Shown here: positions 1 through 64,000 of the stretch, piece by piece | How positions within the stretch are numbered: position 1 is the first letter of the stretch | How the letters are laid out: the number at the start of each line of letters is the position of its first letter | DNA from: an uncultured virus (IMG/VR IMGVR_UViG_3300042569_001723) | Taxonomy: Duplodnaviria > Heunggongvirae > Uroviricota > Caudoviricetes | DNA: 64,000 bases | Reading direction: 5' to 3' (one strand) | Virus record (IMG/VR): IMGVR_UViG_3300042569_001723 | Coordinates: 1 to 64,000 of that record | Position numbers and translations under genes: made by a program | Notes under the pieces: model-generated | Seen by the model: only the letters and a program-made list of their open reading frames with translations | Told to the model about the DNA's origin: nothing | The model's database searches: none

Positions 1-252
1 GGATGTACTAATCTAAATGTTTTAGTTGTCGATTTAGGACCAGGACTTATAGTTCTTGGTGATGTAAACTATTACACATTCACAGGAGCGACACCAAGTG
101 GATGTTATTCAGTCATTAGTAAGATAAATGCTCCGATAGACGACGCGTTTACCACATCATTTGGAACTGGTGGATGTAATGATTGTGAGAGTACTTATAT
201 AACTCCAACCCCAACACCTACACAAACAAATACACCAACCCCATCAGCGTAA
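1..252 (+). CDS. 3' end of a CDS (partial), Cys-containing with a C-terminal Pro-Thr repeat tail; probable virion protein
   Basis: Frame 1 is open from the window edge to TAA at 250-252 and ends ...CNDCESTYITPTPTPTQTNTPTPSA. Confidence 0.7.
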   Translation, partial: GCTNLNVLVVDLGPGLIVLGDVNYYTFTGATPSGCYSVISKINAPIDDAFTTSFGTGGCNDCESTYITPTPTPTQTNTPTPSA

Positions 253-269
253 ATAGAAAATAATATATT

Positions 270-395
270 ATGGCAATAATAATGACTGAAGGTTTTAGGT
301 TAACATTAACAGAAATAGATGAATTAATTCTAACTGAAGATAATGTTATTATAACTGCTGAAAATAATGAAGGAACTCAATTCGATGATGAATAA
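270..395 (+). CDS. Small acidic hypothetical protein (41 aa)
   Basis: Manual translation MAIIMTEGFRLTLTEIDELILTEDNVIITAENNEGTQFDDE; stop overlaps next ATG (TAATG). Confidence 0.55.
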   Translation: MAIIMTEGFRLTLTEIDELILTEDNVIITAENNEGTQFDDE

Positions 396-1195
396 TGTCA
401 AATAGAAAATTTAAAGATTTACCATTATATACCGGTGACACATCGAGTACTTACCTGATATTGAACAACTCATCTCAGACAACAACTCATAAAGTTACGA
501 AGGAAAAATTTTTAGATGGTAATAATATATTTCATGGTAATCAAACAATAACAGGTTCATTATCAGTATCTGGTTCAACACTACAAACAGGAAATAACAC
601 TTTAATAGGTAATACTGTTTTAAGTGGTAGTCTATCTGTTAGTGGTTCATTTACAGGTTCACTACAAATAGATGGTGATTTAAATTTAGCATCACCACAT
701 AGTTTTTATCGTTGGGGAAATAAATTATTCAACTACGGACAATGGTATTCATTACAAACACAAAGTGGTTCAGCAGATACGGCATATCCTATGCGATTTG
801 AAGTACCTGCTGATTTATCTGGTATGTACGTTGGAAATAATGGTAGTGGAGTTCCAACTAGAATTTATGTAGAGAATAATGGATTATATAACATTCAATT
901 TTCAGCACAATTGCATACAACCGCAAATCAGTCGTGTGATTTTTCTATTTGGTTTGCTATGACCGGTTCGGCTATTGATAATTCAAATACCGATTTCTCT
1001 ATTGAAAAGGTAAGTGGTGGGGGATTTCAAGTGGCAGCATTAAACTTCTTAACTTCAATATCATCTGGAAGTTATGTAGAATTGTATTGGTCAAAAACAA
1101 CGGCACAGGGGCAATTACAATATAAAGATGTACAATCAACTCCATCGAGACCCGCAACACCATCGGTAATTGTTACAGTTACACAAGTGGCGTAA
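395..1195 (+). CDS. Virion fibre-like protein with C-terminal BclA/C1q(TNF)-like beta-sandwich
   Basis: N-terminal GNQTITGSLSVSGS fibre repeats; C-terminal GLYNIQFSAQL...GSYVELYW pattern typical of TNF-like trimeric heads. Confidence 0.55.
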   Translation: MSNRKFKDLPLYTGDTSSTYLILNNSSQTTTHKVTKEKFLDGNNIFHGNQTITGSLSVSGSTLQTGNNTLIGNTVLSGSLSVSGSFTGSLQIDGDLNLASPHSFYRWGNKLFNYGQWYSLQTQSGSADTAYPMRFEVPADLSGMYVGNNGSGVPTRIYVENNGLYNIQFSAQLHTTANQSCDFSIWFAMTGSAIDNSNTDFSIEKVSGGGFQVAALNFLTSISSGSYVELYWSKTTAQGQLQYKDVQSTPSRPATPSVIVTVTQVA

Positions 1196-1232
1196 AAACC
1201 TTTTTTTTATTTACTAATTCTTTTTTTTTGTG

Positions 1233-1239
1233 TATTTAT
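1233..1239 (+). promoter_or_regulatory. TATTTAT putative late-promoter motif
   Basis: Same heptamer in intergenic gaps upstream of 1309, 5949, 37543, 53229 and (minus strand) 53155. Confidence 0.5.
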
Positions 1240-1246
1240 ATGTAAG

Positions 1247-1312
1247 ACCTACATAGGTTGGATTAACCGTGGTACATACCACAATTTTTCTTAGAAGGAA
1301 CCATACATATGG
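1247..1312 (+). promoter_or_regulatory. Three ACAT-loop hairpins in the 5' leader; the last contains the start codon
   Basis: ACCT-ACAT-AGGT (1247-1258), GTGGT-ACAT-ACCAC (1269-1282), CCAT-ACAT-ATGG (1301-1312; ATG at 1309). Confidence 0.6.
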
Positions 1313-3351
1313 CACAAATAGTAAAACTACGTAGAAGTAGTGTAATCGGTAAAAAACCGACCAACGCTCAACTCGAATTAGGTGAATTGTCAATCAATAC
1401 ATCGGATGGTAAAGTCTATTTTGCTAAATCAGGTTCATTAGGTCCTTCAATTGAGGAATTAATATCAACAAACACGGTTAACACAGGTTCAATATACCTT
1501 ACAGGTGACATCACAGGTTCCATTTTTACAGGTTCTTTTAAAGGTGATGGTGGTGGTCTTTACAATGTTCCAGCTTCAGGAGTTACAGGTTTACAATTAA
1601 ATTTAATCAGTAGTGGTAGTAATACAGCATCGATTGATTTAAATGGTTTTAATGTTAATACCAGTGCTGCGATAACAGGGTCATTATACGTCTCAGGTTC
1701 ATTATATGGAGATGGTAGTAATTTAACAAATGTAGGTTATACAGAAAAGGTATTTTATGTAAGTGAAGATGGTAACGATAATAATGATGGTAAAACATTA
1801 TCCACCCCGTTTAGAACCATTAAAGTGGCCGCAACTGCGGCTTCAGCTTCATTAGCGTTAAATCCACCAAGTCCATACCCATACAGAACAAGTATTCGTG
1901 TTAAAACAGGATATTATGTTGAGGAGGCACCAATCACATTGGTAAGTAACGTATCGATTTTAGGTGATGACTTAAGATCTGTAGTTGTTAGACCAACAAA
2001 CGGAACAAAAGGTAATAATCTATTTTTAATGAATAATGGTTGTTACGCACAAGGATTAAGATTAGAAGGTTGTGAAATCGATAATTTAGAAGACCCAAGA
2101 AGTGGTTTCTTTTTCGCTTTCGCACCTGGTGCATATATTTCAACATCACCATACGTACAAAACTGTTCAGCGATTAACACACCATTCTCTAAGTTTTATA
2201 CCCCATTAGATTTTGATAATGGTAACCCATTGGTGGGTAACGGACCTGGTGGAATGTTAATTGATGATTCAGTATTAGACCCATATAGTCCACTTCGTTC
2301 AATGATTGTGGATTCATACACACAGGTTGCTTTTAATGGTATCGGTATGTGTGCAAGAGGTAGAGGTTATGGTCAGATGGTATCGTTCTTTACTAACTTT
2401 AGTAGAGTCGGTGTGTATTGTATTGATGGTGGACACGCTTCTTTATTGAATTCGAATACCACATTTGGTGATTATGGTTTACGTTCTAAAGGAATGAGAA
2501 TATTAGTTAAACCTGACACAACAATTGTTACAGGAACAACCATTGATCCAACAGCATCAGCATATATTGCAACAAAAAAGACACAGATTCAAACATACAT
2601 GATATCACAATTGGCATTATATGGTACGTATGCATCATCATATAGTAACACTGGTTCAACAATATACGAATCAACAATAAAAGATTCGGGATTATTATTA
2701 GATGCAATTTGTGATGATTTATTATCACCAGTTGTTGCACGTGTGTCTCAAATAGCTTCAGGATTCTTTATTGGTCAAGACACATCTGTGGGTGGTATAT
2801 ACACATTACCGGTGCAAAGTGGATTTACACAAGGTGCAATTGCCGCCTTCCCTGTAAATGCTGGTAATACAGGTATTGCACAAGATTTTGTATTGGCATA
2901 TCAATATATGAGAGATTATTTTGAAAATGATCCTGATAATATTTTTGGTTCAATAAGTGCCACAACAATTACTAAAGTAAGTCAATTATTAGGTGTTGTT
3001 GAAGACACAGTACAACGAGTTATAGTTGATGAAGCGGGAGGAGATTTATTAGTTGAATTTGGTTCGTTAATCACATCAACATCACATGATTTCTCATATG
3101 CTGGTTCAGGAGTTAACTTCTTAGGTCTTCCTGTTAACCAAGGTGGTGTTGGAGAAACAAATTTAACTATTAGGGTTTTCCAAGAAGGTGGTGGTAGAGT
3201 TTACTACACCGCTGGTGATGAAACGGGTGACCAATATCAAGGTAATGAATTCATTATTAGACAAAAGACAGGTACCATTGAAGGTAGAACTTTTTATAGA
3301 GCGGTATCCGCACAAATAACCCCATTAAACTTAGCATTAGAAACATCTTAA
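1309..3351 (+). CDS. Tail fibre/tailspike-like protein: Mtd-N-like N-terminus plus pectin-lyase-like beta-helix
   Basis: N-term KLRRS..GKKPT...LELGELSINTSDGKVY; YVSEDGNDNNDGKTLSTPFRTIK and SILGDDLRSVVVRP motifs of beta-helix proteins. Confidence 0.65.
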   Translation: MAQIVKLRRSSVIGKKPTNAQLELGELSINTSDGKVYFAKSGSLGPSIEELISTNTVNTGSIYLTGDITGSIFTGSFKGDGGGLYNVPASGVTGLQLNLISSGSNTASIDLNGFNVNTSAAITGSLYVSGSLYGDGSNLTNVGYTEKVFYVSEDGNDNNDGKTLSTPFRTIKVAATAASASLALNPPSPYPYRTSIRVKTGYYVEEAPITLVSNVSILGDDLRSVVVRPTNGTKGNNLFLMNNGCYAQGLRLEGCEIDNLEDPRSGFFFAFAPGAYISTSPYVQNCSAINTPFSKFYTPLDFDNGNPLVGNGPGGMLIDDSVLDPYSPLRSMIVDSYTQVAFNGIGMCARGRGYGQMVSFFTNFSRVGVYCIDGGHASLLNSNTTFGDYGLRSKGMRILVKPDTTIVTGTTIDPTASAYIATKKTQIQTYMISQLALYGTYASSYSNTGSTIYESTIKDSGLLLDAICDDLLSPVVARVSQIASGFFIGQDTSVGGIYTLPVQSGFTQGAIAAFPVNAGNTGIAQDFVLAYQYMRDYFENDPDNIFGSISATTITKVSQLLGVVEDTVQRVIVDEAGGDLLVEFGSLITSTSHDFSYAGSGVNFLGLPVNQGGVGETNLTIRVFQEGGGRVYYTAGDETGDQYQGNEFIIRQKTGTIEGRTFYRAVSAQITPLNLALETS

Positions 3352-3363
3352 AAAATATAAAAT

Positions 3364-3708
3364 ATGGCATTACCTTTAAATAAATTTAGATTATTGACCG
3401 AAAACTTAGTAAGTGGTAGTAATGTAATATATCAAGAAAATATTGATGTATCAACAATCGTTTTATCTTGTCAAATAACAAACATAACAACAGGAAGTAC
3501 TAAAACTGCAACTGTACAACTTCAAAAAAGTGGACAGACAGGAACTTACATAACATTGGTAAAAGATGCACACATTCCACCTTATGAATCACTTAATCCG
3601 TTAAGTGGTAAAATAGTATTAGAAAGAAATGATGCATTCATTATAAACACAAATGAAACAGGAGTATTAGATGTAGTATTATCTGTTCTAGAAAACGCAA
3701 ACAACTAA
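3364..3708 (+). CDS. Small virion structural protein (114 aa, beta-rich)
   Basis: MALPLNKF start, ends ...SVLENANN; lies between fibre genes. Confidence 0.55.
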   Translation: MALPLNKFRLLTENLVSGSNVIYQENIDVSTIVLSCQITNITTGSTKTATVQLQKSGQTGTYITLVKDAHIPPYESLNPLSGKIVLERNDAFIINTNETGVLDVVLSVLENANN

Positions 3709-3716
3709 GATAATAG

Positions 3717-5876
3717 ATGTCTAAATTAAACGGTAGAAAATCAGTCGAAATTAAATTACCCGATTTACAAAACGGGCATATACCAATTTATGATAGTACC
3801 GTAAGATTATGGAGTACCATTGATTCTGGTAATTTAGTATCGAGTAGTGCAAATCTTAGTGGTTCTAATAATTTTAATGGTGATCAAATTATTAGTGGTA
3901 GTTTAATTGTTACAAATAATATCACTGCATCTTTTTTTACGGGTACATTTATTGGTGATGGTTCTAATTTATATAACATCTCAGCATCTGCTGTTAGTGG
4001 TTTACAATTAAATCAAATAACAGATGGTCCGGCAACCGCTTCAATTACAAGTGGTAGTGGTTTAAGAATTAATACGAACACGGAAATTACAGGTTCATTA
4101 TTTGTATCGTCCGGTTCTGCAACATTTGATGCAACATTAGCGTTAACAGAAAATAGTTCTTTAATATTAAACAGCGGTTCTAATCTATATGTTTATGATG
4201 GTGGTATTATTAGTGGTACGTTTAAAGGTAATGGTGCTTTATTAACAGATTTACCTTACGCAACAACTGGTTCTAATACATTTTATGGTGGTCAAACAAT
4301 ATCCGGTTCAGTTATCATCACACAAGATTTAACTGTATTTGGTTCATCTTCTATTGTGTATGTTACGTCATCACAATTAGATATCTCAACTAATATTATT
4401 AAAGTTAATGCTGCAAATCCTGGAGTTAGATATGGTGGATTAGCTGTTGTTGATAGTGGTTCAAATCCACAAGTTTCAGGTTCGTTTCTGTTTGATTCAC
4501 AAAAAGACGAATGGATATTTATTCATCAATCTCAAGGAGTTATAACATCATCCGTTTTCTTATTAGGACCCGAGACTTTTGATGATTTAGGAAATGAAAC
4601 TTATTTAACACAAAATAGAATTCCAAAAGGGACGGGTATAGAACACTTGAATGACAGTAATATTACAGATACTGGAACTGTGGTGTCAATTAATTCAAAT
4701 ACTGAAATAACTGGTGGATTAAACATAAGCGGTTCAATTAATATTGGTCAATTCTATACTGTTCCTCAGGTTCTTACAGGTGCTGTAAGAATTACAGGTT
4801 CATTATTATTAAATGGTTCTGAAGTAGGTACGGGTAAGTTAGATGAAAACCAATTTAATAATTTTACTGCATCATATAAAACAGGATCGTTTACTGGTTC
4901 ATTTATTGGTGATGGTTCAGGTTTATACAATCTACCAATTAGTGGTATTACAGGATTAAATCTTAATAATATCACGGGTTCATTGAATGTATCGGGTAGT
5001 GTTACTGCATCATTCTTTGTGGGTGATGGTAGTCAATTAACAAATTTACCTCCAGCAGCAAACGTTCTTAGAATTAGTGGTTCCGCGGGTGATAACACAG
5101 TAGTTGACATATTAAATTCTGCATTATCTATCACAAGCAGTGGTTTAGTAACTGCGTCATTAAGTAATGGTGGTATTAACATAAGTGTTCCATATCTTAT
5201 ATCAGATTATGATGGTATAACTAAGAAACACACACAAAGTGTTGCATCAACTATGTGGACTTTCTCACATTATTTAGGAGAGAGACATCCTTCAATTGAA
5301 GTATTTGATTCAAATGGTTATGTTGTCATTCCTACAAATATTTTAGCTGTTGATCAAAATACTATCAATGTTTATTTCTCAAGTGCACAAACTGGTATTG
5401 TAACTGCAACAGTTGGTGGTGGTTTACCTGCTATTAGTGCAAGTTTTGATGGTTATTTACTTAGAACTGATGGAGTTATTCCCCAATGGGAACCATTAGG
5501 GAGTTTACCATTTGCAACAACGGGATCAAATCAATTTATTGGTGATCAAACTATCACTGGTTCTGTAAAAATAAAAAATGCTAAGATGGATGCCACATGT
5601 TCGGTTATATCAACAAGTGGAACAGTTATTAGTGCGACAGGATACGATGGTGCAAATTTTGATTTTCTTGTTAAGAGCGGTTCTAATATGAGATTAGGAA
5701 ATATTATGGCAGTTTGGGATGGAACAAGTGTGAAATATAGTGAAACATCTACAACCGATTTAGGCAACACATCTGGTGTGACATTTACGGTGTCAAATAC
5801 AGGTAATTTAAATGCTGTAATTGCTTCTGGAACATGGACTGTTGAAGTATTATACCGAGCTCTCGGTTGTTTATAA
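3717..5876 (+). CDS. Tail fibre-like structural protein (719 aa)
   Basis: Repeated FTGSFIGDGSxLxN and ATTGSNxFxGxQTIxGS modules shared with the 1309, 5949 and 53229 ORFs. Confidence 0.65.
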   Translation: MSKLNGRKSVEIKLPDLQNGHIPIYDSTVRLWSTIDSGNLVSSSANLSGSNNFNGDQIISGSLIVTNNITASFFTGTFIGDGSNLYNISASAVSGLQLNQITDGPATASITSGSGLRINTNTEITGSLFVSSGSATFDATLALTENSSLILNSGSNLYVYDGGIISGTFKGNGALLTDLPYATTGSNTFYGGQTISGSVIITQDLTVFGSSSIVYVTSSQLDISTNIIKVNAANPGVRYGGLAVVDSGSNPQVSGSFLFDSQKDEWIFIHQSQGVITSSVFLLGPETFDDLGNETYLTQNRIPKGTGIEHLNDSNITDTGTVVSINSNTEITGGLNISGSINIGQFYTVPQVLTGAVRITGSLLLNGSEVGTGKLDENQFNNFTASYKTGSFTGSFIGDGSGLYNLPISGITGLNLNNITGSLNVSGSVTASFFVGDGSQLTNLPPAANVLRISGSAGDNTVVDILNSALSITSSGLVTASLSNGGINISVPYLISDYDGITKKHTQSVASTMWTFSHYLGERHPSIEVFDSNGYVVIPTNILAVDQNTINVYFSSAQTGIVTATVGGGLPAISASFDGYLLRTDGVIPQWEPLGSLPFATTGSNQFIGDQTITGSVKIKNAKMDATCSVISTSGTVISATGYDGANFDFLVKSGSNMRLGNIMAVWDGTSVKYSETSTTDLGNTSGVTFTVSNTGNLNAVIASGTWTVEVLYRALGCL

Positions 5877-5905
5877 AATACTTTATTTTAATTGATAACA
5901 ATTGA

Positions 5906-5912
5906 TATTTAT
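5906..5912 (+). promoter_or_regulatory. TATTTAT putative late-promoter motif
   Basis: Intergenic, 37 nt upstream of the giant fibre ATG. Confidence 0.5.
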
Positions 5913-5948
5913 TAGTAACACATTAGTGGAAAGTGAAACTAATCAAAT

Positions 5949-8900
5949 ATGGGAAATGAATTTAAAGTCAAGAACGGCATTATTGTGTCCGGTTCTGCAG
6001 AAATTGAGAATGATTTAATAGTACATGGTACATTAACTGCAACTCAAATTGATTTAACAGTAGTATCTTCTTCTGTTTTATTTCAAAGCGGTTCAACCAA
6101 ATTTGGTGACTCCTCTGATGATGTTCATAACATGACAGGTTCTGTGTATATCACAGGATCTATTACCTTAAATGGTAGTCCAATCGGTACAGGTAAATTA
6201 GACCAAACCGAATTTTATACATACACAACTTCTTTAGACCAAAAAACAGGGTCATTTGCAACAACTGGTTCAAATACATTTGTTGGGACTGAAATTATTT
6301 CAGGTTCAGTTAATATCGTTGGTGGTGATTTAATCATTAACGGAACATCTTATAACTCTCAAACATCAGGTACTTCAGGAACTAGCGGAACTGCCGGTTC
6401 TAGTGGAACCTCAGGTTCAAGTGGTAGTGCAGGTACTTCAGGTACTTCAGGTACATCTGGTTCTAGTGGTAGTGCAGGTACTTCAGGTACATCTGGTTCT
6501 AGTGGTAGTGCAGGTACATCTGGTTCTAGTGGTACTAGAGGAACGTCCGGTTCATCAGGTAGTTCAGGAACTAGTGGTACATCTGGATCATCAGGAAGTT
6601 CAGGTTCTGCAGGTACAAGTGGTACGTCTGGTTCTTCTGGAAGTAGTGGAACAGCTGGTTCTTCAGGAACGTCAGGTTTATTAACATTAACTGGTACAAC
6701 AGATAATGGTATAATAACATTAAATGGTTCCGCACCAAATGCAACAGTCGAATCTAATTTAAGATTTGATGGATCAACTTTAAGTGTGACAGGTAGTGGT
6801 ACTGTTTCAGGTAACTTAACAGTTCAAGGTAACTTAACCGCACAACAATTTATTGTTAGTTCATCGGTTACACATCTTACAACATCTTTTTCAAGTGGAT
6901 CTACAAAATTTGGTGACACTATAGACGACAACCATAATTTTACAGGTTCAGTTTTTATTACAGGGGCATTACAAATACCAAAATCGGCATCTAATCCAAC
7001 AGGTACGGTTTCAGGTCAATTATATTATAATACCACAGATACAAACATATATCGTTACGATGGTTCGTTTTGGTTAAAAGCGGCAGGTACTTCAGGTACT
7101 AGTGGAACTTCAGGTTCTTCAGGTAGTGCAGGAACATCGGGAACGTCAGGTTCTAGCGGTTCTGCGGGAACTAGTGGTACGTCAGGAAGTAGTGGTAGTA
7201 CAGGTACTTCGGGAACTAGTGGTAGTTCAGGTTCAGCGGGAACAAGCGGAACGGCAGGTTCTTCAGGTAGTGCAGGAACGAGCGGTACGTCAGGTTCTTC
7301 AGGTTCAGCGGGTACATCTGGAACATCAGGTTCTAGTGGAAGTGCTGGTACATCTGGAAGTAGTGGTAGTGCGGGAACAAGTGGTTCTAGTGGTTCTGCG
7401 GGTTCATCAGGTAGTGCAGGTACTAGTGGTTCATCTGGTAGTTCAGGGTCTGCAGGTACTTCCGGTACAAGTGGAACGAGTGGAAGTACAGGTACGTCAG
7501 GAACAAGCGGTTCATCTGGTAGTTCAGGAACTAGTGGTTCATCTGGAACATCTATAACAACATCAGGAACAAACAATACTGTTGTTAAATTTACATCTAC
7601 ATCGACAGTTGGTAACTCCAACATTAAAGATGATGGTACAACAATACAATTAGGTTCAAATACACAAATAACGGGGTCATTAGTTGTTAGTGGTAACCTA
7701 ACGGCTCAACAATTTATTGTTAGCTCATCGGTTACACATCTTACGACCTCTTTCTCATCGGGATCAACAAAATTCGGTGATGATATTTTTGATAACCACA
7801 ACTTCACAGGTTCAGTAATAGTTACCGGTTCATTACAAATACCATTAACGACTTCACCATTACTTGCCGCAACTGGTGCAATTTATTACAATACAACAGA
7901 TACAAACATATATCGATATGATGGTACAAACTGGTTAAAGGCTGCCGGTACTTCAGGTACTAGTGGTACATCAGGTTCTTCAGGTAGTGCCGGAACATCT
8001 GGTTCTAGTGGTTCAACAGGAACTAGTGGTAGCTCGGGTTCTAGTGGTACAAGAGGAACATCTGGTTCTAGTGGTTCTGCTGGAACAAGTGGTACATCGG
8101 GTTCTAGTGGAAGTGCGGGAACATCAGGAACAAGTGGTGGTACCGGTTCATCAGGTTCTAGTGGGTCGTCAGGTTCTAGCGGTACTTCAGGAACCACAGG
8201 TACATCAGGTTCATCAGGTACTGCTGGCACATCAGGAACTTCAGGTTCTAGCGGTTCTACAGGTACTTCAGGTTCTTCTGGAACAAGTGGTACGTCAGGT
8301 TCTAGCGGTAGTGCAGGAACATCCGGAACTTCCGGTTCCTCAGGGTCTACTGGAACAAGTGGAACATCTGGTTCTAGTGGAGCAACAGGTTCGTCAGGAA
8401 GTTCAGGTTCTAGTGGTACAAGAGGAACATCGGGTTCTAGCGGTAGTGCAGGAACGAGCGGTACGTCAGGAACATCAGGTTCTTCAGGAACATCAGGTTC
8501 TTCAGGAACATCAATTACAACAAGTGGTACAAATAATACTATAGTTAAATTCACATCAACTTCAACAGTTGGTAACTCTAACTTAACGGACGATGGAACA
8601 ACCTTTAGAGTTGGTCAAAACGCAATAGTAACAGGTTCTTTAACCGTTACGGGTAATTTAATTGCACAGCAATATATTGTAAGTTCTTCAGTTAGTTATA
8701 TAACAACATCATTCGCATCAGGATCAACAAAATTCGGTGATAGTTCTGATGATGTCCATAATTTTACAGGTTCATTAAATATTGGTGGTGGAGGTAAATT
8801 AACCGTAGCTACGGTTGGTGGTGATGAGGGAGGTGAAATTTTATTGGGTAAAGCGGCAACCAATACAACACTTGCAGGTGATGGTGTAACAATCGATGTT

Positions 8901-11900
8901 TGGCAAAATAGATTAAGAATTTTTGAACAAGGTGGAAATGCGAGAGGTGGATATTTTGATATATCAACATTGGCAAATGGTGTTGGAACTAATCTTATAA
9001 CTGCTGGTTCTAGTGGTACTTCAGGAACTGCTGGAACTAGTGGAACATCAGGTATTAATGGGTCATCAGGAACATCGGGTTCTAGTGGTACTTCAGGAAC
9101 AAGTGGTACGTCTGGAACTTCAGGTTCTGCGGGTACATCTGGTTCTAGTGGTTCAACAGGAACAAGTGGAACATCTGGTTCTAGTGGTACAAGAGGAACA
9201 TCGGGTTCTAGTGGAAGTAGTGGAAGTGCTGGTACATCGGGTTCTAGTGGAAGTAGTGGAAGTGCTGGTACTTCAGGTTCTAGTGGTACTTCAGGAACTA
9301 GTGGAAGTGCTGGTACATCGGGTTCTAGTGGAAGTAGTGGAAGTGCTGGTACTTCAGGTTCTAGTGGTACATCCGGAACATCAGGTTCCAGTGGAGCAAC
9401 AGGTTCGTCAGGAAGTTCAGGTTCTAGTGGTACAAGAGGAACTTCAGGTTCTAGCGGTAGTACAGGAACAAGTGGAACATCAGGAAGCTCAGGTGCAACT
9501 GGTTCCTCAGGAACAAGTGGTACATCAGGTTCTAGTGGAGCAACTGGTTCTTCAGGAAGTAGCGGTAGTGCAGGAACCAGTGGAACATCAGGAAGTAGTG
9601 GTACTTCAATCACAACTTCGGGTACTAATAATACATTAACTAAATTTACATCAACAACAACAGTTGGAAACGCAACCAACTTAACAGATGACGGAACAAC
9701 GTTTAGAATTGGTGAAAATACAATCGTAACAGGGTCATTAGTAGTGACAGGAAACTTAACTGCTCAACAATTTATTGTTAGTAGTAGTGTAACACACTTA
9801 ACTACGTCATTCGCCTCAGGTTCATCTAAGTTTGGTGATACTATTGATGATACACATCAATTTACGGGAAGTGTTAGAATCACCGGCTCATTACAAATAC
9901 CTAGTGCATCGGCTAACCCAACAGGAACGGCAACAGGTTCAATATATTACAATACAACAGATTCTAACATTTATAGATATGATGGTTCATTCTGGTTAAA
10001 ATCTGCTGGTTCTTCTGGAACAAGTGGAACATCTGGTTCTGCGGGTACATCTGGAACGGCAGGTTCAAGTGGAAGTGCCGGAACATCTGGAACATCAGGT
10101 TCAAGTGGAAGTGCCGGAACTTCAGGAACAAGTGGTACTTCAGGTTCAAGTGGAGCAACAGGTTCGTCAGGAACCTCAGGTTCTAGTGGAGCAACTGGTT
10201 CATCAGGAAGTTCAGGTTCATCTGGTACAAGAGGTACGAGTGGTTCAAGCGGTTCTGCGGGAACAAGTGGAACATCAGGTTCTTCAGGGACATCTGGAAC
10301 ATCAGGTTCTAGTGGAGCGACTGGTTCATCTGGTTCTAGTGGTACTGCGGGTACTTCAGGTTCAAGTGGAGCTACAGGTTCGTCAGGAACCTCAGGAACA
10401 TCAGGTTCTAGTGGAGCAACTGGTTCTTCAGGAAGTAGTGGTACTGCGGGGTCTTCAGGTTCTAGTGGTGCTACAGGTTCGTCTGGAACATCAGGTTCTT
10501 CTGGTACAAGAGGTACATCAGGTTCTAGTGGTACTGCAGGTACTTCAGGATCATCAGGGTCTTCAGGTTCTTCTGGAACTAGTGGAACATCTATAACAAC
10601 GTCAGGAGCAAACAACACATTAGTTAAATTTACATCAACCTCTACGGTCGGTAATTCAAATTTAACAGACGATGGAACAACAATTAGATTGGCATCTAAT
10701 TCAATTGTTACGGGGTCACTGGTTGTTACGGGTAATTTAACTGCTCAACAACTTATTATATCATCTTCAGTAATGCATTTGACTCAGTCATTTGCATCAG
10801 GAAGTCATAAGTTTGGTGATACCGCAGATGATAATCATGATTTTACAGGATCAGTTAGAATAAACGGGTCAATTGTTTCAACAACAACCGCATTAGTGTC
10901 TGGCTCATCTCAAATTGATTTAACTGCAACCACAAACTATTCAACAGGAATAAAAACAAGATTAAATGCTGAGGGTGTAATATCTGGTTCATCACAAGTA
11001 ACGGGAATAGGTAATTCACAATTAACAAACTCATCTTTTAATATTGGTACAACATCCATATCATTAGGTCGGGCAAGTGCGTCTCAAACATTAACAGGAG
11101 TTAGTATTGATGGTAATTCAGCAACTGTAACAAACGGAGTTTACACTACTGGTGATCAAACAATTGCTGGTATTAAAACATTTAGTAATAGAGTTGTTTT
11201 TAACTCTGCAGTTGCAAATAGACCACAATTCCCTGGTGGTATTTTAGGATTAGATACTGGTGATGGTAATTTTGATATATGGGGTATCTCTCGTGATTAT
11301 TATCCATCTCACGGAACTGGAGCAAATGCTTGGGGTTTAAGATGGAATGGTGATAATAATGATTTTGAATTTGTTGGTGGTGGTACTAATCGTGTTATTT
11401 TAGACATGGATGGTGGTAACATTACCAGTACAGGAACAATATCGGCATCAAACTTTAGTGGAACATCTTCAGGAACAAACACTGGCGATCAAACAAATAT
11501 TACGGGTAATGCCGCAACGGCAACTACTGCAGGGGCGTTAAGTTCAATGAACATATCTCAGTTTACAAATAACAGTGGTTATATTACTGGTATCTCATTT
11601 GCAAACGTTTCATCAAAACCAACAACAATCAGTGGTTATGGTATAACTGATGCAATTACAACAGGTAATATCGGTTCACAAACGGTAGCTTCAGCCGGTA
11701 ACTCAACAACGGTTGGAAATCTAACACCTATTCAGTTCTTTAACAATATGGGTGATAGCCATGGAACAAGAACTAGTTTTGACGCTAGTACCCCATCATA
11801 TAATTTTGGTTTTAGATATGTGCAAGGATCAACCAACGGACCTGGAACAGGTGGTGGTCAATTTTATTCTTGGTACATAGGTTTGGGTAATGATTATCCA

Positions 11901-12641
11901 GCAACCGGCGGTGGTTCATATGGTGCCATGTTTGCTGTCGACAGAAATGTAACAACACCTTATCTTTCAGTAAGATATAATGAAAGTAATAGTTTTGGTT
12001 CTTGGAGAAAAATACACGCAGGATATGCTGATACATCAGGTACCGCTGGTTCATTAAGTAGTATGAACATATCTCAATTCACTAATAATAGTGGATACAT
12101 TACTGGTATCTCATTTGCGAACGTATCATCAAAACCAACTACACTTGGTGGATATGGTATAACAGATGCTTGGCAAGCTGCAGGAAGTTGGGGTGCTGAT
12201 TTAACATCTAATGGATTTACAAGACAAATTGGTGTCGTATATACGGGGGGCGAATTTGCTATATTAACAAATAACTCACAAATATCAACACTTATTGATG
12301 GTTCATATTTTGCAGGTGAAAGTGGTGGATTTTATTCGTTAAATAATTCAAACGCATATTCAAGTAGAGTTGGTTTTTCTAGAGATGGTAGTGGTAATGC
12401 GGCATTTAATGCAAGTGTTGTACCTACAGCTAATAATACATACAACTTAGGTTCAGCATCACTTGGATGGGCGAACGTTTATACGAATGACTTACATTTA
12501 AGTAATATGAATAAACCTGAAGGAAATGATATCGATGGAACAAATGGTACGTGGACTATTCAGGAAGGTGCAGAAAATCTGTATATTATAAATAATAACA
12601 ACGGAAAGAAATTTAAAATATCATTAGAGGAAATTATATAG
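5949..12641 (+). CDS. Giant fibre protein (2230 aa) with five Ser/Thr-rich Gly-X-Y repeat tracts
   Basis: [13 protein letters not shown] tracts separated by repeated [22 protein letters not shown] and [15 protein letters not shown] modules; KPTTxxGYGITDA fibre motif; C-term [24 protein letters not shown]. Confidence 0.8.
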
Positions 12642-12642
12642 T

Positions 12643-14076
12643 ATGCCAGTATATGTAAAAACAAATGTGTTGGATAAAGATGACATAACATCTGGTGGTA
12701 TATTCAAAGAAAATATTATTAGAGCAGGTCTTCAAGCCTACTATGATGTAAATAATTTTTATTCTTATCCAAACGGTGGTAGTGCATGGAATAATATCGC
12801 TAGAGACCATAGTAATTTAACCATACAAAATGGTATGGGAACATCAACATTTAATGGAGTAAAAGGGTTCAATATGAACTTCGATGGTGCTGTTGTTAGT
12901 GGTACATATAGTGGTACTCAACCAAATGCTCAAGCAACTTTTGAAGCGTGGATTTATGCCTCAGCATCCGAAATAACGTCTGGCGATAGAGGAACAATTA
13001 TATTATTACAAGGTGCTGGTTGCGGTCAATATATGAGTTGGAATAAATCTAATCAATACATGTCAACATATTGGTATTGTAGTGATGCGAATGGGTATCA
13101 CGAAACTAATGGACCATCACCTAGAAAGACTTGGCATCATTGGTGTACAGTATGGGATGGTAGAGCGGGTAGATTGTATCAATATGTAAATGGAACTTTT
13201 GTTGGTATTGCCACAACAACAAATTCTGGTGCACCTGGCACTAATTTAATAATTGGTAGAGAAAGTGGTGATAGACAATTCGGAGGTAGTATTGCTGAAG
13301 TTAGAATTTATAATAGATCATTAACACCATCTGAGGTTTTACAAAACTATTTTGCAACAAGAGAAAAATATCATGGAATAACAAGAGGATTACAAACATG
13401 GGTTGATTCGGCTTCATTAGCTTCGTACCCTGGTAGCGGTGGGTCAATGACTGATTTAAGTGGAAATAGTAGAACATTAACACTTTATAATGGTTATTCT
13501 TATAGTTCTAGTAACGAAGGTGTGATTAATTTTGATGGTGTTGGTGGAATGGGTATTTTCAGTGGAAGTGCCCCAGATTTTGCATGGTCACCAAATGGTG
13601 CTATAGGTCGTTCAACAATGACAATCGAAATGTGGGTAAAATCATCTGATACTAATGGTGTTTTTTTCACAAAACCTTGGAATGGTTCTGGACAATATAA
13701 TATTTGGATATTCCCTGGTTCATTCTATTTATTCGCTGGTTCAACAGCTACTGATATTGGGTTTGCTAGAACACTATCTAACAATACATGGACGCACATT
13801 GTTTGTTGGGCAGATTCAACAAACATGGGTTACTATATAAATGGTGGTGAATTTAGTGGGTCAAGAAGTCACGGAATAACTGGCGATGCACCATCATCAG
13901 GAAACGCAAATGTTGGCGCTGGTGTTTTCACTTTATATCCTTATGGTTCTTGGGGTGGTAACACTGGTTTTAGTATTGATGGACAAATGGGTTTATGTAA
14001 AGTATATAACAGAGTTTTATCTGCTGATGAAGCAGGTCAAGCTTTTAGAACACAAAAAGCAAGATTCGGATTATAA
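12643..14076 (+). CDS. Tandem LamG/concanavalin A-like lectin domain protein
   Basis: Two repeats of SYPxxG..W/M.DLS, TxExW, WxHxxxxW and G.I..V(R/K)xYNRxL motifs. Confidence 0.75.
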   Translation: MPVYVKTNVLDKDDITSGGIFKENIIRAGLQAYYDVNNFYSYPNGGSAWNNIARDHSNLTIQNGMGTSTFNGVKGFNMNFDGAVVSGTYSGTQPNAQATFEAWIYASASEITSGDRGTIILLQGAGCGQYMSWNKSNQYMSTYWYCSDANGYHETNGPSPRKTWHHWCTVWDGRAGRLYQYVNGTFVGIATTTNSGAPGTNLIIGRESGDRQFGGSIAEVRIYNRSLTPSEVLQNYFATREKYHGITRGLQTWVDSASLASYPGSGGSMTDLSGNSRTLTLYNGYSYSSSNEGVINFDGVGGMGIFSGSAPDFAWSPNGAIGRSTMTIEMWVKSSDTNGVFFTKPWNGSGQYNIWIFPGSFYLFAGSTATDIGFARTLSNNTWTHIVCWADSTNMGYYINGGEFSGSRSHGITGDAPSSGNANVGAGVFTLYPYGSWGGNTGFSIDGQMGLCKVYNRVLSADEAGQAFRTQKARFGL

Positions 14077-14873
14077 TGAGTTTAATAATAGGTGGAAATA
14101 GTATATCGTCATCAAGTGCCAATTCTGGGGCAGAAATTAAATCTTTTTATAATTTCCCTACAGATGGATTGGTATTGGACTTAAACGCAAATAACTATCA
14201 AGGTAGTTCATCTACTTGGTGTGATTCTGTTTATGGTATGTGTTTTAATAGTAGAAATAGTGGTGAACCATATACAACAACACCAACACCAAAAGTTTGG
14301 GTTAATAGTGTACCGGCAATAGCGTTTAATGGTCAAAGTTGGTGGGAAAGTGCGAATACCACACAAACAGATAGAGTTGACTTGAGAGGAGCATTCACGT
14401 TAGTTATGATATATTGGTTTCCTTCTAATAGTGCTAGACATAATTTATTTGAAAAAGCGGGAACGTCATATGCATCATATCAGCAAGAATTGGCAACAAC
14501 TTGGGAGGTTGGTAACACCCTTTCTTATTATAGATCTGGTGGACAAGAAGGTACATATGATTATGCAAACACTAAAGCATATACAACAAATAGATGGACT
14601 TTTATAGCAATTAAAAGTAATGGTGCACATAATTCGGGATTTTATTATGACCAATCATCTGGTTGGGTATCTGATTATACTAGTAGAAGTGATACAAACA
14701 TACTAAGGTCAAGTACGGTGAGAATAGGTAACGGATATACTGGAATAATGGAAGTAGGTTATTTACACTCTTGTATGGTATGGAACGTTGATTTGAATTC
14801 AACAAGAATAAACGAAGTCTATAATTATTATAGCAACCTATTTACATTAATGGGTACAACATTATTCGCATAA
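14076..14873 (+). CDS. LamG-like domain protein
   Basis: DGLVLDLNANNYQG...FTLVM...WTFIAI...WNVDL; translationally coupled (TAATG). Confidence 0.6.
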   Translation: MSLIIGGNSISSSSANSGAEIKSFYNFPTDGLVLDLNANNYQGSSSTWCDSVYGMCFNSRNSGEPYTTTPTPKVWVNSVPAIAFNGQSWWESANTTQTDRVDLRGAFTLVMIYWFPSNSARHNLFEKAGTSYASYQQELATTWEVGNTLSYYRSGGQEGTYDYANTKAYTTNRWTFIAIKSNGAHNSGFYYDQSSGWVSDYTSRSDTNILRSSTVRIGNGYTGIMEVGYLHSCMVWNVDLNSTRINEVYNYYSNLFTLMGTTLFA

Positions 14874-14876
14874 ACT

Positions 14877-15647
14877 ATGTCAATATTCATCGGCACATCA
14901 CAGTTAGGTACAAGGTCTTTCGACTCATCTGGGACATCTAATTTTACATTATTATTAGATGGGTCAACAGCTGAAAAAGCGGCACCATCAGCAAACTATT
15001 TAAAGTTTAATGCTGGTATAACAACCAATGGAATTTACTGGTTGAATCCAGGTGGGTTAGGGGCAAATCAGTTTTATCTAAATTTTGATTTTGATTCAAC
15101 AAGAGTATGGACTATGGTTATTGCTAATAGAATCAATACCAGCGGTATGAGTAATTTAACATTTGCAAATGCAACTGGTGCGGTTGTCAATAGCAGAGGA
15201 ACATATGATGCTAATTTAAATTTTAATTTATGGGTTGGGCTAAATTATTGGCCATACTTAGGAAATACAATAAATCAATACGTTTCTACTTCAGCAACTG
15301 GGCTATCTGGTTCACACACTAAAAGATCAAGATGGAAGTATAGTGGATGGGCCAGTAATTATTCTTTTTTATACCCGAGATCAATAGTTAATGATGTTGG
15401 TGGATCAACACCAGGTTGGTACTCTTATCATGCAGTAAATCAGTATAGTTTATCAACATTTGATAATGCAAACGGAAATGGTTGTGGTTGTTCTGCACAA
15501 TACATTAACAATCCATTTTGGTATGGATGTTGTTGGTCAGGAAATTATTTTGCTGGAGGTGGATATGCTGACGCTCCGTATTGGGATGGTTCAGGTGGTG
15601 ATTATCATAACTATGGGGCAGCTTTTTTAGCATTTACAGACATTTAA
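14877..15647 (+). CDS. Fibrinogen C-terminal/intelectin-like domain protein
   Basis: DGSTAEKAAPSA, NGIYWLNP, WTMV, LSTFDN..GCGCS..Y..PFWYGCC pattern. Confidence 0.6.
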   Translation: MSIFIGTSQLGTRSFDSSGTSNFTLLLDGSTAEKAAPSANYLKFNAGITTNGIYWLNPGGLGANQFYLNFDFDSTRVWTMVIANRINTSGMSNLTFANATGAVVNSRGTYDANLNFNLWVGLNYWPYLGNTINQYVSTSATGLSGSHTKRSRWKYSGWASNYSFLYPRSIVNDVGGSTPGWYSYHAVNQYSLSTFDNANGNGCGCSAQYINNPFWYGCCWSGNYFAGGGYADAPYWDGSGGDYHNYGAAFLAFTDI

Positions 15648-15658
15648 TATTTAATATT

Positions 15659-15862
15659 ATGAATATAACAATAGAAAAAATATCAGACGAGAAATTTGAA
15701 ATAACAATTAAAGATGGTGAAACAATTATTTTTAATGACGTTCGTTATCACAATTACATGGAAGAAATTGTAATGGATGGTGAAAAAATAAACGATACAA
15801 TACAGCAACTATCATCATTATTTGGTGAACTAAATGTTGTCCAAAATGATTTTGTTCAATGA
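15659..15862 (+). CDS. Small acidic hypothetical protein
   Basis: 67-aa ORF in operon; stop overlaps next ATG. Confidence 0.6.
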   Translation: MNITIEKISDEKFEITIKDGETIIFNDVRYHNYMEEIVMDGEKINDTIQQLSSLFGELNVVQNDFVQ

Positions 15863-15981
15863 GAATAGAAGAAGGTGTTGATAAAGACAATATCCAATGT
15901 TGGTTTGTACTTGACGGGGCAGATTTAATTGGTATATTTTATACATTAGAAGAAGCCCAAAACAATTTAAACAATGAGTAG
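15859..15981 (+). CDS. Small hypothetical protein (40 aa)
   Basis: Manual translation MRIEEGVDKDNIQCWFVLDGADLIGIFYTLEEAQNNLNNE; ATGA coupling. Confidence 0.55.
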   Translation: MRIEEGVDKDNIQCWFVLDGADLIGIFYTLEEAQNNLNNE

Positions 15982-16150
15982 AAAGTTTATTAACATGTAT
16001 CAAGATAATTCTAATTTTTCGGGATACTATATTGTCGAATATATTGATGAAAATGGTGACATTAAAAAAGATAGGTTTGATACAGATTTAGATGCGCAAG
16101 AATTTTATCTTGAGTTGATGCAGGAGAGAAATACTACACAATTCGAATAA
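15974..16150 (+). CDS. Small hypothetical protein (58 aa)
   Basis: Manual translation MSRKFINMYQDNSNFSGYYIVEYIDENG...; fills the gap and overlaps the previous stop. Confidence 0.55.
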   Translation: MSRKFINMYQDNSNFSGYYIVEYIDENGDIKKDRFDTDLDAQEFYLELMQERNTTQFE

Positions 16151-16169
16151 TTATTCTTAAATTATCCCT

Positions 16170-16895
16170 ATGAATAACATAGGATTTGGTATATTTTGTT
16201 TTGGTGAGGAGTATTATTATAAAGGTACCAAAGAAAAAATCAAAGAATTATTGAATGTGGGTTTATCTGTTTATGTATTGACAGATAAACCTGAAGAATT
16301 TACAGGAGTGACTGTAATTCAATATGATAGACATTTAAAATCATATTCAGATAAGATGATATTACCAAAATACATCTTAAAAAATCATGACATCTGCATA
16401 TTATTTGATGCAGACACACACGTCACAGATTATTCATTTTTAGAATTATTAAAAACATATAATTTCAAAAAAGGTATAACATATGTTGATACTCTATTGA
16501 ACCATAAAGCAAAGAAAGAATTTGTAAAAGAATTGGTTAATGAAACCAATCCTGAATGGAAAACCTATGTTGATTATGCAACTATGTTATACCCACAATT
16601 TATTGAACATGAAACAATATGGGAATATTTCTTGGTAATCAATAAAGATGGGTTTAATAATGATTCGTTTTATCATTACTATGAGAAATTACAATTGGTT
16701 AAAGAATATTCTGACCTTCCATTGAAAAAAGAGGTAAATGGAGCGGGAGAAGGTATATCGATACAGATAAGTTGTAAATCTGCTAACATAGAATTACAAA
16801 GAGATATTGAATTGTATAAATTATTGGAAGGTAAGATGATAAGTATAAGTAGAAGACACACACCACAACATTTGTGGCCAAATTGGATGAAATGA
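16170..16895 (+). CDS. Putative GT-A-fold glycosyltransferase-like protein
   Basis: VYVLTDKPEEF and ILFDAD (DxD) motifs; first gene of the modification island. Confidence 0.5.
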   Translation: MNNIGFGIFCFGEEYYYKGTKEKIKELLNVGLSVYVLTDKPEEFTGVTVIQYDRHLKSYSDKMILPKYILKNHDICILFDADTHVTDYSFLELLKTYNFKKGITYVDTLLNHKAKKEFVKELVNETNPEWKTYVDYATMLYPQFIEHETIWEYFLVINKDGFNNDSFYHYYEKLQLVKEYSDLPLKKEVNGAGEGISIQISCKSANIELQRDIELYKLLEGKMISISRRHTPQHLWPNWMK

Positions 16896-17620
16896 TAACG
16901 AATGATGATTTTATAAAAAAGAATATCACCAACAATGGTGATGAACCGGTACCATATCGTTGGACACACGGTGCAACCGATTTACACATGGGCGACGGAC
17001 TTTTGGTATATTCTATCATCCAACACATGAGAGCTAAAATTTGCGTCTGTATTGGGTCAGGAGGAGGGTTTATACCAAGAATCATGACCCAAGCTAGAAT
17101 TGATTTACATAAACAAAATATATTTGAAGGAAATGGAGACTATAATTGGGGTGACATTGGTACTAGCTACGTTGTTGACGCTTGCAATGGTATTGGCGGC
17201 CCAAACGATTTGGATAATGAAGAATCATTCTACCGGACAAATTTTTATCCGAGGTTTATTAAATCGACTTCTGTCGACGCGTATTATGATTTTTTTGTTA
17301 GACAAGATATTAAAATAGATGTACTATTCATTGATGGTGATCACTCATATGAAGGAGTTAAAACCGATTTTGAATTATATTCAAAGATAATGTCAGATAA
17401 TGGTATAATCATTATACATGACACAGATGAAAACTATGAAGAAACGTTAATTGTTTCTGAAGATTCCAAAAAAGACCACTACCGATTTGACGGTCCATCA
17501 AAGTTCATTAAAGAACTTGAAAAAAATACCGATTATAATTTGATTAATTTACATAATTTTCGTATATTAATGGATAAACCATCTTCAAGCGGTATAACCA
17601 TTATTAATAAGAAAAAATGA
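16892..17620 (+). CDS. Class I SAM-dependent methyltransferase (Methyltransf_24-like)
   Basis: CIGSGGG motif I; IDVLFIDGDHSYEGVKTDF...GIIIIHD; ATG at 16892 overlaps upstream TGA. Confidence 0.8.
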   Translation: MITNDDFIKKNITNNGDEPVPYRWTHGATDLHMGDGLLVYSIIQHMRAKICVCIGSGGGFIPRIMTQARIDLHKQNIFEGNGDYNWGDIGTSYVVDACNGIGGPNDLDNEESFYRTNFYPRFIKSTSVDAYYDFFVRQDIKIDVLFIDGDHSYEGVKTDFELYSKIMSDNGIIIIHDTDENYEETLIVSEDSKKDHYRFDGPSKFIKELEKNTDYNLINLHNFRILMDKPSSSGITIINKKK

Positions 17621-18474
17621 TTAGGTCATTAACAGTTATAGGTCACGGAACAAATTTATTACCACATTTTATTGAACATTATAGTGCATATGTTGATGAG
17701 ATTCAACTAGTTGTCTACGAAACTAATTTGTGCCCTAATTTAGGAAAAGAGGTGAATGAAATCACTGAAAACTACTCAAATGTTAAAATAATTAAGATAG
17801 TTAAAGACAGGGTATTTGATTGGCAAAAAGTCACAACACTTTATAACATGTATAAAGCCAAACATCCCAAAGATTGGTGGGTTATTGCTGATATTGATGA
17901 ATTTCATTTATATCCATATGATGACATAAAAAAAACAATTAAAGATTGTAATGATAATGGTTGGGAAATTATTAGAGGAGGTTTTATAGATAGGATTGGT
18001 CCTAATGGTAGTTTCCCCACAATAGAAACGGACGTCAGTATATGGAAACAATTTCCAAATGCAGGTTTTTTTAGATATCCAATGAGTAAAGCATGCCCTA
18101 ATAAAATTTCTTTAGTTAAAGGGAGTGTTGAGATAACATCTGGACAACACTATGCTAAAATAGATGGGCAAACAACTTGGAAATGGCAAGGTTGGAATCA
18201 TCCATTAATTGCACCATTCCATGATTATTCTGTACAGGTACATCATTTTAAATGGGATTCTACAAGTATAGATAGAGTTAAGGAAGTTGCACAAATAAAA
18301 CAAGAATATGCATATTCTAGTGAATATGAATTAATGTTTAAATCTTTGTTTAAATCCAAATTTAAAATAGATTTAAATGGGGATGATTATATGTTTGAAT
18401 TAGGATTAACTAAACCCGAATATAACCAATATAAAAATTGGAAAAATTTATTTAATAAAATCGTAACAATATGA
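17617..18474 (+). CDS. Glycosyltransferase family 2-like protein
   Basis: LLPHFIEHY..YVD and WWVIADIDEF motifs; late HHFKW. Confidence 0.7.
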   Translation: MIRSLTVIGHGTNLLPHFIEHYSAYVDEIQLVVYETNLCPNLGKEVNEITENYSNVKIIKIVKDRVFDWQKVTTLYNMYKAKHPKDWWVIADIDEFHLYPYDDIKKTIKDCNDNGWEIIRGGFIDRIGPNGSFPTIETDVSIWKQFPNAGFFRYPMSKACPNKISLVKGSVEITSGQHYAKIDGQTTWKWQGWNHPLIAPFHDYSVQVHHFKWDSTSIDRVKEVAQIKQEYAYSSEYELMFKSLFKSKFKIDLNGDDYMFELGLTKPEYNQYKNWKNLFNKIVTI

Positions 18475-18659
18475 CAGAAGAACAACAAATTTTAGAAACA
18501 AGAAAAGTTAAGGCATTAGAAAAAATTGCCAACTCATTAGATGCCCTGACCATTTGGTTTGAAGAAATCGATAAACAAGAATGGAGCGATAGAATACAAT
18601 ACTATCTATCGGAATGGCACAATACAACAAAACCAAAAGATCCAACAATAAATGGATAA
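18471..18659 (+). CDS. Small helical hypothetical protein
   Basis: 62 aa, overlaps the genes on both sides. Confidence 0.6.
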   Translation: MTEEQQILETRKVKALEKIANSLDALTIWFEEIDKQEWSDRIQYYLSEWHNTTKPKDPTING

Positions 18660-20076
18660 CCATAAATTAGGTGTTATTGTTCCACATCGAAATAGAGAAA
18701 ATCAATTAAATGTATTTTTATTTGAAATTAAATCTTATCTCGATTTAGCCAAGATTGATTACGAAATAATTGTAGTCAATCAAGACAATGCAAAACAATT
18801 TAATCGAGGAATGCTTCTAAACATTGGATTTAAAGAGGCAAAAAAATTAAAATGTGACTATGTTGTATTTCATGATGTGGACATGATACCAATTAAGGTT
18901 GATTACTCATATTCAGATATTCCATTACATCTGGCCACTAATTTTGAATTAAATGAGGGTGAGAAAGAAAGAGAAATATTCGATCAATATTTTGGTGGAG
19001 TTACGATGTTTCCTATTGAATCCTTTATTCAAATTGATGGTTATTCTAACAAGTATTGGGCTTGGGGTTATGAAGATACGGACTTACTATATAGATGTGT
19101 TAAAAAAGGAATTGAATTGGATACTTTACGTTTAAAGAACTATGGTAGAAAAGGTAAAACATTAAAGTTTAATGGTGTTGATGCTTACGTTGAATGTGAG
19201 AACGTTATTGATTTAAATCAAAATGCAACTTTCTTCATTTCATTTTGCCCTGATAAATTATTTTTAAATCACGAAAAGGAATCCGATGAGTTTACTACTT
19301 TTAGTATTCCTGGTTGGGATTTTGCGGTGTGTTATAATTCTTTCTCAAGATATAATTTCTGTACATTCGATGCCTTACATAATTCATTATATGTTAACTC
19401 CAATATCAAACCAAATTATATAACAAATATGGTTGTGGTTTTAGATAGAATGAATAATAACATCAAAGTATATCAAGACGGTCACTTCATTGGTGAGACT
19501 CCAACATTCAGAAAATTACACTTCTATAAAAAAGAAAAGAATTTTTATTTAGGTGTGGGAAGACCAGATAGAGAAATCATACCCAATTTTTTTAGAGGAA
19601 CCATAGACAGTTTTGCATATTATGATGAAATTCTAAATGAAGATGAAATTAAGGAAATATCATATAATCAAACAGAGTTATTAACTAAAAATTTTGGTAA
19701 CTACAAATCATCCTCATCATTAGTGACATACTATGATGCCAATTTTATAGAAAACTATAAGTTAAAGGATTTGAAAGGTGATAATAATGGTAAAATAAAG
19801 AAATGTGAAATTATAGATGTTGAATTTGATGAGTATACCGAAATTAAAATACCACATAGAAGACAATGTACATTTAAGTCACTACCTCACGAAGAGAATG
19901 GTTTTTTAGGTAATAAATGGAAAGACCAAGCAACTAGGTGGAATCAATTACGATTTCATAATGAGGTCTCACTTAATGATGAGTTATTAAACAATGACGG
20001 GTTAACAACATTAACATTTCATGTACACGGTAAACACCAAGAAAATAAAGTAACACAAATTAATGTAGGATTATGA
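18652..20076 (+). CDS. GT7 (beta-1,4-galactosyltransferase-like) glycosyltransferase with inserted LamG domain
   Basis: IVPHRNRE, FNRGMLLNIG, FHDVD, YFGGV, WAWGYED; then KFNGVDAYV...FFRGTID LamG; GT7 C-term NDGLTTL. Confidence 0.8.
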   Translation: MDNHKLGVIVPHRNRENQLNVFLFEIKSYLDLAKIDYEIIVVNQDNAKQFNRGMLLNIGFKEAKKLKCDYVVFHDVDMIPIKVDYSYSDIPLHLATNFELNEGEKEREIFDQYFGGVTMFPIESFIQIDGYSNKYWAWGYEDTDLLYRCVKKGIELDTLRLKNYGRKGKTLKFNGVDAYVECENVIDLNQNATFFISFCPDKLFLNHEKESDEFTTFSIPGWDFAVCYNSFSRYNFCTFDALHNSLYVNSNIKPNYITNMVVVLDRMNNNIKVYQDGHFIGETPTFRKLHFYKKEKNFYLGVGRPDREIIPNFFRGTIDSFAYYDEILNEDEIKEISYNQTELLTKNFGNYKSSSSLVTYYDANFIENYKLKDLKGDNNGKIKKCEIIDVEFDEYTEIKIPHRRQCTFKSLPHEENGFLGNKWKDQATRWNQLRFHNEVSLNDELLNNDGLTTLTFHVHGKHQENKVTQINVGL

Positions 20077-21470
20077 GTCATAAATTAGGTATATGTGTAC
20101 CATACAGAAACAGAAAAGAACATGTAGAGAGGTTAATACCACATCTATCAAAACATTTAAATGAAAAGGGTATTGAACATACATTTTATGTAGGACATCA
20201 AGTGGATGATAAATTATTTAACAGAGGTGCGATGAAGAACATTGCTGCTCATTATGCCTTTGAAGATGGGTGTGATTACATTGCTTGGCACGATGTCGAT
20301 ATGTTGGCTCACGAAGAGTGTGATTACTCATACCCAACAGATAATCCATTACACATTGCAACTAAGTTATCTAAATATAACTATGGGTTAGGTTATGATC
20401 AATACTTCGGAGGTGTTGTTCTTTTTACTAAAGAACAAGCATATAAAACCAACGGATATTCCAACGATTATTGGGATTGGGGTCAAGAAGATGACGATTT
20501 ATTTTGGAGATGTTATTTTGAAGGGTTAACAACGGGAAGAGTTATAAAAACAGAAAAGAATAAATTAATTGCTAATTTTAATGGAAACGATTCTGCATTA
20601 TGTATTCCAACAAATAGAGAAATTAGTTCTTGTTTACATAATGACCACACAATAACAATTACATTCAATGCTGACCAACAAGAAGATAAGGTACCAATTT
20701 GGTTAGTGGGAGATAAAAATAAACGGTTCATCGAATATCCTCTATTAAGAAAGGATGGTAGTTGGACGTGGGGATTATCTTTTAACAATTCAAGAGCGGT
20801 TACTATGAATGTTTTTGATAGAACAAACATGAGACATTACAATTGGGCAAAAAGATTTGAGGGTATGTGGACACAAATCACATTAAGTCATAACTCAGAA
20901 GAAAAACAAATTTACTTTTACGTTAATGATGAATTGATATCTCAAATGGACGGAATGAAACAAAATATACCATTCCCAATTAGAGAAAACTTAAGATTAC
21001 ACGATGCGGTTAAACCGTTTTTATTGGGGTTTTGTTCACATACTAATACAAGTTTTAAGGGTAAAATATCCGATTTTAAAATCTATAATAAGTTTTTTAA
21101 TAATATAAGTGAGACTTATGAAAACACCGAAAATCTTATTTTAGATATGGACATGAATAGTGAAGATATAATTAGACAAAATGTTAACCTATCAATTGAA
21201 GATATTGAAATAATTGAAAATATTATTCCACACAGAAAAGAGGGTAGATTCTATTGTTTACCACATATCGACGAGGGATTCATAAACGGTGGATGGGCTA
21301 AAGGTGAAACAACAGCAAGGAACGAAAAGAGATTTGTTACAGAAATGCAACAAGGAAAAATTAATTATAGAGAGGATGGACTGAATAAAATATTAGAGGT
21401 ATTAGAGGTTGATAATATTGATAAGGATTCATATCCGAACACACACATCATTAATTGTAAAACTAAGTAA
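20073..21470 (+). CDS. GT7 glycosyltransferase paralogue with inserted LamG domain
   Basis: VPYRNRKEH, FNRGAMKN, WHDVD, YFGGV, WDWGQEDDD; LamG FNGNDS...FKGKISDFKIYN. Confidence 0.8.
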   Translation: MSHKLGICVPYRNRKEHVERLIPHLSKHLNEKGIEHTFYVGHQVDDKLFNRGAMKNIAAHYAFEDGCDYIAWHDVDMLAHEECDYSYPTDNPLHIATKLSKYNYGLGYDQYFGGVVLFTKEQAYKTNGYSNDYWDWGQEDDDLFWRCYFEGLTTGRVIKTEKNKLIANFNGNDSALCIPTNREISSCLHNDHTITITFNADQQEDKVPIWLVGDKNKRFIEYPLLRKDGSWTWGLSFNNSRAVTMNVFDRTNMRHYNWAKRFEGMWTQITLSHNSEEKQIYFYVNDELISQMDGMKQNIPFPIRENLRLHDAVKPFLLGFCSHTNTSFKGKISDFKIYNKFFNNISETYENTENLILDMDMNSEDIIRQNVNLSIEDIEIIENIIPHRKEGRFYCLPHIDEGFINGGWAKGETTARNEKRFVTEMQQGKINYREDGLNKILEVLEVDNIDKDSYPNTHIINCKTK

Positions 21471-21475
21471 GATAT

Positions 21476-22171
21476 ATGAATACATTATATACATTTGGAT
21501 GTAGTTTTACCGCTTACTATAATAATCATGAAAACTATATTAAATACAAAAAATATAAGCAAGGTAAATTCCCAAGTCATTGGACTGAATTATTATCAAA
21601 TAAGTTAAAATTAAAATTGAAGAATTTTGGATATTCAGGAATGGGGAATGACCAAATATTTCAATTGATTGCAAATAATTCTAATTCTTATGTACCTGAT
21701 GATATAATAGTTGTGGGTTGGTCTTTTACAAATAGATTTAAATGGGCAAATGATAATTTAAATGTGTGGGAAAGGATTGGTCCCGGATTTAAAGATAATA
21801 GTATGTTTATATCCGAATCAACAAAAAATGAAATAATGGTTAATAGAAGTAGTCCATTGTATATTAATGATATTAGAAATTATGAAAAATTATTGGACTT
21901 ATTTGCAAATAAATCTCAAATCAAAATATACTATTGGTCATTTGATTCAAATGTAATAAATAATAAGACAGAAAAAAATAATAATTTTATTTTATATTCA
22001 CAATTAAAGGATAACAATAGTCTTAAGGATTACATATTTGAATGTGGAGGTGATGATATTACAATGGAAACTAATTCAGAAATTAACGACCATCACTTAG
22101 GCGAAAATGGTCATAAAATACAAAGCGAATTATTTTATGATTATATTACTAATAAACAAAAATTAATATAA
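21476..22171 (+). CDS. SGNH/GDSL-like protein
   Basis: FGCSF block I, NFGYSGMGN, terminal DHHL..GH. Confidence 0.65.
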   Translation: MNTLYTFGCSFTAYYNNHENYIKYKKYKQGKFPSHWTELLSNKLKLKLKNFGYSGMGNDQIFQLIANNSNSYVPDDIIVVGWSFTNRFKWANDNLNVWERIGPGFKDNSMFISESTKNEIMVNRSSPLYINDIRNYEKLLDLFANKSQIKIYYWSFDSNVINNKTEKNNNFILYSQLKDNNSLKDYIFECGGDDITMETNSEINDHHLGENGHKIQSELFYDYITNKQKLI

Positions 22172-22178
22172 AAATGAA

Positions 22179-22313
22179 ATGAAAGATAAAATTGTAATAG
22201 CGACCATATCATCAAACAGTCAATATTATTATGTGTGTGATAAAAATTTTTTTTTAAACGATTTAATAATTTTAAATAATAACAACCCAAAACTTACGGG
22301 TAAAATAATATAA
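22179..22313 (+). CDS. Small ORF (44 aa) or gene remnant ending KLTGKII
   Basis: Manual translation; fills the gap and ends 1 nt before the next ATG. Confidence 0.35.
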   Translation: MKDKIVIATISSNSQYYYVCDKNFFLNDLIILNNNNPKLTGKII

Positions 22314-22314
22314 T

Positions 22315-23697
22315 ATGCTAAACGAAGTATTTGATAAAACCAAAAACAAATTAAACGAGGTGGGATGTGGAATGTGTCTCGCAAAATGGACACAAGTAAC
22401 CTTACATCTCCAAATGGGACACACACATTCTTGTCACCATCCAAGTTCACATTTTATTCCATTATCGGAGTTAAAAAATAACCCATCCGCACTTCATAAC
22501 ACATTATTTAAAAAACAACAAAGAAAAACAATGTTGGATGGAGGTAGACCTCAAGAATGTGATTATTGTTGGAACATTGAGGATTCTTCAAACGCGTTTT
22601 CAGATAGAATTTATAAGTCATCAGAACCTTGGTCGGCACCATATTTAGATGAAATTAAATCATTGGGATGGAGAGAAAACTATAACCCCAAATATGTGGA
22701 GGTTGCATTTAGTAATCATTGTAATTTTAAATGTTCATATTGTGGACCATCATACTCTTCTCAATGGGTACAAGAAATTGACCAATTTGGACCATATAAG
22801 ACATCAACGTTATTTAATAACTATGATTATCTAAAAAACACAAATAGAATGCCAATCCCACATAGTCAAGAAAATCCATATGTGGATGCTTTTTGGAAAT
22901 GGTGGCCCGACTTATATAGAGATTTACATACATTTAGGATTACCGGCGGAGAACCTTTACTAAGTAAAGACACATTTAAAGTTTTAGATTATATCTTAGA
23001 ACAAGAGGAACCAAATAAAAATTTAAACTTATCACTAAACACTAATTTAGGAATACCAGATAAATTATTTAATAATTTTTTAGAAAAAATAAAAAGAATT
23101 ATTGATGAGGACCGAGTAAAGGATGTCATTTTATTTACAAGTGCAGATACATGGGGTCCTCAAGCGGAATATATTCGTAATGGTTTGGTGTTTAATCAAT
23201 GGTGGGATAGAATTAATATTTTATTAAAAGAAATTGAACCCTTAACCATTATCATTATGTCAACGTACAACGCATTATCGGTTCCAAATTATAAAGAGCT
23301 AATCAAAAATGTTGTAAAATTAAAAGAAGAATATCATAATCCATATCGATATTATGGATCTTCGATTATGTTGGATTCTTCGTATCTAAGATGGCCACAA
23401 CACCAAACGGTTAAAATATTGGGAAGTGAATGGAACCATGTTGTTAAAGAACAGGCTCAATTAATGGATTTTTATGAACAAACAAGAGTTGGTTTAGATG
23501 GATTTGGATTTACTGATATCGAAATCAATAAAGTTAATAGAATATATGATTGGATGTTAAACGATGAAAACGATAATAATCTATTGAATAATAGGAAAGA
23601 TTTCCGTATATTCGTTGATGAACACGATAAGAGAAGAGGAACCAACTTCATAAAAACATTTCCCGAATTTGAGGAATTTTATAATAAAATAAAATAA
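22315..23697 (+). CDS. Twitch/SPASM-domain radical SAM protein
   Basis: N-term CLAKW..SCHH..ECDYCW; CNFKCSYC; ITGGEP. Confidence 0.85.
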   Translation: MLNEVFDKTKNKLNEVGCGMCLAKWTQVTLHLQMGHTHSCHHPSSHFIPLSELKNNPSALHNTLFKKQQRKTMLDGGRPQECDYCWNIEDSSNAFSDRIYKSSEPWSAPYLDEIKSLGWRENYNPKYVEVAFSNHCNFKCSYCGPSYSSQWVQEIDQFGPYKTSTLFNNYDYLKNTNRMPIPHSQENPYVDAFWKWWPDLYRDLHTFRITGGEPLLSKDTFKVLDYILEQEEPNKNLNLSLNTNLGIPDKLFNNFLEKIKRIIDEDRVKDVILFTSADTWGPQAEYIRNGLVFNQWWDRINILLKEIEPLTIIIMSTYNALSVPNYKELIKNVVKLKEEYHNPYRYYGSSIMLDSSYLRWPQHQTVKILGSEWNHVVKEQAQLMDFYEQTRVGLDGFGFTDIEINKVNRIYDWMLNDENDNNLLNNRKDFRIFVDEHDKRRGTNFIKTFPEFEEFYNKIK

Positions 23698-24347
23698 TGA
23701 TTTTTAATAAAAGAGCGTATTTTATACCAGAACAAACAAAGAATCAAACAAATACAAAAACGTTTGATAGTCTTGAAAATGAATTCTCATTTTATGCCGA
23801 ATTCAAGTTAGATAAATTTGAAGAAGAGGAATCACTTATTATTGGTAGGTTAGGTCATCATATGGGAATTTTTGTTCAAAAACCAAACGTAGTTAAATTT
23901 ACTTGGTATACTGAACCTGACGTTTATAATGATATTTGGGTACCTGTTGATGATATACATAAACAAATGAAAATCCTCGTTTCTGTGTCTGATGTTGTTA
24001 AGTTATATGTAGATGGAGAACTAAAAGGGGAGAAAACAAAGGGTAATTTAAAATCATATAAGAATAAGAACATATACATCGGATCAATAAGTCCATATGG
24101 TGAAAGTAATCCGTGTTGGTTTAACGGTGAAATAAATAAAGTTTGCGTGTTTGATAAATCAATAGAAAACTTTGATGAAAATTCAAAAAGTTTATTTTTA
24201 AATTTTGATTTTAATAATAATTCAAAGTTTAAAACATTTGATTTAAGTAACAATGGTAATCATGGAATTTATGTTGAGAATCCAGAATATGTTGCACATT
24301 CAATAAATGAATTTAATAAAATAGCTCCAGGAGCTAGAATTATATAA
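23697..24347 (+). CDS. Stand-alone LamG-like domain protein
   Basis: KLYVDGEL, IYIGS, FNGEI, DLSNNGNHG. Confidence 0.65.
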   Translation: MIFNKRAYFIPEQTKNQTNTKTFDSLENEFSFYAEFKLDKFEEEESLIIGRLGHHMGIFVQKPNVVKFTWYTEPDVYNDIWVPVDDIHKQMKILVSVSDVVKLYVDGELKGEKTKGNLKSYKNKNIYIGSISPYGESNPCWFNGEINKVCVFDKSIENFDENSKSLFLNFDFNNNSKFKTFDLSNNGNHGIYVENPEYVAHSINEFNKIAPGARII

Positions 24348-24348
24348 T

Positions 24349-25911
24349 ATGGGAATATTCGCTAAAAAAGGAGATGAAACCTATCAACAATACAGAGATA
24401 GGGCAATTAATTCTGTATCTCCAGCATTTTGTGGTGCTAAATGGTATAATGCAACTATTTGGTTGGGTAATGGGACGACAGCTAGTTGTCATCATCCACC
24501 GGCACATAAAATTCCATTGGAGGAAGTAGCAACAAGTTACAAAGCACTTCATAACACAAGTTATAAGAAACTAATACGTAAGCAGATGCTTGAGGGTGAA
24601 AGACCTAAAGAGTGTGAATATTGTTGGAAAATTGAAGATTTGGGTTCTGATAAAGTTTCTGATAGAGTTTATAAATCAGTAATATATACAGATCAAGAAT
24701 TAAAAGATGCAAAATCTAAGTTTGGGTGGGAAGAAGATGTTGATTTAAAAACATTAGAAATTGCTTTCGACCCAAATTGTAATTTTGGTTGTTCATATTG
24801 TAATGCATCATTTTCAACAACATGGCAAAATGATATAAAGAAAAATGGACCATACCAAAACTTAGTAAGTGATGGTGCCGCAGCATTCCAACACGATGGT
24901 GGTCATTCTATGCCTTATGGTAAAAAGAACGAAGGGAATCCATATGTTGAAGCGTTTTGGAAATGGTGGGAAGGTGAATTACAACATAGTTTACGTGAAT
25001 TACGTGTAACAGGCGGAGAACCAACAATGTCACAAGATTTTTGGAAATTAATGAAGTGGTGGGAAACACATAAAGAATGTGAAGTTGAATTTGCTGTAAA
25101 CTCTAATTTAGGACAAAAGGACGAATTATTGAATGAGTTGATTAAATCAAGTCACAATATTAAGTCGTTTCATTTATATACTTCATGTGAAGCAACTGGA
25201 TTACAGGCGGAATATATTCGATACAATTTAGTTTGGGAAAAATGGTTATCAAACATGTATAGAGTTTGCGAAGAGGGTAATATTAAATCTTTAAATGTAA
25301 TGATGACAATAAATGCGTTATGTTTATTTTCATTAACAGAATTCATGGACGAAGTTATTAAAATGAAACAAAAATTCGGGGACCATTTCCCAATATGTTC
25401 ATTTAACATATTACGTTTTCCAAGTTTTCAATCTATTGTTACATTACCTCACGATATCAGAATGGAGAGAGCTTCTCATATTGAAAAATGGTTGGAGAAT
25501 AACGTAAAGAATTTATTGGAAATGGAAAGAGATGGAATTTTAAGACTAATCACATATATTAGAGAAATAGAAACAGGACATAGTCATACATCGTCAATTG
25601 AAACAAGAGAAAGGGATTGGAAATCATTCTATATGCAATATGATATTAGAAGAAATAAAGATTTTATTGCTGCTTTCCCAATGTTAAAAGAATGGTGGGA
25701 TACCATTCCCGAAACTAAATTAGAACCGATTATTTTAGGTACCGTTGATGGAGACGATGCAAAATCTAATAGATACGTTAACGAAGTGTTAGAGACCGCC
25801 AAAAAAGAAGGTTGGGTTCTTAATCCACAAAATGCCAATCCAGGATCACAAGAGTATGTTGAGTTAGATATCCAAGACGAGATGTTAAATTTTATTAAAA
25901 ATGAAGAATAA
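24349..25911 (+). CDS. Twitch/SPASM-domain radical SAM protein (paralogue of 22315)
   Basis: CGAKW..SCHHP..ECEYCW; CNFGCSYC; VTGGEP. Confidence 0.85.
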   Translation: MGIFAKKGDETYQQYRDRAINSVSPAFCGAKWYNATIWLGNGTTASCHHPPAHKIPLEEVATSYKALHNTSYKKLIRKQMLEGERPKECEYCWKIEDLGSDKVSDRVYKSVIYTDQELKDAKSKFGWEEDVDLKTLEIAFDPNCNFGCSYCNASFSTTWQNDIKKNGPYQNLVSDGAAAFQHDGGHSMPYGKKNEGNPYVEAFWKWWEGELQHSLRELRVTGGEPTMSQDFWKLMKWWETHKECEVEFAVNSNLGQKDELLNELIKSSHNIKSFHLYTSCEATGLQAEYIRYNLVWEKWLSNMYRVCEEGNIKSLNVMMTINALCLFSLTEFMDEVIKMKQKFGDHFPICSFNILRFPSFQSIVTLPHDIRMERASHIEKWLENNVKNLLEMERDGILRLITYIREIETGHSHTSSIETRERDWKSFYMQYDIRRNKDFIAAFPMLKEWWDTIPETKLEPIILGTVDGDDAKSNRYVNEVLETAKKEGWVLNPQNANPGSQEYVELDIQDEMLNFIKNEE

Positions 25912-26812
25912 AAAAGTATTACTAACTTGTGGGGATAGTTTTACATTCGGCAGTGAAATTGTAAATCCAGAATTTTTATTAGAACCAACTGTACCTAATA
26001 AACAGGTTCAATATAATGGGAAAATAAAACACTGTTATGATACCAAAAATGACGATTATAGGTTGCAAAGAATATGGCCAACATATTTGGGTGAGATGTT
26101 GGGTGTAGGTAAAGTTATTAACATTGCTAAACCAGCAGTCGGTAATAGATGGATTAAAAATACAACAATCGGTTGGTTATTGGAAAATTATATTTCACAA
26201 AAAAAATCAACTGAGGAATTGTTATTAATAGTTGGTTGGACTACCACTGTTAGAAGAGAGTTTTTTTTTAATGAAGACAATAAGATTATTGAGGCAACAT
26301 TAAACTCACATGGTGATTTTAATTTGCAAAGTAAAAACCTTCAAAATTTTTTTAAGGAGTATCTATTGAGTATACATAATGAATACGAAGGTGTGTATGA
26401 TTTTATCAATTTAAATTTTGAGTTAATCGAATTTTGTGAAAAATACAAAATAAAATATCTTTGTTTCAATGCACTACCAAATGACCATATTCTAAAAAAG
26501 GTAGAGACTTATTTTGAAGATTTAAATATTGATGAATATATTAATAAATTTAATTATATTAATCCACTATGGGGTAGAAATTTACAAAATGAATGTAAAA
26601 TAAAATGGGATATGGTAACAAAATCAACATTTTTATTTAAAGATGAGAGATTAAATTCTTTTAGAAATTATATTATGAAATTACCATTACAAGATAGACT
26701 TTTTGGTACTCACCCTTCCCCCAAATCACATAAAGTTTGGGCAGACTTACTATATGGATGGATTGTTAACAATAAAGTTGAGTTTAAAGATATATTTAAA
26801 AAATTAGTATAA
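25901..26812 (+). CDS. SGNH/GDSL-like protein
   Basis: GDSFTFG, NIAKPAVGN, IVGWT, terminal HPSPKSHKVWA. Confidence 0.65.
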   Translation: MKNKKVLLTCGDSFTFGSEIVNPEFLLEPTVPNKQVQYNGKIKHCYDTKNDDYRLQRIWPTYLGEMLGVGKVINIAKPAVGNRWIKNTTIGWLLENYISQKKSTEELLLIVGWTTTVRREFFFNEDNKIIEATLNSHGDFNLQSKNLQNFFKEYLLSIHNEYEGVYDFINLNFELIEFCEKYKIKYLCFNALPNDHILKKVETYFEDLNIDEYINKFNYINPLWGRNLQNECKIKWDMVTKSTFLFKDERLNSFRNYIMKLPLQDRLFGTHPSPKSHKVWADLLYGWIVNNKVEFKDIFKKLV

Positions 26813-28560
26813 TGAGAATCGCTGTTTGTTTTTCTGGCCAAATGAGAACCGCATTAGAAGCTCATACATCTATTATGCGATTTTTAGGTAATCAATTACC
26901 CAATGTGGATTTTTTCTTCCACACATGGGACATTAAATCAGAAAAAAAACTATTTGGTGATTTAAGAGATGAAACGCATTATACCGACCAACAGTATGAA
27001 TCTATAAATAAATTATTAAAAATTGTTAAAGTATATGAACCTAAAAAGTATGTGGTTGAAAATTTCAGCAGTTTTAAAAACGAAAAAAATAATCCAGCAT
27101 TATGGTATTCTTGGTATAAATCTTTAAAGTTAGTTAGAGATTTTGAAAAAGAAAATGGGTTTAAATATGATGTAGTTATTAAAATGAGGTTTGATGTAAT
27201 TTATAAACCTGATATGGTTTTAGATGATTTATTTGTAAAATATTTAAGTAGAATCGAAAGCGGAGAGTTTTTTGCTGACTCAATATGGAAATTAGATGAA
27301 GAAATAAATCAAGATATGATACATGATGTTTTTTATATTCATAACTCCAAAATCATTGATAAATTAAATCTTTTTTATACCTATCATATTTCGAAAATAA
27401 CAGAAGAAGAAAATTACCATAGAATTTTTGGAACATTTTTAAAAAATCAAGGAATACCTTTTGATGAATGCTTGCCTGAAAAAGATAAAATTTGGTCTCC
27501 ATTACGAGAAATGTCATTAAATTTTTTTGATGCTAATAGTGATTTCAATAAAATAGTGGAATGTAATAGAATTTTATATAACCACGACTACCAATATTTA
27601 GAAGATGTTCGTCATATTGACTATGATACTTTACATATGTTAAAAGAATACACATTAAAACATATGAATTTCGCACCTAACGTTCTCGGTAATCTTAAAC
27701 CATTGAAAATAGCCATTTGTATGAGTGGACAAATTAGAACATGGGATAAGTGTTATCAGAATGTGTTTAAAATAATAAAAAAATTAAAAAGAACTGGATC
27801 AAATATTGATTTTTTCTGTCATAGTTGGGATTTTGATAGTAATTCACATCCAATTTTAGTTAATACTGGTAAAGATAAAATAATTCCATACGATGTGAAG
27901 ATACTTAATCAAATATTATCAATCTATGAACCTAAAGACCATTTGTTTGAAAATTATGAAAAAAATAAACAAGTGGTTGAATCCATTAAAAAAGAGGGTT
28001 ATAAGTATAAAAATAAAACACCAATAACTTGGAGCTCTCAACAATTTTATTCGTTAATGCGGGCTGCTGAAATGAAAAGAAAATATGAAATTGATAATGG
28101 ATTTGAATATGATGTTTGTATTAGATTGAGATATGACCAATATATACAAGAAACCGATATTGATTATATTATTAGTATGATTTTAAATGTGAAACCAAAT
28201 TGTGTTTTAACTATGCACAATCGGCCACATACAACGTATCCTTTTACAGTCTATGGGGATGTTTTTTGGATTTGTAATTCTTTAACTTATGATAAAATCG
28301 CATCTTTTTACCGAGCGTTACCAACCATTGATAGTAACCTGTTTACCGAAGGTATGGATACGCCTCCTGAAAATGTTTTAACTCATTATATTAACGATTT
28401 AAATATTAAAAACAAAGAAATGTTCATTGATTCGAGAATATGTAAAACTAAAGATTCTATTCAAAAGAAATTAGACTTAGGGTTACCGGGATTGGGTAAT
28501 AATGAAATTTTTTATGAAGATATTATTAATGATAACCAAATTAAATGCAAAATAATATGA
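26812..28560 (+). CDS. Protein with two tandem copies of a putative glycosyltransferase domain
   Basis: IAVCFSGQMR...DFFFHTWD...YDVVIKMRFD repeated as IAICMSGQIR...DFFCHSWD...YDVCIRLRYD. Confidence 0.6.
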   Translation: MRIAVCFSGQMRTALEAHTSIMRFLGNQLPNVDFFFHTWDIKSEKKLFGDLRDETHYTDQQYESINKLLKIVKVYEPKKYVVENFSSFKNEKNNPALWYSWYKSLKLVRDFEKENGFKYDVVIKMRFDVIYKPDMVLDDLFVKYLSRIESGEFFADSIWKLDEEINQDMIHDVFYIHNSKIIDKLNLFYTYHISKITEEENYHRIFGTFLKNQGIPFDECLPEKDKIWSPLREMSLNFFDANSDFNKIVECNRILYNHDYQYLEDVRHIDYDTLHMLKEYTLKHMNFAPNVLGNLKPLKIAICMSGQIRTWDKCYQNVFKIIKKLKRTGSNIDFFCHSWDFDSNSHPILVNTGKDKIIPYDVKILNQILSIYEPKDHLFENYEKNKQVVESIKKEGYKYKNKTPITWSSQQFYSLMRAAEMKRKYEIDNGFEYDVCIRLRYDQYIQETDIDYIISMILNVKPNCVLTMHNRPHTTYPFTVYGDVFWICNSLTYDKIASFYRALPTIDSNLFTEGMDTPPENVLTHYINDLNIKNKEMFIDSRICKTKDSIQKKLDLGLPGLGNNEIFYEDIINDNQIKCKII

Positions 28561-29213
28561 AAAATTTATGGACATTTGGATGTTCATTCACACATGGTGA
28601 CGGGACATTGGTAGATGATTTATATAGACAAAAATATAAAATTAGTGAAGATGACTTACCATGGACCCAACTACTATCCAATGAGTTAAATTTAAATTTA
28701 ATTAATAAAGGGTTAGGTGGATTGTCTAACGAATCTATTTTAGATTTACTAATTAATAATTGGGATTTTATTAATGCAGATGATATTGTGATTATTGGTA
28801 AAACATGGTCACATAGGTTTGACTTTCCTAAAAAAATTGGAAGTATTGAACCACAATCAATCGTATACCGAGGTGGAGAAAGTGATGTTAAAAAGTGGTT
28901 TGATGATTTAACAGTTGGAATTTTTAGCTATACTCAAATAGAATGTATAAAAACATTTTCTGTAGAATTTGCAACACAACCATTATATTCTAATAGACAT
29001 GATAATCGTTTTAATTTTATTAAAAATAGATTAATAAAAGATAAAAAAGTTAAAATTTGTTATATATGGGATGTTGAAAAATTATGGAATAAATATGATT
29101 TGATTGTTAATGCAACTAATAATGAAATAATAGACCATCATTGGTCATATAAAGGACATAATAATTTTTTTAAAGATATCTTAAACATAATACAAACACC
29201 AAAATTAATATGA
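28545..29213 (+). CDS. SGNH/GDSL-like protein
   Basis: FGCSFTHG, NKGLGGLSN, DHHWSYKGH; true start may be the second Met. Confidence 0.65.
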   Translation: MQNNMKNLWTFGCSFTHGDGTLVDDLYRQKYKISEDDLPWTQLLSNELNLNLINKGLGGLSNESILDLLINNWDFINADDIVIIGKTWSHRFDFPKKIGSIEPQSIVYRGGESDVKKWFDDLTVGIFSYTQIECIKTFSVEFATQPLYSNRHDNRFNFIKNRLIKDKKVKICYIWDVEKLWNKYDLIVNATNNEIIDHHWSYKGHNNFFKDILNIIQTPKLI

Positions 29214-29905
29214 AATTAGCGGTACTTGTTTATGGTATGTATAGGGAATTTGACATTGCGGTTAAATCATGGGATTTTTTAAACCACATAGATTCCGACG
29301 TGTATTTCTCAACGTGGGATAAATCAGTACAAAAAAATAATAGATTAAATATAACCATAGACGAAGAGGTAAGTGAAGAAAGAATAAAAAAACATATACC
29401 AAATGCCGTCACCTCTGTTCAATCCGAAGATGGGTTTATGGACCTAACAAACCCACAAAAGTTAATTTATCATTGGAAGAACTGTTTAAAAATGGTAAAA
29501 GAAAGCGGTAAGGAATATGATTTGATAATGATAACTAGACCAGACACCTATAAAGTAATAAGTGAACCACATCATAGAATTTTTAATTACAATAAACCAA
29601 ATACCGTATATGGTTTGGAAAAAATAAAATTCAATAACGACGAACCATTCATACAAGATATCTTTTTTATTGGTAACTTTAATATAATGTCAAATCTTAT
29701 TGAAACAATCCCAACTAACATCACATCAATACACCAAGATTTGTCTAAACACATTTTAAATTTGGGTTATGTTGTTAATACTGTTGAACATATGTATATG
29801 GCAACAACCAGAGCAAATGTTAGGGGAATGAAGGAACTAAACATAAAAAATGTTTTTGAGAAGACCATGGAATGGGGGGATAATCAAGAACAATATAAAA
29901 ATTAA
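29210..29905 (+). CDS. Putative glycosyltransferase, single-domain relative of 26812
   Basis: LAVLVYGMYR, DVYFSTWD, YDLIMITRPD, QDIFFIG. Confidence 0.55.
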   Translation: MKLAVLVYGMYREFDIAVKSWDFLNHIDSDVYFSTWDKSVQKNNRLNITIDEEVSEERIKKHIPNAVTSVQSEDGFMDLTNPQKLIYHWKNCLKMVKESGKEYDLIMITRPDTYKVISEPHHRIFNYNKPNTVYGLEKIKFNNDEPFIQDIFFIGNFNIMSNLIETIPTNITSIHQDLSKHILNLGYVVNTVEHMYMATTRANVRGMKELNIKNVFEKTMEWGDNQEQYKN

Positions 29906-29907
29906 AC

Positions 29908-31812
29908 ATGAAAACAATTTTTAAACCTTGGGGTAAAGAAGAGTGGTTGGAGTTAAATGAAGTTTATTGTTATAAAAGAATTTATATCAATGCTGGTTAT
30001 AAAACATCTTACCAATATCATAACTTTAAAAGAGAAACAAATTATATCATCTCAGGACAGGCTGAAATATGGTTAGAGAATGAGGAAGGTGTGGTAGAGA
30101 AAAAGATAATGGGTCCCGGTGAATTCTATAACGTAAGACCACCCAAGAAACACAGGGTTATAGCACTTACTGATTTAATTATGCAAGAAGTGTCAACCCC
30201 TGAGGTTGATGACGTAATTAGAATTGAGGACGACACTAATCGTGCCGATGGTAAGATTGAGGGTGAACATAAGAATCCTGCGGTTTTAATTACCTGTGCT
30301 GGATTAGGTAGTAGATTAAAGAAGTTAACAAAAGACATTAATAAAACTCTATTACCGATTAATAATAAAGCAATCATATCACATATAATTGATATGTTCC
30401 CACCCACATATGATTTTGTAATTGCGTTGGGGTATCAAGGAAATTCTATTAAAGATTATTGTAAAATCACACACCCCAATCACAAATTTACATTTGTTGA
30501 AGTTGATAAATATGAAGGTGAAGGTACGGGTCCTGGATATAGTACACTACAATGTAAAGAACATCTTCAAAAACCATTTTACTTTATTATGGGTGACTGT
30601 TTGATTGATTCACCATTACCTTATATTGATGGAAATTGGTTGGGAGTACAACCAACGTCGTTTCCAGAAAAATACTCAACCATATCTGTTGATAACAATG
30701 ACAATATACTATCATTAGTTAATAAGAACGAAAACGGTAACGATTTAGCGTTTATTGGTTTAGGTGGGATTTTTAATTACGAAACATTTTGGAGTGAGTT
30801 GGAGAAGAACATTAAAGACGGTGAATTGGTTTGTGCATTTGAAAATCCAAAAATATTCCCAACACTAAAAATAAAAAAATTAAAATGGCTGGATACAGGT
30901 AATTTAGATGATTTAGAAAGGGCTAAGGAACATTTTAAAGATAACCCATTATCGTTAAAAAAAGACACAAGTGAAATAACATATAAAGATAATAACGTAT
31001 TTTTAAAGTTCACCCCAAACAAAAAATCATTAAACAATAGGATCATTAGGGCAAAACATTTGGAGGGATTGATACCCTTAGGATTTGGACACAGTGACAG
31101 TTTTATGTACTATGATTGGAACGAAGGTAAACCACCATACGAATTAGATAATTTAGATGTTTATACATCCTTTTTAAACGTTTTTAAAGAACAATTAAAA
31201 ACAACCGTTACAAATTCGGAATCAGATTTACATACGTTTTATGAACTAAAAACAAATGATAGGATGAATATGTTTTTAGGTAAATACGGTAATGATTATT
31301 ACAACTTAGAACATGAGATAAACGGAGTTAAAAGAACGGCAATGAAAACAATCCTTGATAAGTTTGACTTTACTAAGTTCAATAAAAACCCATTTTACAC
31401 AAAATTTCATGGTGATCTTCATTTTGATAATATGATTTATAATGAAAATGAAAATAAATACTATTACATAGATTGGAGGGATTCTTTCGGTGATTCTGTC
31501 GATTCTGGTGACATTTATTATGATTTATCTAAAATGTATGGTGGGTTATTAATACCATATGATTTAATGAGAGACGAAGATAAAATAACATATAACGAAG
31601 GTTCATATTCTATTAATTTTTCATACCCAATTTCAGAAAATTTAATTAAATTTAAGAATGTTTATGAAAATTGGATTTTACAAAATGGGTATGATTTAGA
31701 TTTAATTAAACAAATAACAGGATTAATATATCTAAACATGTCACCACTTCACGATGGTAAATTTGGTAAAATGTTATGGTTTAAATCAATTGAAATGTTA
31801 GAAAATGAATGA
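29908..31812 (+). CDS. Fusion of cupin, sugar-phosphate nucleotidyltransferase and choline/aminoglycoside-kinase-like domains
   Basis: KPWG..SYQYH..K.ET..HR..EVSTP cupin; CAGLGSRL..NKTL NTP transferase; FHGDLHFDN..IDWR..YDLSK kinase. Confidence 0.8.
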   Translation: MKTIFKPWGKEEWLELNEVYCYKRIYINAGYKTSYQYHNFKRETNYIISGQAEIWLENEEGVVEKKIMGPGEFYNVRPPKKHRVIALTDLIMQEVSTPEVDDVIRIEDDTNRADGKIEGEHKNPAVLITCAGLGSRLKKLTKDINKTLLPINNKAIISHIIDMFPPTYDFVIALGYQGNSIKDYCKITHPNHKFTFVEVDKYEGEGTGPGYSTLQCKEHLQKPFYFIMGDCLIDSPLPYIDGNWLGVQPTSFPEKYSTISVDNNDNILSLVNKNENGNDLAFIGLGGIFNYETFWSELEKNIKDGELVCAFENPKIFPTLKIKKLKWLDTGNLDDLERAKEHFKDNPLSLKKDTSEITYKDNNVFLKFTPNKKSLNNRIIRAKHLEGLIPLGFGHSDSFMYYDWNEGKPPYELDNLDVYTSFLNVFKEQLKTTVTNSESDLHTFYELKTNDRMNMFLGKYGNDYYNLEHEINGVKRTAMKTILDKFDFTKFNKNPFYTKFHGDLHFDNMIYNENENKYYYIDWRDSFGDSVDSGDIYYDLSKMYGGLLIPYDLMRDEDKITYNEGSYSINFSYPISENLIKFKNVYENWILQNGYDLDLIKQITGLIYLNMSPLHDGKFGKMLWFKSIEMLENE

Positions 31813-32584
31813 GACGTTATGGACATATGGTTGTAGTTGGACTAATTGGGATGAACTATTAGAAAAACATAAGGATTTTAAATTTTGGCCCAATATAGTT
31901 GCAAATAATTTTAATTATAATTTGATAAATCGTGGAGAAGGGGGAATATCAATAAATCAATCATTTGTAAAACTATTAAAAGATTTACCACTGATAAAAA
32001 AAAATGATATTATTATATTTGAATTCACATACCCCAATCGATATCATTTAAATTATATAATTGAAAATAACCCATTAAAATCTTGGGATTGTAATATTGC
32101 ATGTGATTATAATAAAGGGGTTGTTAGCAAATTTGATGTACACACCATTGATTATTTTAAAAGTGAAAAATTTTATAGTGAAGAAAAAATATTAAATTAT
32201 TTAGATTTCGTCACCGATTTTAATGATGAATTATTATTAAATGATTTTTTTACCGCTATTAATGTTTTTGATTATATTGAAAATACAATAGGAGCTAAAG
32301 TAAAATATTGGTTTTTAAAAATTTTTAATACTGAAACTACCGAATCAAAAATGGAAAAATTAACATATAGTGTGTGGAATAAAGATAGAATAATATCATT
32401 TCCTAATGGGGATAAGAATATTGATGCTACAGACTTTATAACAAAAATGAAACTTTTATTTAATGATGATAATGATATAAATTTAAAATGGGTAGATAAC
32501 GATTACCACCCAAATCAACTAGGACATTATACAATTGCAAATCATGTGATTAGTTCACTAAATAACAACGAAAAAACTATATGA
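31805..32584 (+). CDS. SGNH/GDSL-like protein
   Basis: YGCSWT, NRGEGG, DYHPNQLGH. Confidence 0.65.
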   Translation: MNETLWTYGCSWTNWDELLEKHKDFKFWPNIVANNFNYNLINRGEGGISINQSFVKLLKDLPLIKKNDIIIFEFTYPNRYHLNYIIENNPLKSWDCNIACDYNKGVVSKFDVHTIDYFKSEKFYSEEKILNYLDFVTDFNDELLLNDFFTAINVFDYIENTIGAKVKYWFLKIFNTETTESKMEKLTYSVWNKDRIISFPNGDKNIDATDFITKMKLLFNDDNDINLKWVDNDYHPNQLGHYTIANHVISSLNNNEKTI

Positions 32585-33204
32585 TAAATAAAGATACCAA
32601 ATTATATGGTTCATTTTCAGATAATCCAGGTAACAACGGGTGTGTTTTTTTTAATGACGCATTTAAAAAACACAACATTAATTCGATATATAAATCGTTT
32701 TATTCAAATGATATTGAAAAGACAATCCAATCGGTTAAACACTTAAGGTTTTCTGGTTTTGCTCTGAGTATGCCGTTAAAAATATCAGTATACGATTATT
32801 TAGATGAGTATGACGAATCAGTAATTAATATAGGTTCATGTAACACCGTAATCATAGAAAATGAAAAATTATACGGATATAATACCGATTGGATTGGTGT
32901 TTATAAATTCTTTGAAAATCAAGACTTAAAACACGTCAACATAATTGGTACAGGAGGGTTTGCAAAATCCATTATGTATGCATTTTCAAAACTAAACATT
33001 AACTTTTCAATAATATCAAGGAAAGACATACCCACTATTGATGATGTTGAAAATCAATATTTTATAAATGCAACACCAACAGAAATAGAATCTAATAAAA
33101 ACACCATAATTGACGGTAGGCCATCAACTAAAGATGGAAAAACTATTTTTACCCATCAAGCAAAAGAACAATTTAAATTGTATACAGGAATAGATTATGT
33201 GTAA
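32581..33204 (+). CDS. Shikimate dehydrogenase (AroE)-like NAD(P)-dependent oxidoreductase
   Basis: SMPLK, GSCNT, GYNTDWIG, IGTGGFA, INATP, QA..QF.LYTG. Confidence 0.75.
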   Translation: MINKDTKLYGSFSDNPGNNGCVFFNDAFKKHNINSIYKSFYSNDIEKTIQSVKHLRFSGFALSMPLKISVYDYLDEYDESVINIGSCNTVIIENEKLYGYNTDWIGVYKFFENQDLKHVNIIGTGGFAKSIMYAFSKLNINFSIISRKDIPTIDDVENQYFINATPTEIESNKNTIIDGRPSTKDGKTIFTHQAKEQFKLYTGIDYV

Positions 33205-34141
33205 AGTTAGATATTTTATATGCCCCATGTCAAAAAACATAGTAGATAGTGTTATTGAAATGAATTCACCATTGATTGGTCTTTTACCTAGTCGAAGACA
33301 GGTTGAGTTTAATGGCGGGTATGTGAATAATTGGACAACTGAAGAATTTGTTAATTACATTAAAAATAAATCAAATATAGTTGTCGAAAGAGACCACGCT
33401 GGAATTGGACAGGGAGACGAGAATGAATATGATTCATATAAAATAGATTCTATGTTTATGGATATTATCCACATAGACCCATGGAAAAAATACTCTTTTT
33501 TTGAAGATGGTTTGTTAGAAACAATTAAAAATATTAATTACATATCAAATATAAATCCAAAAGTAAAATTTGAAATTGGAACCGAGGAATCAATTAGAAA
33601 ATTTAATTTTAAAGAAATTGTTGAATTAATACAAGAATTAAAGATGGAATTAAATTTGAATCAATTTGAAAATATACAATACATTTGTATTCAATCGGGA
33701 GTTGGATTAGATTTAATTAATAGGAAAAACACGGGAACATTTAACTTAGAAACATTAAGATTAATGATCGAAATATGTAGAAAGTTTAAAAAACAATCTA
33801 AGGAACATAATGGGGATTATCTTAGTAAAGAGGACATTCAAATTAGATTTGATAACGGATTAGATGCATTAAACATCGGTCCAGAAATTGCTCAAATAGA
33901 AACCGAAGTATATTTGAAACATATGAATGAAATTCAAATAAATGAGTTCTATCAAACATGTTTAGATTCAAAAAAATGGGTAAAATGGGTTAATGATAAT
34001 TTTGATGTTACAGATAAAGAAAAATTAATAATGGTATGTGGACATTATAATTTTAATAATTTACCGAATATTAAGATAGATAATGAAATGGTTAAAGAAA
34101 CCATAAAAAATAAACTAACAAATTTAATTAGTTACGTATAA
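33197..34141 (+). CDS. GatZ/KbaZ-like (tagatose-bisphosphate aldolase/epimerase family) TIM-barrel protein
   Basis: SRRQVE..GGY, RDHAG, IHIDP, EIGTEE, KEHNGDY, NIGPE. Confidence 0.65.
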   Translation: MCKVRYFICPMSKNIVDSVIEMNSPLIGLLPSRRQVEFNGGYVNNWTTEEFVNYIKNKSNIVVERDHAGIGQGDENEYDSYKIDSMFMDIIHIDPWKKYSFFEDGLLETIKNINYISNINPKVKFEIGTEESIRKFNFKEIVELIQELKMELNLNQFENIQYICIQSGVGLDLINRKNTGTFNLETLRLMIEICRKFKKQSKEHNGDYLSKEDIQIRFDNGLDALNIGPEIAQIETEVYLKHMNEIQINEFYQTCLDSKKWVKWVNDNFDVTDKEKLIMVCGHYNFNNLPNIKIDNEMVKETIKNKLTNLISYV

Positions 34142-34286
34142 TGAAAAAATTGTGGTTTTTTGGTGATTCATTTACAGACAATGATTTTAATAGGTTAAAG
34201 TTTAGAAAAGAGTACGACGACTATATAGTGAAATAGGGAATCATTTAATATCGGATTTATTATTTCACGAATTAAATAAACAATAA
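34141..34286 (+). pseudogene. Internally deleted SGNH-like gene remnant
   Basis: MKKLWFFGDSFTD...* (34141-34236) followed in another frame by an SGNH-type C-terminus GNHLISDLLFHELNKQ* (34236-34286). Confidence 0.65.
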
Positions 34287-34287
34287 T

Positions 34288-34641
34288 ATGATATACGCAT
34301 TTGATTTAGATGACACCCTTTGTACAAGAAGTCCTGATTTAGAATATTTGGGTCCTGACAAATATAAACACTGTTCACCAGTTGATAGGATGATTAAAAA
34401 GGTTAATAGATTATATGACGAAGGTCACACTATTTATATCTATACCGCGAGGGGAATGGGACAGTTTAATGGGGATTTGGTTAAGGTATATAATAATCTA
34501 TATGTTTTGACGTTAGATAGTTTAAAGGAATGGGGGATTAAACACCATGGTTTAATTATGGGTAAACTTCATTATGATTTACTAATTGACGATAAATCTA
34601 TAGGAAAATCGGAATTTGACCGATTTATAAATGAAGAATAG
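34288..34641 (+). CDS. HAD-superfamily phosphatase (capsule-biosynthesis BcbF/EcbF-like)
   Basis: FDLDDTLC, IYTARGM, MGK..YDLLIDDK. Confidence 0.8.
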   Translation: MIYAFDLDDTLCTRSPDLEYLGPDKYKHCSPVDRMIKKVNRLYDEGHTIYIYTARGMGQFNGDLVKVYNNLYVLTLDSLKEWGIKHHGLIMGKLHYDLLIDDKSIGKSEFDRFINEE

Positions 34642-34643
34642 TT

Positions 34644-36308
34644 ATGTACATTATTGGAATATCCGCATACTATCACGATTCATCCGTTTGTTTATTTAGA
34701 AACGGACAATTAGTATACGCTTGTGAAGAAGAAAAATTCACAGGGATAAAACATGACAGTTCATTCCCAATTAATTCATTAAATTACATATATAAACAAT
34801 ATAAATTAACCAAGGATAAAGTTGAGGCTGTATGTTATTATGAAAACCCAAAATTAAAATTAAAAAGGGTTATTGATAATACAAAAGGTCAGTTACTTAC
34901 TAATTCAATATATTGTATTAAATCATATTTTAATATTAAAAAAAATATATGGAATTTAAATAAATTGTTACCAAAATATGGTAACAAGGTATTTTACTCT
35001 AACCATCACGACTCTCACCTCTACTATTCTTTTTTTAGTTCTAATTTCGATAATGGTATTTGTTTATCAATAGACGGTGTTGGTGAATATGAAACAATGA
35101 CCATGGCGTTAGCAGATAAAAAGGGTATAAGTAAAATATCAATGGCGGAATATCCCCACTCTATCGGTTTATTTTATTCCGCAATGACATCATTCTTAGG
35201 GTTTAGACCAAATGAGGGGGAATATAAGGTAATGGGATTGGCACCTTATGGTAATCCAGATGTGTATATTGACAAAGTTAGAGAATTGATTAAGTATAAG
35301 AATAGTAAACTAACTTGTAACATGGATGTGTTTACATGGAATACATCAAATAAGTTAATGTTTAATGAGAAGTTAATTGAGTTATTAGGAATAGAACCAA
35401 GGGTTCCTGAAGGGGGTATAGAACCTCATTATAAAGACTTGGCAGCTTCGGTACAGAAAAGATATGAGGAAATACTTTTTGAGGTCTTAAAATCAATTTA
35501 TATGATAAATGACAATCGAAATTTATCATTAGGGGGTGGTTGTGCATATAACGGAACGGCTAACGGTAAAATAGTTAGAAACAGTCACTTCAATAATTTA
35601 TGGATACCACCAGCACCATCTGATGCGGGATCTGCAATTGGTGCTTGTGTTAATTATTTGGTAAATAATAATAAATTAAACGGTAGAATTAATAAGAATC
35701 CTTTTATCGGTCCATATTTTTATGAGAACCAAATACTTTCGGCCATCAAAGGTAAACGGTATTTTAAAATTAACTCCACCGAAACAATGGTGAGAAATGT
35801 TGCAAAAAAATTAAACGAGGGTAAAATCGTTGGGTGGTATCAAGGACCTTGTGAATTTGGTTCTAGAGCTTTAGGTCATAGGTCTATTTTAGCTAACCCA
35901 ACAATTGTTGGTATGAAGGATAAGATTAATAAAACCGTAAAGAAACGAGAAGAATTTAGACCATTCGCACCAATGGTTATTAAAGACAAACAACACATAT
36001 ACTTCAATTTAACTGATGATGTTCCATACATGAACCAAGTGGTTACTGTTAAAGATGAGTACTTGGATAAATTACCCGCAGTTACACATGTTGACGGAAC
36101 CGCAAGAATACAAACAGTTTATAAACATACGATGATGTATAATTTATTAGTTGAGTTTGAGAAACTTAGCGGTTATCCAATATTATTGAATACGTCATTT
36201 AATGTAAAAGATAAAACAATGGTATTAACACCAAAAGATGCGGTTGATACATTTAATAATACGGATATTGATTTGTTAATAATAGACAATTACTTAATTT
36301 ATAAATAA
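34644..36308 (+). CDS. Carbamoyltransferase (NodU/CmcH family)
   Basis: YHDSS, EEEKF..IKH, HHDSH, DGVGE, EYKVMGLAPYG, GGCAYN, RALGHRS, FRPFAP, NTSFN. Confidence 0.92.
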   Translation: MYIIGISAYYHDSSVCLFRNGQLVYACEEEKFTGIKHDSSFPINSLNYIYKQYKLTKDKVEAVCYYENPKLKLKRVIDNTKGQLLTNSIYCIKSYFNIKKNIWNLNKLLPKYGNKVFYSNHHDSHLYYSFFSSNFDNGICLSIDGVGEYETMTMALADKKGISKISMAEYPHSIGLFYSAMTSFLGFRPNEGEYKVMGLAPYGNPDVYIDKVRELIKYKNSKLTCNMDVFTWNTSNKLMFNEKLIELLGIEPRVPEGGIEPHYKDLAASVQKRYEEILFEVLKSIYMINDNRNLSLGGGCAYNGTANGKIVRNSHFNNLWIPPAPSDAGSAIGACVNYLVNNNKLNGRINKNPFIGPYFYENQILSAIKGKRYFKINSTETMVRNVAKKLNEGKIVGWYQGPCEFGSRALGHRSILANPTIVGMKDKINKTVKKREEFRPFAPMVIKDKQHIYFNLTDDVPYMNQVVTVKDEYLDKLPAVTHVDGTARIQTVYKHTMMYNLLVEFEKLSGYPILLNTSFNVKDKTMVLTPKDAVDTFNNTDIDLLIIDNYLIYK

Positions 36309-36309
36309 T

Positions 36310-36426
36310 ATGAAGAAGATATATAAATGGATTTTAGAAAAAATAGAAGATTATAAACGTAAAAAACGTTTTAAAAAAAAATTAGAAGAATTACGTAAAA
36401 AAGACCCGTTTATTTACAATCATTAA
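36310..36426 (+). CDS. Small basic protein (38 aa) ending DPFIYNH, adjacent to the carbamoyltransferase
   Basis: Manual translation MKKIYKWILEKIEDYKRKKRFKKKLEELRKKDPFIYNH. Confidence 0.6.
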   Translation: MKKIYKWILEKIEDYKRKKRFKKKLEELRKKDPFIYNH

Positions 36427-36451
36427 TATGATAAAAATTATTTAAATATAT

Positions 36452-36480
36452 TTGATATTTTCAAATATATTGAGTATATT
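36452..36480 (+). promoter_or_regulatory. Sigma70-like promoter TTGATA-N17-TATATT
   Basis: Exact 17-nt spacer; same architecture at 45934 and 60989. Confidence 0.55.
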
Positions 36481-36489
36481 AATGGTAAT

Positions 36490-36924
36490 ATGATATATTG
36501 GTTAACAGGACAGCCCGGTGCAGGTAAAACAACCCTAGCGAAATACTTGGTGGAATATTTCCCTAAAGATGAGGTTATTCACATCGATGGGGATGACCTA
36601 AGAGACATCTTTAAGAATAAAGACTATTCCATCACAGGAAGAAGATTAAACATTCAAAGAGCACAATATATTGCACAATTTATGCATAGTAAGGGTCACA
36701 ATGTTATTGTATCCTTAGTTTCACCATATAGAGACCAAAGAGAATCGTTTAAGTTCAGCACATCAGTTGTTGAGATTTATGTTCACACTACAGAGGATAG
36801 GGGTAGGAATGAATTCCACGTTGAGGAATATGAACCCCCATTAGAAAATTTTATAGATATAGACACAACAATAAAAAACGAAACGGATTCATATTATGAA
36901 CTGTTAAAAAAATTATCATTATGA
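36490..36924 (+). CDS. cysC: Adenylyl-sulfate (APS) kinase
   Basis: WLTGQPGAGKTT P-loop, IDGDDLR, SLVSPY, YEPP. Confidence 0.88.
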   Translation: MIYWLTGQPGAGKTTLAKYLVEYFPKDEVIHIDGDDLRDIFKNKDYSITGRRLNIQRAQYIAQFMHSKGHNVIVSLVSPYRDQRESFKFSTSVVEIYVHTTEDRGRNEFHVEEYEPPLENFIDIDTTIKNETDSYYELLKKLSL

Positions 36925-37301
36925 GTAAGAAATATGCAATGTACATCGGTAGGTGGCAAAATTGGCACAAAGGTCACGAATGGTTGATTCGCCAACAAAT
37001 GGACCAAGATAAGAACGTATGGGTGGCTATTAGAGATGTTGAAGTTGATGAGAACAATCCAAAGACAGCCCAAGAGGTTTTTCAAATGTTAATTCAAGAA
37101 CCATTTTTTAATGAGAATTTTGATAAGATTTTATTATCAATTATTCCGGATATTGAATCGGTTAATTACGGTAGAGGTGTTGGTTATGATGTAATTTATC
37201 ATGAGCCACCAGCGGATGTGGCGGTAATAAGCGGAACAGCCATTAGAACTGGTCACATGACACCTGATGGTGAAATTAAATATGATCAAACAAAAGGATA
37301 A
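36921..37301 (+). CDS. HxGH nucleotidyltransferase (cytidylyltransferase-like; possible minimal sulfate adenylyltransferase)
   Basis: IGRWQNWHKGH, YGRGVGY, ISGTAIR; coupled to cysC. Confidence 0.7.
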   Translation: MSKKYAMYIGRWQNWHKGHEWLIRQQMDQDKNVWVAIRDVEVDENNPKTAQEVFQMLIQEPFFNENFDKILLSIIPDIESVNYGRGVGYDVIYHEPPADVAVISGTAIRTGHMTPDGEIKYDQTKG

Positions 37302-37516
37302 TGATGGTAGAACGTAAGAGACACATAGCCAAAACCGTTTCATATCGAATCGTAAGCACCTTAATAGGGTTCTTATTAATGTGGTGGATTAGTGGGTCAA
37401 TAAAGGTAGGTACAGCATTTGGCGTGGCTGAATTAATATATAAACCAATACAATATTATATTCACGAAAGGATATGGTATAGATGGATAAAATTTGGATT
37501 AAAAGATAAAAAATAG
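37301..37516 (+). CDS. DUF2061-like small membrane protein
   Basis: RHIAKTVSYRIVST...YYIHERIW. Confidence 0.75.
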   Translation: MMVERKRHIAKTVSYRIVSTLIGFLLMWWISGSIKVGTAFGVAELIYKPIQYYIHERIWYRWIKFGLKDKK

Positions 37517-37517
37517 G

Positions 37518-37524
37518 TATTTAT
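37518..37524 (+). promoter_or_regulatory. TATTTAT putative late-promoter motif
   Basis: In a 26-nt intergenic gap directly upstream of 37543. Confidence 0.5.
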
Positions 37525-37542
37525 ATATAAAATAAGGAAAAT

Positions 37543-39042
37543 ATGAGAACAGTATTAATAGGTTCGGACTTTATGTACGATCAGGATGGTAATTTAAAAC
37601 CCATCGAAATAAACACCGCAGTTGGTTGGGATAACGCATCCAAAGTTGAAGATGATGTGGATTGTTTGGATTTAACAAATTTATACCAATTTGTTACTGA
37701 TAATAATTTCCAAAATATACATTACGTTGGGGATATTCAATATTTTCATAAAACATTAGAAACACACTACACAGGAAGTTCCGTTACATATGAATACCAC
37801 GCAATTGGTGGTTTGTCGATTACTATCCCAGTTATAGAGGATAATGATGAAACATTAATTATCAGAAGTGCATATGATACAACTGCGTTGGTAGATGATA
37901 CCTATTGTAGAGATAAGGTTGAATTTATGAAACTTATCCAATCCCAATCGTTCGGTTCACAATTTGCTTACATAGATGAAAACAACACTTTAATTAATAC
38001 TATAACAACAATAACAGATAATGGTGTACACCCTAATTTTATTCTAAAATCAAGGTATCCTGGCTATGATAAAGAGGTTTATCCTAAATTTTATAAAGTA
38101 ACAACACAAGAAGAATTAGATGTGGTTTTAGAAAATGTTACATCTGAATATTTTTTAATGGAAAACTACTGTAACACCACTAATAGTTACGAAGGTCACA
38201 TAAAGGTAGTTAGAAGTTTAAACATATTATACCCACCGACGTTACAATCAATTCATATAGGACAATATACTAAATTAAATGAAAATATATTTTTTACTGA
38301 TGTAGAATATAACTCAGAAACTTATGAGATAAATTCAGAATATAGAGATAGTTATACAACTTCTGTAAATAGTAACTGGTTACCAAAACTGTTAGATACT
38401 GATTTAGTAGAAATGGCTGACGGCACATTTAAAACCGCATTAGATTTAAATGTTGATGATGTAATTAAAACAATTGATATACCAAATCCAAATGGCACAG
38501 ATAATGCATCCTATACCGCAAATTTTGGAATAACGTATGAAACATTACTAAGTGGTACAACATATTCAACAAACAAAATTAATGCATTAAAAAGAGTTAA
38601 TAAATTATCATATTTTTATCAATTAACTTTTGACGATAATAGTACTTGGGAGGATACGGGAGTTTCTTCGTATTTGATTGAAAGAAATAATGAAGTTCAA
38701 TTTGAAAATTTATTTGATGTGGTATCTGGAGATGCGGTTTTATTGTTAAACACAACGGATGGGTTAATGGATTTTGTTAGAAAAACAGTAGTATCTGTTA
38801 CACAAATTAAAAAAGTATTTACCGGTTGGTTTATTTCAGTAGAAAGAACACACTTATTTTTAACTAAGACCACATCAACAAATAACGAATCGTTTGTTTC
38901 GATTGAACATAATGGACCTAGTTGTCCAGTGGGATGTTGTTGGGGGGGCGCTTGTCCGACTTGTCCAAAAAACGAACCATATTGTTCCGGTCCATACGGT
39001 AACCCGACTTGTAATGCTTATCAAGGAATATGTTGGAGTTAA
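37543..39042 (+). CDS. Fusion of a circularly permuted ATP-grasp-like domain, a Hint (intein-like) domain and a C-terminal Cys-rich 42-aa peptide
   Basis: SDF..D..G.LKPIEINT, RDK, FILKSR, YFLMENY; Hint block A-like KLLDTDLVEMADGTFKTALDLNVDDVI (res 282); HLFLT...EHN (456-457) followed by GPSCPVGCCW... Confidence 0.7.
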   Translation: MRTVLIGSDFMYDQDGNLKPIEINTAVGWDNASKVEDDVDCLDLTNLYQFVTDNNFQNIHYVGDIQYFHKTLETHYTGSSVTYEYHAIGGLSITIPVIEDNDETLIIRSAYDTTALVDDTYCRDKVEFMKLIQSQSFGSQFAYIDENNTLINTITTITDNGVHPNFILKSRYPGYDKEVYPKFYKVTTQEELDVVLENVTSEYFLMENYCNTTNSYEGHIKVVRSLNILYPPTLQSIHIGQYTKLNENIFFTDVEYNSETYEINSEYRDSYTTSVNSNWLPKLLDTDLVEMADGTFKTALDLNVDDVIKTIDIPNPNGTDNASYTANFGITYETLLSGTTYSTNKINALKRVNKLSYFYQLTFDDNSTWEDTGVSSYLIERNNEVQFENLFDVVSGDAVLLLNTTDGLMDFVRKTVVSVTQIKKVFTGWFISVERTHLFLTKTTSTNNESFVSIEHNGPSCPVGCCWGGACPTCPKNEPYCSGPYGNPTCNAYQGICWS

Positions 39043-39067
39043 TAAAAATAATAAAAATTAAAATAAT

Positions 39068-39157
39068 ATGACAACTATAATAACAAACACAGAAATCAAC
39101 GTACTGAACACAACTTTAACTACCATTGGCAATTTAATTGTAACTGCAAATAGTTAA
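39068..39157 (+). CDS. 29-aa Thr/Asn/Ile-rich micro-ORF
   Basis: Manual translation MTTIITNTEINVLNTTLTTIGNLIVTANS; A-rich upstream context like neighbouring genes. Confidence 0.5.
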   Translation: MTTIITNTEINVLNTTLTTIGNLIVTANS

Positions 39158-39175
39158 TTCTAAAAATAATAGGTT

Positions 39176-39706
39176 ATGATTTACTTCATTCCAAATATTC
39201 TTTCAAAGGAGGAATGTGTATTTTTATCTAAACAATTTGATATTGAAAAGGTAAATAACTCTTCTAGTGATAAAATGGTAGAAACGAATGCTTCTTTTGG
39301 ATTTAGACCTTCATATAATTTTGATAAATATATGGAAAAATTAAAACCAAAAGTGTTAGAATTCAATAATGGAATTGAACATTTAGATAATGTGAACACA
39401 TATGTTAGGGAGTATTTCAATGGTGCATTTTTAACAAAACATATAGATAGAACAGATATAAGTGTAACAATTTCAATATGTTTAGAGTCAACAATAAACA
39501 AAGAATGGCCATTATTTGCTAAAATAGGTGGTGAAGAATACTCACATCACACAAATATAGGCGACGGAATATTATTATTTGATGCTGATAAAAACGTTCA
39601 TTGGAGAAATCCTTTAGAATGCGACGAAACCCAAAGAGTATTACAATTTTTTCTACATTGGATGCCGGTTAACTATATAACAAAAAAAACAAAATCATTA
39701 ATATAA
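39176..39706 (+). CDS. 2OG-Fe(II) oxygenase
   Basis: LTKHIDR (HxD), GDGILL, HWR, QFFLHW. Confidence 0.8.
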   Translation: MIYFIPNILSKEECVFLSKQFDIEKVNNSSSDKMVETNASFGFRPSYNFDKYMEKLKPKVLEFNNGIEHLDNVNTYVREYFNGAFLTKHIDRTDISVTISICLESTINKEWPLFAKIGGEEYSHHTNIGDGILLFDADKNVHWRNPLECDETQRVLQFFLHWMPVNYITKKTKSLI

Positions 39707-39712
39707 AAAGTT

Positions 39713-40285
39713 ATGTCGTTTACATATAAATCCGTATCAAATTTATTAACAAAAGAAGAATGTGATTTAGTTCTGAATTTCACATTAGAAAATTTAATAT
39801 TAAATCCTGCAAAAACCATTGGTTATGATTCCCCAACTTATGGTACCAGAAAATCAAATGTGGTATTTTATCCATATTATCAAAAATTTCCATTTATATT
39901 AGAAAAAATATCTAAATTATTAGATGAAAATATCACCATAAAAGGATTCGATTTAGATTACAAAAATAGTCAATTCCAATTCACAGAATATAAAGATGGT
40001 GATTTTTTTGTTTGGCATAAAGATATTACAGGAAAAGAAGTTACACAACACGAAAGATATTGTTCTTTAGTTATACAACTAAATGATGAATATGAAGAAG
40101 GTGATTTAGAATTAAAATTATCCGATGGTTCAATAATGAAAGTAGAAAAGGGAATAGGTAACACTATCGTTTTTTTATCTGATATCGATCATAGAGTAAC
40201 GGTAGTTAAAAATGGTAATAGATATACATTAGTTAATTGGGTTGCAATAAAAGAAAAAAGTAGTTATAAAAAAACACTCTTATAA
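39713..40285 (+). CDS. 2OG-Fe(II) oxygenase (prolyl-hydroxylase/PKHD-like)
   Basis: QFTEY..GDFFVWHKD, QLNDEYEEGDL, HRVTVV..GNRYTLVNW. Confidence 0.85.
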   Translation: MSFTYKSVSNLLTKEECDLVLNFTLENLILNPAKTIGYDSPTYGTRKSNVVFYPYYQKFPFILEKISKLLDENITIKGFDLDYKNSQFQFTEYKDGDFFVWHKDITGKEVTQHERYCSLVIQLNDEYEEGDLELKLSDGSIMKVEKGIGNTIVFLSDIDHRVTVVKNGNRYTLVNWVAIKEKSSYKKTLL

Positions 40286-40286
40286 T

Positions 40287-40589
40287 ATGATAGATCTCAA
40301 AGAAATTTCAATCGCGTGGTACAATACACTTATACACTCTAATGAATTAAAAAAATTGGCAGATGATAGGTTTGATATTTGTTTAGAATGCCCATCTAAA
40401 CAAGAATTTTTTAAAAATAAAAATAAAGAATGGTCATTAAAATGTGGAGAATGTGGTTGCCCATTAAAAGGTAAAGTATACACACCCAAAACATATTTAG
40501 ATAAAAAGGGATCGTGTCCGTTAGGAAAGTGGAAACAAGTTGAAGATGAATATTTAAAAGGGTTTAAATCAACTAAAACAATTATATAA
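40287..40589 (+). CDS. Small Cys-rich protein (CxxC, CxxCxC, CPxxKW), probably metal-binding
   Basis: RFDICLECP, CGECGCPL..K, CPLGKW. Confidence 0.65.
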   Translation: MIDLKEISIAWYNTLIHSNELKKLADDRFDICLECPSKQEFFKNKNKEWSLKCGECGCPLKGKVYTPKTYLDKKGSCPLGKWKQVEDEYLKGFKSTKTII

Positions 40590-40591
40590 AA

Positions 40592-41272
40592 ATGTCTCAT
40601 TTAATTAATAATGAACTCATTTGGGTTTCTATCCCAAAGTGTGCCAGTTATTCCATTGAACAATCATTAAGAAACTCAAAATTAAATTTAGAAATATTTG
40701 TACCAAATGACAAAACACGGCATTTTCACGTACCGGTGAATCAATGTTTAGAACGATGGGGGGATAAAGAAACTGTTTGTATAACACGTGATTGGTTATC
40801 TAGATGGTTAAGTGCCCTAAATTTTGTTTGGGATAATATAGAATTTGAAAGCGAATACACTGCTGTTCGTAAATGGGAGGATGTTGATAATGAATATATC
40901 TATAAAACATTTAATACCGATTTTTTAAATAAATTACATTTGTTGAGTAACGATCACGATGGATTTAGGAAGTGCTGGTTTAAACTAGTAAAAGAAAATT
41001 TTGAATGTGAATTACCGATTAGAGGTGCGGTTGACACTTTACTTTCCCAAAGATTTTTCAAATCTAATAAAAAATGTACCTACGAATTTGACATTAGTGA
41101 AATTGATAAATTTACAGATTTTATAGAAGATAGATTTGGAGAAACATTAATTATAAATCACACAAATAAAACATCCAAACGACCAAATAAGATAATTGTA
41201 AATGACGAATTAAAATCATTCATTTGGGAAAATTTTGAAAAGAGATTTGAAAAGGGAAATCATTTAATATAA
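40592..41272 (+). CDS. Sulfotransferase family 2-like protein
   Basis: WVSIPKCASYS 5'-PSB loop; RDWLSRWLS 3'-PB motif. Confidence 0.7.
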   Translation: MSHLINNELIWVSIPKCASYSIEQSLRNSKLNLEIFVPNDKTRHFHVPVNQCLERWGDKETVCITRDWLSRWLSALNFVWDNIEFESEYTAVRKWEDVDNEYIYKTFNTDFLNKLHLLSNDHDGFRKCWFKLVKENFECELPIRGAVDTLLSQRFFKSNKKCTYEFDISEIDKFTDFIEDRFGETLIINHTNKTSKRPNKIIVNDELKSFIWENFEKRFEKGNHLI

Positions 41273-42003
41273 TGTTAATAGATAAAAAATTTATTTTTAT
41301 AAGTTTACCAAGATGTGCTTCAACATCATTTATGATTACGTGTCTAAAAAACAAGATACCAGTAGAACATTTCAATTCAAACCTTGATAATCAGTTGATT
41401 AAAATAAATGAATGGGAAAAAATGAATAATGAAGAATTGGCGGATAGTTTAGTACACGCACATGAACCATTATATATATTACAAGAAAAATTTGGTATAA
41501 ACAATCAAATTATTTCAATAAGAAGAAACAATTATGATAGATTTTTATCTTTATGGAAACACATTATAGATGAATTATACAGAAAAAATAAATTTGATAT
41601 TGCTGATAAATTTTCAAAGTTAACAACTAATGATATGTTTGATAATATCACATCAAATGACATTTATAATTTGGAAAATAGGTCTAAAGTTATTGATAAT
41701 TTTTTAACTAAGTTAAAAATTTCAAAAAAAGAGTCCTATACTAAAAATATGTTAGATATATTATTTACACCAGTAGTTGAACTCACAAATAGTAATCCAA
41801 ATATTATTTGGTTTGATATTGATAATTTGGTGGAATTAGAAAATTGGGTATCAAAAAAATTAAATAAGGATTTTAAAATGGAAAAAATAAACTCAAGTAA
41901 ACAATTTGAGTGTGTAATAGAAATCAATGATAATTTTAAACAAAAATATGATAATCTTTATAAAGAGTTTGAACAAAGAAAAATAAATAAAACATTATTA
42001 TGA
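41272..42003 (+). CDS. Sulfotransferase family 2-like protein
   Basis: FISLPRCASTS; RNNYDRFLS; KINSS. Confidence 0.7.
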   Translation: MLIDKKFIFISLPRCASTSFMITCLKNKIPVEHFNSNLDNQLIKINEWEKMNNEELADSLVHAHEPLYILQEKFGINNQIISIRRNNYDRFLSLWKHIIDELYRKNKFDIADKFSKLTTNDMFDNITSNDIYNLENRSKVIDNFLTKLKISKKESYTKNMLDILFTPVVELTNSNPNIIWFDIDNLVELENWVSKKLNKDFKMEKINSSKQFECVIEINDNFKQKYDNLYKEFEQRKINKTLL

Positions 42004-42563
42004 AAAAAATAATTTTGAATGACACATATGGTTATGAAGAATTCATAACAAATGAAGAACAAGAAAATCTTTTATTTTGGACAAATTCTAATTCACATCT
42101 ATTTCAAATAAACACAACTAATAGTCATACCATAAATGCGCCATATGGTTCTAGACAAATCGGTGTATTAACAAAAATATTAAATTCACCATTAGATTTG
42201 GTAAAAAAAATAAAGGATAGGGTAATTGAAGTAGAAAAAATTAATGATTGGATATTAGACCCAATGTTTGAAGACGCAATTGGTATTAATAAAGAAGGGG
42301 GTTCAATTCATTTACATAGTGATTCAAATTTAGATGGATATACACATGTTAGATATAACATAATACTATCATATCCACATGAAGGCGGACACTCAATATA
42401 TAATGGTAAGATTAATGAGTTAAAAGAAAGAATGGTTTGGAGGTGTGTTGCTGGTAGGGTCGAACATGGCAGTATGCCGGTAATAGGAGAAAAACCAAGA
42501 ATAACTTTAACATTAGGATTTCAAATAAAGGATAAAGTAAAAAAAGAAAAAACTTTATTTTAA
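42000..42563 (+). CDS. 2OG-Fe(II) oxygenase
   Basis: GGSIHLHSD, EGG, EHGSMPV.G..PRITL. Confidence 0.75.
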   Translation: MKKIILNDTYGYEEFITNEEQENLLFWTNSNSHLFQINTTNSHTINAPYGSRQIGVLTKILNSPLDLVKKIKDRVIEVEKINDWILDPMFEDAIGINKEGGSIHLHSDSNLDGYTHVRYNIILSYPHEGGHSIYNGKINELKERMVWRCVAGRVEHGSMPVIGEKPRITLTLGFQIKDKVKKEKTLF

Positions 42564-43034
42564 ATGGAAATATATAAAAATCTTTTACCCAACGAATTTT
42601 GTGATAATTTAATAGATAAAATTAAGAATGAATGTGTTTTAAGTGAATCCCATAAAACAAACTGGTTTGTTTGGTTGATATGGGGTCAACAAGGTATTCA
42701 ACTACTAGAAAGAGAAAAGTGGAATGAAGAAATTTATAATACAGTTATAAATGAGTTGAGTAAAAATAATTTCCCTAATTACAAAACGATGTGGTTACAA
42801 ATGACCGAATATAAGGATGGTAGGTGGTTACGAAGACATGTAGATGGTGCAAAAAATAAAACATCAATAATTTTGTTATCCAATGGGTTTATAGGTGGAG
42901 ATACATATATAAATAATAAAGTTGTAAATTTAAAAAAGGGAGATGGTGTTGTATTTGATGGCGGTCATCAATATCACGAAGTAAAACCAGTTACAGAAGG
43001 AACACGATACGCATTAAATTTTTGGTTTCATTAA
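42564..43034 (+). CDS. 2OG-Fe(II) oxygenase
   Basis: RRHVD, GGDT, HEVKPVTEGTRYALNFW. Confidence 0.82.
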   Translation: MEIYKNLLPNEFCDNLIDKIKNECVLSESHKTNWFVWLIWGQQGIQLLEREKWNEEIYNTVINELSKNNFPNYKTMWLQMTEYKDGRWLRRHVDGAKNKTSIILLSNGFIGGDTYINNKVVNLKKGDGVVFDGGHQYHEVKPVTEGTRYALNFWFH

Positions 43035-43043
43035 TAATAAAAT

Positions 43044-44084
43044 ATGGTAGATTTAAAAAATTACATATGTGGTGTACCATTCAACTCATTGGAAATACAC
43101 AATAATCAATATTTTTTGTGTTGTCCATCTTGGTTAAATGTTTCATTTAAAAGAGATGAATATAAATTAAATGAAATATGGAATAGTGAACCTGTTCAAG
43201 AGATTAGAGAAAGTATGTTAGATGGTTCATTTAAGTATTGTAATAAAGAACTTTGTCCATTTTTAAGTAAATTAGTAAATTATGGGGTTGCAAATGGTCC
43301 AATTACTTTAAAATCAAATTCAAATATTAATAATACTATTATAGAAAATAACACTCCTGATATGTTAATGATGAACTTTGATAGAACTTGTAATTATAAA
43401 TGTCCATCTTGTAGGGTAGATTTAATTGTTGAAAACAGTAATGGAATTAAACGGATAGAGAAAACAATTGAAGAAATTGATACTCATTATTCTGCAAATG
43501 TGAAATCACTATATATAACAGGATCAGGAGACCCGTTTGTTTCGGTTGGGTTTAGAAATTATCTAAGAAATTTTAATCCTAAAAAATATCCAAAACTGCA
43601 ATCAATACATCTTCATACAAACGCATCAATGTGGAATAAAGAAATGTGGGATAGTATGCCAAATATACATAAATATGTTCATAGTTGTGAAATTAGTATA
43701 GATGCAGGTACAAAAGACACCTATGAAAATAAAACAAGAATAGGTGGTAATTGGGAAAATCTAATAAACAATTTAAAATTCATTAATACATTACCAATAA
43801 GTGTTAAAACTTCATTTGTGGTACAAGATACAAATTATACCGAAATGGAAACATTTTATAATTTAATGTATTCTATTTTTGGTAAGAAAGTAAATGTGTT
43901 TTTCGGTAAGATAACTAATTGGGGCACATTTTCAGAGGGCGAGTTTAAATTAAAACAAGTTTGGAATACAAATCATCCAGAACATGAATTATTTAAAAGA
44001 GAGTTTAATAAAGTGTGGAAAAACACAAATCTATTTCATAATCTATATGAGTTTATTGATACTACAAATAAAACGTTAATATGA
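43044..44084 (+). CDS. Twitch/SPASM-domain radical SAM protein
   Basis: CGVPF..LCCPSW..EIWNS..YC...CP; CNYKCPSC; GSGDPF; ISIDAG. Confidence 0.85.
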   Translation: MVDLKNYICGVPFNSLEIHNNQYFLCCPSWLNVSFKRDEYKLNEIWNSEPVQEIRESMLDGSFKYCNKELCPFLSKLVNYGVANGPITLKSNSNINNTIIENNTPDMLMMNFDRTCNYKCPSCRVDLIVENSNGIKRIEKTIEEIDTHYSANVKSLYITGSGDPFVSVGFRNYLRNFNPKKYPKLQSIHLHTNASMWNKEMWDSMPNIHKYVHSCEISIDAGTKDTYENKTRIGGNWENLINNLKFINTLPISVKTSFVVQDTNYTEMETFYNLMYSIFGKKVNVFFGKITNWGTFSEGEFKLKQVWNTNHPEHELFKREFNKVWKNTNLFHNLYEFIDTTNKTLI

Positions 44085-44623
44085 GAATTTTAATTATTGC
44101 ATTATCAAGAAGTGGTGGATATCAATTGAATGAATGGTTGTCTATGGAGCTAGAACATAAAATGATACATGAACCAATATACACAAATCAATCCATTGAA
44201 GGAAACAATATTGTGGTAAAATATAATATTAGTGAAATTGAAAATAGAATGGATATTGATTTAACAAATTGGGATAAGATAATTGGATTAACGCGTGAGG
44301 ATGCGAGAGAGTGTTCAATATCACATACCAAAGCAGTACAACGAAAGGAATGGAGAAATGGGTATGAAGTAAGTGATGAATGGATAAAAGAAAACGAAAT
44401 AGACATAAAATATTTTGAGGAATGGGTAAATAATACAATTGACTATTTTAATACAATAAAAGAAATTCAGTTAAAAGTTACATATGAAGGGATATACGAC
44501 ACCAAAGAGGATATACAAAGAATAAAAGATTATATTGGTTTAACAAGTACAAAGTATGAACACCTATTAGATAATACAAATAGGTTAAGAAATAGGAGGA
44601 AAACAAAAAGAAAATTTTTATAA
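44081..44623 (+). CDS. Sulfotransferase-like P-loop protein
   Basis: ILIIALSRSGG, HEP, LTRED..E..IS, VTYE. Confidence 0.6.
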   Translation: MRILIIALSRSGGYQLNEWLSMELEHKMIHEPIYTNQSIEGNNIVVKYNISEIENRMDIDLTNWDKIIGLTREDARECSISHTKAVQRKEWRNGYEVSDEWIKENEIDIKYFEEWVNNTIDYFNTIKEIQLKVTYEGIYDTKEDIQRIKDYIGLTSTKYEHLLDNTNRLRNRRKTKRKFL

Positions 44624-44633
44624 ATTAAGAAAA

Positions 44634-45134
44634 ATGATATTAAAAGAAAAAATCTTATTTAGTAAAGAGGAGTGTGAGTCCATTATATTAGAATCCAATC
44701 AACATATTACAAATTGGAGAATGGGGGATAGAAAATATAATTCACAACCAATTGATTATTCATTAGAAACCAATTGGTTATTTGATAAGTTGAAGGATTT
44801 TGTGGAAAGGGAAACAAACATTGAAATTAGAACAATAAAAAAAACGATACATTTGCATAAATTTACGAAAGGTGATTGGTTTGGAAAACACAATGATATT
44901 AGAGATAACAGATTATATGCGGTTGGTGTTTTATTAAATGATAACTTTGAAGGTGGTGATTTTACATTGTATAATCCAAATGAAATAATTTTAAATAAAA
45001 TTATTGGAAACACTTATATATTTGATGTAGGAATTGAGCATGAAATAGCACCAATTTTAGAAGGTGAACGATACTCATTACTTTGGTTTTTACAAAATGA
45101 ACATATAAAAACAGAAACAAATAAATTAATATGA
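44634..45134 (+). CDS. 2OG-Fe(II) oxygenase
   Basis: GDWFGKHND, LNDNFEGGDF, HEIAPILEGERYSL. Confidence 0.85.
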   Translation: MILKEKILFSKEECESIILESNQHITNWRMGDRKYNSQPIDYSLETNWLFDKLKDFVERETNIEIRTIKKTIHLHKFTKGDWFGKHNDIRDNRLYAVGVLLNDNFEGGDFTLYNPNEIILNKIIGNTYIFDVGIEHEIAPILEGERYSLLWFLQNEHIKTETNKLI

Positions 45135-45937
45135 ACCCATTAGAATATTGGAACCCGAAAGGATTTGAAATCTCATCTTACAAATATTCATTAAAAGAAA
45201 GAGTAAATCAGACATATACAACTTCCGGTGGAGATAATACAGGACTATGTACCTACACCTATAATGAATTAGGATTTAGAGGTGATAGTATAAAAAAAGA
45301 AGGTTTTAAAGTTATGTCATTAGGTTGTTCAATTACGGAAGGAGTCGGTGTCAATGATAATGAAACTTGGCCGGCACAATTTTGTAACCATATTGAAAAT
45401 GGGGTAAATTTAAACTTTGGAACAGGAGGAAGAAGTAACGATTTTATATGTAGATGTTTAATGAGTTACTATGATTTAATTAAACCAGATTTGGTATTAA
45501 TAATGTATACAAATACATTTAGAAGAGAATTATATACTAAAGATGGGGGAATAGAACCCTTTATGCCCACATTATCTTGGGGATATTTGAAAGAAACAGA
45601 TGATGGTGTTAAAACACAAGAATATTTAACTTATTTACAAAATGATAATGAAGATTTTATAAATTGGTACAAAAATCATTTATTAATAAAGCATTTTTTA
45701 GAATCTAAAAAATGTAATTGGATATGGAATGGTTTTTTCCACATACCAAAAGATTATAATGAATTTAACAGATTCGATGGTGATTACGGAAGACCTTTTT
45801 TGGATTATGGAGTTGATGACATACATCCAGGACCAAACCATAATAAAACCTATTCATATAAATTACACAATTTTATAACTAAAAACTTCTCAAGTTATTT
45901 GAATGATTTATCAAAAATTAAACAAAATTTAATTTGA
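45131..45937 (+). CDS. SGNH/GDSL-like protein
   Basis: NELGFRG, LGCSITEGVG, NFGTGGRSN, DDIHPG. Confidence 0.7.
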   Translation: MNPLEYWNPKGFEISSYKYSLKERVNQTYTTSGGDNTGLCTYTYNELGFRGDSIKKEGFKVMSLGCSITEGVGVNDNETWPAQFCNHIENGVNLNFGTGGRSNDFICRCLMSYYDLIKPDLVLIMYTNTFRRELYTKDGGIEPFMPTLSWGYLKETDDGVKTQEYLTYLQNDNEDFINWYKNHLLIKHFLESKKCNWIWNGFFHIPKDYNEFNRFDGDYGRPFLDYGVDDIHPGPNHNKTYSYKLHNFITKNFSSYLNDLSKIKQNLI

Positions 45938-45971
45938 CTTTTTAAGTTATTATCCTTATATTAAGGATAAT
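45934..45971 (+). promoter_or_regulatory. Sigma70-like promoter TTGACT-N17-TATATT with overlapping inverted repeat
   Basis: -35 at 45934-45939, -10 at 45957-45962; ATTATCCTTA-tat-TAAGGATAAT (45949-45971) covers the -10 and start codon. Confidence 0.6.
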
Positions 45972-48690
45972 GAAAATACTTGCACACGCACCATTCATTG
46001 GTACCACAGGATATGCTAATCACGCTAGGTCCTTTTTTTGTGCCCTAAACAAATACCATACTGTAAAGGTTAGGAACGCAACAATCGGGAAAGGTTGGAA
46101 AGGTATGAATAATACCCCACATAATGACGAACCATACATAACCGACGAAATGAAGGATATGTTAATCCAACAGACCTTGATTAATAGTGACGGTAGTCAC
46201 GGAGATTCACCGATATATGGTTATAAGGGTGATTTTACGCCGGACATTAATATCGTGTTAATGGATATGAATCATTACTATTTCTATGACAATTATAGTG
46301 GTTATAATATTGCATACAATGTTTGGGAATCGACACGTTATCCAGATGACTTCTTTAATAGATTATTTTACTTTGATGAAGTGTGGGTCCCAACACAATG
46401 GCAGTTTGATTGTTTAGTTGAACAAGGTTATCCAAAAGAAAAGATATATGTAGTTCCTGAAGGTGTTGATGTTGAAACATTTAAACCATTAGAAAAATAT
46501 CCTAAAAAAGATAAGACACAGTTTGTTTTGTTTGGTAGATGGGAGTGGAGAAAAGGGACTACAGAAATATTACGAGCATTTGGTGAAGAGTTTAAAGACG
46601 AAACAGATGTTGAGTTAATTGCATCAGTAGAAAACCCATATTCATCAGATGGTTTGAGTACAACAGAAGAAAGAATCAAACATTATGGTATTAACACAAA
46701 GAATATTAAAATAGTTAATTTCCCATCAAGAGAAGAATATGTTAAGTATTTGCAAACGGCAGATGTATTTGTTTCTTGTGCTAGAAGTGAAGGTTGGAAT
46801 TTACCATTGATTGAAGCTATGGCATGTGGAACGCCATCGATATATGCAGATTGGGGTGGACAACAACAATTCACCCAAGGTAAAGGTGTACCTGTATCAA
46901 TTAAAGGGTTAGTTCCTGCAAATTACGAACATAAAGATTTCCCTGGAGAATATTGTGAACCGGACTGGGAAGATTTAAAATTTAAAATGCGTCAAGCTTA
47001 CGATTATAAAACAGCGATGTGGATTACGTCACGTGAAGACGCAAAAAGAATACATAAAGATTTTAATTGGGATACTATTGCAAAAAATGCGTCTATGTTA
47101 TTAGAAGAAAAAATGAAACCATTTGTATTTGTAACAACGGGTAATATCGGTTATATGCCTGTTATCGAGAAACTAGTACAATCAGTATTAGAATTCTCAA
47201 ATTCTAAAATAATTGTTTATGGTGTTGATTGTGACGTTCCATTTGATTACCCGAACGTAATTAAAAGAAGAATTGACCCACCAAAACATTCTGAACATGA
47301 TAGATGGTATTGGAAACAATATGCGTGTATTGAGGCGTTTAATGAAGACTATGATAAGTTTGTTTGGATTGATGGTGATGTGGTGATTAATCACAATTTC
47401 GATACGATTGAAAAATACTTTAAGGATATTGATAACTATCCATTATCTGACATTCATAGACAAGAAGAATTTTATGGTTACTATACATTAGATGGTCAAA
47501 CAAAGAACCAATCATTTAATGAAGAGTTAGCTAAAGAGTGGGGTATTCAAAAAAGAACACCATACATGCATGTTTGTATGTTCATTTATAATAGAAATTG
47601 TGTTGGGTGGTTTGAACAAGTAATTGAATCATATAAGACAACAGATTTAAAAGATTACGATAGGTTGTTCATATGGAATGATGAGGGTATTGAAAACGCA
47701 TTAAGATGGAAACATGGTTACACTAAACATTTACCATTATCTAATTTTGATACATCATCTTATGATGGTGATGCTGGTCAAACACAAAAACAATTAGAAG
47801 ACTTCTACACTTTTTGGAATAAGAAAGGACCATATAACTTCGATAAAGTTTTTGGTTATCAATACATACCAAAGAACAAAGAAGATATTCTTTATTTCCA
47901 CGGGAATAAGAATTCCGAGAACTCAGATAAAATGGTTCAGTTTATCAAATTTATAAAGGACAATTCATTTTATAACTCAGAATATTTTTATACAGGAATA
48001 TACAATGTTGAAAACTTGGGGGACATAAAGGAGTATGAAGGTGGTACATTAGAGGTGGCGGAAAAATTTGGTTGGTTTAGGGCTATCTATCATGAGATTT
48101 TTAATCTACTTGATTATTATAAAGATAGAGTAAAGAATATTAATGAAGGTGATGTTGTTGTTGATTTAGGTGGTAACATCGGTATATTCAATAGATGGGC
48201 GTATAGTCAAGGTGCATCTAAAGTTATATCTTTTGAACCAGATAAAAGATATTTTAAATTATTATCCTTAAATGCTGACCCTCGTTCTATTTTATTTAAT
48301 GCGGGTGCTGCGGATTCTATTGGAGAATTTAGATTATATGAGAGTTCCCATTTAGGTGGATCCAATTTATTTGGTACACATAATAATACAGTAAACTATC
48401 CAGTAAGAACGTATACGTTAGATTACTTGTTTGAAACTGGATTGGTTGACCATATTGATTTTCTTAAAATTGATATCGAAGGCGCTGAACATCACGCCTT
48501 AAAAGGAATTAGTGACGATAATTTAATGAAGGTTAATAACATCTCAATGGAATATCATCATAGTCATTTTAATTTTGATGATGAATTGAGACAACAATTA
48601 ATTGATAGAATGTTGAAATTAGGATTTAACTCATATCTTATGTTTATGGGTATAAATAATGCGTTACAAATGTTATATTTTACAAGATGA
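45970..48690 (+). CDS. Fusion of GT4 glycosyltransferase, GT-A-like domain and FkbM methyltransferase
   Basis: GRWEWRKG, SEGWNLPLIEAMACG (GT4); WIDGD, NDE, FHGNK (GT-A); DLGGNIG, FEP, KIDIEGAE (FkbM). Confidence 0.85.
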   Translation: MKILAHAPFIGTTGYANHARSFFCALNKYHTVKVRNATIGKGWKGMNNTPHNDEPYITDEMKDMLIQQTLINSDGSHGDSPIYGYKGDFTPDINIVLMDMNHYYFYDNYSGYNIAYNVWESTRYPDDFFNRLFYFDEVWVPTQWQFDCLVEQGYPKEKIYVVPEGVDVETFKPLEKYPKKDKTQFVLFGRWEWRKGTTEILRAFGEEFKDETDVELIASVENPYSSDGLSTTEERIKHYGINTKNIKIVNFPSREEYVKYLQTADVFVSCARSEGWNLPLIEAMACGTPSIYADWGGQQQFTQGKGVPVSIKGLVPANYEHKDFPGEYCEPDWEDLKFKMRQAYDYKTAMWITSREDAKRIHKDFNWDTIAKNASMLLEEKMKPFVFVTTGNIGYMPVIEKLVQSVLEFSNSKIIVYGVDCDVPFDYPNVIKRRIDPPKHSEHDRWYWKQYACIEAFNEDYDKFVWIDGDVVINHNFDTIEKYFKDIDNYPLSDIHRQEEFYGYYTLDGQTKNQSFNEELAKEWGIQKRTPYMHVCMFIYNRNCVGWFEQVIESYKTTDLKDYDRLFIWNDEGIENALRWKHGYTKHLPLSNFDTSSYDGDAGQTQKQLEDFYTFWNKKGPYNFDKVFGYQYIPKNKEDILYFHGNKNSENSDKMVQFIKFIKDNSFYNSEYFYTGIYNVENLGDIKEYEGGTLEVAEKFGWFRAIYHEIFNLLDYYKDRVKNINEGDVVVDLGGNIGIFNRWAYSQGASKVISFEPDKRYFKLLSLNADPRSILFNAGAADSIGEFRLYESSHLGGSNLFGTHNNTVNYPVRTYTLDYLFETGLVDHIDFLKIDIEGAEHHALKGISDDNLMKVNNISMEYHHSHFNFDDELRQQLIDRMLKLGFNSYLMFMGINNALQMLYFTR

Positions 48691-49349
48691 GTATATTAAA
48701 CGATTTAGCTAAAAAGTACGGAACTGATAAGTCTTCCGAAATACACAATTATTGTGTTAAGTATGAGAAATATCTACCATTCAATAGGTATGATAATTTA
48801 AACATAATGGAAATTGGTATCTTGGGTGGAGATTCCTTAAGAACTTGGAAAGAATTCTATTATAGGTCAAACATTCTTGGTATTGACATCAACCCAGATT
48901 GTAAACAATATGAAGAAGATAGGATGAAAGTTGAAATTGGTTCTCAATTCGATGCAGAGTTTTTAACAAAAATTAAAACACAATACGGACCATTTGACAT
49001 GATACTAGACGATGGTTCGCACATGAATGAACATGTAATATATTCATTTGAACATTTATGGGATTCAATTAAACCCGGTGGTGTTTATGTTGTAGAAGAT
49101 GTATGTACGTCTTATTTACCATACTATGGTGGCGGAAGATACTTGGAAGGCACTATGATGGAATACTTTAAAGGTATAACAGATGAAGTTAATTTTTTTG
49201 GTGAAACATTGGAGAATTTTCATAATGCAAATGCCAGAAGAGAAGATAAGTTAGTTGAACAATTTGAAGCTAAAGGATACAATTACATTGGTACACAGAT
49301 AGAATCGATAAATTTCCTTAACGGAATTATTATAATAACTAAAAGATAA
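48687..49349 (+). CDS. Class I SAM-dependent (sugar O-)methyltransferase
   Basis: GTDK..HNY, EIGI..G.SL..W, FDMILDDGSH, GGVYVVED. Confidence 0.8.
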   Translation: MSILNDLAKKYGTDKSSEIHNYCVKYEKYLPFNRYDNLNIMEIGILGGDSLRTWKEFYYRSNILGIDINPDCKQYEEDRMKVEIGSQFDAEFLTKIKTQYGPFDMILDDGSHMNEHVIYSFEHLWDSIKPGGVYVVEDVCTSYLPYYGGGRYLEGTMMEYFKGITDEVNFFGETLENFHNANARREDKLVEQFEAKGYNYIGTQIESINFLNGIIIITKR

Positions 49350-52090
49350 TGGCACATTTACAACAACAACAATTTTGTTCTAGAGTTAGAGAAAAACATC
49401 CGGAATATTTTAAAAATAAAAAAGTATTAGATATTGGGTCATTAGATTTAAATGGTTCAAATAGATTTCTATTCGAGGATTGTAATTACATTGGTATAGA
49501 TATCGGAGAAGGAAGAAATGTTGATGTCGCTGCTGCGGGTAATCTATACGATGCTCCCGATGAATATTTTGACACAATCATATCTACTGAAGTTTTTGAG
49601 CATGATATGTATTATCCTGATACCATTAAGAATGTTATTAGAATGTTAAAGCCAGGTGGTATGTTCATATTCACATGTGCAGCTAATGGTAGACCAGAAC
49701 ATGGTACAAGAAGAACAAGTCAATGTGATGCACCATTATTAGAAGATGTTAGTGAAGAATGGGCTGACTATTATAAAAATTTAGAAAAAGAAGATATAGA
49801 AATTATACCTTCATTTAATGAGGCGTTTATTGATGGTCATTTTGAAAGAGGTTATGAACCAGATGATTTATACTTTTATGGTATCAAAGGTGGTGAGAAA
49901 TATTTGACACAACAAATTGTTCCTGAGCTTAGTAAAGAAACTTATAAGGACGATATTTTTGTAATTGATTGTTGGCCAAATAACGAATCAAAAGAGAATG
50001 ATTTAATTGAGTTAATTAAAATATTAAAGACATATAATATTGATATATTATTAACAGGACATTATCCAATTAAACCTGAGATTCAAAAGATGGTGGACTA
50101 CTATTTATTTGACAAAAAGAACCCACTTTTATTAAGTCATGAATTCAACGAATATCAAGTTGCCAGCGGAAGATGGAGTGATATGGGTGACCATAGAATT
50201 GATAATGCAAATGCGTTCCATCATGATTATGCTATATGGGAGACCCTGAGGAACTCATTTAATTTCTGTAACTACTTGGGTAAGAAAAATATTCACTTCT
50301 TTGAATATGATAACTTACCAAATCCAGTTCAATATAGACAAGCATTTTTAGAAAGATTGGGCGGACATGATGCTGTGTTATATGAATATTCCGAAAACAG
50401 TATAACCAACTCAAATTTTAGTGAATATTGCGCAACGTTTATTTTCTCAGTTAAAACTGATGTGGCAATTAAAGCAATTGACCAAATCAAAACCAAAGAA
50501 GAATACTTTAAAAACAAACCAAACGGTTGGCAATTAGAAAGAGTATTTTTAACAGCACTAAGAAATGTCACTAACAATATCTTTGTAACCAATTACATTG
50601 CAAACAATGATGAGTTGAATACACAAGCTGTTTGGAATAGAGATGGAATGATTAAAAACGGTGCTTATTTCCAAACATACATTGGTGTGGATGAGAAACA
50701 CAACCTTCACTTACATTTGATTTCTGGATTCTCAGAAATTAAGGCAGACAAAGATTATCTACTTGAGGTGGTTTACAATGACTATAAACGATTTATCACA
50801 TTACATAAAGAGGCGTTTTTTACAATACCATTAGGTCAATATAAAAAGGGTAGTAATGTTATTGTATATTATCAAGGGGTCGAAGTATATAAAGAGTTCT
50901 TAGGTGAAAGTGCTGAAGATTGTAGAGAGATAAATAAGTACACAACAAAAAATATAGAAATAAAACAGAATCATAAACCAAAGTCAGTAAATGTTCATTT
51001 TGTTGATGGACCATATATTGAAATATTAGATGATGAACAATTATTATATAGTGTTCAGTTCATTAATAACAAAACAAAGAAGACCGAATTTTCCATTGAA
51101 TTGAAAAGTAATCACTGGTCAAGAAGCTCAATAAAGTATTATGTTGATTGGACAATTGTGATAAAGGGAATTGATAATGATTATTATTATGAACATAGGA
51201 TTGATTTAAAAGGTAAAAGAGTTTATGTTGCTTTCGAATCTAAATCATTGGGTGACACGATTGCATTTGTCCCGTATGTTGAGAATTTCAGAAAGAAACA
51301 TGGTTGTAAAATGATATGCTCAACATTCCAAAATGACTTATTTAAAAAACAATATAAAGAGATTGAATTTGTTGAACCTGGAACCAATGTAAATAATTTA
51401 TATTCCTTATATCGTTTAGGTATGTTTTACAAAACCGAAAATGATGGAACAAGACATATTAATATCGAACATCACTCGTCAGACCCTAAATTGGAACCAT
51501 TAACAAAAATCGCTTCGGATATTTTAGGTTTAGATTATGAAGAGGTAAGAACAAAATTACCAAAATTAGGTAAGAAAAAACAAAAGAGAGTTTGTATCGG
51601 TATTCACTCGACCGCACAATTAAAATATTGGAACAACCCAAATGGTTGGCAAGATGTGGTTGATTATCTAAAAGAAAATGGTTACGAGGTAAGATTGTTA
51701 TCTAGAGAAGAAGATGGATATATGGGTAATAAAAACCCAATAGGGGTGGTGCAACAACCATCGGGGTTATTAACGGATGTTATAAAAACATTACAAGAGT
51801 CAGAACTTTTTATTGGAATTAGTAGTGGATTAAGTTGGTTGGCGTGGGGTGCGGATGTGCCGGTGGTTTTAATATCAGGATTCACAGACATATATACGGA
51901 ACCATTCATCGGAGTTAATAGAGTAATTAATAAAAATGTTTGTAACAGTTGTTGGAATCGACATGATTTTGATGCTGGAGATTGGAATTGGTGTCCCGAC
52001 CAAAAAGGTACAGATAGACAATTCGAATGTTCAAAAGAAATTAGTTCCGAAAGTGTAATTAACGAAATTAAAAAATTACTTAAATTGTAA
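49349..52090 (+). CDS. Fusion of methyltransferase, unknown domain and TibC/Aah-like (autotransporter O-heptosyltransferase family) glycosyltransferase
   Basis: VLDIGS..EVFEHD..LKPGG; C-term SKSLGDTIA, KYWNNPNGW, FIGISSGLSWLAW, ISGFT, CNSCWN..WNWCP..FECSKEI. Confidence 0.8.
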   Translation: MAHLQQQQFCSRVREKHPEYFKNKKVLDIGSLDLNGSNRFLFEDCNYIGIDIGEGRNVDVAAAGNLYDAPDEYFDTIISTEVFEHDMYYPDTIKNVIRMLKPGGMFIFTCAANGRPEHGTRRTSQCDAPLLEDVSEEWADYYKNLEKEDIEIIPSFNEAFIDGHFERGYEPDDLYFYGIKGGEKYLTQQIVPELSKETYKDDIFVIDCWPNNESKENDLIELIKILKTYNIDILLTGHYPIKPEIQKMVDYYLFDKKNPLLLSHEFNEYQVASGRWSDMGDHRIDNANAFHHDYAIWETLRNSFNFCNYLGKKNIHFFEYDNLPNPVQYRQAFLERLGGHDAVLYEYSENSITNSNFSEYCATFIFSVKTDVAIKAIDQIKTKEEYFKNKPNGWQLERVFLTALRNVTNNIFVTNYIANNDELNTQAVWNRDGMIKNGAYFQTYIGVDEKHNLHLHLISGFSEIKADKDYLLEVVYNDYKRFITLHKEAFFTIPLGQYKKGSNVIVYYQGVEVYKEFLGESAEDCREINKYTTKNIEIKQNHKPKSVNVHFVDGPYIEILDDEQLLYSVQFINNKTKKTEFSIELKSNHWSRSSIKYYVDWTIVIKGIDNDYYYEHRIDLKGKRVYVAFESKSLGDTIAFVPYVENFRKKHGCKMICSTFQNDLFKKQYKEIEFVEPGTNVNNLYSLYRLGMFYKTENDGTRHINIEHHSSDPKLEPLTKIASDILGLDYEEVRTKLPKLGKKKQKRVCIGIHSTAQLKYWNNPNGWQDVVDYLKENGYEVRLLSREEDGYMGNKNPIGVVQQPSGLLTDVIKTLQESELFIGISSGLSWLAWGADVPVVLISGFTDIYTEPFIGVNRVINKNVCNSCWNRHDFDAGDWNWCPDQKGTDRQFECSKEISSESVINEIKKLLKL

Positions 52091-53155
52091 TTAAAGATTT
52101 ATACGTGATTTTAATATATTAAAATTTTGAGTTATTTCTGTTGAATTTAATGCCCTATCATAAAAACGAAACATGTTTATTCCTCCAATCATTTTGGTAC
52201 CGGGTGTCCCGTAACCGGAATACCTTGATCCCAATGCTGGTTGATATGACGATGTCGTTGCTGCCGTTGGATTTATCCAATTCCCACCTACATTCGCAAT
52301 AGATTGACTTCCGGCAAGAACTCCATTTTTATAAACTAAAAAATTATTATCAAAATTAACGGTGAAGACTAAATGATACCACGTGTTTATTACTACGGTC
52401 CCGCTTCCCGCTATATTGCTCTCAAATTGTGTTATTGGACCCTTAACAAAACCACCTAACGCTCCATTACCATCCGTTCTAACATAAAATCTTGCACCTT
52501 CATTACTAAATATTGTATCAGGACCACCAGTACCTAAACTTCCAAAAAAAACTAAAAACTCACAAGTTAAATTTCTAATGTTATTAAATGTGGCATTTGA
52601 TGAAAAACCACCATAATTGCTACTACCACTTCCAACCATATTAATAAATGGAATAGTCAATGGACTACCATTAACTGAACCACTCACAACCGAAAGTCCA
52701 CCATTTAAAAATAAATTTGAAAAACCATGTAAATCATTTACTGTGGTGCCACTTACAAAACTATTGCTGTCACTAACATCTAATGCAATTAATAATCCTT
52801 TAGTTATCAATCCGTTTTTACCATATGGTAAATCTGAAATGATAAAATCTGATGTTTTAACATACAATGATGTTTGTGCATTTGCCCATGCCAATACTTC
52901 ACTTATTGTTGAACCAGTTGCACCAAATGATTTAAGAAAAAATATACATTGAGTATCGTTATTTGCAACATGTATTGAAGGTCCACCTGTTACCCTATTA
53001 ACGTATATTGTATATCCACCATTTGGTGGAGTTATTCCTTGGTAAAATTCTGACGATGATGTTGGTCCATAATCAATCTCACCACTAACACCAAAAGATT
53101 GTGCACCCTTTCTTATTGAATATGGTGATGTACCACTTTTAATATGATTTAACAT
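52091..53155 (-). CDS. LamG-domain protein; the only credible minus-strand gene
   Basis: GLLIALD, WYHLVFT, YKNGV, FRFYDRAL...EITQNF; converges on the previous gene with zero gap. Confidence 0.75.
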   Translation of the reverse strand: MLNHIKSGTSPYSIRKGAQSFGVSGEIDYGPTSSSEFYQGITPPNGGYTIYVNRVTGGPSIHVANNDTQCIFFLKSFGATGSTISEVLAWANAQTSLYVKTSDFIISDLPYGKNGLITKGLLIALDVSDSNSFVSGTTVNDLHGFSNLFLNGGLSVVSGSVNGSPLTIPFINMVGSGSSNYGGFSSNATFNNIRNLTCEFLVFFGSLGTGGPDTIFSNEGARFYVRTDGNGALGGFVKGPITQFESNIAGSGTVVINTWYHLVFTVNFDNNFLVYKNGVLAGSQSIANVGGNWINPTAATTSSYQPALGSRYSGYGTPGTKMIGGINMFRFYDRALNSTEITQNFNILKSRINL

Positions 53156-53159
53156 AACA

Positions 53160-53205
53160 ATAAATATAATTATCCTCGCTCAAATACGAATCGGTAAGTA
53201 TTTAT
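53160..53205. promoter_or_regulatory. Divergent TATTTAT motifs
   Basis: ATAAATA at 53160-53166 (TATTTAT on minus, before 53155) and TATTTAT at 53199-53205 (before 53229). Confidence 0.5.
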
Positions 53206-53228
53206 CTAAGTATAATTAAACATTTTAG

Positions 53229-56200
53229 ATGAATATATTTGACGCACACATATCCGGTTCACTTTCAGTCTCAAGTTCGGCTGAAATTTCTGGTGATTTA
53301 ACGGTCTTAGGTAATATTATTGGTAATATTAGTGGTAACACAACTAACGCAGTTTCTGCCGAAACCGCTTCATTTGCACCAATGTATACTTTAACAAGTT
53401 CATTCGGTGCATTTACCTCTTCTTACACTACGGGTTCTTTCACAGGATCTTTTATTGGGAACGGTAACGGATTATTTAATATTCCGGCATCAGGAGTAAC
53501 AGGACTTCAATTAAATCAAATTACAGACGGAAGTGCAACCGCTTCTATTTCACAAGCAAATGGTCTTAGAATTAATTCCAATTCAGAAGTAACAGGAACA
53601 TTAAAAGTAACCGAATCTTCTAAATTTGGTAATTCATTAGATGATGCACATATATTCACAGGTTCTGTTAATGTAACAGGGTCTATTGAATTAAAAGGTG
53701 GTGACTTTATATTGAATGGTACATCTTATAATTCACAAACTTCGGGTACTTCAGGAACAAGTGGAACATCAGGTAGTTCTGGTTCTGCTGGAACTAGTGG
53801 AAGTTCGGGTACATCAGGAAGTTCTGGTTCTGCTGGAACATCAGGTAGCTCAGGTAGTGCGGGTACATCCGGTACTAGCGGAACATCTGGGTCAAGTGGT
53901 AGCACAGGTACTTCAGGAACCGCAGGAACATCTGGTAGTAGTGGAAGTGCAGGAACTAGCGGTACATCTGGTAGTTCAGGAACCGCCGGCTCATCAGGAA
54001 GTAGTGGAACAGCAGGTTCATCGGGTACATCTGGTTTAGTGACATTAACAGGTTCAACAACCGATGGTGTTATTACATATAATGGTAGTGGAACAAATGC
54101 AACGGTTGAATCTAATTTAAGATTTGACGGTTCTAATTTAAGTGTAACGGGTAGTGGGGTAGTTTCTGGTAATTTAACAGTTCAAGGAAACTTAACCGCT
54201 CAACAATTTATTGTTTCATCTTCTGTCACACATCTTACAACATCGTTTTCATCAGGTTCAACAAAATTTGGTGATACGTTAGATGATTTACATCAATTCA
54301 CTGGTTCAATAAGAGTTACTGGATCAATGGTTGTACCAGTTTCAAATACAAATCCTGTTTTAAATGCAACAGGTTCAATATATTATAATACAACTGATAC
54401 CAACATATATAGATATGACGGTAACACTTGGTTAAAAGCTGCAGGTACATCAGGTACTAGTGGTTCATCAGGAAGTAGTGGTAGTGCAGGTACGTCAGGT
54501 TCTAGCGGTTCTGCGGGAACTAGTGGTTCGGCAGGTACAAGTGGAACCTCTGGTTCTAGTGGTAGTACTGGTACAAGTGGCACTTCAGGTAGTTCAGGAA
54601 CTGCCGGTTCTAGTGGAAGTGCGGGAACTTCAGGTTCTGCTGGCACATCAGGATCTTCAGGAACTAGTGGTACATCTGGATCATCAGGAACTTCAGGTAG
54701 TTCAGGTTCAGCGGGAACATCGGGTTCTAGCGGTAGTGCAGGTACTTCAGGTACAAGTGGTTCATCGGGTTCTAGTGGAAGTAGTGGTTCGGCTGGAACT
54801 TCAGGTTCATCAGGTAGTTCAGGAACTGCTGGTTCTAGTGGAAGTGCGGGAACTTCAGGAACAAGTGGAAGTTCAGGATCTGCGGGAACTAGTGGTACTT
54901 CAGGCAGTTCAGGTTCGACAGGCACAAGTGGTACTGCGGGATCATCGGGTTCTGCGGGTACGTCAGGTACATCAGGTTCTAGTGGTTCGGCTGGTTCATC
55001 AGGAACAAGTGGAACATCAGGTAGTTCTGGTACCTCAATCACAACATCGGGAACTAATAATACTGTAGTTAAATTTACTTCAACATCAACGGTAGGTAAT
55101 TCAAATATAACTGACGATGGTACAACAATTAGATTAGGTTCTAACTCTGTAGTAACGGGGTCATTAGTGATTACAGGAAACTTAACTGCACAACAATTCA
55201 TTGTTAGTAGTTCGGTTAGTTATATAACAACATCATTCGCTTCAGGTTCGACAAAATTTGGAGACACGATTGATGACAATCATAACTTTACTGGTTCTGT
55301 TAACATAACAGGTTCTTTAAAAATACCTACAGCATCTGCAAACCCTACGGGAACAGTTGCGGGTCAATTATATTATAACACAACCGATACCAACATATAT
55401 AGATATGATGGTTCATTCTGGTTAAAGGCGGCAGGTACATCTGGAACTTCAGGAACTGCGGGTACGTCAGGTAGTTCAGGTTCATCGGGAACTAGTGGAA
55501 GCTCGGGTAGTGCTGGTACATCTGGCACATCAGGTAGCTCAGGTTCAACAGGCACTAGTGGTAGTGCTGGTACATCAGGTTCAAGTGGTACTAGAGGTAC
55601 CTCAGGTTCTAGTGGTTCATCAGGTTCCGCTGGCACATCAGGTTCTAGCGGTAGTGCGGGTACTAGTGGTACTTCAGGTAGTTCAGGATTGGCAGGTTCA
55701 TCAGGTACTAGTGGTAGTTCAGGTTCTGCTGGAACTTCAGGAACCGCAGGTTCATCAGGTAGTGCCGGAACTTCAGGGTCATCAGGGTCTGCAGGTACTA
55801 GTGGAACATCAGGAAGTAGTGGTAGTGCAGGAACAAGTGGAACTGCCGGTACATCAGGTTCTTCGGGAACAAGCGGTTCTTCAGGAAGTTCAGGTTCTAG
55901 TGGTACAAGAGGAACATCGGGTTCTAGCGGTAGTGCAGGTACTTCAGGTACTAGTGGAAGTTCGGGAACATCAGGTAGCTCAGGTACATCAATCACAACT
56001 TCAGGCACCAATAATACAGTCGTTAAATTCACATCAACCTCTACGGTTGGTAATTCAAATATAACAGATGACGGTACAACAGTTAGATTAGGGTCTAATA
56101 CAATTGTAACCGGTTCATTGGTGGTTACGGGTAATCTAACTGCTCAACAATTTATTGTGAGCTCTTCGGTTACACATCTTACAACGTCATTCTCGTCAGG

Positions 56201-59200
56201 TTCAACTAAATTCGGAGATACGTTAGATGATAACCATAATTTTACAGGTTCTGTAAGTGTAACAGGGTCATTACAAATACCTAGAGCATCCTCAAATCCA
56301 GTAGGGACTGCAACAGGTTCAATATATTATAATACCACAGACACAAATATCTATCGATATGATGGTTCATTTTGGTTAAGAGCTGCAGGTTCTTCGGGAA
56401 CAAGTGGAACTTCAGGAACTGCTGGTACATCAGGTTCTAGCGGTAGTGCTGGTACATCGGGAACCTCAGGTTCAAGCGGTACGTCAGGTACATCTGGAAC
56501 TTCAGGTTCTGCCGGTACATCAGGTTCCAGTGGTGCTACGGGTTCTTCAGGTACTAGTGGAACATCAGGTAGTTCAGGTTCTAGTGGTAGTGCGGGAACA
56601 AGTGGTAGCTCAGGTTCTAGTGGTAGTGCTGGCACATCAGGTTCTAGTGGAACTAGAGGTACATCAGGTACATCTGGCTCAAGTGGAAGTGCCGGTACAT
56701 CAGGTACTAGTGGTGCTACAGGTTCTAGTGGTACTTCAGGTTCTAGCGGTAGTGCGGGAACAAGTGGAAGTGCTGGAACATCAGGTTCTAGTGGTGGTAC
56801 GGGTTCTAGTGGTACATCAGGTTCTTCTGGTACAACTGGTACTTCAGGTTCTAGCGGTAGTGCGGGAACAAGTGGAAGTGCTGGAACATCAGGTTCTAGT
56901 GGTGCTACGGGTTCTTCAGGAAGTAGTGGTAGCTCAGGTTCTAGTGGTACTAGAGGAACTTCAGGAACAAGTGGAAGTTCAGGCTCTAGCGGTAGTGCAG
57001 GTACATCAGGTTCTAGCGGAAGTAGCGGATCAACTGGAACTTCAGGAACAAGTGGAACATCAGGTACTAGCGGTTCTTCAGGTACCTCAATTACAACTTC
57101 AGGAACAAATAATACATTAACTAAATTTACATCAGCAACAACTGTTGGAAATGCCACAAACTTAACGGATGATGGAACAACATTTAGAGTTGGTCAAAAT
57201 GCAGTTGTAACAGGAAGTTTAGTAGTAACAGGTAACTTAACCGCTCAACAACTTATCATATCATCTTCAGTAATGCATTTGACACAATCATTTGCGTCTG
57301 GTTCACATGTATTCGGTAATTCAATAGATGATACACACCAATTTACTGGTTCGTTAAGGGTTACAGGTTCAATGGTTGTCCCAACTGCAACATCAACAGG
57401 TACTGCATTAGGTACAATAGCGGGACAAATATTTTATAATACAACAGATAATAATATCTACAGATATAACGGTACAACTTGGTTGGTGGCTGCGGGTTCT
57501 TCAGGAACTAGTGGAACGTCAGGTTCAAGTGGTACCGCAGGGACAAGTGGTAGTAGTGGTTCATCGGGTGTAAGTGGTGCTTCAGGAACTAGTGGAACGT
57601 CAGGTTCTAGTGGAAGTAGTGGAGTTGCGGGTTCTAGTGGTACTTCAGGAACATCAGGTTCTAGTGGAAGTGCAGGTACATCAGGTATGTCAGGATCAAG
57701 TGGTGCTAATGGTAGTAGTGGTTCATCAGGTTCCGCTGGCACATCAGGAACTAGCGGTAGTGCTGGAACAAGTGGAACATCAGGTTCTAGTGGTTCGTCA
57801 GGTTCTTCTGGTGTTGCAGGTTCTAGTGGTTCATCAGGTTCTAGTGGTACAAGAGGAACATCAGGTTCTAGCGGAAGTGCCGGTACTTCAGGTTCTTCAG
57901 GATCAAGTGGTGCCAATGGTAGTAGTGGTACATCGGGTTCTTCTGGTACAAGAGGAACATCAGGTTCTAGTGGTAGTGCGGGTACTTCAGGTTCTAGTGG
58001 TGCAAATGGTTCTTCAGGAAGTAGTGGTAGTGCAGGTACATCAGGAACCGCAGGTTCATCAGGTTCTAGTGGTGGTACGGGTTCTAGTGGTACATCAGGT
58101 TCTTCTGGTACAAGTGGAACATCAGGTTCTAGTGGTAGTGCGGGTACTTCAGGAAGTAGTGGTAGTGCAGGTACGTCAGGTTCTAGTGGTACAACTGGTA
58201 CGTCAGGTTCTAGTGGTACAACTGGTACTTCAGGTTCTAGTGGAACTGCTGGTACATCAGGTTCTAGTGGTACTAGTGGTTCATCAGGAACATCGGGTTC
58301 TAGTGGAACATCAGGTTCTAGTGGTGGTACGGGTTCTAGTGGTACATCAGGTTCTTCTGGTACAAGAGGAACATCAGGTACATCAGGTTCTAGCGGAAGT
58401 GCCGGTACATCAGGTTCTTCAGGGACTAGTGGAACGTCAGGTACATCAGTTTCAGTTTCGGGTAATTCTGGCACAATAGTTAAATTTACTTCAGCATCTA
58501 CAGTTGGTAATTCAAATATAGTTGATACTGGTAATGATATTACATTTAATACATCTTTAACAACAGTAAAAGGTAATTTGGTTGTAACGGGTAGTTTAAC
58601 TGCTCAACAATTTATTGTCAGCTCATCAGTTAGTTTTATTACAACATCATTCGCTTCAGGGTCAACAAAATTCGGTGACGACACTGGAGATAATCATAAT
58701 TTTACAGGTAGTGTTTTTGTTACGGGATCTTTAAGAATACCTACAGCAAGTGGTACAGGTAATATAATAGGTAACGCTGCTGGTCAGTTATTCTATAACA
58801 CAACCGATAATAACATTTATAGATATAACGGAACAACTTGGTTAGCTGCGGCCGGTACTTCAGGTACAAGTGGAAGTTCAGGTAGTTCTGGTGCCGGTGG
58901 TAGTTCAGGTTCTAGTGGAAGTGCGGGTACAAGTGGTAGTTCAGGTTCTAGCGGTTCAAGTGGGTCATCAGGAACAGCAGGTTCTAGTGGTACATCTGGA
59001 ACAACAGGAACTAGTGGCACATCAGGTTCTAGCGGTACAACAGGAACTTCAGGTAGCTCTGGAACGTCAGGAGCAGCAGGTTCTAGTGGTTCTAGTGGAT
59101 CATCAGGAACTAGAGGTACATCAGGTTCTAGCGGTAGTGCTGGAACAAGTGGAACATCGGGAACTGCAGGTAGTTCAGGATCTTCAGGTAGTTCAGGAAC

Positions 59201-60986
59201 CTCAGGAAATTCAGGTTCTTCAGGTAGTTCGGGTTCTTCGGGATCAAGTGGTTCAGCGGGTACATCAGGTGCTGCGATAATTAACAATAATACCGCTAAC
59301 TACGTTTTAACCGCAACAGGTACCGCAGGAACAATTCAAGGTAATGCTGGTTTAACATTTAGTTCAGGTACTTTAACAGCAACAACATTTAGTGGAGCGT
59401 TAAGTGGTAATGCATCAACAGCAACACAAGTTACACAAACATTAACAGGAACAAACGCCGCGAATTTACTATACTCACAAATTGCAGATAATGACTACGC
59501 AAGAATTCGTGTTGGTGGTGATGCGGGAAATAGTGGTTGGATGGAATTGGCAACTGCTGATGATGGTAATGAACCAATTTATGTTCGTCAATATACGGGT
59601 GTATTTACAACAGTTACAAGAACTGCAACATTATTAGATGGTAGTGGTAACACAACATTCCCTGGAACATTATCAGCGTCAAACTATAGTGGTACATCAT
59701 CAGGAACAAATACAGGAGACCAAACAAATATTTCAGGATACGCAACTTCATTAAACGGATATGCTAACCAAACTGTATACACAATTTTAGATGGACCAGC
59801 AAATGGTCCGGTTATTAAAGTTAGATATGATAGTGCAACAGCAAATAGATATATTGATATTGGGAGTAAAGATGGTAATGGTGTTTATAGTGAAGGTTTA
59901 AAATTATATAATAATTCCACCATAACTTGGTTAGGTCAAACCGTTTATCACTCTGGTAACATACCAACTTGGAATCAGAACACAACAGGTACCGCTAGTA
60001 ATATTACCGCATATACAATCAACCAAAGTGTTGGCACGGGTAACTCACCAACGTTTGTTGATACTACATTAACAGGTGGTTTAACTATTGGTGGGTCATT
60101 ATCAAGAGGTACATATGTAAGTTTATCAAACTATGTAACAGGTGCGGATAACATTGTATTAAAAGGTAATTCATCCGGTGTTAGTGGTATATTCTTTGAA
60201 TCAGAAAAAGATGGTACAAACATTAATCATCCTTCCGATTTTGGATTTATACAATTTCATTCTTACGGTATTGGTGGTTCATCAGGTGAAGCAAACAGAT
60301 TAGTTATTGGTACGTCTAACGATGCTGATGATATTCTTGTGTTGAATCCTGCGGATATTAACGGACTTAAACTAAGAGCTGGAGTTGGTACAACAGAATA
60401 TACAATATATCACGCGGGTAACATACCAACATGGAATCAAAACACAACTGGTACTGCTAGTAACATTACTGCCTATACAATTAATCAAAGTGTTGGTACA
60501 AGTAATTCACCAACATTCGCAGGTATAACAGTTAACGGTACGGTGGTTGCCAGTCAAAGTGGTTTCCAAAGTGCAACATATGCTTCAGGTCGAAATCGTA
60601 TTTGGAGTTTTGGTAATGCGGATGCTTATGGTATTTCCTATTTTCAAGGATCGGGTGGTTATGGTGGTTCTCAGGATATGATTGGATTTCATTTTGGTAC
60701 CGCTAGCGTTGCTGAGTCTAAATTTACATTCGTTGCCGATGGTAGATTTTTCATAACTGGAGGGATATTCCCATCTGCAAATGGTACATATAATTTAGGT
60801 TCATCATCATTAAGATGGAACACAGTCTTTACTTCCGATTTATCTTTAAGTAATGGTATTGGTGACTATACAATTGTTGAGGGTGAGAATGATTTATTCT
60901 TATATAATAATAAACAAAATAAGGTTTATAAATTTATGTTGCAAGAGGTTAACCCTAATGACGCAACACCAAAACGACCTGAATAA
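53229..60986 (+). CDS. Second giant fibre protein (2585 aa) with six Ser/Thr-rich Gly-X-Y tracts; paralogue of 5949
   Basis: Same repeat tracts and spacer modules; C-term [28 protein letters not shown]. Confidence 0.8.
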
Positions 60987-60988
60987 TA

Positions 60989-61017
60989 TTGATTAACTAA
61001 AAAAATATCATTATATT
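60989..61017 (+). promoter_or_regulatory. Sigma70-like promoter TTGATT-N17-TATATT
   Basis: Exact 17-nt spacer in the intergenic gap after the fibre gene. Confidence 0.5.
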
Positions 61018-61034
61018 TTAATAAACATAAACTA

Positions 61035-61730
61035 ATGCCTTTAGACGTTAATAGTAAAGTAATCAGTTCATCGGATATAACAAGTACGGGTATTTTTAAA
61101 ACAAGAATTACTCGAGATAGTCTTATTTGTTATTTAGATGCTGCAGATATAAATTCATATCCCGGTAGTGGAACCGTTTGGTATGATTTAAGTGGTAATG
61201 GTGCAAATGGGACCTTAGTTAATGGTGTTTCATTCAATAGTGGAATAGCTGGTGGGGTATTAGTAACTAATGGTTCAAATCAATATATCACAGTTCCTTG
61301 TGGAAATTTATCTGGAACAAACTATACTGTAATAGGTGCTGCAAAATATGCAACAGTTGGAGGTAGAATTTTTTCCGCAGAAAGCAATAACTGGTTATTA
61401 GGTTGGTGGAGTTCATCAACTGAAAATTATTATGCAGAAGGTTGGGTAACTCCTGTTCAAAATGGTCCACAGGATACTAGTTTTAAAATTATGGCTGGTA
61501 CTGGTAATATATCAGATGATCAGTATGTTGTTTATGTAAACTCAGTTGCAACGTATTCAAATCAAAGTGGTAGCCAGGGTCCATATAATCTTAGTTTAGG
61601 TAGATATGCACCAGGTAATAGTGAATATTCAAACGCGTATATTGGGTATCTTTTAGTTTATAATAGAGTTTTAAATCCTTATGAAATTTCTGAGGTGTAT
61701 CAAGCAACAAGAGGTCGTTTTGGTATTTAA
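61035..61730 (+). CDS. LamG-like domain protein
   Basis: LDAADINSYPGSGTVWYDLSGNG...LVYNRVL...ATRGRFGI. Confidence 0.75.
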   Translation: MPLDVNSKVISSSDITSTGIFKTRITRDSLICYLDAADINSYPGSGTVWYDLSGNGANGTLVNGVSFNSGIAGGVLVTNGSNQYITVPCGNLSGTNYTVIGAAKYATVGGRIFSAESNNWLLGWWSSSTENYYAEGWVTPVQNGPQDTSFKIMAGTGNISDDQYVVYVNSVATYSNQSGSQGPYNLSLGRYAPGNSEYSNAYIGYLLVYNRVLNPYEISEVYQATRGRFGI

Positions 61731-61741
61731 TAAATGTAATT

Positions 61742-62560
61742 ATGGGAATAGATATTGGCGGAAACGTATTTGATGCAACTGATTTTAACCCAAGCGGCGA
61801 GGCTGCAAGTCCTACGGTTGTAACCAGAGGATTGGTGTTATGGTTAGATGCGGGTAACAATTCGTCATATATAAACTCATCCAATTATTATGATTGTGGT
61901 TACGGATGTCAGTATTATTCATCAAATCCAGGCTGTACAAATTGTAACTCTCAATGGAAGGATATGAGCGGTAACGGTAATGATGGATCGTTAACAAATG
62001 GAGCCGCAATTAATTATACCACAGGAGGAGGTTCAATACTTTTTGATGGTGTAAATGATTTTATAATAATCCCAACATTTACTAATGGTCCGACTAGTCA
62101 AATAACTACAGAAGCGTGGATTAGACCAAATAAATCATCGGTTGGTACAGGAACACAAAGAGGTGGAGCAGTTTCGTCAAGTAGTAGTATGTATTTGGGA
62201 ATTATAGATTCTACCGATGGTGGAAGTACATTCTCATTACATTGGGCTAATCAAACTTCAAATAGTAGATTATATAATTGGAATGGTAGTATTCCAAATA
62301 ATGCTTGGACTCACATTGTAGGAACATATGATGGAGGTACAAGTAGGGCTTATGTTAATGGTGTACAAGTTGATGCGTGGGCTCAAACAGGTACAGTGAC
62401 TGCTGGAACGTATTATGTTGGGACATATGGTGGGGCAACGGCGGATGGGGTACATAATTTTAAGGGAGATATTAGTATTGCCCGTATATATAATGTAGCA
62501 TTAACTGTAACAGAAATTGTCCAAAATTATAATAATGGTAGAGCGAGGTTTGGAGTTTAA
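61742..62560 (+). CDS. LamG-like domain protein with a 4-Cys insertion
   Basis: GLVLWLDAGN, W.DMSGNGN, FDGVND, WTHIVGTYDG, RIYNVAL. Confidence 0.8.
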   Translation: MGIDIGGNVFDATDFNPSGEAASPTVVTRGLVLWLDAGNNSSYINSSNYYDCGYGCQYYSSNPGCTNCNSQWKDMSGNGNDGSLTNGAAINYTTGGGSILFDGVNDFIIIPTFTNGPTSQITTEAWIRPNKSSVGTGTQRGGAVSSSSSMYLGIIDSTDGGSTFSLHWANQTSNSRLYNWNGSIPNNAWTHIVGTYDGGTSRAYVNGVQVDAWAQTGTVTAGTYYVGTYGGATADGVHNFKGDISIARIYNVALTVTEIVQNYNNGRARFGV

Positions 62561-62574
62561 AATATTTAATTTAT

Positions 62575-64000
62575 ATGCCAATATTATTTAGAAGAACAAA
62601 CATTTTAGACCCATACTCTTGGGCGGTAGGTTCAGGGGGTACTGGCGCTTTTGGTCAAAATGGTAGTACTGACGAAAACGAAAGAGTAATCGGCACAGAC
62701 CCTTTTGGTAATAGTTCAGTTGTCTGGGAATCTAGACCAAACGGTTCCGCTGCTGATGATGGTGGTTGGAATAACGGATTTCATAATGTGGATGAATATT
62801 CATTATATAGATGGTCAGTTTGGGTCAAAAGAACAACATCAAGTGCTGGAGGAACATCATATTTGGGACTTTACGGTAGTCCTAATGCTGTTATTAGAAT
62901 AGATAACGGAGCACAAGAAGGTAACCCATATTTTGAATGTAGTGGTACTGGTGCATATACTCAAAACGTTTGGTATCTACTTGTTGGACATTGTTTTCCA
63001 TCTAATTACACTGGTGGTGCAACAACACACCCTGATTCTGGTAGATACATAACAAGTGGTAGAAATGGTAGTGTTAATTTTTGTAACATTGGCGGTGACG
63101 TAAAATGGTATCCGGGAACAACAGGTGGATATCATAGAGTATATCATTATTATTGTGGTGATAACACAACCAGATTACAATGGTTTGACCCAAGATTAGA
63201 TAAATGTGATGGCTCAGAACCAACAATATCTGACCTATTAAACAATAGACAAGCAAAGTTAGAATCTACAACCGTTACAGTTGAAGGTGCCGCACTTAAG
63301 CAACAAAAAGTAGTTGCAACAGGTGGTGTTATAACAACTGTTGGTGAGTATCGAGTTCATAGATTTAATAGTAGTGGAACATTTACCCTATCATCACTTA
63401 GATCGGGATCAATTGAGGTTGAATATCTAATAGCAGCTGGCGGTGGTGGCGGTGGTACTAATATGGGCGGTGGAGGTGGAGGTGGAGGTGTCCTTAATGG
63501 AACCACAATTCTAACTCCAACAACATATACCATAACTGTTGGTGGAGGTGGCGCAGGTGCGCCCGCGGGAACCACAGGTGGACACCCAACCGTAACAGGT
63601 GCTAATGGTGGTAATTCTTCATTTAATGGTTTAACTGCTATAGGTGGTGGCTGGGGTGGCGTTTCATATAACACACAAGGATTAGGTATACATTTTGGTA
63701 ATTCAGGTGGTTCAGGTGGTGGAGCTTCGGGTTATAATAATGATGGTGCAGCACCTGGAGCATATGGTTCAGGAGCGGGTATTTCAGGACAAGGATTTAG
63801 AGGTGGTTATCAAGGTAACTCATACTACTCAGGTGGTGGTGGAGGTGCAGGCGCCGCAGGTGCAGATGGAAACAATAGACCCGATGGTGGTGCCGGTAAA
63901 TTAACGGGAATTTTAGGTAAACCATTTTATTTCGGAGGCGGTGGTGGTGGCGGAAGTTACTCACTATCTACAGGTGGTTATGGTGGTGTTGGCGGAGGTG
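62575..64000 (+). CDS. Partial CDS: beta-rich N-terminal domain plus glycine-rich domain; probable adhesin/tail protein
   Basis: ATG at 62575 (MPILFRRTNILDPYSW...), open to the window end; YRVHRFNSSGTF..VEYLIAAGGGGGG..YTITVGGGGAG glycine-rich pattern. Confidence 0.75.
   Translation, partial: MPILFRRTNILDPYSWAVGSGGTGAFGQNGSTDENERVIGTDPFGNSSVVWESRPNGSAADDGGWNNGFHNVDEYSLYRWSVWVKRTTSSAGGTSYLGLYGSPNAVIRIDNGAQEGNPYFECSGTGAYTQNVWYLLVGHCFPSNYTGGATTHPDSGRYITSGRNGSVNFCNIGGDVKWYPGTTGGYHRVYHYYCGDNTTRLQWFDPRLDKCDGSEPTISDLLNNRQAKLESTTVTVEGAALKQQKVVATGGVITTVGEYRVHRFNSSGTFTLSSLRSGSIEVEYLIAAGGGGGGTNMGGGGGGGGVLNGTTILTPTTYTITVGGGGAGAPAGTTGGHPTVTGANGGNSSFNGLTAIGGGWGGVSYNTQGLGIHFGNSGGSGGGASGYNNDGAAPGAYGSGAGISGQGFRGGYQGNSYYSGGGGGAGAAGADGNNRPDGGAGKLTGILGKPFYFGGGGGGGSYSLSTGGYGGVGGG

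Follow-up and report, generated by a model that had tools for sequence, protein, structure and literature searches.

The window analysed here, a 64,000-nt stretch belonging to a contig of 77.8 kb, comes from an uncultured, giant, T4-like phage, many relatives of which share the C-terminal tail described below. Its genes, called with our own longest-ORF routine and no gene finder and named here by their first coordinate, include 16 whose products end in this tail (Table 1); in this phage and its relatives, the carriers are about a dozen unrelated small modifying enzymes. All 16 C-termini quoted in the first-pass annotation were recovered at the respective genes. As it had also reported, the tail is present on 10 of the 11 genes of 39176-45937, with 42564 as the sole exception, and is lacking from the GT7 genes, the carbamoyltransferase and the APS kinase (CysC). 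The product of 21476 is probably SGNH-like, judging from its N-terminal block and from paralogues in the complete relative G001 (335.6 kb) that match Lipase_GDSL, Pfam giving no match for the window copy itself. Gene 28545 probably starts at 28557 (MKNLWTFGCSF), and the 44081 protein, for which Pfam gives no match, may contain a P-loop and resemble sulfotransferases.

Table 1. Tail-bearing genes of the window, the tail-less oxygenase among them and the two ORFs upstream of the main array
Feature	Position	Strand	C-terminus	Remark
SGNH-like protein	21476..22171	+	..NKQKLI	N-terminus MNTLYTFGCSF
44-aa ORF	22179..22313	+	..LTGKII	putative gene, no homologue support
Laminin_G_3 (ConA-like) protein	23697..24347	+	..PGARII	
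DUF6071 protein	25901..26812	+	..IFKKLV	
DUF7796 protein	26812..28560	+	..IKCKII	
SGNH-like protein	28545..29213	+	..QTPKLI	
ATP-grasp-like/Hint/Cys-rich protein	37543..39042	+		tail-less, conserved; directly upstream of tail-gene array
Tiny ORF, 29 aa	39068..39157	+	..TANS	conserved; between ATP-grasp/Hint gene and tail-gene array
2OG-oxygenase-like paralogue	39176..39706	+	..KTKSLI	
2OG-Fe(II) oxygenase	39713..40285	+	..YKKTLL	
Cys-rich (zinc-ribbon-like) protein, 100 aa	40287..40589	+	..STKTII	
226-aa protein, no family assigned	40592..41272	+	..KGNHLI	dyad 19/19
243-aa protein, no family assigned	41272..42003	+	..INKTLL	dyad 13/13
2OG-oxygenase-like paralogue	42000..42563	+	..KEKTLF	
2OG-Fe(II) oxygenase without tail	42564..43034	+	..LNFWFH	internal control
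Radical SAM enzyme	43044..44084	+	..TNKTLI	
180-aa protein	44081..44623	+	..TKRKFL	N-terminus MRILIIALSRSGG
2OG-Fe(II) oxygenase	44634..45134	+	..ETNKLI	dyad 31/31
268-aa protein, weak DUF6071/GDSL likeness	45131..45937	+	..IKQNLI	

The tail consensus is K-[T/S]-L-I-COOH, preceded by a Lys-rich linker that differs among homologues in sequence and length. In the sequence logo, Lys is enriched at positions -4 to -7 and Leu/Ile at -2 and -1, with 2.3-2.4 bits at -1/-2 and 1.4-1.5 bits at -3/-4, and the information fades by -8; K or R occurs within -3 to -6 in 16/16 window tails. Defined as [LIVF][LIVF]-stop with K/R at -3 to -6, the motif closes 16/39 genes of the island (16170-52090) vs 3/41 other ORFs of the contig (Fisher p = 5e-4), an enrichment that stands above three nulls. 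Internal six-residue windows of the same island proteins contain the motif in 2.7% of cases. In a composition-matched null built from out-of-frame stop triplets (island, same strand), a hydrophobic dyad comes before 297/2812 (10.6%), against 16/39 real island stops (binomial p = 8e-7); between 39 and 46 kb, the dyad precedes 10/12 real stops vs 58/575 out-of-frame ones. The complete relative G001, with Met taken as hydrophobic, gave 15/43 island ORFs vs 19/381 elsewhere (p = 5e-8). Outside the G001 island, clear tails were found on four SGNH-like and two RSGG-motif proteins, which are the same enzyme kinds, so that the tag tracks enzyme class and not location.

Across 11 families, the terminal dyad was found in 200/209 distinct tail sequences and was encoded by 35 different codon pairs. 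Differences from the family consensus in the last four codons numbered 169, 79 and 229 at codon positions 1, 2 and 3, respectively, and comprised 129 synonymous, 78 hydrophobic-to-hydrophobic and 142 other changes. Since Thr, Ser and Leu of the tail are often encoded by G/C-containing codons, an A/T-only constraint cannot account for the pattern. In related viral loci, tail families ended in the dyad in 227/237 distinct contexts at any stop/start junction, and in 48/52 where the next ATG lay at least 12 nt away or was absent within 30 nt, vs 18/178 contexts of the other families from the same loci. For the radical SAM enzyme, the end could be read in 77 related loci (53-100% identity), and every one of them terminates in K/T-T/S-L/I-I/M, written with ACA/ACT/ACC/ACG, TTA/TTG/CTA and ATA/ATT/ATC and followed by any of the three stop codons; here the tail is kept at the amino-acid level with varied codons. 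The best 120 homologues of 39713 all end in K/N/Q-T/S-hydrophobic-hydrophobic, and the dyad is kept in 9/9 distinct tails of 39176 orthologues and in 28/29 of the 40287 family, in whose alignment the linker differs by indels of 0-8 residues, followed by the conserved K-T-hydrophobic-hydrophobic terminus. Homologues of 25901 (31-97% identity) carry a terminal hydrophobic dyad in 23/27 cases despite a diverged linker, and paralogues of 21476 in related loci (27-38% identity) end in KPSLV, KLTLI, KPELI or TKTLI. In the 45131 family, whose orthologue linkers vary (KQNLI, ESKLI, ERKLI, KKALI, PKSLI, NQKLF), 25 of the 33 distinct tails have the dyad, the other eight being shorter and most of them ending just past ..NFPNY or ..PDYL. 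The 45131 stop indeed lies 32 nt upstream of the next ATG, and these 32 nt are non-coding. Neither a motif equally common in all coupled genes nor conservation at the nucleotide level was found, and the alignments support selection on the tail as protein sequence, with synonymous codon turnover.

Several comparisons mark the tail as an appendage. Aligned with its relatives, 42564 stops at the last strand of the fold (..RYALNFWFH), in agreement with the first-pass annotation; its four paralogues extend a further 11-15 residues and end in the tail. Orthologues of 42564 (75-100% identity, 25 ORFs) show 11 distinct termini of the form NFWFH or NFWFY[KR], whereas more distant paralogues (35-45%) have the tail. 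In a structure model of 39713, the folded part reaches to residue 181 and is followed by coil (182-190; mean pLDDT 68 for the block 181-190); this one model predicts a flexible tail beyond the folded core. Among representatives of the 2OG family, the tail is present in the nearest 25/25, a dyad end in just 17/100 of those ranked 51-150, and distant members mostly end in ..RYSLVxWVxGPPFR. Among the 25 matches listed from a search of 337 cultured-phage records, homologues align just to residue 176-180 of 190, and the nearest cultured relative found, Microcystis phage Mel-JY01, has the motif at background rate (13/246). As distant and cultured-phage homologues are devoid of it, the tail is best regarded as lineage-specific.

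The gene heading the array, 37543, encodes a protein with a proposed three-part plan: an ATP-grasp-like region (residues 1-276), a Hint/intein-like region (278-459) and a disordered Cys-rich end (459-499), which comes after the invariant H456-N457. For the ATP-grasp part, the structural matches are borderline (VIA Z 8.3, rmsd 5.2, 212 aligned residues with 5oeu, and Z 8.3 with 7uka; Atlas lead score 0.77). The fold is marked by a Mg-binding E-x-N, and E22, N24 and T25 are invariant here; no Pfam match lies above threshold, the profile match to biotin carboxylase is weak (E 3) and RimK matches 2/37 family members (E 0.085). The Hint part matches many inteins and BIL domains in Foldseek (E 1e-7, probability 1.00; VIA Z 14.9, rmsd 3.0, 145 aligned residues) and combines the Hint fold with the C-terminal His-Asn pair; the consensus has Lys at the position of intein Cys-1, so that protein splicing is not implied. 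Homologues were present in 8/8 tail-lineage records searched and in 0/2 cultured tail-less relatives, and a small ORF begins 11-63 nt past the stop of the 37543 homologue in 35/35 loci examined.

The first-pass annotation had proposed an appended C-terminal signal that recruits unrelated enzymes to a scaffold, assembly site or capsid, or acts as a degron. An appended peptide signal that is no side effect of gene coupling is supported, and nothing among the present results points to capsid targeting. The reading that we favour, to which we give a little less than an even chance, is a docking tag that recruits its carriers through a free C-terminus read by one common partner. The tail would be a lineage-specific short linear motif added to the folded cores of unrelated small tailoring enzymes (2OG oxygenases, the radical SAM enzyme, SGNH-like proteins, a Zn-ribbon-like protein, the LamG protein and several unknowns), in the form of a flexible Lys/Asn/Thr-rich linker of 11-15 residues ending in K-[T/S]-[L/I]-[I/L] with a free carboxylate. 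Because the conserved residues are the very last of the chain and are carried by a flexible linker, one protein partner may read it as a free C-terminal peptide, and the tag would bring interchangeable tailoring enzymes to a common platform or substrate of the island.

A candidate reader is the 37543 protein together with its tiny partner ORF. Its gene stands at the head of the array and accompanies the tail lineage, a co-occurrence that would be expected of any lineage-specific gene, and ATP-grasp ligases of the glutathione synthetase, GspS or TTL type act on peptide C-terminal carboxylates. Against this assignment, 6/16 window tail genes lie 10-17 kb from it, G001 has tail genes lying 250 kb away from its island, and the tail keeps a constant form while the ATP-grasp/Hint protein falls to 25-29% identity, which gives no sign of a co-varying 'dialect'. 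A fuller proposal, which we consider distinctly unlikely, is a phage 'address-tag' system in which interchangeable tailoring enzymes dock through K-T-L-I-COOH with a single reader, possibly 37543 with the tiny ORF. In a bolder version, the ATP-grasp domain would act chemically on the free C-terminal carboxylate of the enzymes; the substrate could equally well be the Cys-rich end of the same protein or the tiny peptide.

The main rival, though unlikely, is a degradation tag for an AAA+ protease (host ClpXP, ClpAP or Lon, or a phage Clp machine), by which the tailoring enzymes would be short-lived or confined to a time window of infection. The MuA signal RRKKAI-COOH, representing one of two C-terminal ClpX classes, places basic and then non-polar residues at the exact C-terminus (PMC8138137, PMC5143411, PMC7857536). 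The tail shares this form and fits the MuA-type C-motif 2 of ClpX, both in the logo and in the K/R content of all window copies. Known bacterial degrons likewise have hydrophobic C-termini after basic residues, which counts against docking. The flexible linker would be accessible to an unfoldase pore, and G001 has genes for both a ClpP of full length (E 3.5e-57) and a ClpC-like ATPase of 670 aa, which is of the double-AAA+ type and lacks an N-domain. ClpP is also present in the partial records G002, G004 and G005, but it occurs in tail-less Mel-JY01 as well, and a Pfam AAA_2 search of the same three records found no ClpC-like gene. Moreover, a degron leaves unexplained why instability should be imposed on about 40% of one enzyme island, and on the same enzyme kinds elsewhere, with the glycosyltransferases and one oxygenase paralogue spared; nor do the degrons quoted from the ClpX papers show anything equivalent to the marked bias towards K at -4 and T/S at -3.

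It is improbable that the tail serves in membrane or surface association, as a weak membrane-targeting sequence (a polybasic stretch with a hydrophobic end) that would bring tailoring enzymes to lipid-linked glycan intermediates. Its Lys-rich, then hydrophobic composition and the abundance of glycan enzymes in the island agree with such a role, but just two hydrophobic residues are conserved, coil and not helix is predicted by the one model, and no tail is present on the glycosyltransferases, for which such access would be just as necessary. Conservation is furthermore bound to the exact chain end (200/209), which membrane helices such as the MinD/FtsA-type targeting sequences are not known to require. 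Highly improbable, finally, is a coupling by-product, in which the A/T-only start context of the next gene (TAAT-ATG, ATGA) is read in the upstream frame: start contexts of the contig are almost pure A/T and commonly ..TAAT ATG, 5/16 window tails finish in an ATGA overlap, and non-tail families have the dyad slightly more often at ATGA overlaps (9/43 vs 9/135 at other junctions), yet junction-independence and codon diversity speak against this origin, the residue order is constant (K, T/S, L, I), whereas a restriction to A/T alone would allow any order, and non-tail families of the same loci are tail-less throughout their orthologues. The first-pass caveat that an A/T-rich initiation context could produce K-L-I is refuted by the 227/237 vs 18/178 contrast, although such contexts may have provided the starting sequence for the earliest tails.

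Should the tail prove to be an address label, its rule is simple and portable, four terminal residues on a flexible linker, by which a widespread group of uncultured giant phages would organise an exchangeable set of tailoring enzymes, among them hydroxylases, radical SAM enzymes and esterase-like proteins. Knowledge of the reader would reveal the target of modification in these large phage islands, be it the fibres, the host surface or a Cys-rich peptide, and could provide a minimal tag to recruit or destabilise proteins in bacteria. The tag also serves as a practical annotation marker that points to components of the system wherever they are encoded, family-less proteins included.

No C-terminal tag of this kind was found described in the literature searched; partial likenesses exist. 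The CIA targeting complex recognises a tripeptide, [LIM]-[DES]-[WF]-COO-, on eukaryotic cytosolic Fe-S clients (PMC10245660). This is likewise a very short free-C-terminus peptide on unrelated clients, which recruits them to one machine, but it is eukaryotic, acidic/aromatic instead of basic/aliphatic, and tied to Fe-S insertion. Most carriers here, such as SGNH-like proteins, 2OG oxygenases and LamG, contain no Fe-S cluster, and the tail, from a phage of bacteria, has no acidic/aromatic residue, so the likeness is one of principle alone. The ClpX signal of MuA, itself a phage protein, shares the basic-then-non-polar C-terminus; by comparison, K-[T/S]-L-I is a better-defined core, and the tag sits on a whole enzyme class, not on single regulators. 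Class I PDZ-binding motifs have the form x-[S/T]-x-hydrophobic-COOH, and the tail resembles them in its free carboxylate, its hydrophobic last residue and, in many copies, T/S two positions earlier. However, S/T at P-2 (-3) reaches 59% when weighted by family and just 6/16 in the window tails, which does not make the tail a class I ligand, and a conserved Leu at -2 is unusual for such motifs. No PDZ_2, PDZ_6 or Peptidase_S41 match was obtained in G000, G001 or G002 (E<=1 or <=0.01), nor any PDZ domain or S41 protease in Pfam scans of 395 G001 ORFs (6 giant ORFs left out), which leaves room for a PDZ reader encoded by the host. RiPP leader peptides with their RRE, and docking domains of trans-acting tailoring enzymes, unite enzymes on one substrate or platform through a shared recognition element. 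The present array, at whose head lie a tiny ORF and the gene of a protein ending in a Cys-rich peptide, resembles such systems, but no RRE is present and the tag sits on the enzymes, not on the substrate; under the address-tag proposal, the enzymes would bear the recognition element and the substrate platform would read it, the inverse of RiPP leader/RRE logic.

Comparative sequence analysis indicates that the C-terminal tail, K-[T/S]-L-I-COOH after a Lys-rich linker, is a real, selected and lineage-specific short linear motif carried by unrelated tailoring enzymes. All 16 C-termini quoted in the first-pass annotation were found in the sequence, and the enrichment test that it proposed came out positive: when a tail was defined simply as [LIVF][LIVF]-stop with K/R at -3..-6, tails were present on 16/39 genes of the enzyme island (16170-52090) versus 3/41 ORFs in the rest of the contig (Fisher p = 5e-4). 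Among internal six-residue windows of the island proteins, 2.7% fit this pattern. A composition-keeping null, which scored the hydrophobic dyad (the last two residues) before out-of-frame stop triplets on the same strand of the island, yielded 297/2812 (10.6%) against 16/39 at real stops (p = 8e-7), and 58/575 against 10/12 when restricted to 39-46 kb. In the complete relative G001, with Met counted as hydrophobic, 15/43 island ORFs are tailed versus 19/381 elsewhere (p = 5e-8), and the clear tails outside its island belong to the same kinds of enzymes: four are SGNH-like and two carry the RSGG motif at the N-terminus. In the cultured relative Mel-JY01, tails do not exceed the background rate (13/246) and do not cluster.

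The family-weighted logo is led by K (0.53) and N (0.19) at -4, T (0.37), S (0.22) and K (0.17) at -3, L (0.69) and I (0.21) at -2, and I (0.72) and L (0.17) at -1. The Lys excess is gone by about -8, acidic residues are nearly missing from the last four positions, and the linkers preceding the tag vary in both length and sequence. The earlier suggestion that the tail is appended to a finished fold also stood, as the 2OG-Fe(II) oxygenase 42564 (genes are named by start position) stops at the last strand, whereas its four paralogues run 11-15 residues further, into the tail. In the model of the tailed oxygenase 39713 (pLDDT 90.8) the fold stops at residue 181, and residues 182-190 are coil of lower confidence. 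The best 120 homologues of this protein (56-99% identity) are all tailed. Among the 50%-identity cluster representatives of its family, tails were present in 25/25 at ranks 1-25, 14/25 at ranks 26-50 and 17/100 at ranks 51-150, the distant representatives ending mostly in ..RYSLVxWVxGPPFR, and the 25 cultured-phage homologues listed of 337 records align no further than residue 176-180 of 190. Judged from these comparisons, the tag is clade-specific. A pattern scan of viral DNA gave no loci related to the DUF6071 gene 25901; of its homologues, taken by protein search to represent the first sub-cluster of tail genes, 23/27 keep the dyad, with a fully diverged linker.

Because start contexts are nearly pure A/T, often ..TAAT-ATG, the caveat that the A/T-rich initiation context of the next gene could itself produce K-L-I was a serious one. 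ORFs were called in 79 related viral loci around the radical SAM gene 43044 and matched to the window genes by BLASTP. Every radical SAM orthologue whose end could be read (77/77, 53-100% identity) terminates in K/T-T/S-L/I-I/M, written with ACA/ACT/ACC/ACG for Thr, TTA/TTG/CTA for Leu and ATA/ATT/ATC for Ile; all three stop codons are used, and the downstream genes are many and different. Across 11 tail families the terminal dyad is kept in 200/209 distinct tail sequences, using 35 codon pairs, and the proposed check of synonymous variation came out in favour of the tag (169/79/229 differences from the family consensus at codon positions 1/2/3 of the last four codons). Dyad counts in tail and non-tail families of the same loci were, respectively, 46/49 and 9/43 at ATGA overlaps, 36/38 and 1/25 at TAATG overlaps, 71/71 and 1/27 with the ATG 0-3 nt past the stop, 26/27 and 0/24 at 4-11 nt, 17/17 and 3/35 at 12 nt or more, and 31/35 and 4/24 where the next 30 nt lack an ATG. 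The carbamoyltransferase, 36921, DUF2061, 37543, 45970, 48687 and oxygenase 42564 are tail-less across orthologues, except that a few carbamoyltransferase orthologues end in ..KIL. Since codons turn over, the dyad persists in every junction class and non-tail families stay tail-less, the caveat is refuted and the tail as a by-product of coupling to the next start is scarcely credible; coupling explains, at most, the origin of its raw material.

The window covers the leading 64 kb of a viral contig of 77.8 kb (CheckV completeness 23%) and is identical over the radical SAM gene to the 97.6-kb IMG/VR contig L001; a search among cultured phages gave no close DNA relative of window 39000-46000. G001 (335,630 bp) is by Pfam a T4-like jumbo phage (Gp23 capsid, Gp20 portal, gp19 tube, sheath, terminase), whose nearest cultured portals are those of Microcystis phage Mel-JY01 (41% identity) and the Flavobacterium 'immuto' phages (36%). 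The partial related record G002, labelled a provirus, shows no G+C shift at its ends and so gave no lead to the host. The island comprises ~39 genes at 26-32% G+C, including GT7+LamG glycosyltransferases, methyltransferases, three radical SAM enzymes, 2OG-Fe(II) oxygenases, a carbamoyltransferase, an APS kinase and large GT4/FkbM and MT/GT9 fusions, and is flanked by two giant collagen-like fibre genes of PHROG tail-fibre families with 40-45% G+C; the G001 fibres match Pfam Collagen. Taken with the P4H-like oxygenases and GT7/GT25-type transferases, these fibre features suggest that the collagen-like fibres are hydroxylated and glycosylated. Proteins encoded just past the giant fibre genes have another C-terminal motif in common, R-F-G-[L/I/V] (KARFGL, GRFGI, ARFGV), and four of the five G001 ORFs ending in RFGL or RYGR match Laminin_G_3. 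Within the island, 28557 is the probable start of the gene that was called from 28545: translation from this ATG, which overlaps the 26812 stop as ATGA, gives an N-terminus, MKNLWTFGCSF, that matches the one of paralogue 21476. A short ORF between 33197 and 34288 is probably a gene remnant. The 44081 product may be sulfotransferase-like, a likeness that we only infer because the unknown tail proteins gave nothing usable in a Pfam scan at lenient settings.

Coordinates of features in the window and in the complete relative G001
Feature	Record	Position	Strand	Size	Remarks
Giant fibre genes	window	5949-12641, 53229-60986		2230 + 2585 aa	collagen-like minor-tail and tail-fibre PHROG matches
R-F-G-[L/I/V] proteins	window	12643-14076, 61035-61730, 61742-62560			PHROG virion-protein matches only
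RFG-motif cluster	G001	245428-249964			four of seven neighbouring ORFs end RFGL, one RYGR
Short ORF, MKKLWFFGDSFTDN..	window	34141-34236	+	31 aa	resembles truncated SGNH hydrolase N-terminus
Tail-less three-part protein	window	37543-39042			immediately 5' of the 39176-45937 array; model pLDDT 81.5
Tiny ORF	window	39068-39157	+	29 aa	C-terminus ..TANS; closely follows the ATP-grasp/Hint gene
ClpP, ClpC-like, bS21, Hsp20, others	G001	L086:7705-9717, L092:8530-9207, L087:3155-3346, L086:9814-10230, L098:9818-10550			

As to function, the tail would recruit the enzymes to one shared partner, a docking reading which we hold tentatively, at somewhat under an even chance. Pfam scans and profile searches of G001 detected no PDZ, TPR or S41 domains, so that a phage-encoded PDZ or S41 reader was dropped, and two weak Cohesin-domain matches on large G001 proteins lie at the cut-off (~24 bits). 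One lead for a reader is the 37543 protein, whose N-domain, with invariant E22, N24 and T25, resembles circularly permuted ATP-grasp ligases of the glutathione synthetase/YgiC/GspS type at a borderline Z of 8.3. Ligases of this class act on peptide C-terminal carboxylates, and a free C-terminus is what is conserved in the tails. The middle of the protein is a clear Hint/intein-like domain (Z 14.9) ending at invariant H456-N457, followed by a disordered, Cys-rich end of ~40 residues with four Cys invariant in the alignment. C-terminal cleavage freeing this peptide seems more likely than splicing, because in the consensus reading Lys replaces the Cys-1 of inteins. Homologues were present in 8/8 tail-lineage records searched and 0/2 cultured tail-less relatives, but any lineage-specific gene would co-occur likewise. 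Also against this protein as reader, six window tail genes are 10-17 kb distant from it, and the tail is unchanged where the protein falls to 25-29% identity, so that no lineage 'dialect' of the tail changes along with it. When its ATP-grasp-like domain (residues 1-280, alignment A2) and the 100-aa tail protein (alignment A4) were modelled as a complex in a run without controls, the score was 0.02 against a mark of 0.32, a result that speaks neither for binding nor against it. A small ORF occupies the same downstream place in 35/35 related loci, being either 24-29 aa long with ..IG.LI...NS or 36-49 aa and starting MAKVEK../MAQKER... The spacer 37517-37542, between the DUF2061 gene and 37543, starts in many related loci with a conserved GTATTTATATA, which may be a promoter at the head of the tail-gene array.

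That the tail is instead a degron is less probable than docking and ranks second among the readings. G001 encodes ClpP and an N-domain-less ClpC-like ATPase, along with ribosomal protein bS21, Hsp20, a sigma-70-like factor, NusG and IscU-/IscA-like Fe-S assembly proteins, and ClpP recurs in the partial records G002, G004 and G005; however, searches of these three records did not find the ClpC-like gene, and the tail-less Mel-JY01 also has ClpP. Membrane association through the tail is very improbable. Literature searches on phage Clp and degrons, shared C-terminal targeting peptides and phage ATP-grasp/Hint proteins found no paper on such a tag. Degradation stays the main rival to docking because the tail of this lineage can be likened to the RRKKAI signal by which MuA is recognized by ClpX.

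Follow-up and report, generated by a model that had tools for sequence, protein, structure and literature searches.

The closely packed genes at positions 37518-45937 of the window, i.e., the whole 64,000-nucleotide stretch of DNA from a giant lake-water phage analyzed herein, appeared to form a module that is conserved in large freshwater myoviruses and centers on a self-processing precursor protein. This interpretation as a whole, in which the precursor releases a mini-peptide and the neighboring enzymes serve for its optional tailoring, is favored tentatively, at somewhat less than an even chance. The open reading frames of the region were all on the plus strand (as is every other feature given below), each at the place given in the original prediction of a peptide-tailoring cluster, and no terminator-like site was found on the plus strand within 37518-45937. 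The TATTTAT motif (37518-37524), read directly from the sequence 19 nt ahead of the precursor start codon, had been described as that gene's own; the sequence is present, but the 11-mer GTATTTATATA with one mismatch allowed occurred 7 times versus 8.2 expected, i.e., not above chance.

The precursor gene (37543-39042) encodes a 499-aa protein consisting of a permuted ATP-grasp ligase, a divergent Hint domain, and a hypervariable tail of ~40 aa. Based on the predicted structure, residues 1-279 (37543-38379) were assigned to the permuted glutathione synthetase/glutathionylspermidine synthetase type of ATP-grasp ligases. The AF2 model of this domain (pLDDT 94.6, pTM 0.89) retrieved 8fbz (E 9.6e-6) together with 1m0w, 2hgs, and YgiC (7uk8) in a Foldseek search, and VIA-align yielded Z scores of 8.4-7.1 with 5oeu, 7uka, 2wyo, 2io7, and 9cjn in alignments beginning at residue 1, versus 5-6.5 with RimK, TTLL, and LysX, for which the alignment began at about residue 55. 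The two independent aligners thus agreed on a predicted ATP-grasp fold for the N-terminal part. The conserved acidic, basic, and E-x-N residues of the domain were intact, and D9, E22, N24, R108, D118, and R224 were invariant across 99 diverse relatives of the precursor, the family of which comprised 365 representative clusters at E ≤ 1e-3 among 1.84 billion proteins. As weak evidence for expression of the precursor gene, contigs from RNA libraries with 0-1 differences mapped within it, these being contigs only and possibly derived from DNA carry-over.

Residues 280-457 (38380-38913) were assigned to a divergent Hint domain ending in His456-Asn457. In a Foldseek search with the full-length model, the 40 best matches listed were all Hint, intein, hedgehog, or bacterial intein-like (BIL) domains (best E 3.5e-7; TM score to the target ≤0.72), in good agreement with the Hint fold predicted originally, while no Pfam Hint match was obtained for the precursor. 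Asn457 was invariant and His456 was at least 90% conserved among 90 sequences sharing 22-91% identity and carrying very different cargoes, and xEHN or xQHN was found at the end of the Hint domain in all of the 80 related phage loci compared. When the intein blocks were mapped onto the domain, which is a matter of interpretation, Pro281 occupied the position of the intein Cys1, leaving no N-terminal nucleophile, and there was no conserved His besides His456 in the domain, TxxH being missing and the intein block-F His not conserved; the non-conservation of the block-F His in the precursor family speaks against the favored interpretation. Among the tails compared, the residue behind Asn457 was variable and seldom a nucleophile, consistent with a cleavage reaction that involves no splicing. 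In relatives of the precursor, the cargo position was occupied by BACON (P0178, P0181, and P0188) or the tail-fiber chaperone domain Peptidase_S74 (P0182 and P0187), which fits a structural adhesin better than a RiPP, and no toxin domain was found in their cargo.

The Cys-rich tail (residues 458-499 and the stop codon, 38914-39042) contains 8 Cys residues and a conserved C-P-K. Tails of this family are fast-evolving and possess 6 or 8 Cys residues plus one conserved Lys; among 204 unique short tails, the Cys count was even in 202, exactly one Lys was present in 159, and C-x-K was found in 175, with an overall composition of 18.8% Cys, 11.1% Pro, 10.3% Gly, and 7.3% Tyr. The even Cys counts point to disulfides and disfavor the Cys thioether crosslinks proposed originally. 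Furthermore, Asp and Glu were both missing from 58 of the 204 tails, so that ester or amide crosslinks through side chains cannot be general. The identity between tails was 39%, as opposed to 79% between bodies (115 pairs), and this combination of a conserved body with a hypervariable tail argues for the favored interpretation. The assignment of the 499-aa protein as the precursor of a variable peptide was thus supported.

Two small genes accompany the precursor gene. The first encodes a conserved 29-aa micro-protein (39068-39157) ending in ...IGNLIVTANS, corresponding to the micro-ORF of the original prediction; a micro-peptide of the same family begins 9-58 nt past the precursor stop codon in 79 of the 80 loci, with lengths of 24-30 aa and a conserved C-terminus ...IGxLIxxxNS. 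It was also found in metagenome loci but not in L082 and L142, two distant loci that keep the precursor and the second partner. The latter, a 100-aa zinc-ribbon-like (DUF6171-like) protein (40287-40589; tag KTII) in which C32, C35, C53, C56, C58, and C77 are invariant, matches the small Cys-rich protein described originally. Its gene was present in 79 of the 80 loci, starting ≤200 nt after the precursor stop codon in 46, 200-2000 nt after it in 29, and lying immediately upstream of the precursor gene in another 3. DUF6171 was matched by 8 of 39 members (best E 1.2e-4), and in the ESM Atlas the protein falls among viral hypothetical clusters.

The region had been described as containing five 2OG-Fe(II) oxygenases, three sulfotransferase-like genes, a twitch/SPASM radical SAM enzyme, and an SGNH protein, and these assignments withstood scrutiny to different degrees. 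Three of the oxygenases were firm, all belonging to PF13640: the prolyl-4-hydroxylase/PiuC family protein at 39713-40285 (E 5e-12; phrog_61 E 1.5e-24; tag KTLL; 65/80 loci), the untagged protein at 42564-43034 (E 7.6e-10; phrog_61; PiuC structures at E 0.007; 33/80 loci), and the protein at 44634-45134 (E 1.1e-5, 26.7 bits versus a cut-off of 27; phrog_61 E 2.6e-11; tag NKLI; 64/80 loci). The other two were weak calls. The product of 39176-39706 (tag KSLI) was aligned by hhalign with that of 39713-40285, including the HxD motif (probability 77.8%, E 1.9e-5), and matched phrog_2954 (E 1e-17) and phrog_3531, PHROGs that it has in common with other 2OG genes, whereas 42000-42563 (ending in KTLF) was linked to the 2OG proteins only through phrog_13746 (E 3.5e-6), which is also matched by 42564-43034, and was present in only 1 of the 80 loci.

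The sulfotransferase-like calls at 40592-41272 and 41272-42003 were likewise weak. The former (tag NHLI; 46/80 loci) has an N-terminal motif SIPKCASYS and is the first member of a 30-member alignment (A8), of which at most 5 matched Sulfotransfer_1/2/3/4 (best E 5.5e-5), and it had no sequence match in the PDB; the latter (tag KTLL; 32/80 loci) matched the galactose-3-O-sulfotransferase family phrog_3347 (E 1.2e-4). The third candidate, a 180-aa protein ending in RKFL (44081-44623; 8/80 loci), matched nothing in Pfam, PHROGs, or NCBIfam, its sulfotransferase-like label coming only from an SRSGG motif noticed near the N-terminus on visual inspection. The radical SAM protein with an N-terminal Cys-rich twitch-like region (43044-44084; tag KTLI) was firmly identified (Pfam Radical_SAM E 1.7e-7, 32 bits) and present in 41 of the 80 loci with a median identity of 81%; it reached 61 bits (E 9.4e-17) against a cut-off of 170 with the NCBIfam model N_Twi_rSAM (NF033640), and only 24-31 bits against cut-offs of 395-625 with the sactipeptide and SPASM maturase models. 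The last gene (45131-45937; tag QNLI; 41/80 loci) encodes a DUF6071-like protein, possibly an SGNH-type esterase, with weak matches to DUF6071 (E 0.0033, below cut-off) and to an acetylxylan-esterase model (AxeA1, E 0.0064), and its paralogue at 25901-26812 matched DUF6071 at E 9.7e-12. As a description of the region, the original prediction therefore stood in its gene places, whereas its TATTTAT motif was no commoner than chance and its sulfotransferase-like and SGNH calls were weak.

Upstream of the precursor gene lie a NodU/CmcH-type carbamoyltransferase (34644-36308; Pfam Carbam_trans_N E 1.6e-57, Carbam_trans_C E 3.8e-63; 43/80 loci) and, as had been pointed out with respect to a CysC module, an APS-kinase-like P-loop protein for PAPS supply (36490-36924; Pfam APS_kinase E 8e-17; NCBIfam adenylyl-sulfate kinase models E 3e-18, below their cut-offs; 30/80 loci). 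A 126-aa nucleotidyltransferase-like protein is always encoded next to the kinase (36921-37301; NCBIfam NMN-adenylyltransferase models E 1.3e-7, below cut-off; 40/80 loci), and the two correspond to the first and second halves of phrog_10255, respectively. A small DUF2061 membrane protein follows (37301-37516; Pfam E 5.4e-15; 41/80 loci, median identity 86%). The location of the PAPS-supply genes directly upstream of the precursor gene argues for the favored interpretation.

A C-terminal K-T-L-I tag was found to be common to ~12 unrelated enzyme families of the surrounding island, including the 2OG, sulfotransferase-like, radical SAM, and zinc-ribbon proteins; the glycosyltransferases are without it, as were all 15 distinct C-termini of the carbamoyltransferase. 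The tag also marks upstream paralogues standing among the glycosyltransferases, which speaks against the favored interpretation. This tag, the ATP-grasp domain, and the invariable micro-protein and zinc-ribbon partners were absent from the original prediction.

Co-occurrence of the enzymes with the precursor was assessed in the 80 related phage loci, absence being judged in the 27 with full 10-kb flanks. Genes for 2OG oxygenases, sulfotransferase-like proteins, and radical SAM enzymes were found in 22, 22, and 16 of these 27 loci (missing from 5, 5, and 11, respectively), and none lacked all three, which, together with the near-constant micro-protein and zinc-ribbon genes, argues for the favored interpretation. 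The enzyme genes are frequent but replaceable neighbors of the precursor gene. As for precursors lacking these enzymes, which had been named in advance as counterevidence, each family was dispensable, and for L082, the only distant relative for which the context was available, no Pfam match to 2OG, radical SAM, or sulfotransferase families was obtained within 10 kb, its precursor and zinc-ribbon genes adjoining sugar-nucleotide genes and the tail sheath. That every enzyme family is missing somewhere, all three in L082, and that the island is rich in sugar genes weigh against the favored interpretation; moreover, all the loci come from related phages, and the co-occurrence may be plain synteny. 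The proposal of a modified Hint-released peptide was accordingly supported as to the Hint precursor and its association with the enzymes, but not as to action of the enzymes on the peptide or thioethers.

A serious rival, which the original prediction had itself offered in the form of fiber glycans and which we regard as possible though rather doubtful, is that the decoration by the enzymes is directed not at the peptide but at either an island glycan or the Ser/Thr-rich, proline-free (G-T/S-S)n collagen-like tail fibers, by O-glycosylation, sulfation, carbamoylation, methylation, and acyl editing, with the precursor residing in the operon as one more tailoring enzyme by virtue of its ATP-grasp domain or through synteny. 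In its favor, the precursor gene lies within a ~37-kb island between two fiber genes that is full of glycosyltransferase, sugar-nucleotide, and methyltransferase genes (GT7-LamG fusions, GT2, GT4-FkbM, GT9, cupin-nucleotidyltransferase, methyltransferases, and the carbamoyltransferase), with further sugar genes at 65.5-73.8 kb of the contig, and the Gly-Thr/Ser-Ser/Ala repeats of the two fibers span 846 and 1176 residues. The best hints for the sulfotransferases were carbohydrate sulfotransferases (phrog_3347 and Sulfotransfer_2), the L082 precursor adjoins sugar-nucleotide genes, and collagen-like or tail-collar proteins were proposed as substrates in comparable operons (Iyer et al., 2010, PMC2938197, in the parts considered here). 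However, oxygenases of the PF13640 type are known to hydroxylate proteins, and the Gly-X-Y repeats of the fibers contain no Pro, Lys, Asp, or Asn to be hydroxylated, while the tails contain 11% Pro and 7% Tyr; membership of the 2OG enzymes in this protein prolyl hydroxylase family thus argues for the peptide. In addition, the enzyme genes are packed directly behind the precursor gene in most loci, with fiber genes ≤10 kb away in only 4 of the 80, and the glycosyltransferases do not share the C-terminal tag by which the proteins encoded there are united.

It seems unlikely that the 499-aa protein remains uncleaved as a virion-surface or fiber-associated protein, its Cys-rich C-terminus serving as a receptor-binding knob and the Hint domain as a degenerate spacer with His-Asn kept for folding. 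The BACON or Peptidase_S74 domains behind the same module in relatives, the location of the gene between fiber gene clusters with LamG adhesin-like proteins, a C-terminus evolving as fast as is typical for receptor-binding tips, and a Hint domain without the N-terminal nucleophile, TxxH, or conserved block-F His would all be consistent with such a protein. Nevertheless, the conservation of His456-Asn457 over very different cargoes is hard to explain without catalysis, and the ATP-grasp domain, which to our knowledge is not known as a structural module, retains conserved catalytic-type residues. Least probable, with only a slight chance of being correct, is a pearlin-type logic in which the micro-protein (39068-39157) is the true substrate, a scaffold peptide to the C-terminus of which the ATP-grasp domain adds an amino acid that the oxygenases, sulfotransferases, radical SAM enzyme, and carbamoyltransferase then turn into a small molecule to be released by a hydrolase: the near-constant presence and conserved C-terminus of the micro-protein, the nearest ATP-grasp structures (glutathione synthetase, GspS/YgiC, RimK, and the E-64 ligase Cp1B), which extend or amidate a C-terminal carboxylate, and the esterase-like gene closing the cluster agree with it, but it leaves the Hint domain and the hypervariable Cys-rich tail unexplained, the micro-protein was not seen in L082 and L142, and neither an aminoacyl-tRNA-dependent ligase nor a dedicated peptidase was found.

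With regard to known systems, BIL and pretoxin-HINT domains belong to polymorphic proteins, and the precursor resembles them in that its Hint domain separates a conserved N-terminal part from a C-terminal cargo of high variability, which the terminal His-Asn could free via Asn cyclization without splicing; its Atlas neighbors are phage proteins, 81-95% of which carry Pfam PT-HINT. Unlike them, it has no Pfam Hint match, N-terminal nucleophile, or toxin domain in the cargo, an ATP-grasp enzyme takes the place of a secretion/trafficking domain at its N-terminus, and the small zinc-ribbon protein nearby is conserved instead of co-varying as an immunity protein would. Squash-type trypsin inhibitors possess a Cys-Pro-Lys/Arg reactive loop, cyclic knottins are disulfide-rich peptides, and conotoxins are known to carry hydroxyproline and sulfotyrosine. 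The precursors of such peptides share with ours a conserved body and a hypervariable ~30-45-aa peptide on a 6-8-Cys framework with Lys after Cys (C-P-K), whereas the conotoxin/knottin peptides are protease-cut eukaryotic secretory products, as opposed to the phage setting and the proposed Hint-driven release. A short peptide with ≥6 Cys adjoining a radical SAM enzyme that contains an auxiliary-cluster region recalls SCIFF/ranthipeptides and sactipeptides, but here the enzyme is missing in 11 of 27 loci, its scores with the maturase models are far under the cut-offs, and the near-absolute even Cys count points to disulfide pairs rather than thioethers.

Graspetides, including the microviridins, which are protease inhibitors, likewise link an ATP-grasp ligase to a ribosomal peptide with conserved and variable parts. 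The ligase of the precursor is, however, of the glutathione synthetase/GspS type (Z of only 4.0 with the graspetide ligase 7mgv in VIA-align), enzyme and peptide are one chain via the Hint domain, and 58 of 204 tails lack Asp and Glu; the words Hint, intein, and phage are absent from the main text of the graspetide survey by Makarova et al. (2022, PMC8939145). The parts of Iyer et al. (2010, PMC2938197) considered here describe operons in which 2OG hydroxylases, sulfotransferases, and PAPS synthetases are encoded together with collagen-like or tail-collar proteins, as well as tandem dioxygenase arrays in cyanophage Syn9. The present region resembles these in its tandem of dissimilar 2OG oxygenases, PAPS-supplied sulfotransferases, and nearby collagen-like fiber-type proteins, and differs from what those parts describe in its ATP-grasp-Hint precursor, micro-protein, and zinc-ribbon partner, in its oxygenases being PF13640 instead of the beta-hydroxylase or phytanoyl-CoA hydroxylase families, and in its collagen-like repeats being proline-free. 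The combination of a ligase, a self-cutting domain, and a variable Cys-rich peptide with such partners and enzymes was not found in the literature searched.

In the self-processing mechanism favored herein, Asn457 would cyclize and thereby cut the bond behind it, freeing a mini-peptide with a free N-terminus, the 3-4 disulfides of which would form once it has left the reducing cytoplasm. Optional tailoring of the peptide by Pro/Asn hydroxylation and Tyr/hydroxyl sulfation may be carried out by the 2OG oxygenases of the P4H type and the sulfotransferase-like enzymes supplied with PAPS, Cys thioethers are probably not the product of the radical SAM enzyme, and the ATP-grasp domain would join a carboxylate to an amine within the same pathway. 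The site of action of the resulting mini-peptide may be the virion surface or the lysate, where it could serve as a binding knob or, through its C-P-K, as a loop resembling that of a protease inhibitor.

The cluster at 37518-45937 on the + strand is headed by a gene at 37543-39042, whose 499-aa product (hereafter the precursor) consists of an ATP-grasp domain (residues 1-279), a Hint domain (280-457), and a Cys-rich tail (458-499). No sequence match to the precursor was obtained in Pfam, PHROG, NCBIfam, or the PDB, and PDB searches with both the single sequence and a profile gave nothing significant, the best hit being the Ataxin-1 AXH domain (E = 0.7). Its relatives numbered 772 proteins at E ≤ 1e-3 in a collection clustered at 90%, nearly all of 490-500 aa, and 365 representative clusters (50%) among 1.84 billion proteins. 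The family was absent from the cultured-phage collection, in which neither DNA nor protein searches found any match, and near-identical DNA was present in many lake-water metagenome runs. The window corresponds to the opening 64 kb of a viral contig 77.8 kb long; CheckV rates this contig 23% complete, which implies a full phage genome of ~300 kb or more. Contigs of one metatranscriptome library matched with 0-1 differences at 37547-37720, 37907-38170, and 38189-38339, all within the precursor gene; they are contigs only and may stem from DNA carry-over. Most of the cluster had no such coverage, which says nothing against its expression.

The full-length AF2 model of the precursor was reliable for residues 280-440 only (confidence 70-88) and poor for residues 1-279. 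When the full-length model was compared with the PDB by using Foldseek, this part was matched exclusively by Hint-type structures: each of the best 40 matches listed was an intein, a hedgehog domain, or a BIL domain, with E values down to 3.5e-7 and a TM to target of at most 0.72. The neighbors of the precursor in the ESM Atlas included phage protein clusters with PT-HINT in 81-95% of members. The model thus predicts a Hint fold for the middle domain. This domain ends in His456-Asn457, of which the Asn was invariant and the His at least 90% conserved among 90 sequences of 22-91% identity; the His-Asn pair occurred in all 80 related viral loci. By our reading of the block A motif, intein position 1 is occupied by an invariant Pro281-Lys282 instead of Cys, Ser, or Thr. 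The block B Thr-x-x-His was absent, and His456 was the only conserved His in residues 280-457. Among 204 tails, the first residue past Asn457 was Ala in 28, Phe in 25, Tyr in 25, Gly in 24, Leu in 22, Val in 17, Ser in 15, and Pro in 11, among others, and was Cys just once. Because of the Pro at position 1, the missing Thr-x-x-His, and a post-Asn residue that is seldom a nucleophile, protein splicing was excluded as judged from these motifs. It is chemically possible that cyclization of Asn457 could cut the bond behind this residue.

A second AF2 model, built for residues 1-282 alone from 99 diverse sequences, reached a pLDDT of 94.6 and resembled eukaryotic glutathione synthetase, glutathionylspermidine synthetase, and YgiC/YjfC (Foldseek E = 9.6e-6 to 1e-4). 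An independent all-against-representatives search with VIA-align returned the same permuted enzymes with Z scores of 8.4-7.1, values that the tool's own guidance treats as middling. These permuted enzymes aligned from residue 1, in agreement with the D-x12-E-x-N motif that we read in the N-terminal sequence, whereas classical ATP-grasp enzymes (RimK, TTLL, LysX, and Ddl) aligned only from about residue 55. The domain is therefore modeled as an ATP-grasp of the glutathione synthetase/GspS branch with permuted strand order. Asp9, Glu22 and Asn24 (E22-x-N24), Arg108, Asp118, and Arg224 were invariant throughout the family, and Lys169 was nearly so; these are candidate Mg-ATP-binding positions, and with these residues invariant the domain may be catalytically intact. 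All of the nearest enzymes of known structure form a bond between an amine and a carboxylate, the latter often being the C-terminus of a peptide.

The original prediction regarded the protein as a peptide precursor, and this idea was supported: in 115 pairs, the body was 79% identical and the tail only 39% (28% without the Cys columns), as would be expected for the layout of a ribosomal precursor with a leader-like conserved part and a variable core. The 204 unique short tails had a median length of 38 aa and contained 8 Cys in 138 cases, 6 in 56, 10 in 6, 12 in 1, 4 in 1, and an odd number in 2. Since this parity is nearly always even, and one-sided thioethers need no parity, we read the Cys pairs as putative disulfides. 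Exactly one Lys was present in 159 of the 204 tails and a C-x-K motif in 175, and the composition was rich in Pro (11%), Gly, Ser, and Tyr (7%).

In 22 precursor relatives, the Cys-rich tail was replaced by a long cargo of 84 to 1242 aa, including a second, canonical intein-like Hint domain (P0172, P0193, and P0215), a Peptidase_S74 tail-fiber chaperone (P0182 and P0187), and BACON domains in cargoes of 700-1240 aa (P0178, P0181, and P0188). The cargo of the 20 relatives examined contained no toxin domain but only BACON, Peptidase_S74, and a second Hint. A viral locus was sought for the long-cargo relative P0178 and none was found; a single metagenome scan returned short-tail relatives only. 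Since the cargo behind the ATP-grasp-Hint module thus ranges from Cys-rich tails to BACON, Peptidase_S74, and Hint domains, the module is a conserved head to which polymorphic cargo is joined.

The window proteins were mapped onto the 80 loci, all of which belong to related phages. The micro-ORF at 39068-39157, one of the originally predicted genes that proved firm, had counterparts of 24-30 aa beginning 9-58 nt past the precursor stop in 79 of the 80 loci and ending in ...IG(N/S)LI(V/I)xxNS, an end that resembles the final strand of an intein together with the +1 residue. Likewise, the small Cys-rich protein of 100 aa encoded at 40287-40589 was firmly present; it gave weak matches to DUF6171 and zinc ribbons, and contained 10 invariant columns and six invariant Cys residues that were conserved across all tail types. 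Its gene was found in 79 of the 80 loci. In 46 of them it starts less than 200 nt past the precursor stop and in 29 at a distance of 200-2000 nt past it; in 3 the start is immediately upstream of the precursor. In locus L125, two zinc-ribbon paralogs flank the precursor. Complex prediction for the precursor, micro-protein, and zinc-ribbon protein gave 0.42, 0.48, and 0.17 versus 0.24 for the control, with the 29-residue chain lying outside the calibration of the tool; these scores speak neither for nor against binding.

The enzyme genes were distributed less evenly: the 2OG oxygenases at 39713 and 44634 occurred in 65 and 64 of the 80 loci, the sulfotransferase-like gene at 40592 in 46, the carbamoyltransferase in 43, and the radical SAM, DUF6071-like, and DUF2061 genes in 41 each. 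Among the 27 loci for which the full 10 kb was available on either side, 2OG genes were found in 22, sulfotransferase-like genes in 22, and radical SAM genes in 16, none lacking all three, and further viral and metagenome loci showed the same pattern. The predicted co-occurrence was thus seen, yet each family was missing from some loci, and much of the linkage could be due to synteny alone, as all the loci are from related phages. In the one locus of a distant branch (L082, 31% identity), the precursor, whose tail has 6 Cys, and the gene for the zinc-ribbon protein stood beside sugar-nucleotide genes and the tail sheath, with no 2OG, radical SAM, or sulfotransferase Pfam match within 10 kb and no visible micro-ORF. 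Two precursor modules with different tails (L035 and L061; 52% and 47% identical to the precursor of the window) were also observed ~38 kb apart on one 211-kb contig.

All ORFs of the original prediction were located, and the radical SAM at 43044 with its N-terminal Cys-rich region and the APS-kinase-like (CysC) gene proved firm. Three of the five proposed 2OG oxygenases (39713, 42564, and 44634) matched PF13640, the other two being indicated by profile-level hints only; sequence searches of the 2OG proteins against the PDB were marginal (4iw3, E = 0.055; PiuC, E = 0.007), and that of the radical SAM gave no match. The sulfotransferase-like trio was weak. It was supported by phrog_3347 (E = 1.2e-4) and by up to 5 of the 30 members of the alignment of the 40592-41272 homologs that matched a sulfotransferase Pfam, an alignment containing three ORFs of another family (21476, 28545, and 31805; 13-16% identity, motif FGCSFT), and one of the trio, 44081-44623, matched no family. 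The SGNH label was also weak, with sub-threshold DUF6071 and esterase matches. The three ORFs of the other family (21476-22171, 28545-29213, and 31805-32584) are paralogs starting with (T/Y)(F/Y)GCS(F/W)T, which is SGNH block-I-like with Cys replacing Asp; they had no family match, and in loci L019-L026 their homologs are encoded within the downstream cluster itself.

The TATTTAT motif assigned to the precursor gene was present, but its count did not exceed chance, and a promoter role was accordingly rejected; a sigma-70 scan likewise gave 135 sites against 135 expected. With at most 1 mismatch, GTATTTATATA matched the + strand at 191, 1232, 37517, and 53198, a total not above chance; three of these matches lie 26-77 nt 5' of the starts of a fiber-like gene at 1309, the precursor gene, and the second collagen-like fiber gene. 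The APS-kinase-like gene (36490-36924) and the 126-aa nucleotidyltransferase-like gene (36921-37301) matched the first and second halves of phrog_10255 ('kinase'), and their two-gene order was kept in 30-40 related loci.

Two hydrophobic residues, (L/I)(L/I), ended 13 of the 53 ORFs in the window versus 1.9% expected. The micro-ORF is followed by eleven ORFs, to which eight of the 13 belong; another of the eleven (42000-42563) ended in KTLF. A hydrophobic pair also ended 268 of 298 unique homolog contexts in the related loci, with the consensus K-K-T-L-I. About twelve unrelated enzyme families have a tag of consensus K-K-T-L-I-COOH in common. In the window, it was located at 21476-22171, 23697-24347, 26812-28560, 28545-29213, 31805-32584, and 39176-45937, and was carried by 2OG, sulfotransferase-like, radical SAM, DUF6071-like, and zinc-ribbon proteins as well as by the paralogs at 21476 and 28545 in full and at 31805 as the variant EKTI. 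The carbamoyltransferase, the two PAPS genes (APS-kinase-like and nucleotidyltransferase-like), DUF2061, the glycosyltransferases, the precursor, and the structural genes were without it. Tag-like ends recurred in L082, and the IG(N/S)LI(V/I) and Asn-Ser end of the micro-protein resembles the tag. Because the codons were synonymously diverse and the next ATG lay at -9 to beyond +30 nt (none being found in 23 of the 268 contexts), a DNA-level signal such as translational coupling is unlikely, and the tag is probably selected at the protein level. Candidate readers are the ATP-grasp domain, which is of a type acting on C-terminal carboxylates, and a degron reader.

Conotoxins, knottin inhibitors, BIL domains, and encapsulin-type loading peptides offer points of comparison. 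The Cys thioether crosslinks of the original prediction, as in sactipeptides and ranthipeptides (SCIFF), were disfavored by the even Cys number in 202 of 204 tails, by the lack of the radical SAM gene in 11 of the 27 fully flanked loci, and by scores of only 24-31 bits against sactipeptide/SPASM maturase models with cut-offs of 395-625. The system also differs from graspetides, whose cores are rich in Thr/Ser/Lys and Asp/Glu used for side-chain macrocycles, in that 58 of the 204 tails contained no Asp or Glu and the RiPP ATP-grasp 7mgv ranked 43rd (Z = 4.0), and from polymorphic toxins with a pretoxin-HINT in that no toxin cargo was found and the downstream zinc-ribbon gene was conserved rather than co-varying. 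Neither a fusion of ATP-grasp and Hint domains nor such a phage cluster was described in the papers returned by full-text literature searches or in the main text of a graspetide survey (PMC8939145), as searched by terms.

We regard the module as a real and widespread phage module with an unusual, putatively self-processing architecture, and the tailoring of its product as a hypothesis. That the enzymes modify the precursor tail is a tentative reading, to which we give a little less than an even chance. It is favored by the precursor logic, which is real, by the placement of the oxygenases in a protein-hydroxylase family, and by the tails with 11% Pro and 7% Tyr as opposed to proline-free fiber repeats; against it, each enzyme family is dispensable, the rest of the island is glycan-building, and the sulfotransferase hints favor carbohydrate enzymes.

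A decoration of glycans or fibers by the same enzymes appears possible but rather unlikely. Two giant collagen-like tail-fiber genes of PHROG tail-fiber families (5949-12641 and 53229-60986), each followed by a LamG-domain protein gene (12643-14076 and 61035-62560), flank a low-GC enzyme island of ~37 kb, and every gene of the region is on the + strand. The island contains GT7-LamG fusions, GT2, GT4-FkbM, GT9, methyltransferases, a cupin-nucleotidyltransferase, three radical SAM genes, the carbamoyltransferase, and the APS-kinase-like gene in addition to the cluster itself. The fiber repeats, of the form (Gly-Thr/Ser-Ser/Ala)n, span 846 and 1176 residues with zero proline; they are thus prime candidates for dense O-glycosylation or O-sulfation, and prolyl hydroxylation of their Gly-X-Y repeats was ruled out. 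Iyer et al. (2010; PMC2938197) described tandem dioxygenase arrays in cyanophage Syn9 as well as operons in which 2OG hydroxylases, sulfotransferases, and PAPS synthetases are encoded together with collagen-like or tail-collar proteins, the latter being the substrates that these authors proposed; this counts against peptide tailoring. All these components have counterparts in the window, but a distance of 7 and 25 kb separates the fibers from the cluster, the sulfotransferases are weakly assigned, and the repeats are without Pro that could be hydroxylated. A non-cleaving structural role and a scaffold-peptide role share the remaining probability.

Several further features of the region were observed. 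The tandem fusions of GT7 (beta-4-galactosyltransferase-like) and LamG/ConA-like lectin domains at 18652-20076 and 20073-21470 have an architecture unusual for a phage enzyme. A 31-aa ORF at 34141-34236 begins with MKKLWFFGDSFTD (GDSL/SGNH block-I-like) before a stop, and is followed by a 117-aa HAD/PNK-phosphatase-like ORF (34288-34641); the two are possibly a broken or split gene. Beyond the window, a second block of about nine minus-strand genes (contig 65517-73832) begins with an NAD-epimerase-like start and includes glycosyltransferase- and methyltransferase-like starts by N-terminal reading only, with a tag-like end in one of the nine.

We also considered, at a long shot, that the module is an ATP-driven peptide or protein ligation system of an undescribed kind. 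Hint-mediated Asn cyclization would expose the alpha-amine of the Cys-rich peptide, and the glutathione synthetase-like ATP-grasp would activate a C-terminal carboxylate and join it to that alpha-amine or to the single conserved Lys. If the carboxylate were the peptide's own, a head-to-tail cyclic cystine-rich peptide, a phage analog of cyclic knottins, would result; if it were the K-T-L-I-COOH of the ~twelve enzyme families, each tagged protein would receive a hypervariable cystine module as a cap. Docking would, in either case, be provided by the C-terminal tag and the conserved micro-protein.

The precursor family is large, yet it has no name or Pfam model and nothing on it was found in the literature searched; the module extends the logic of Hint-released polymorphic cargo and of RiPP-like systems. 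If the favored reading of a released and tailored peptide holds true, the hypervariable, disulfide-rich mini-peptides of large freshwater phages are produced in a way unreported for ribosomal peptides, in which a Hint domain joined to an ATP-grasp ligase sets them free. This would open to test the substrates of the numerous 2OG oxygenases in aquatic phages, the reason for which phages bring their own PAPS supply, and whether a short C-terminal tag organizes a set of phage enzymes. Evolving fast, the peptide is a candidate participant in the arms races of phages with hosts or grazers, and its variants form a natural library of small cystine scaffolds.
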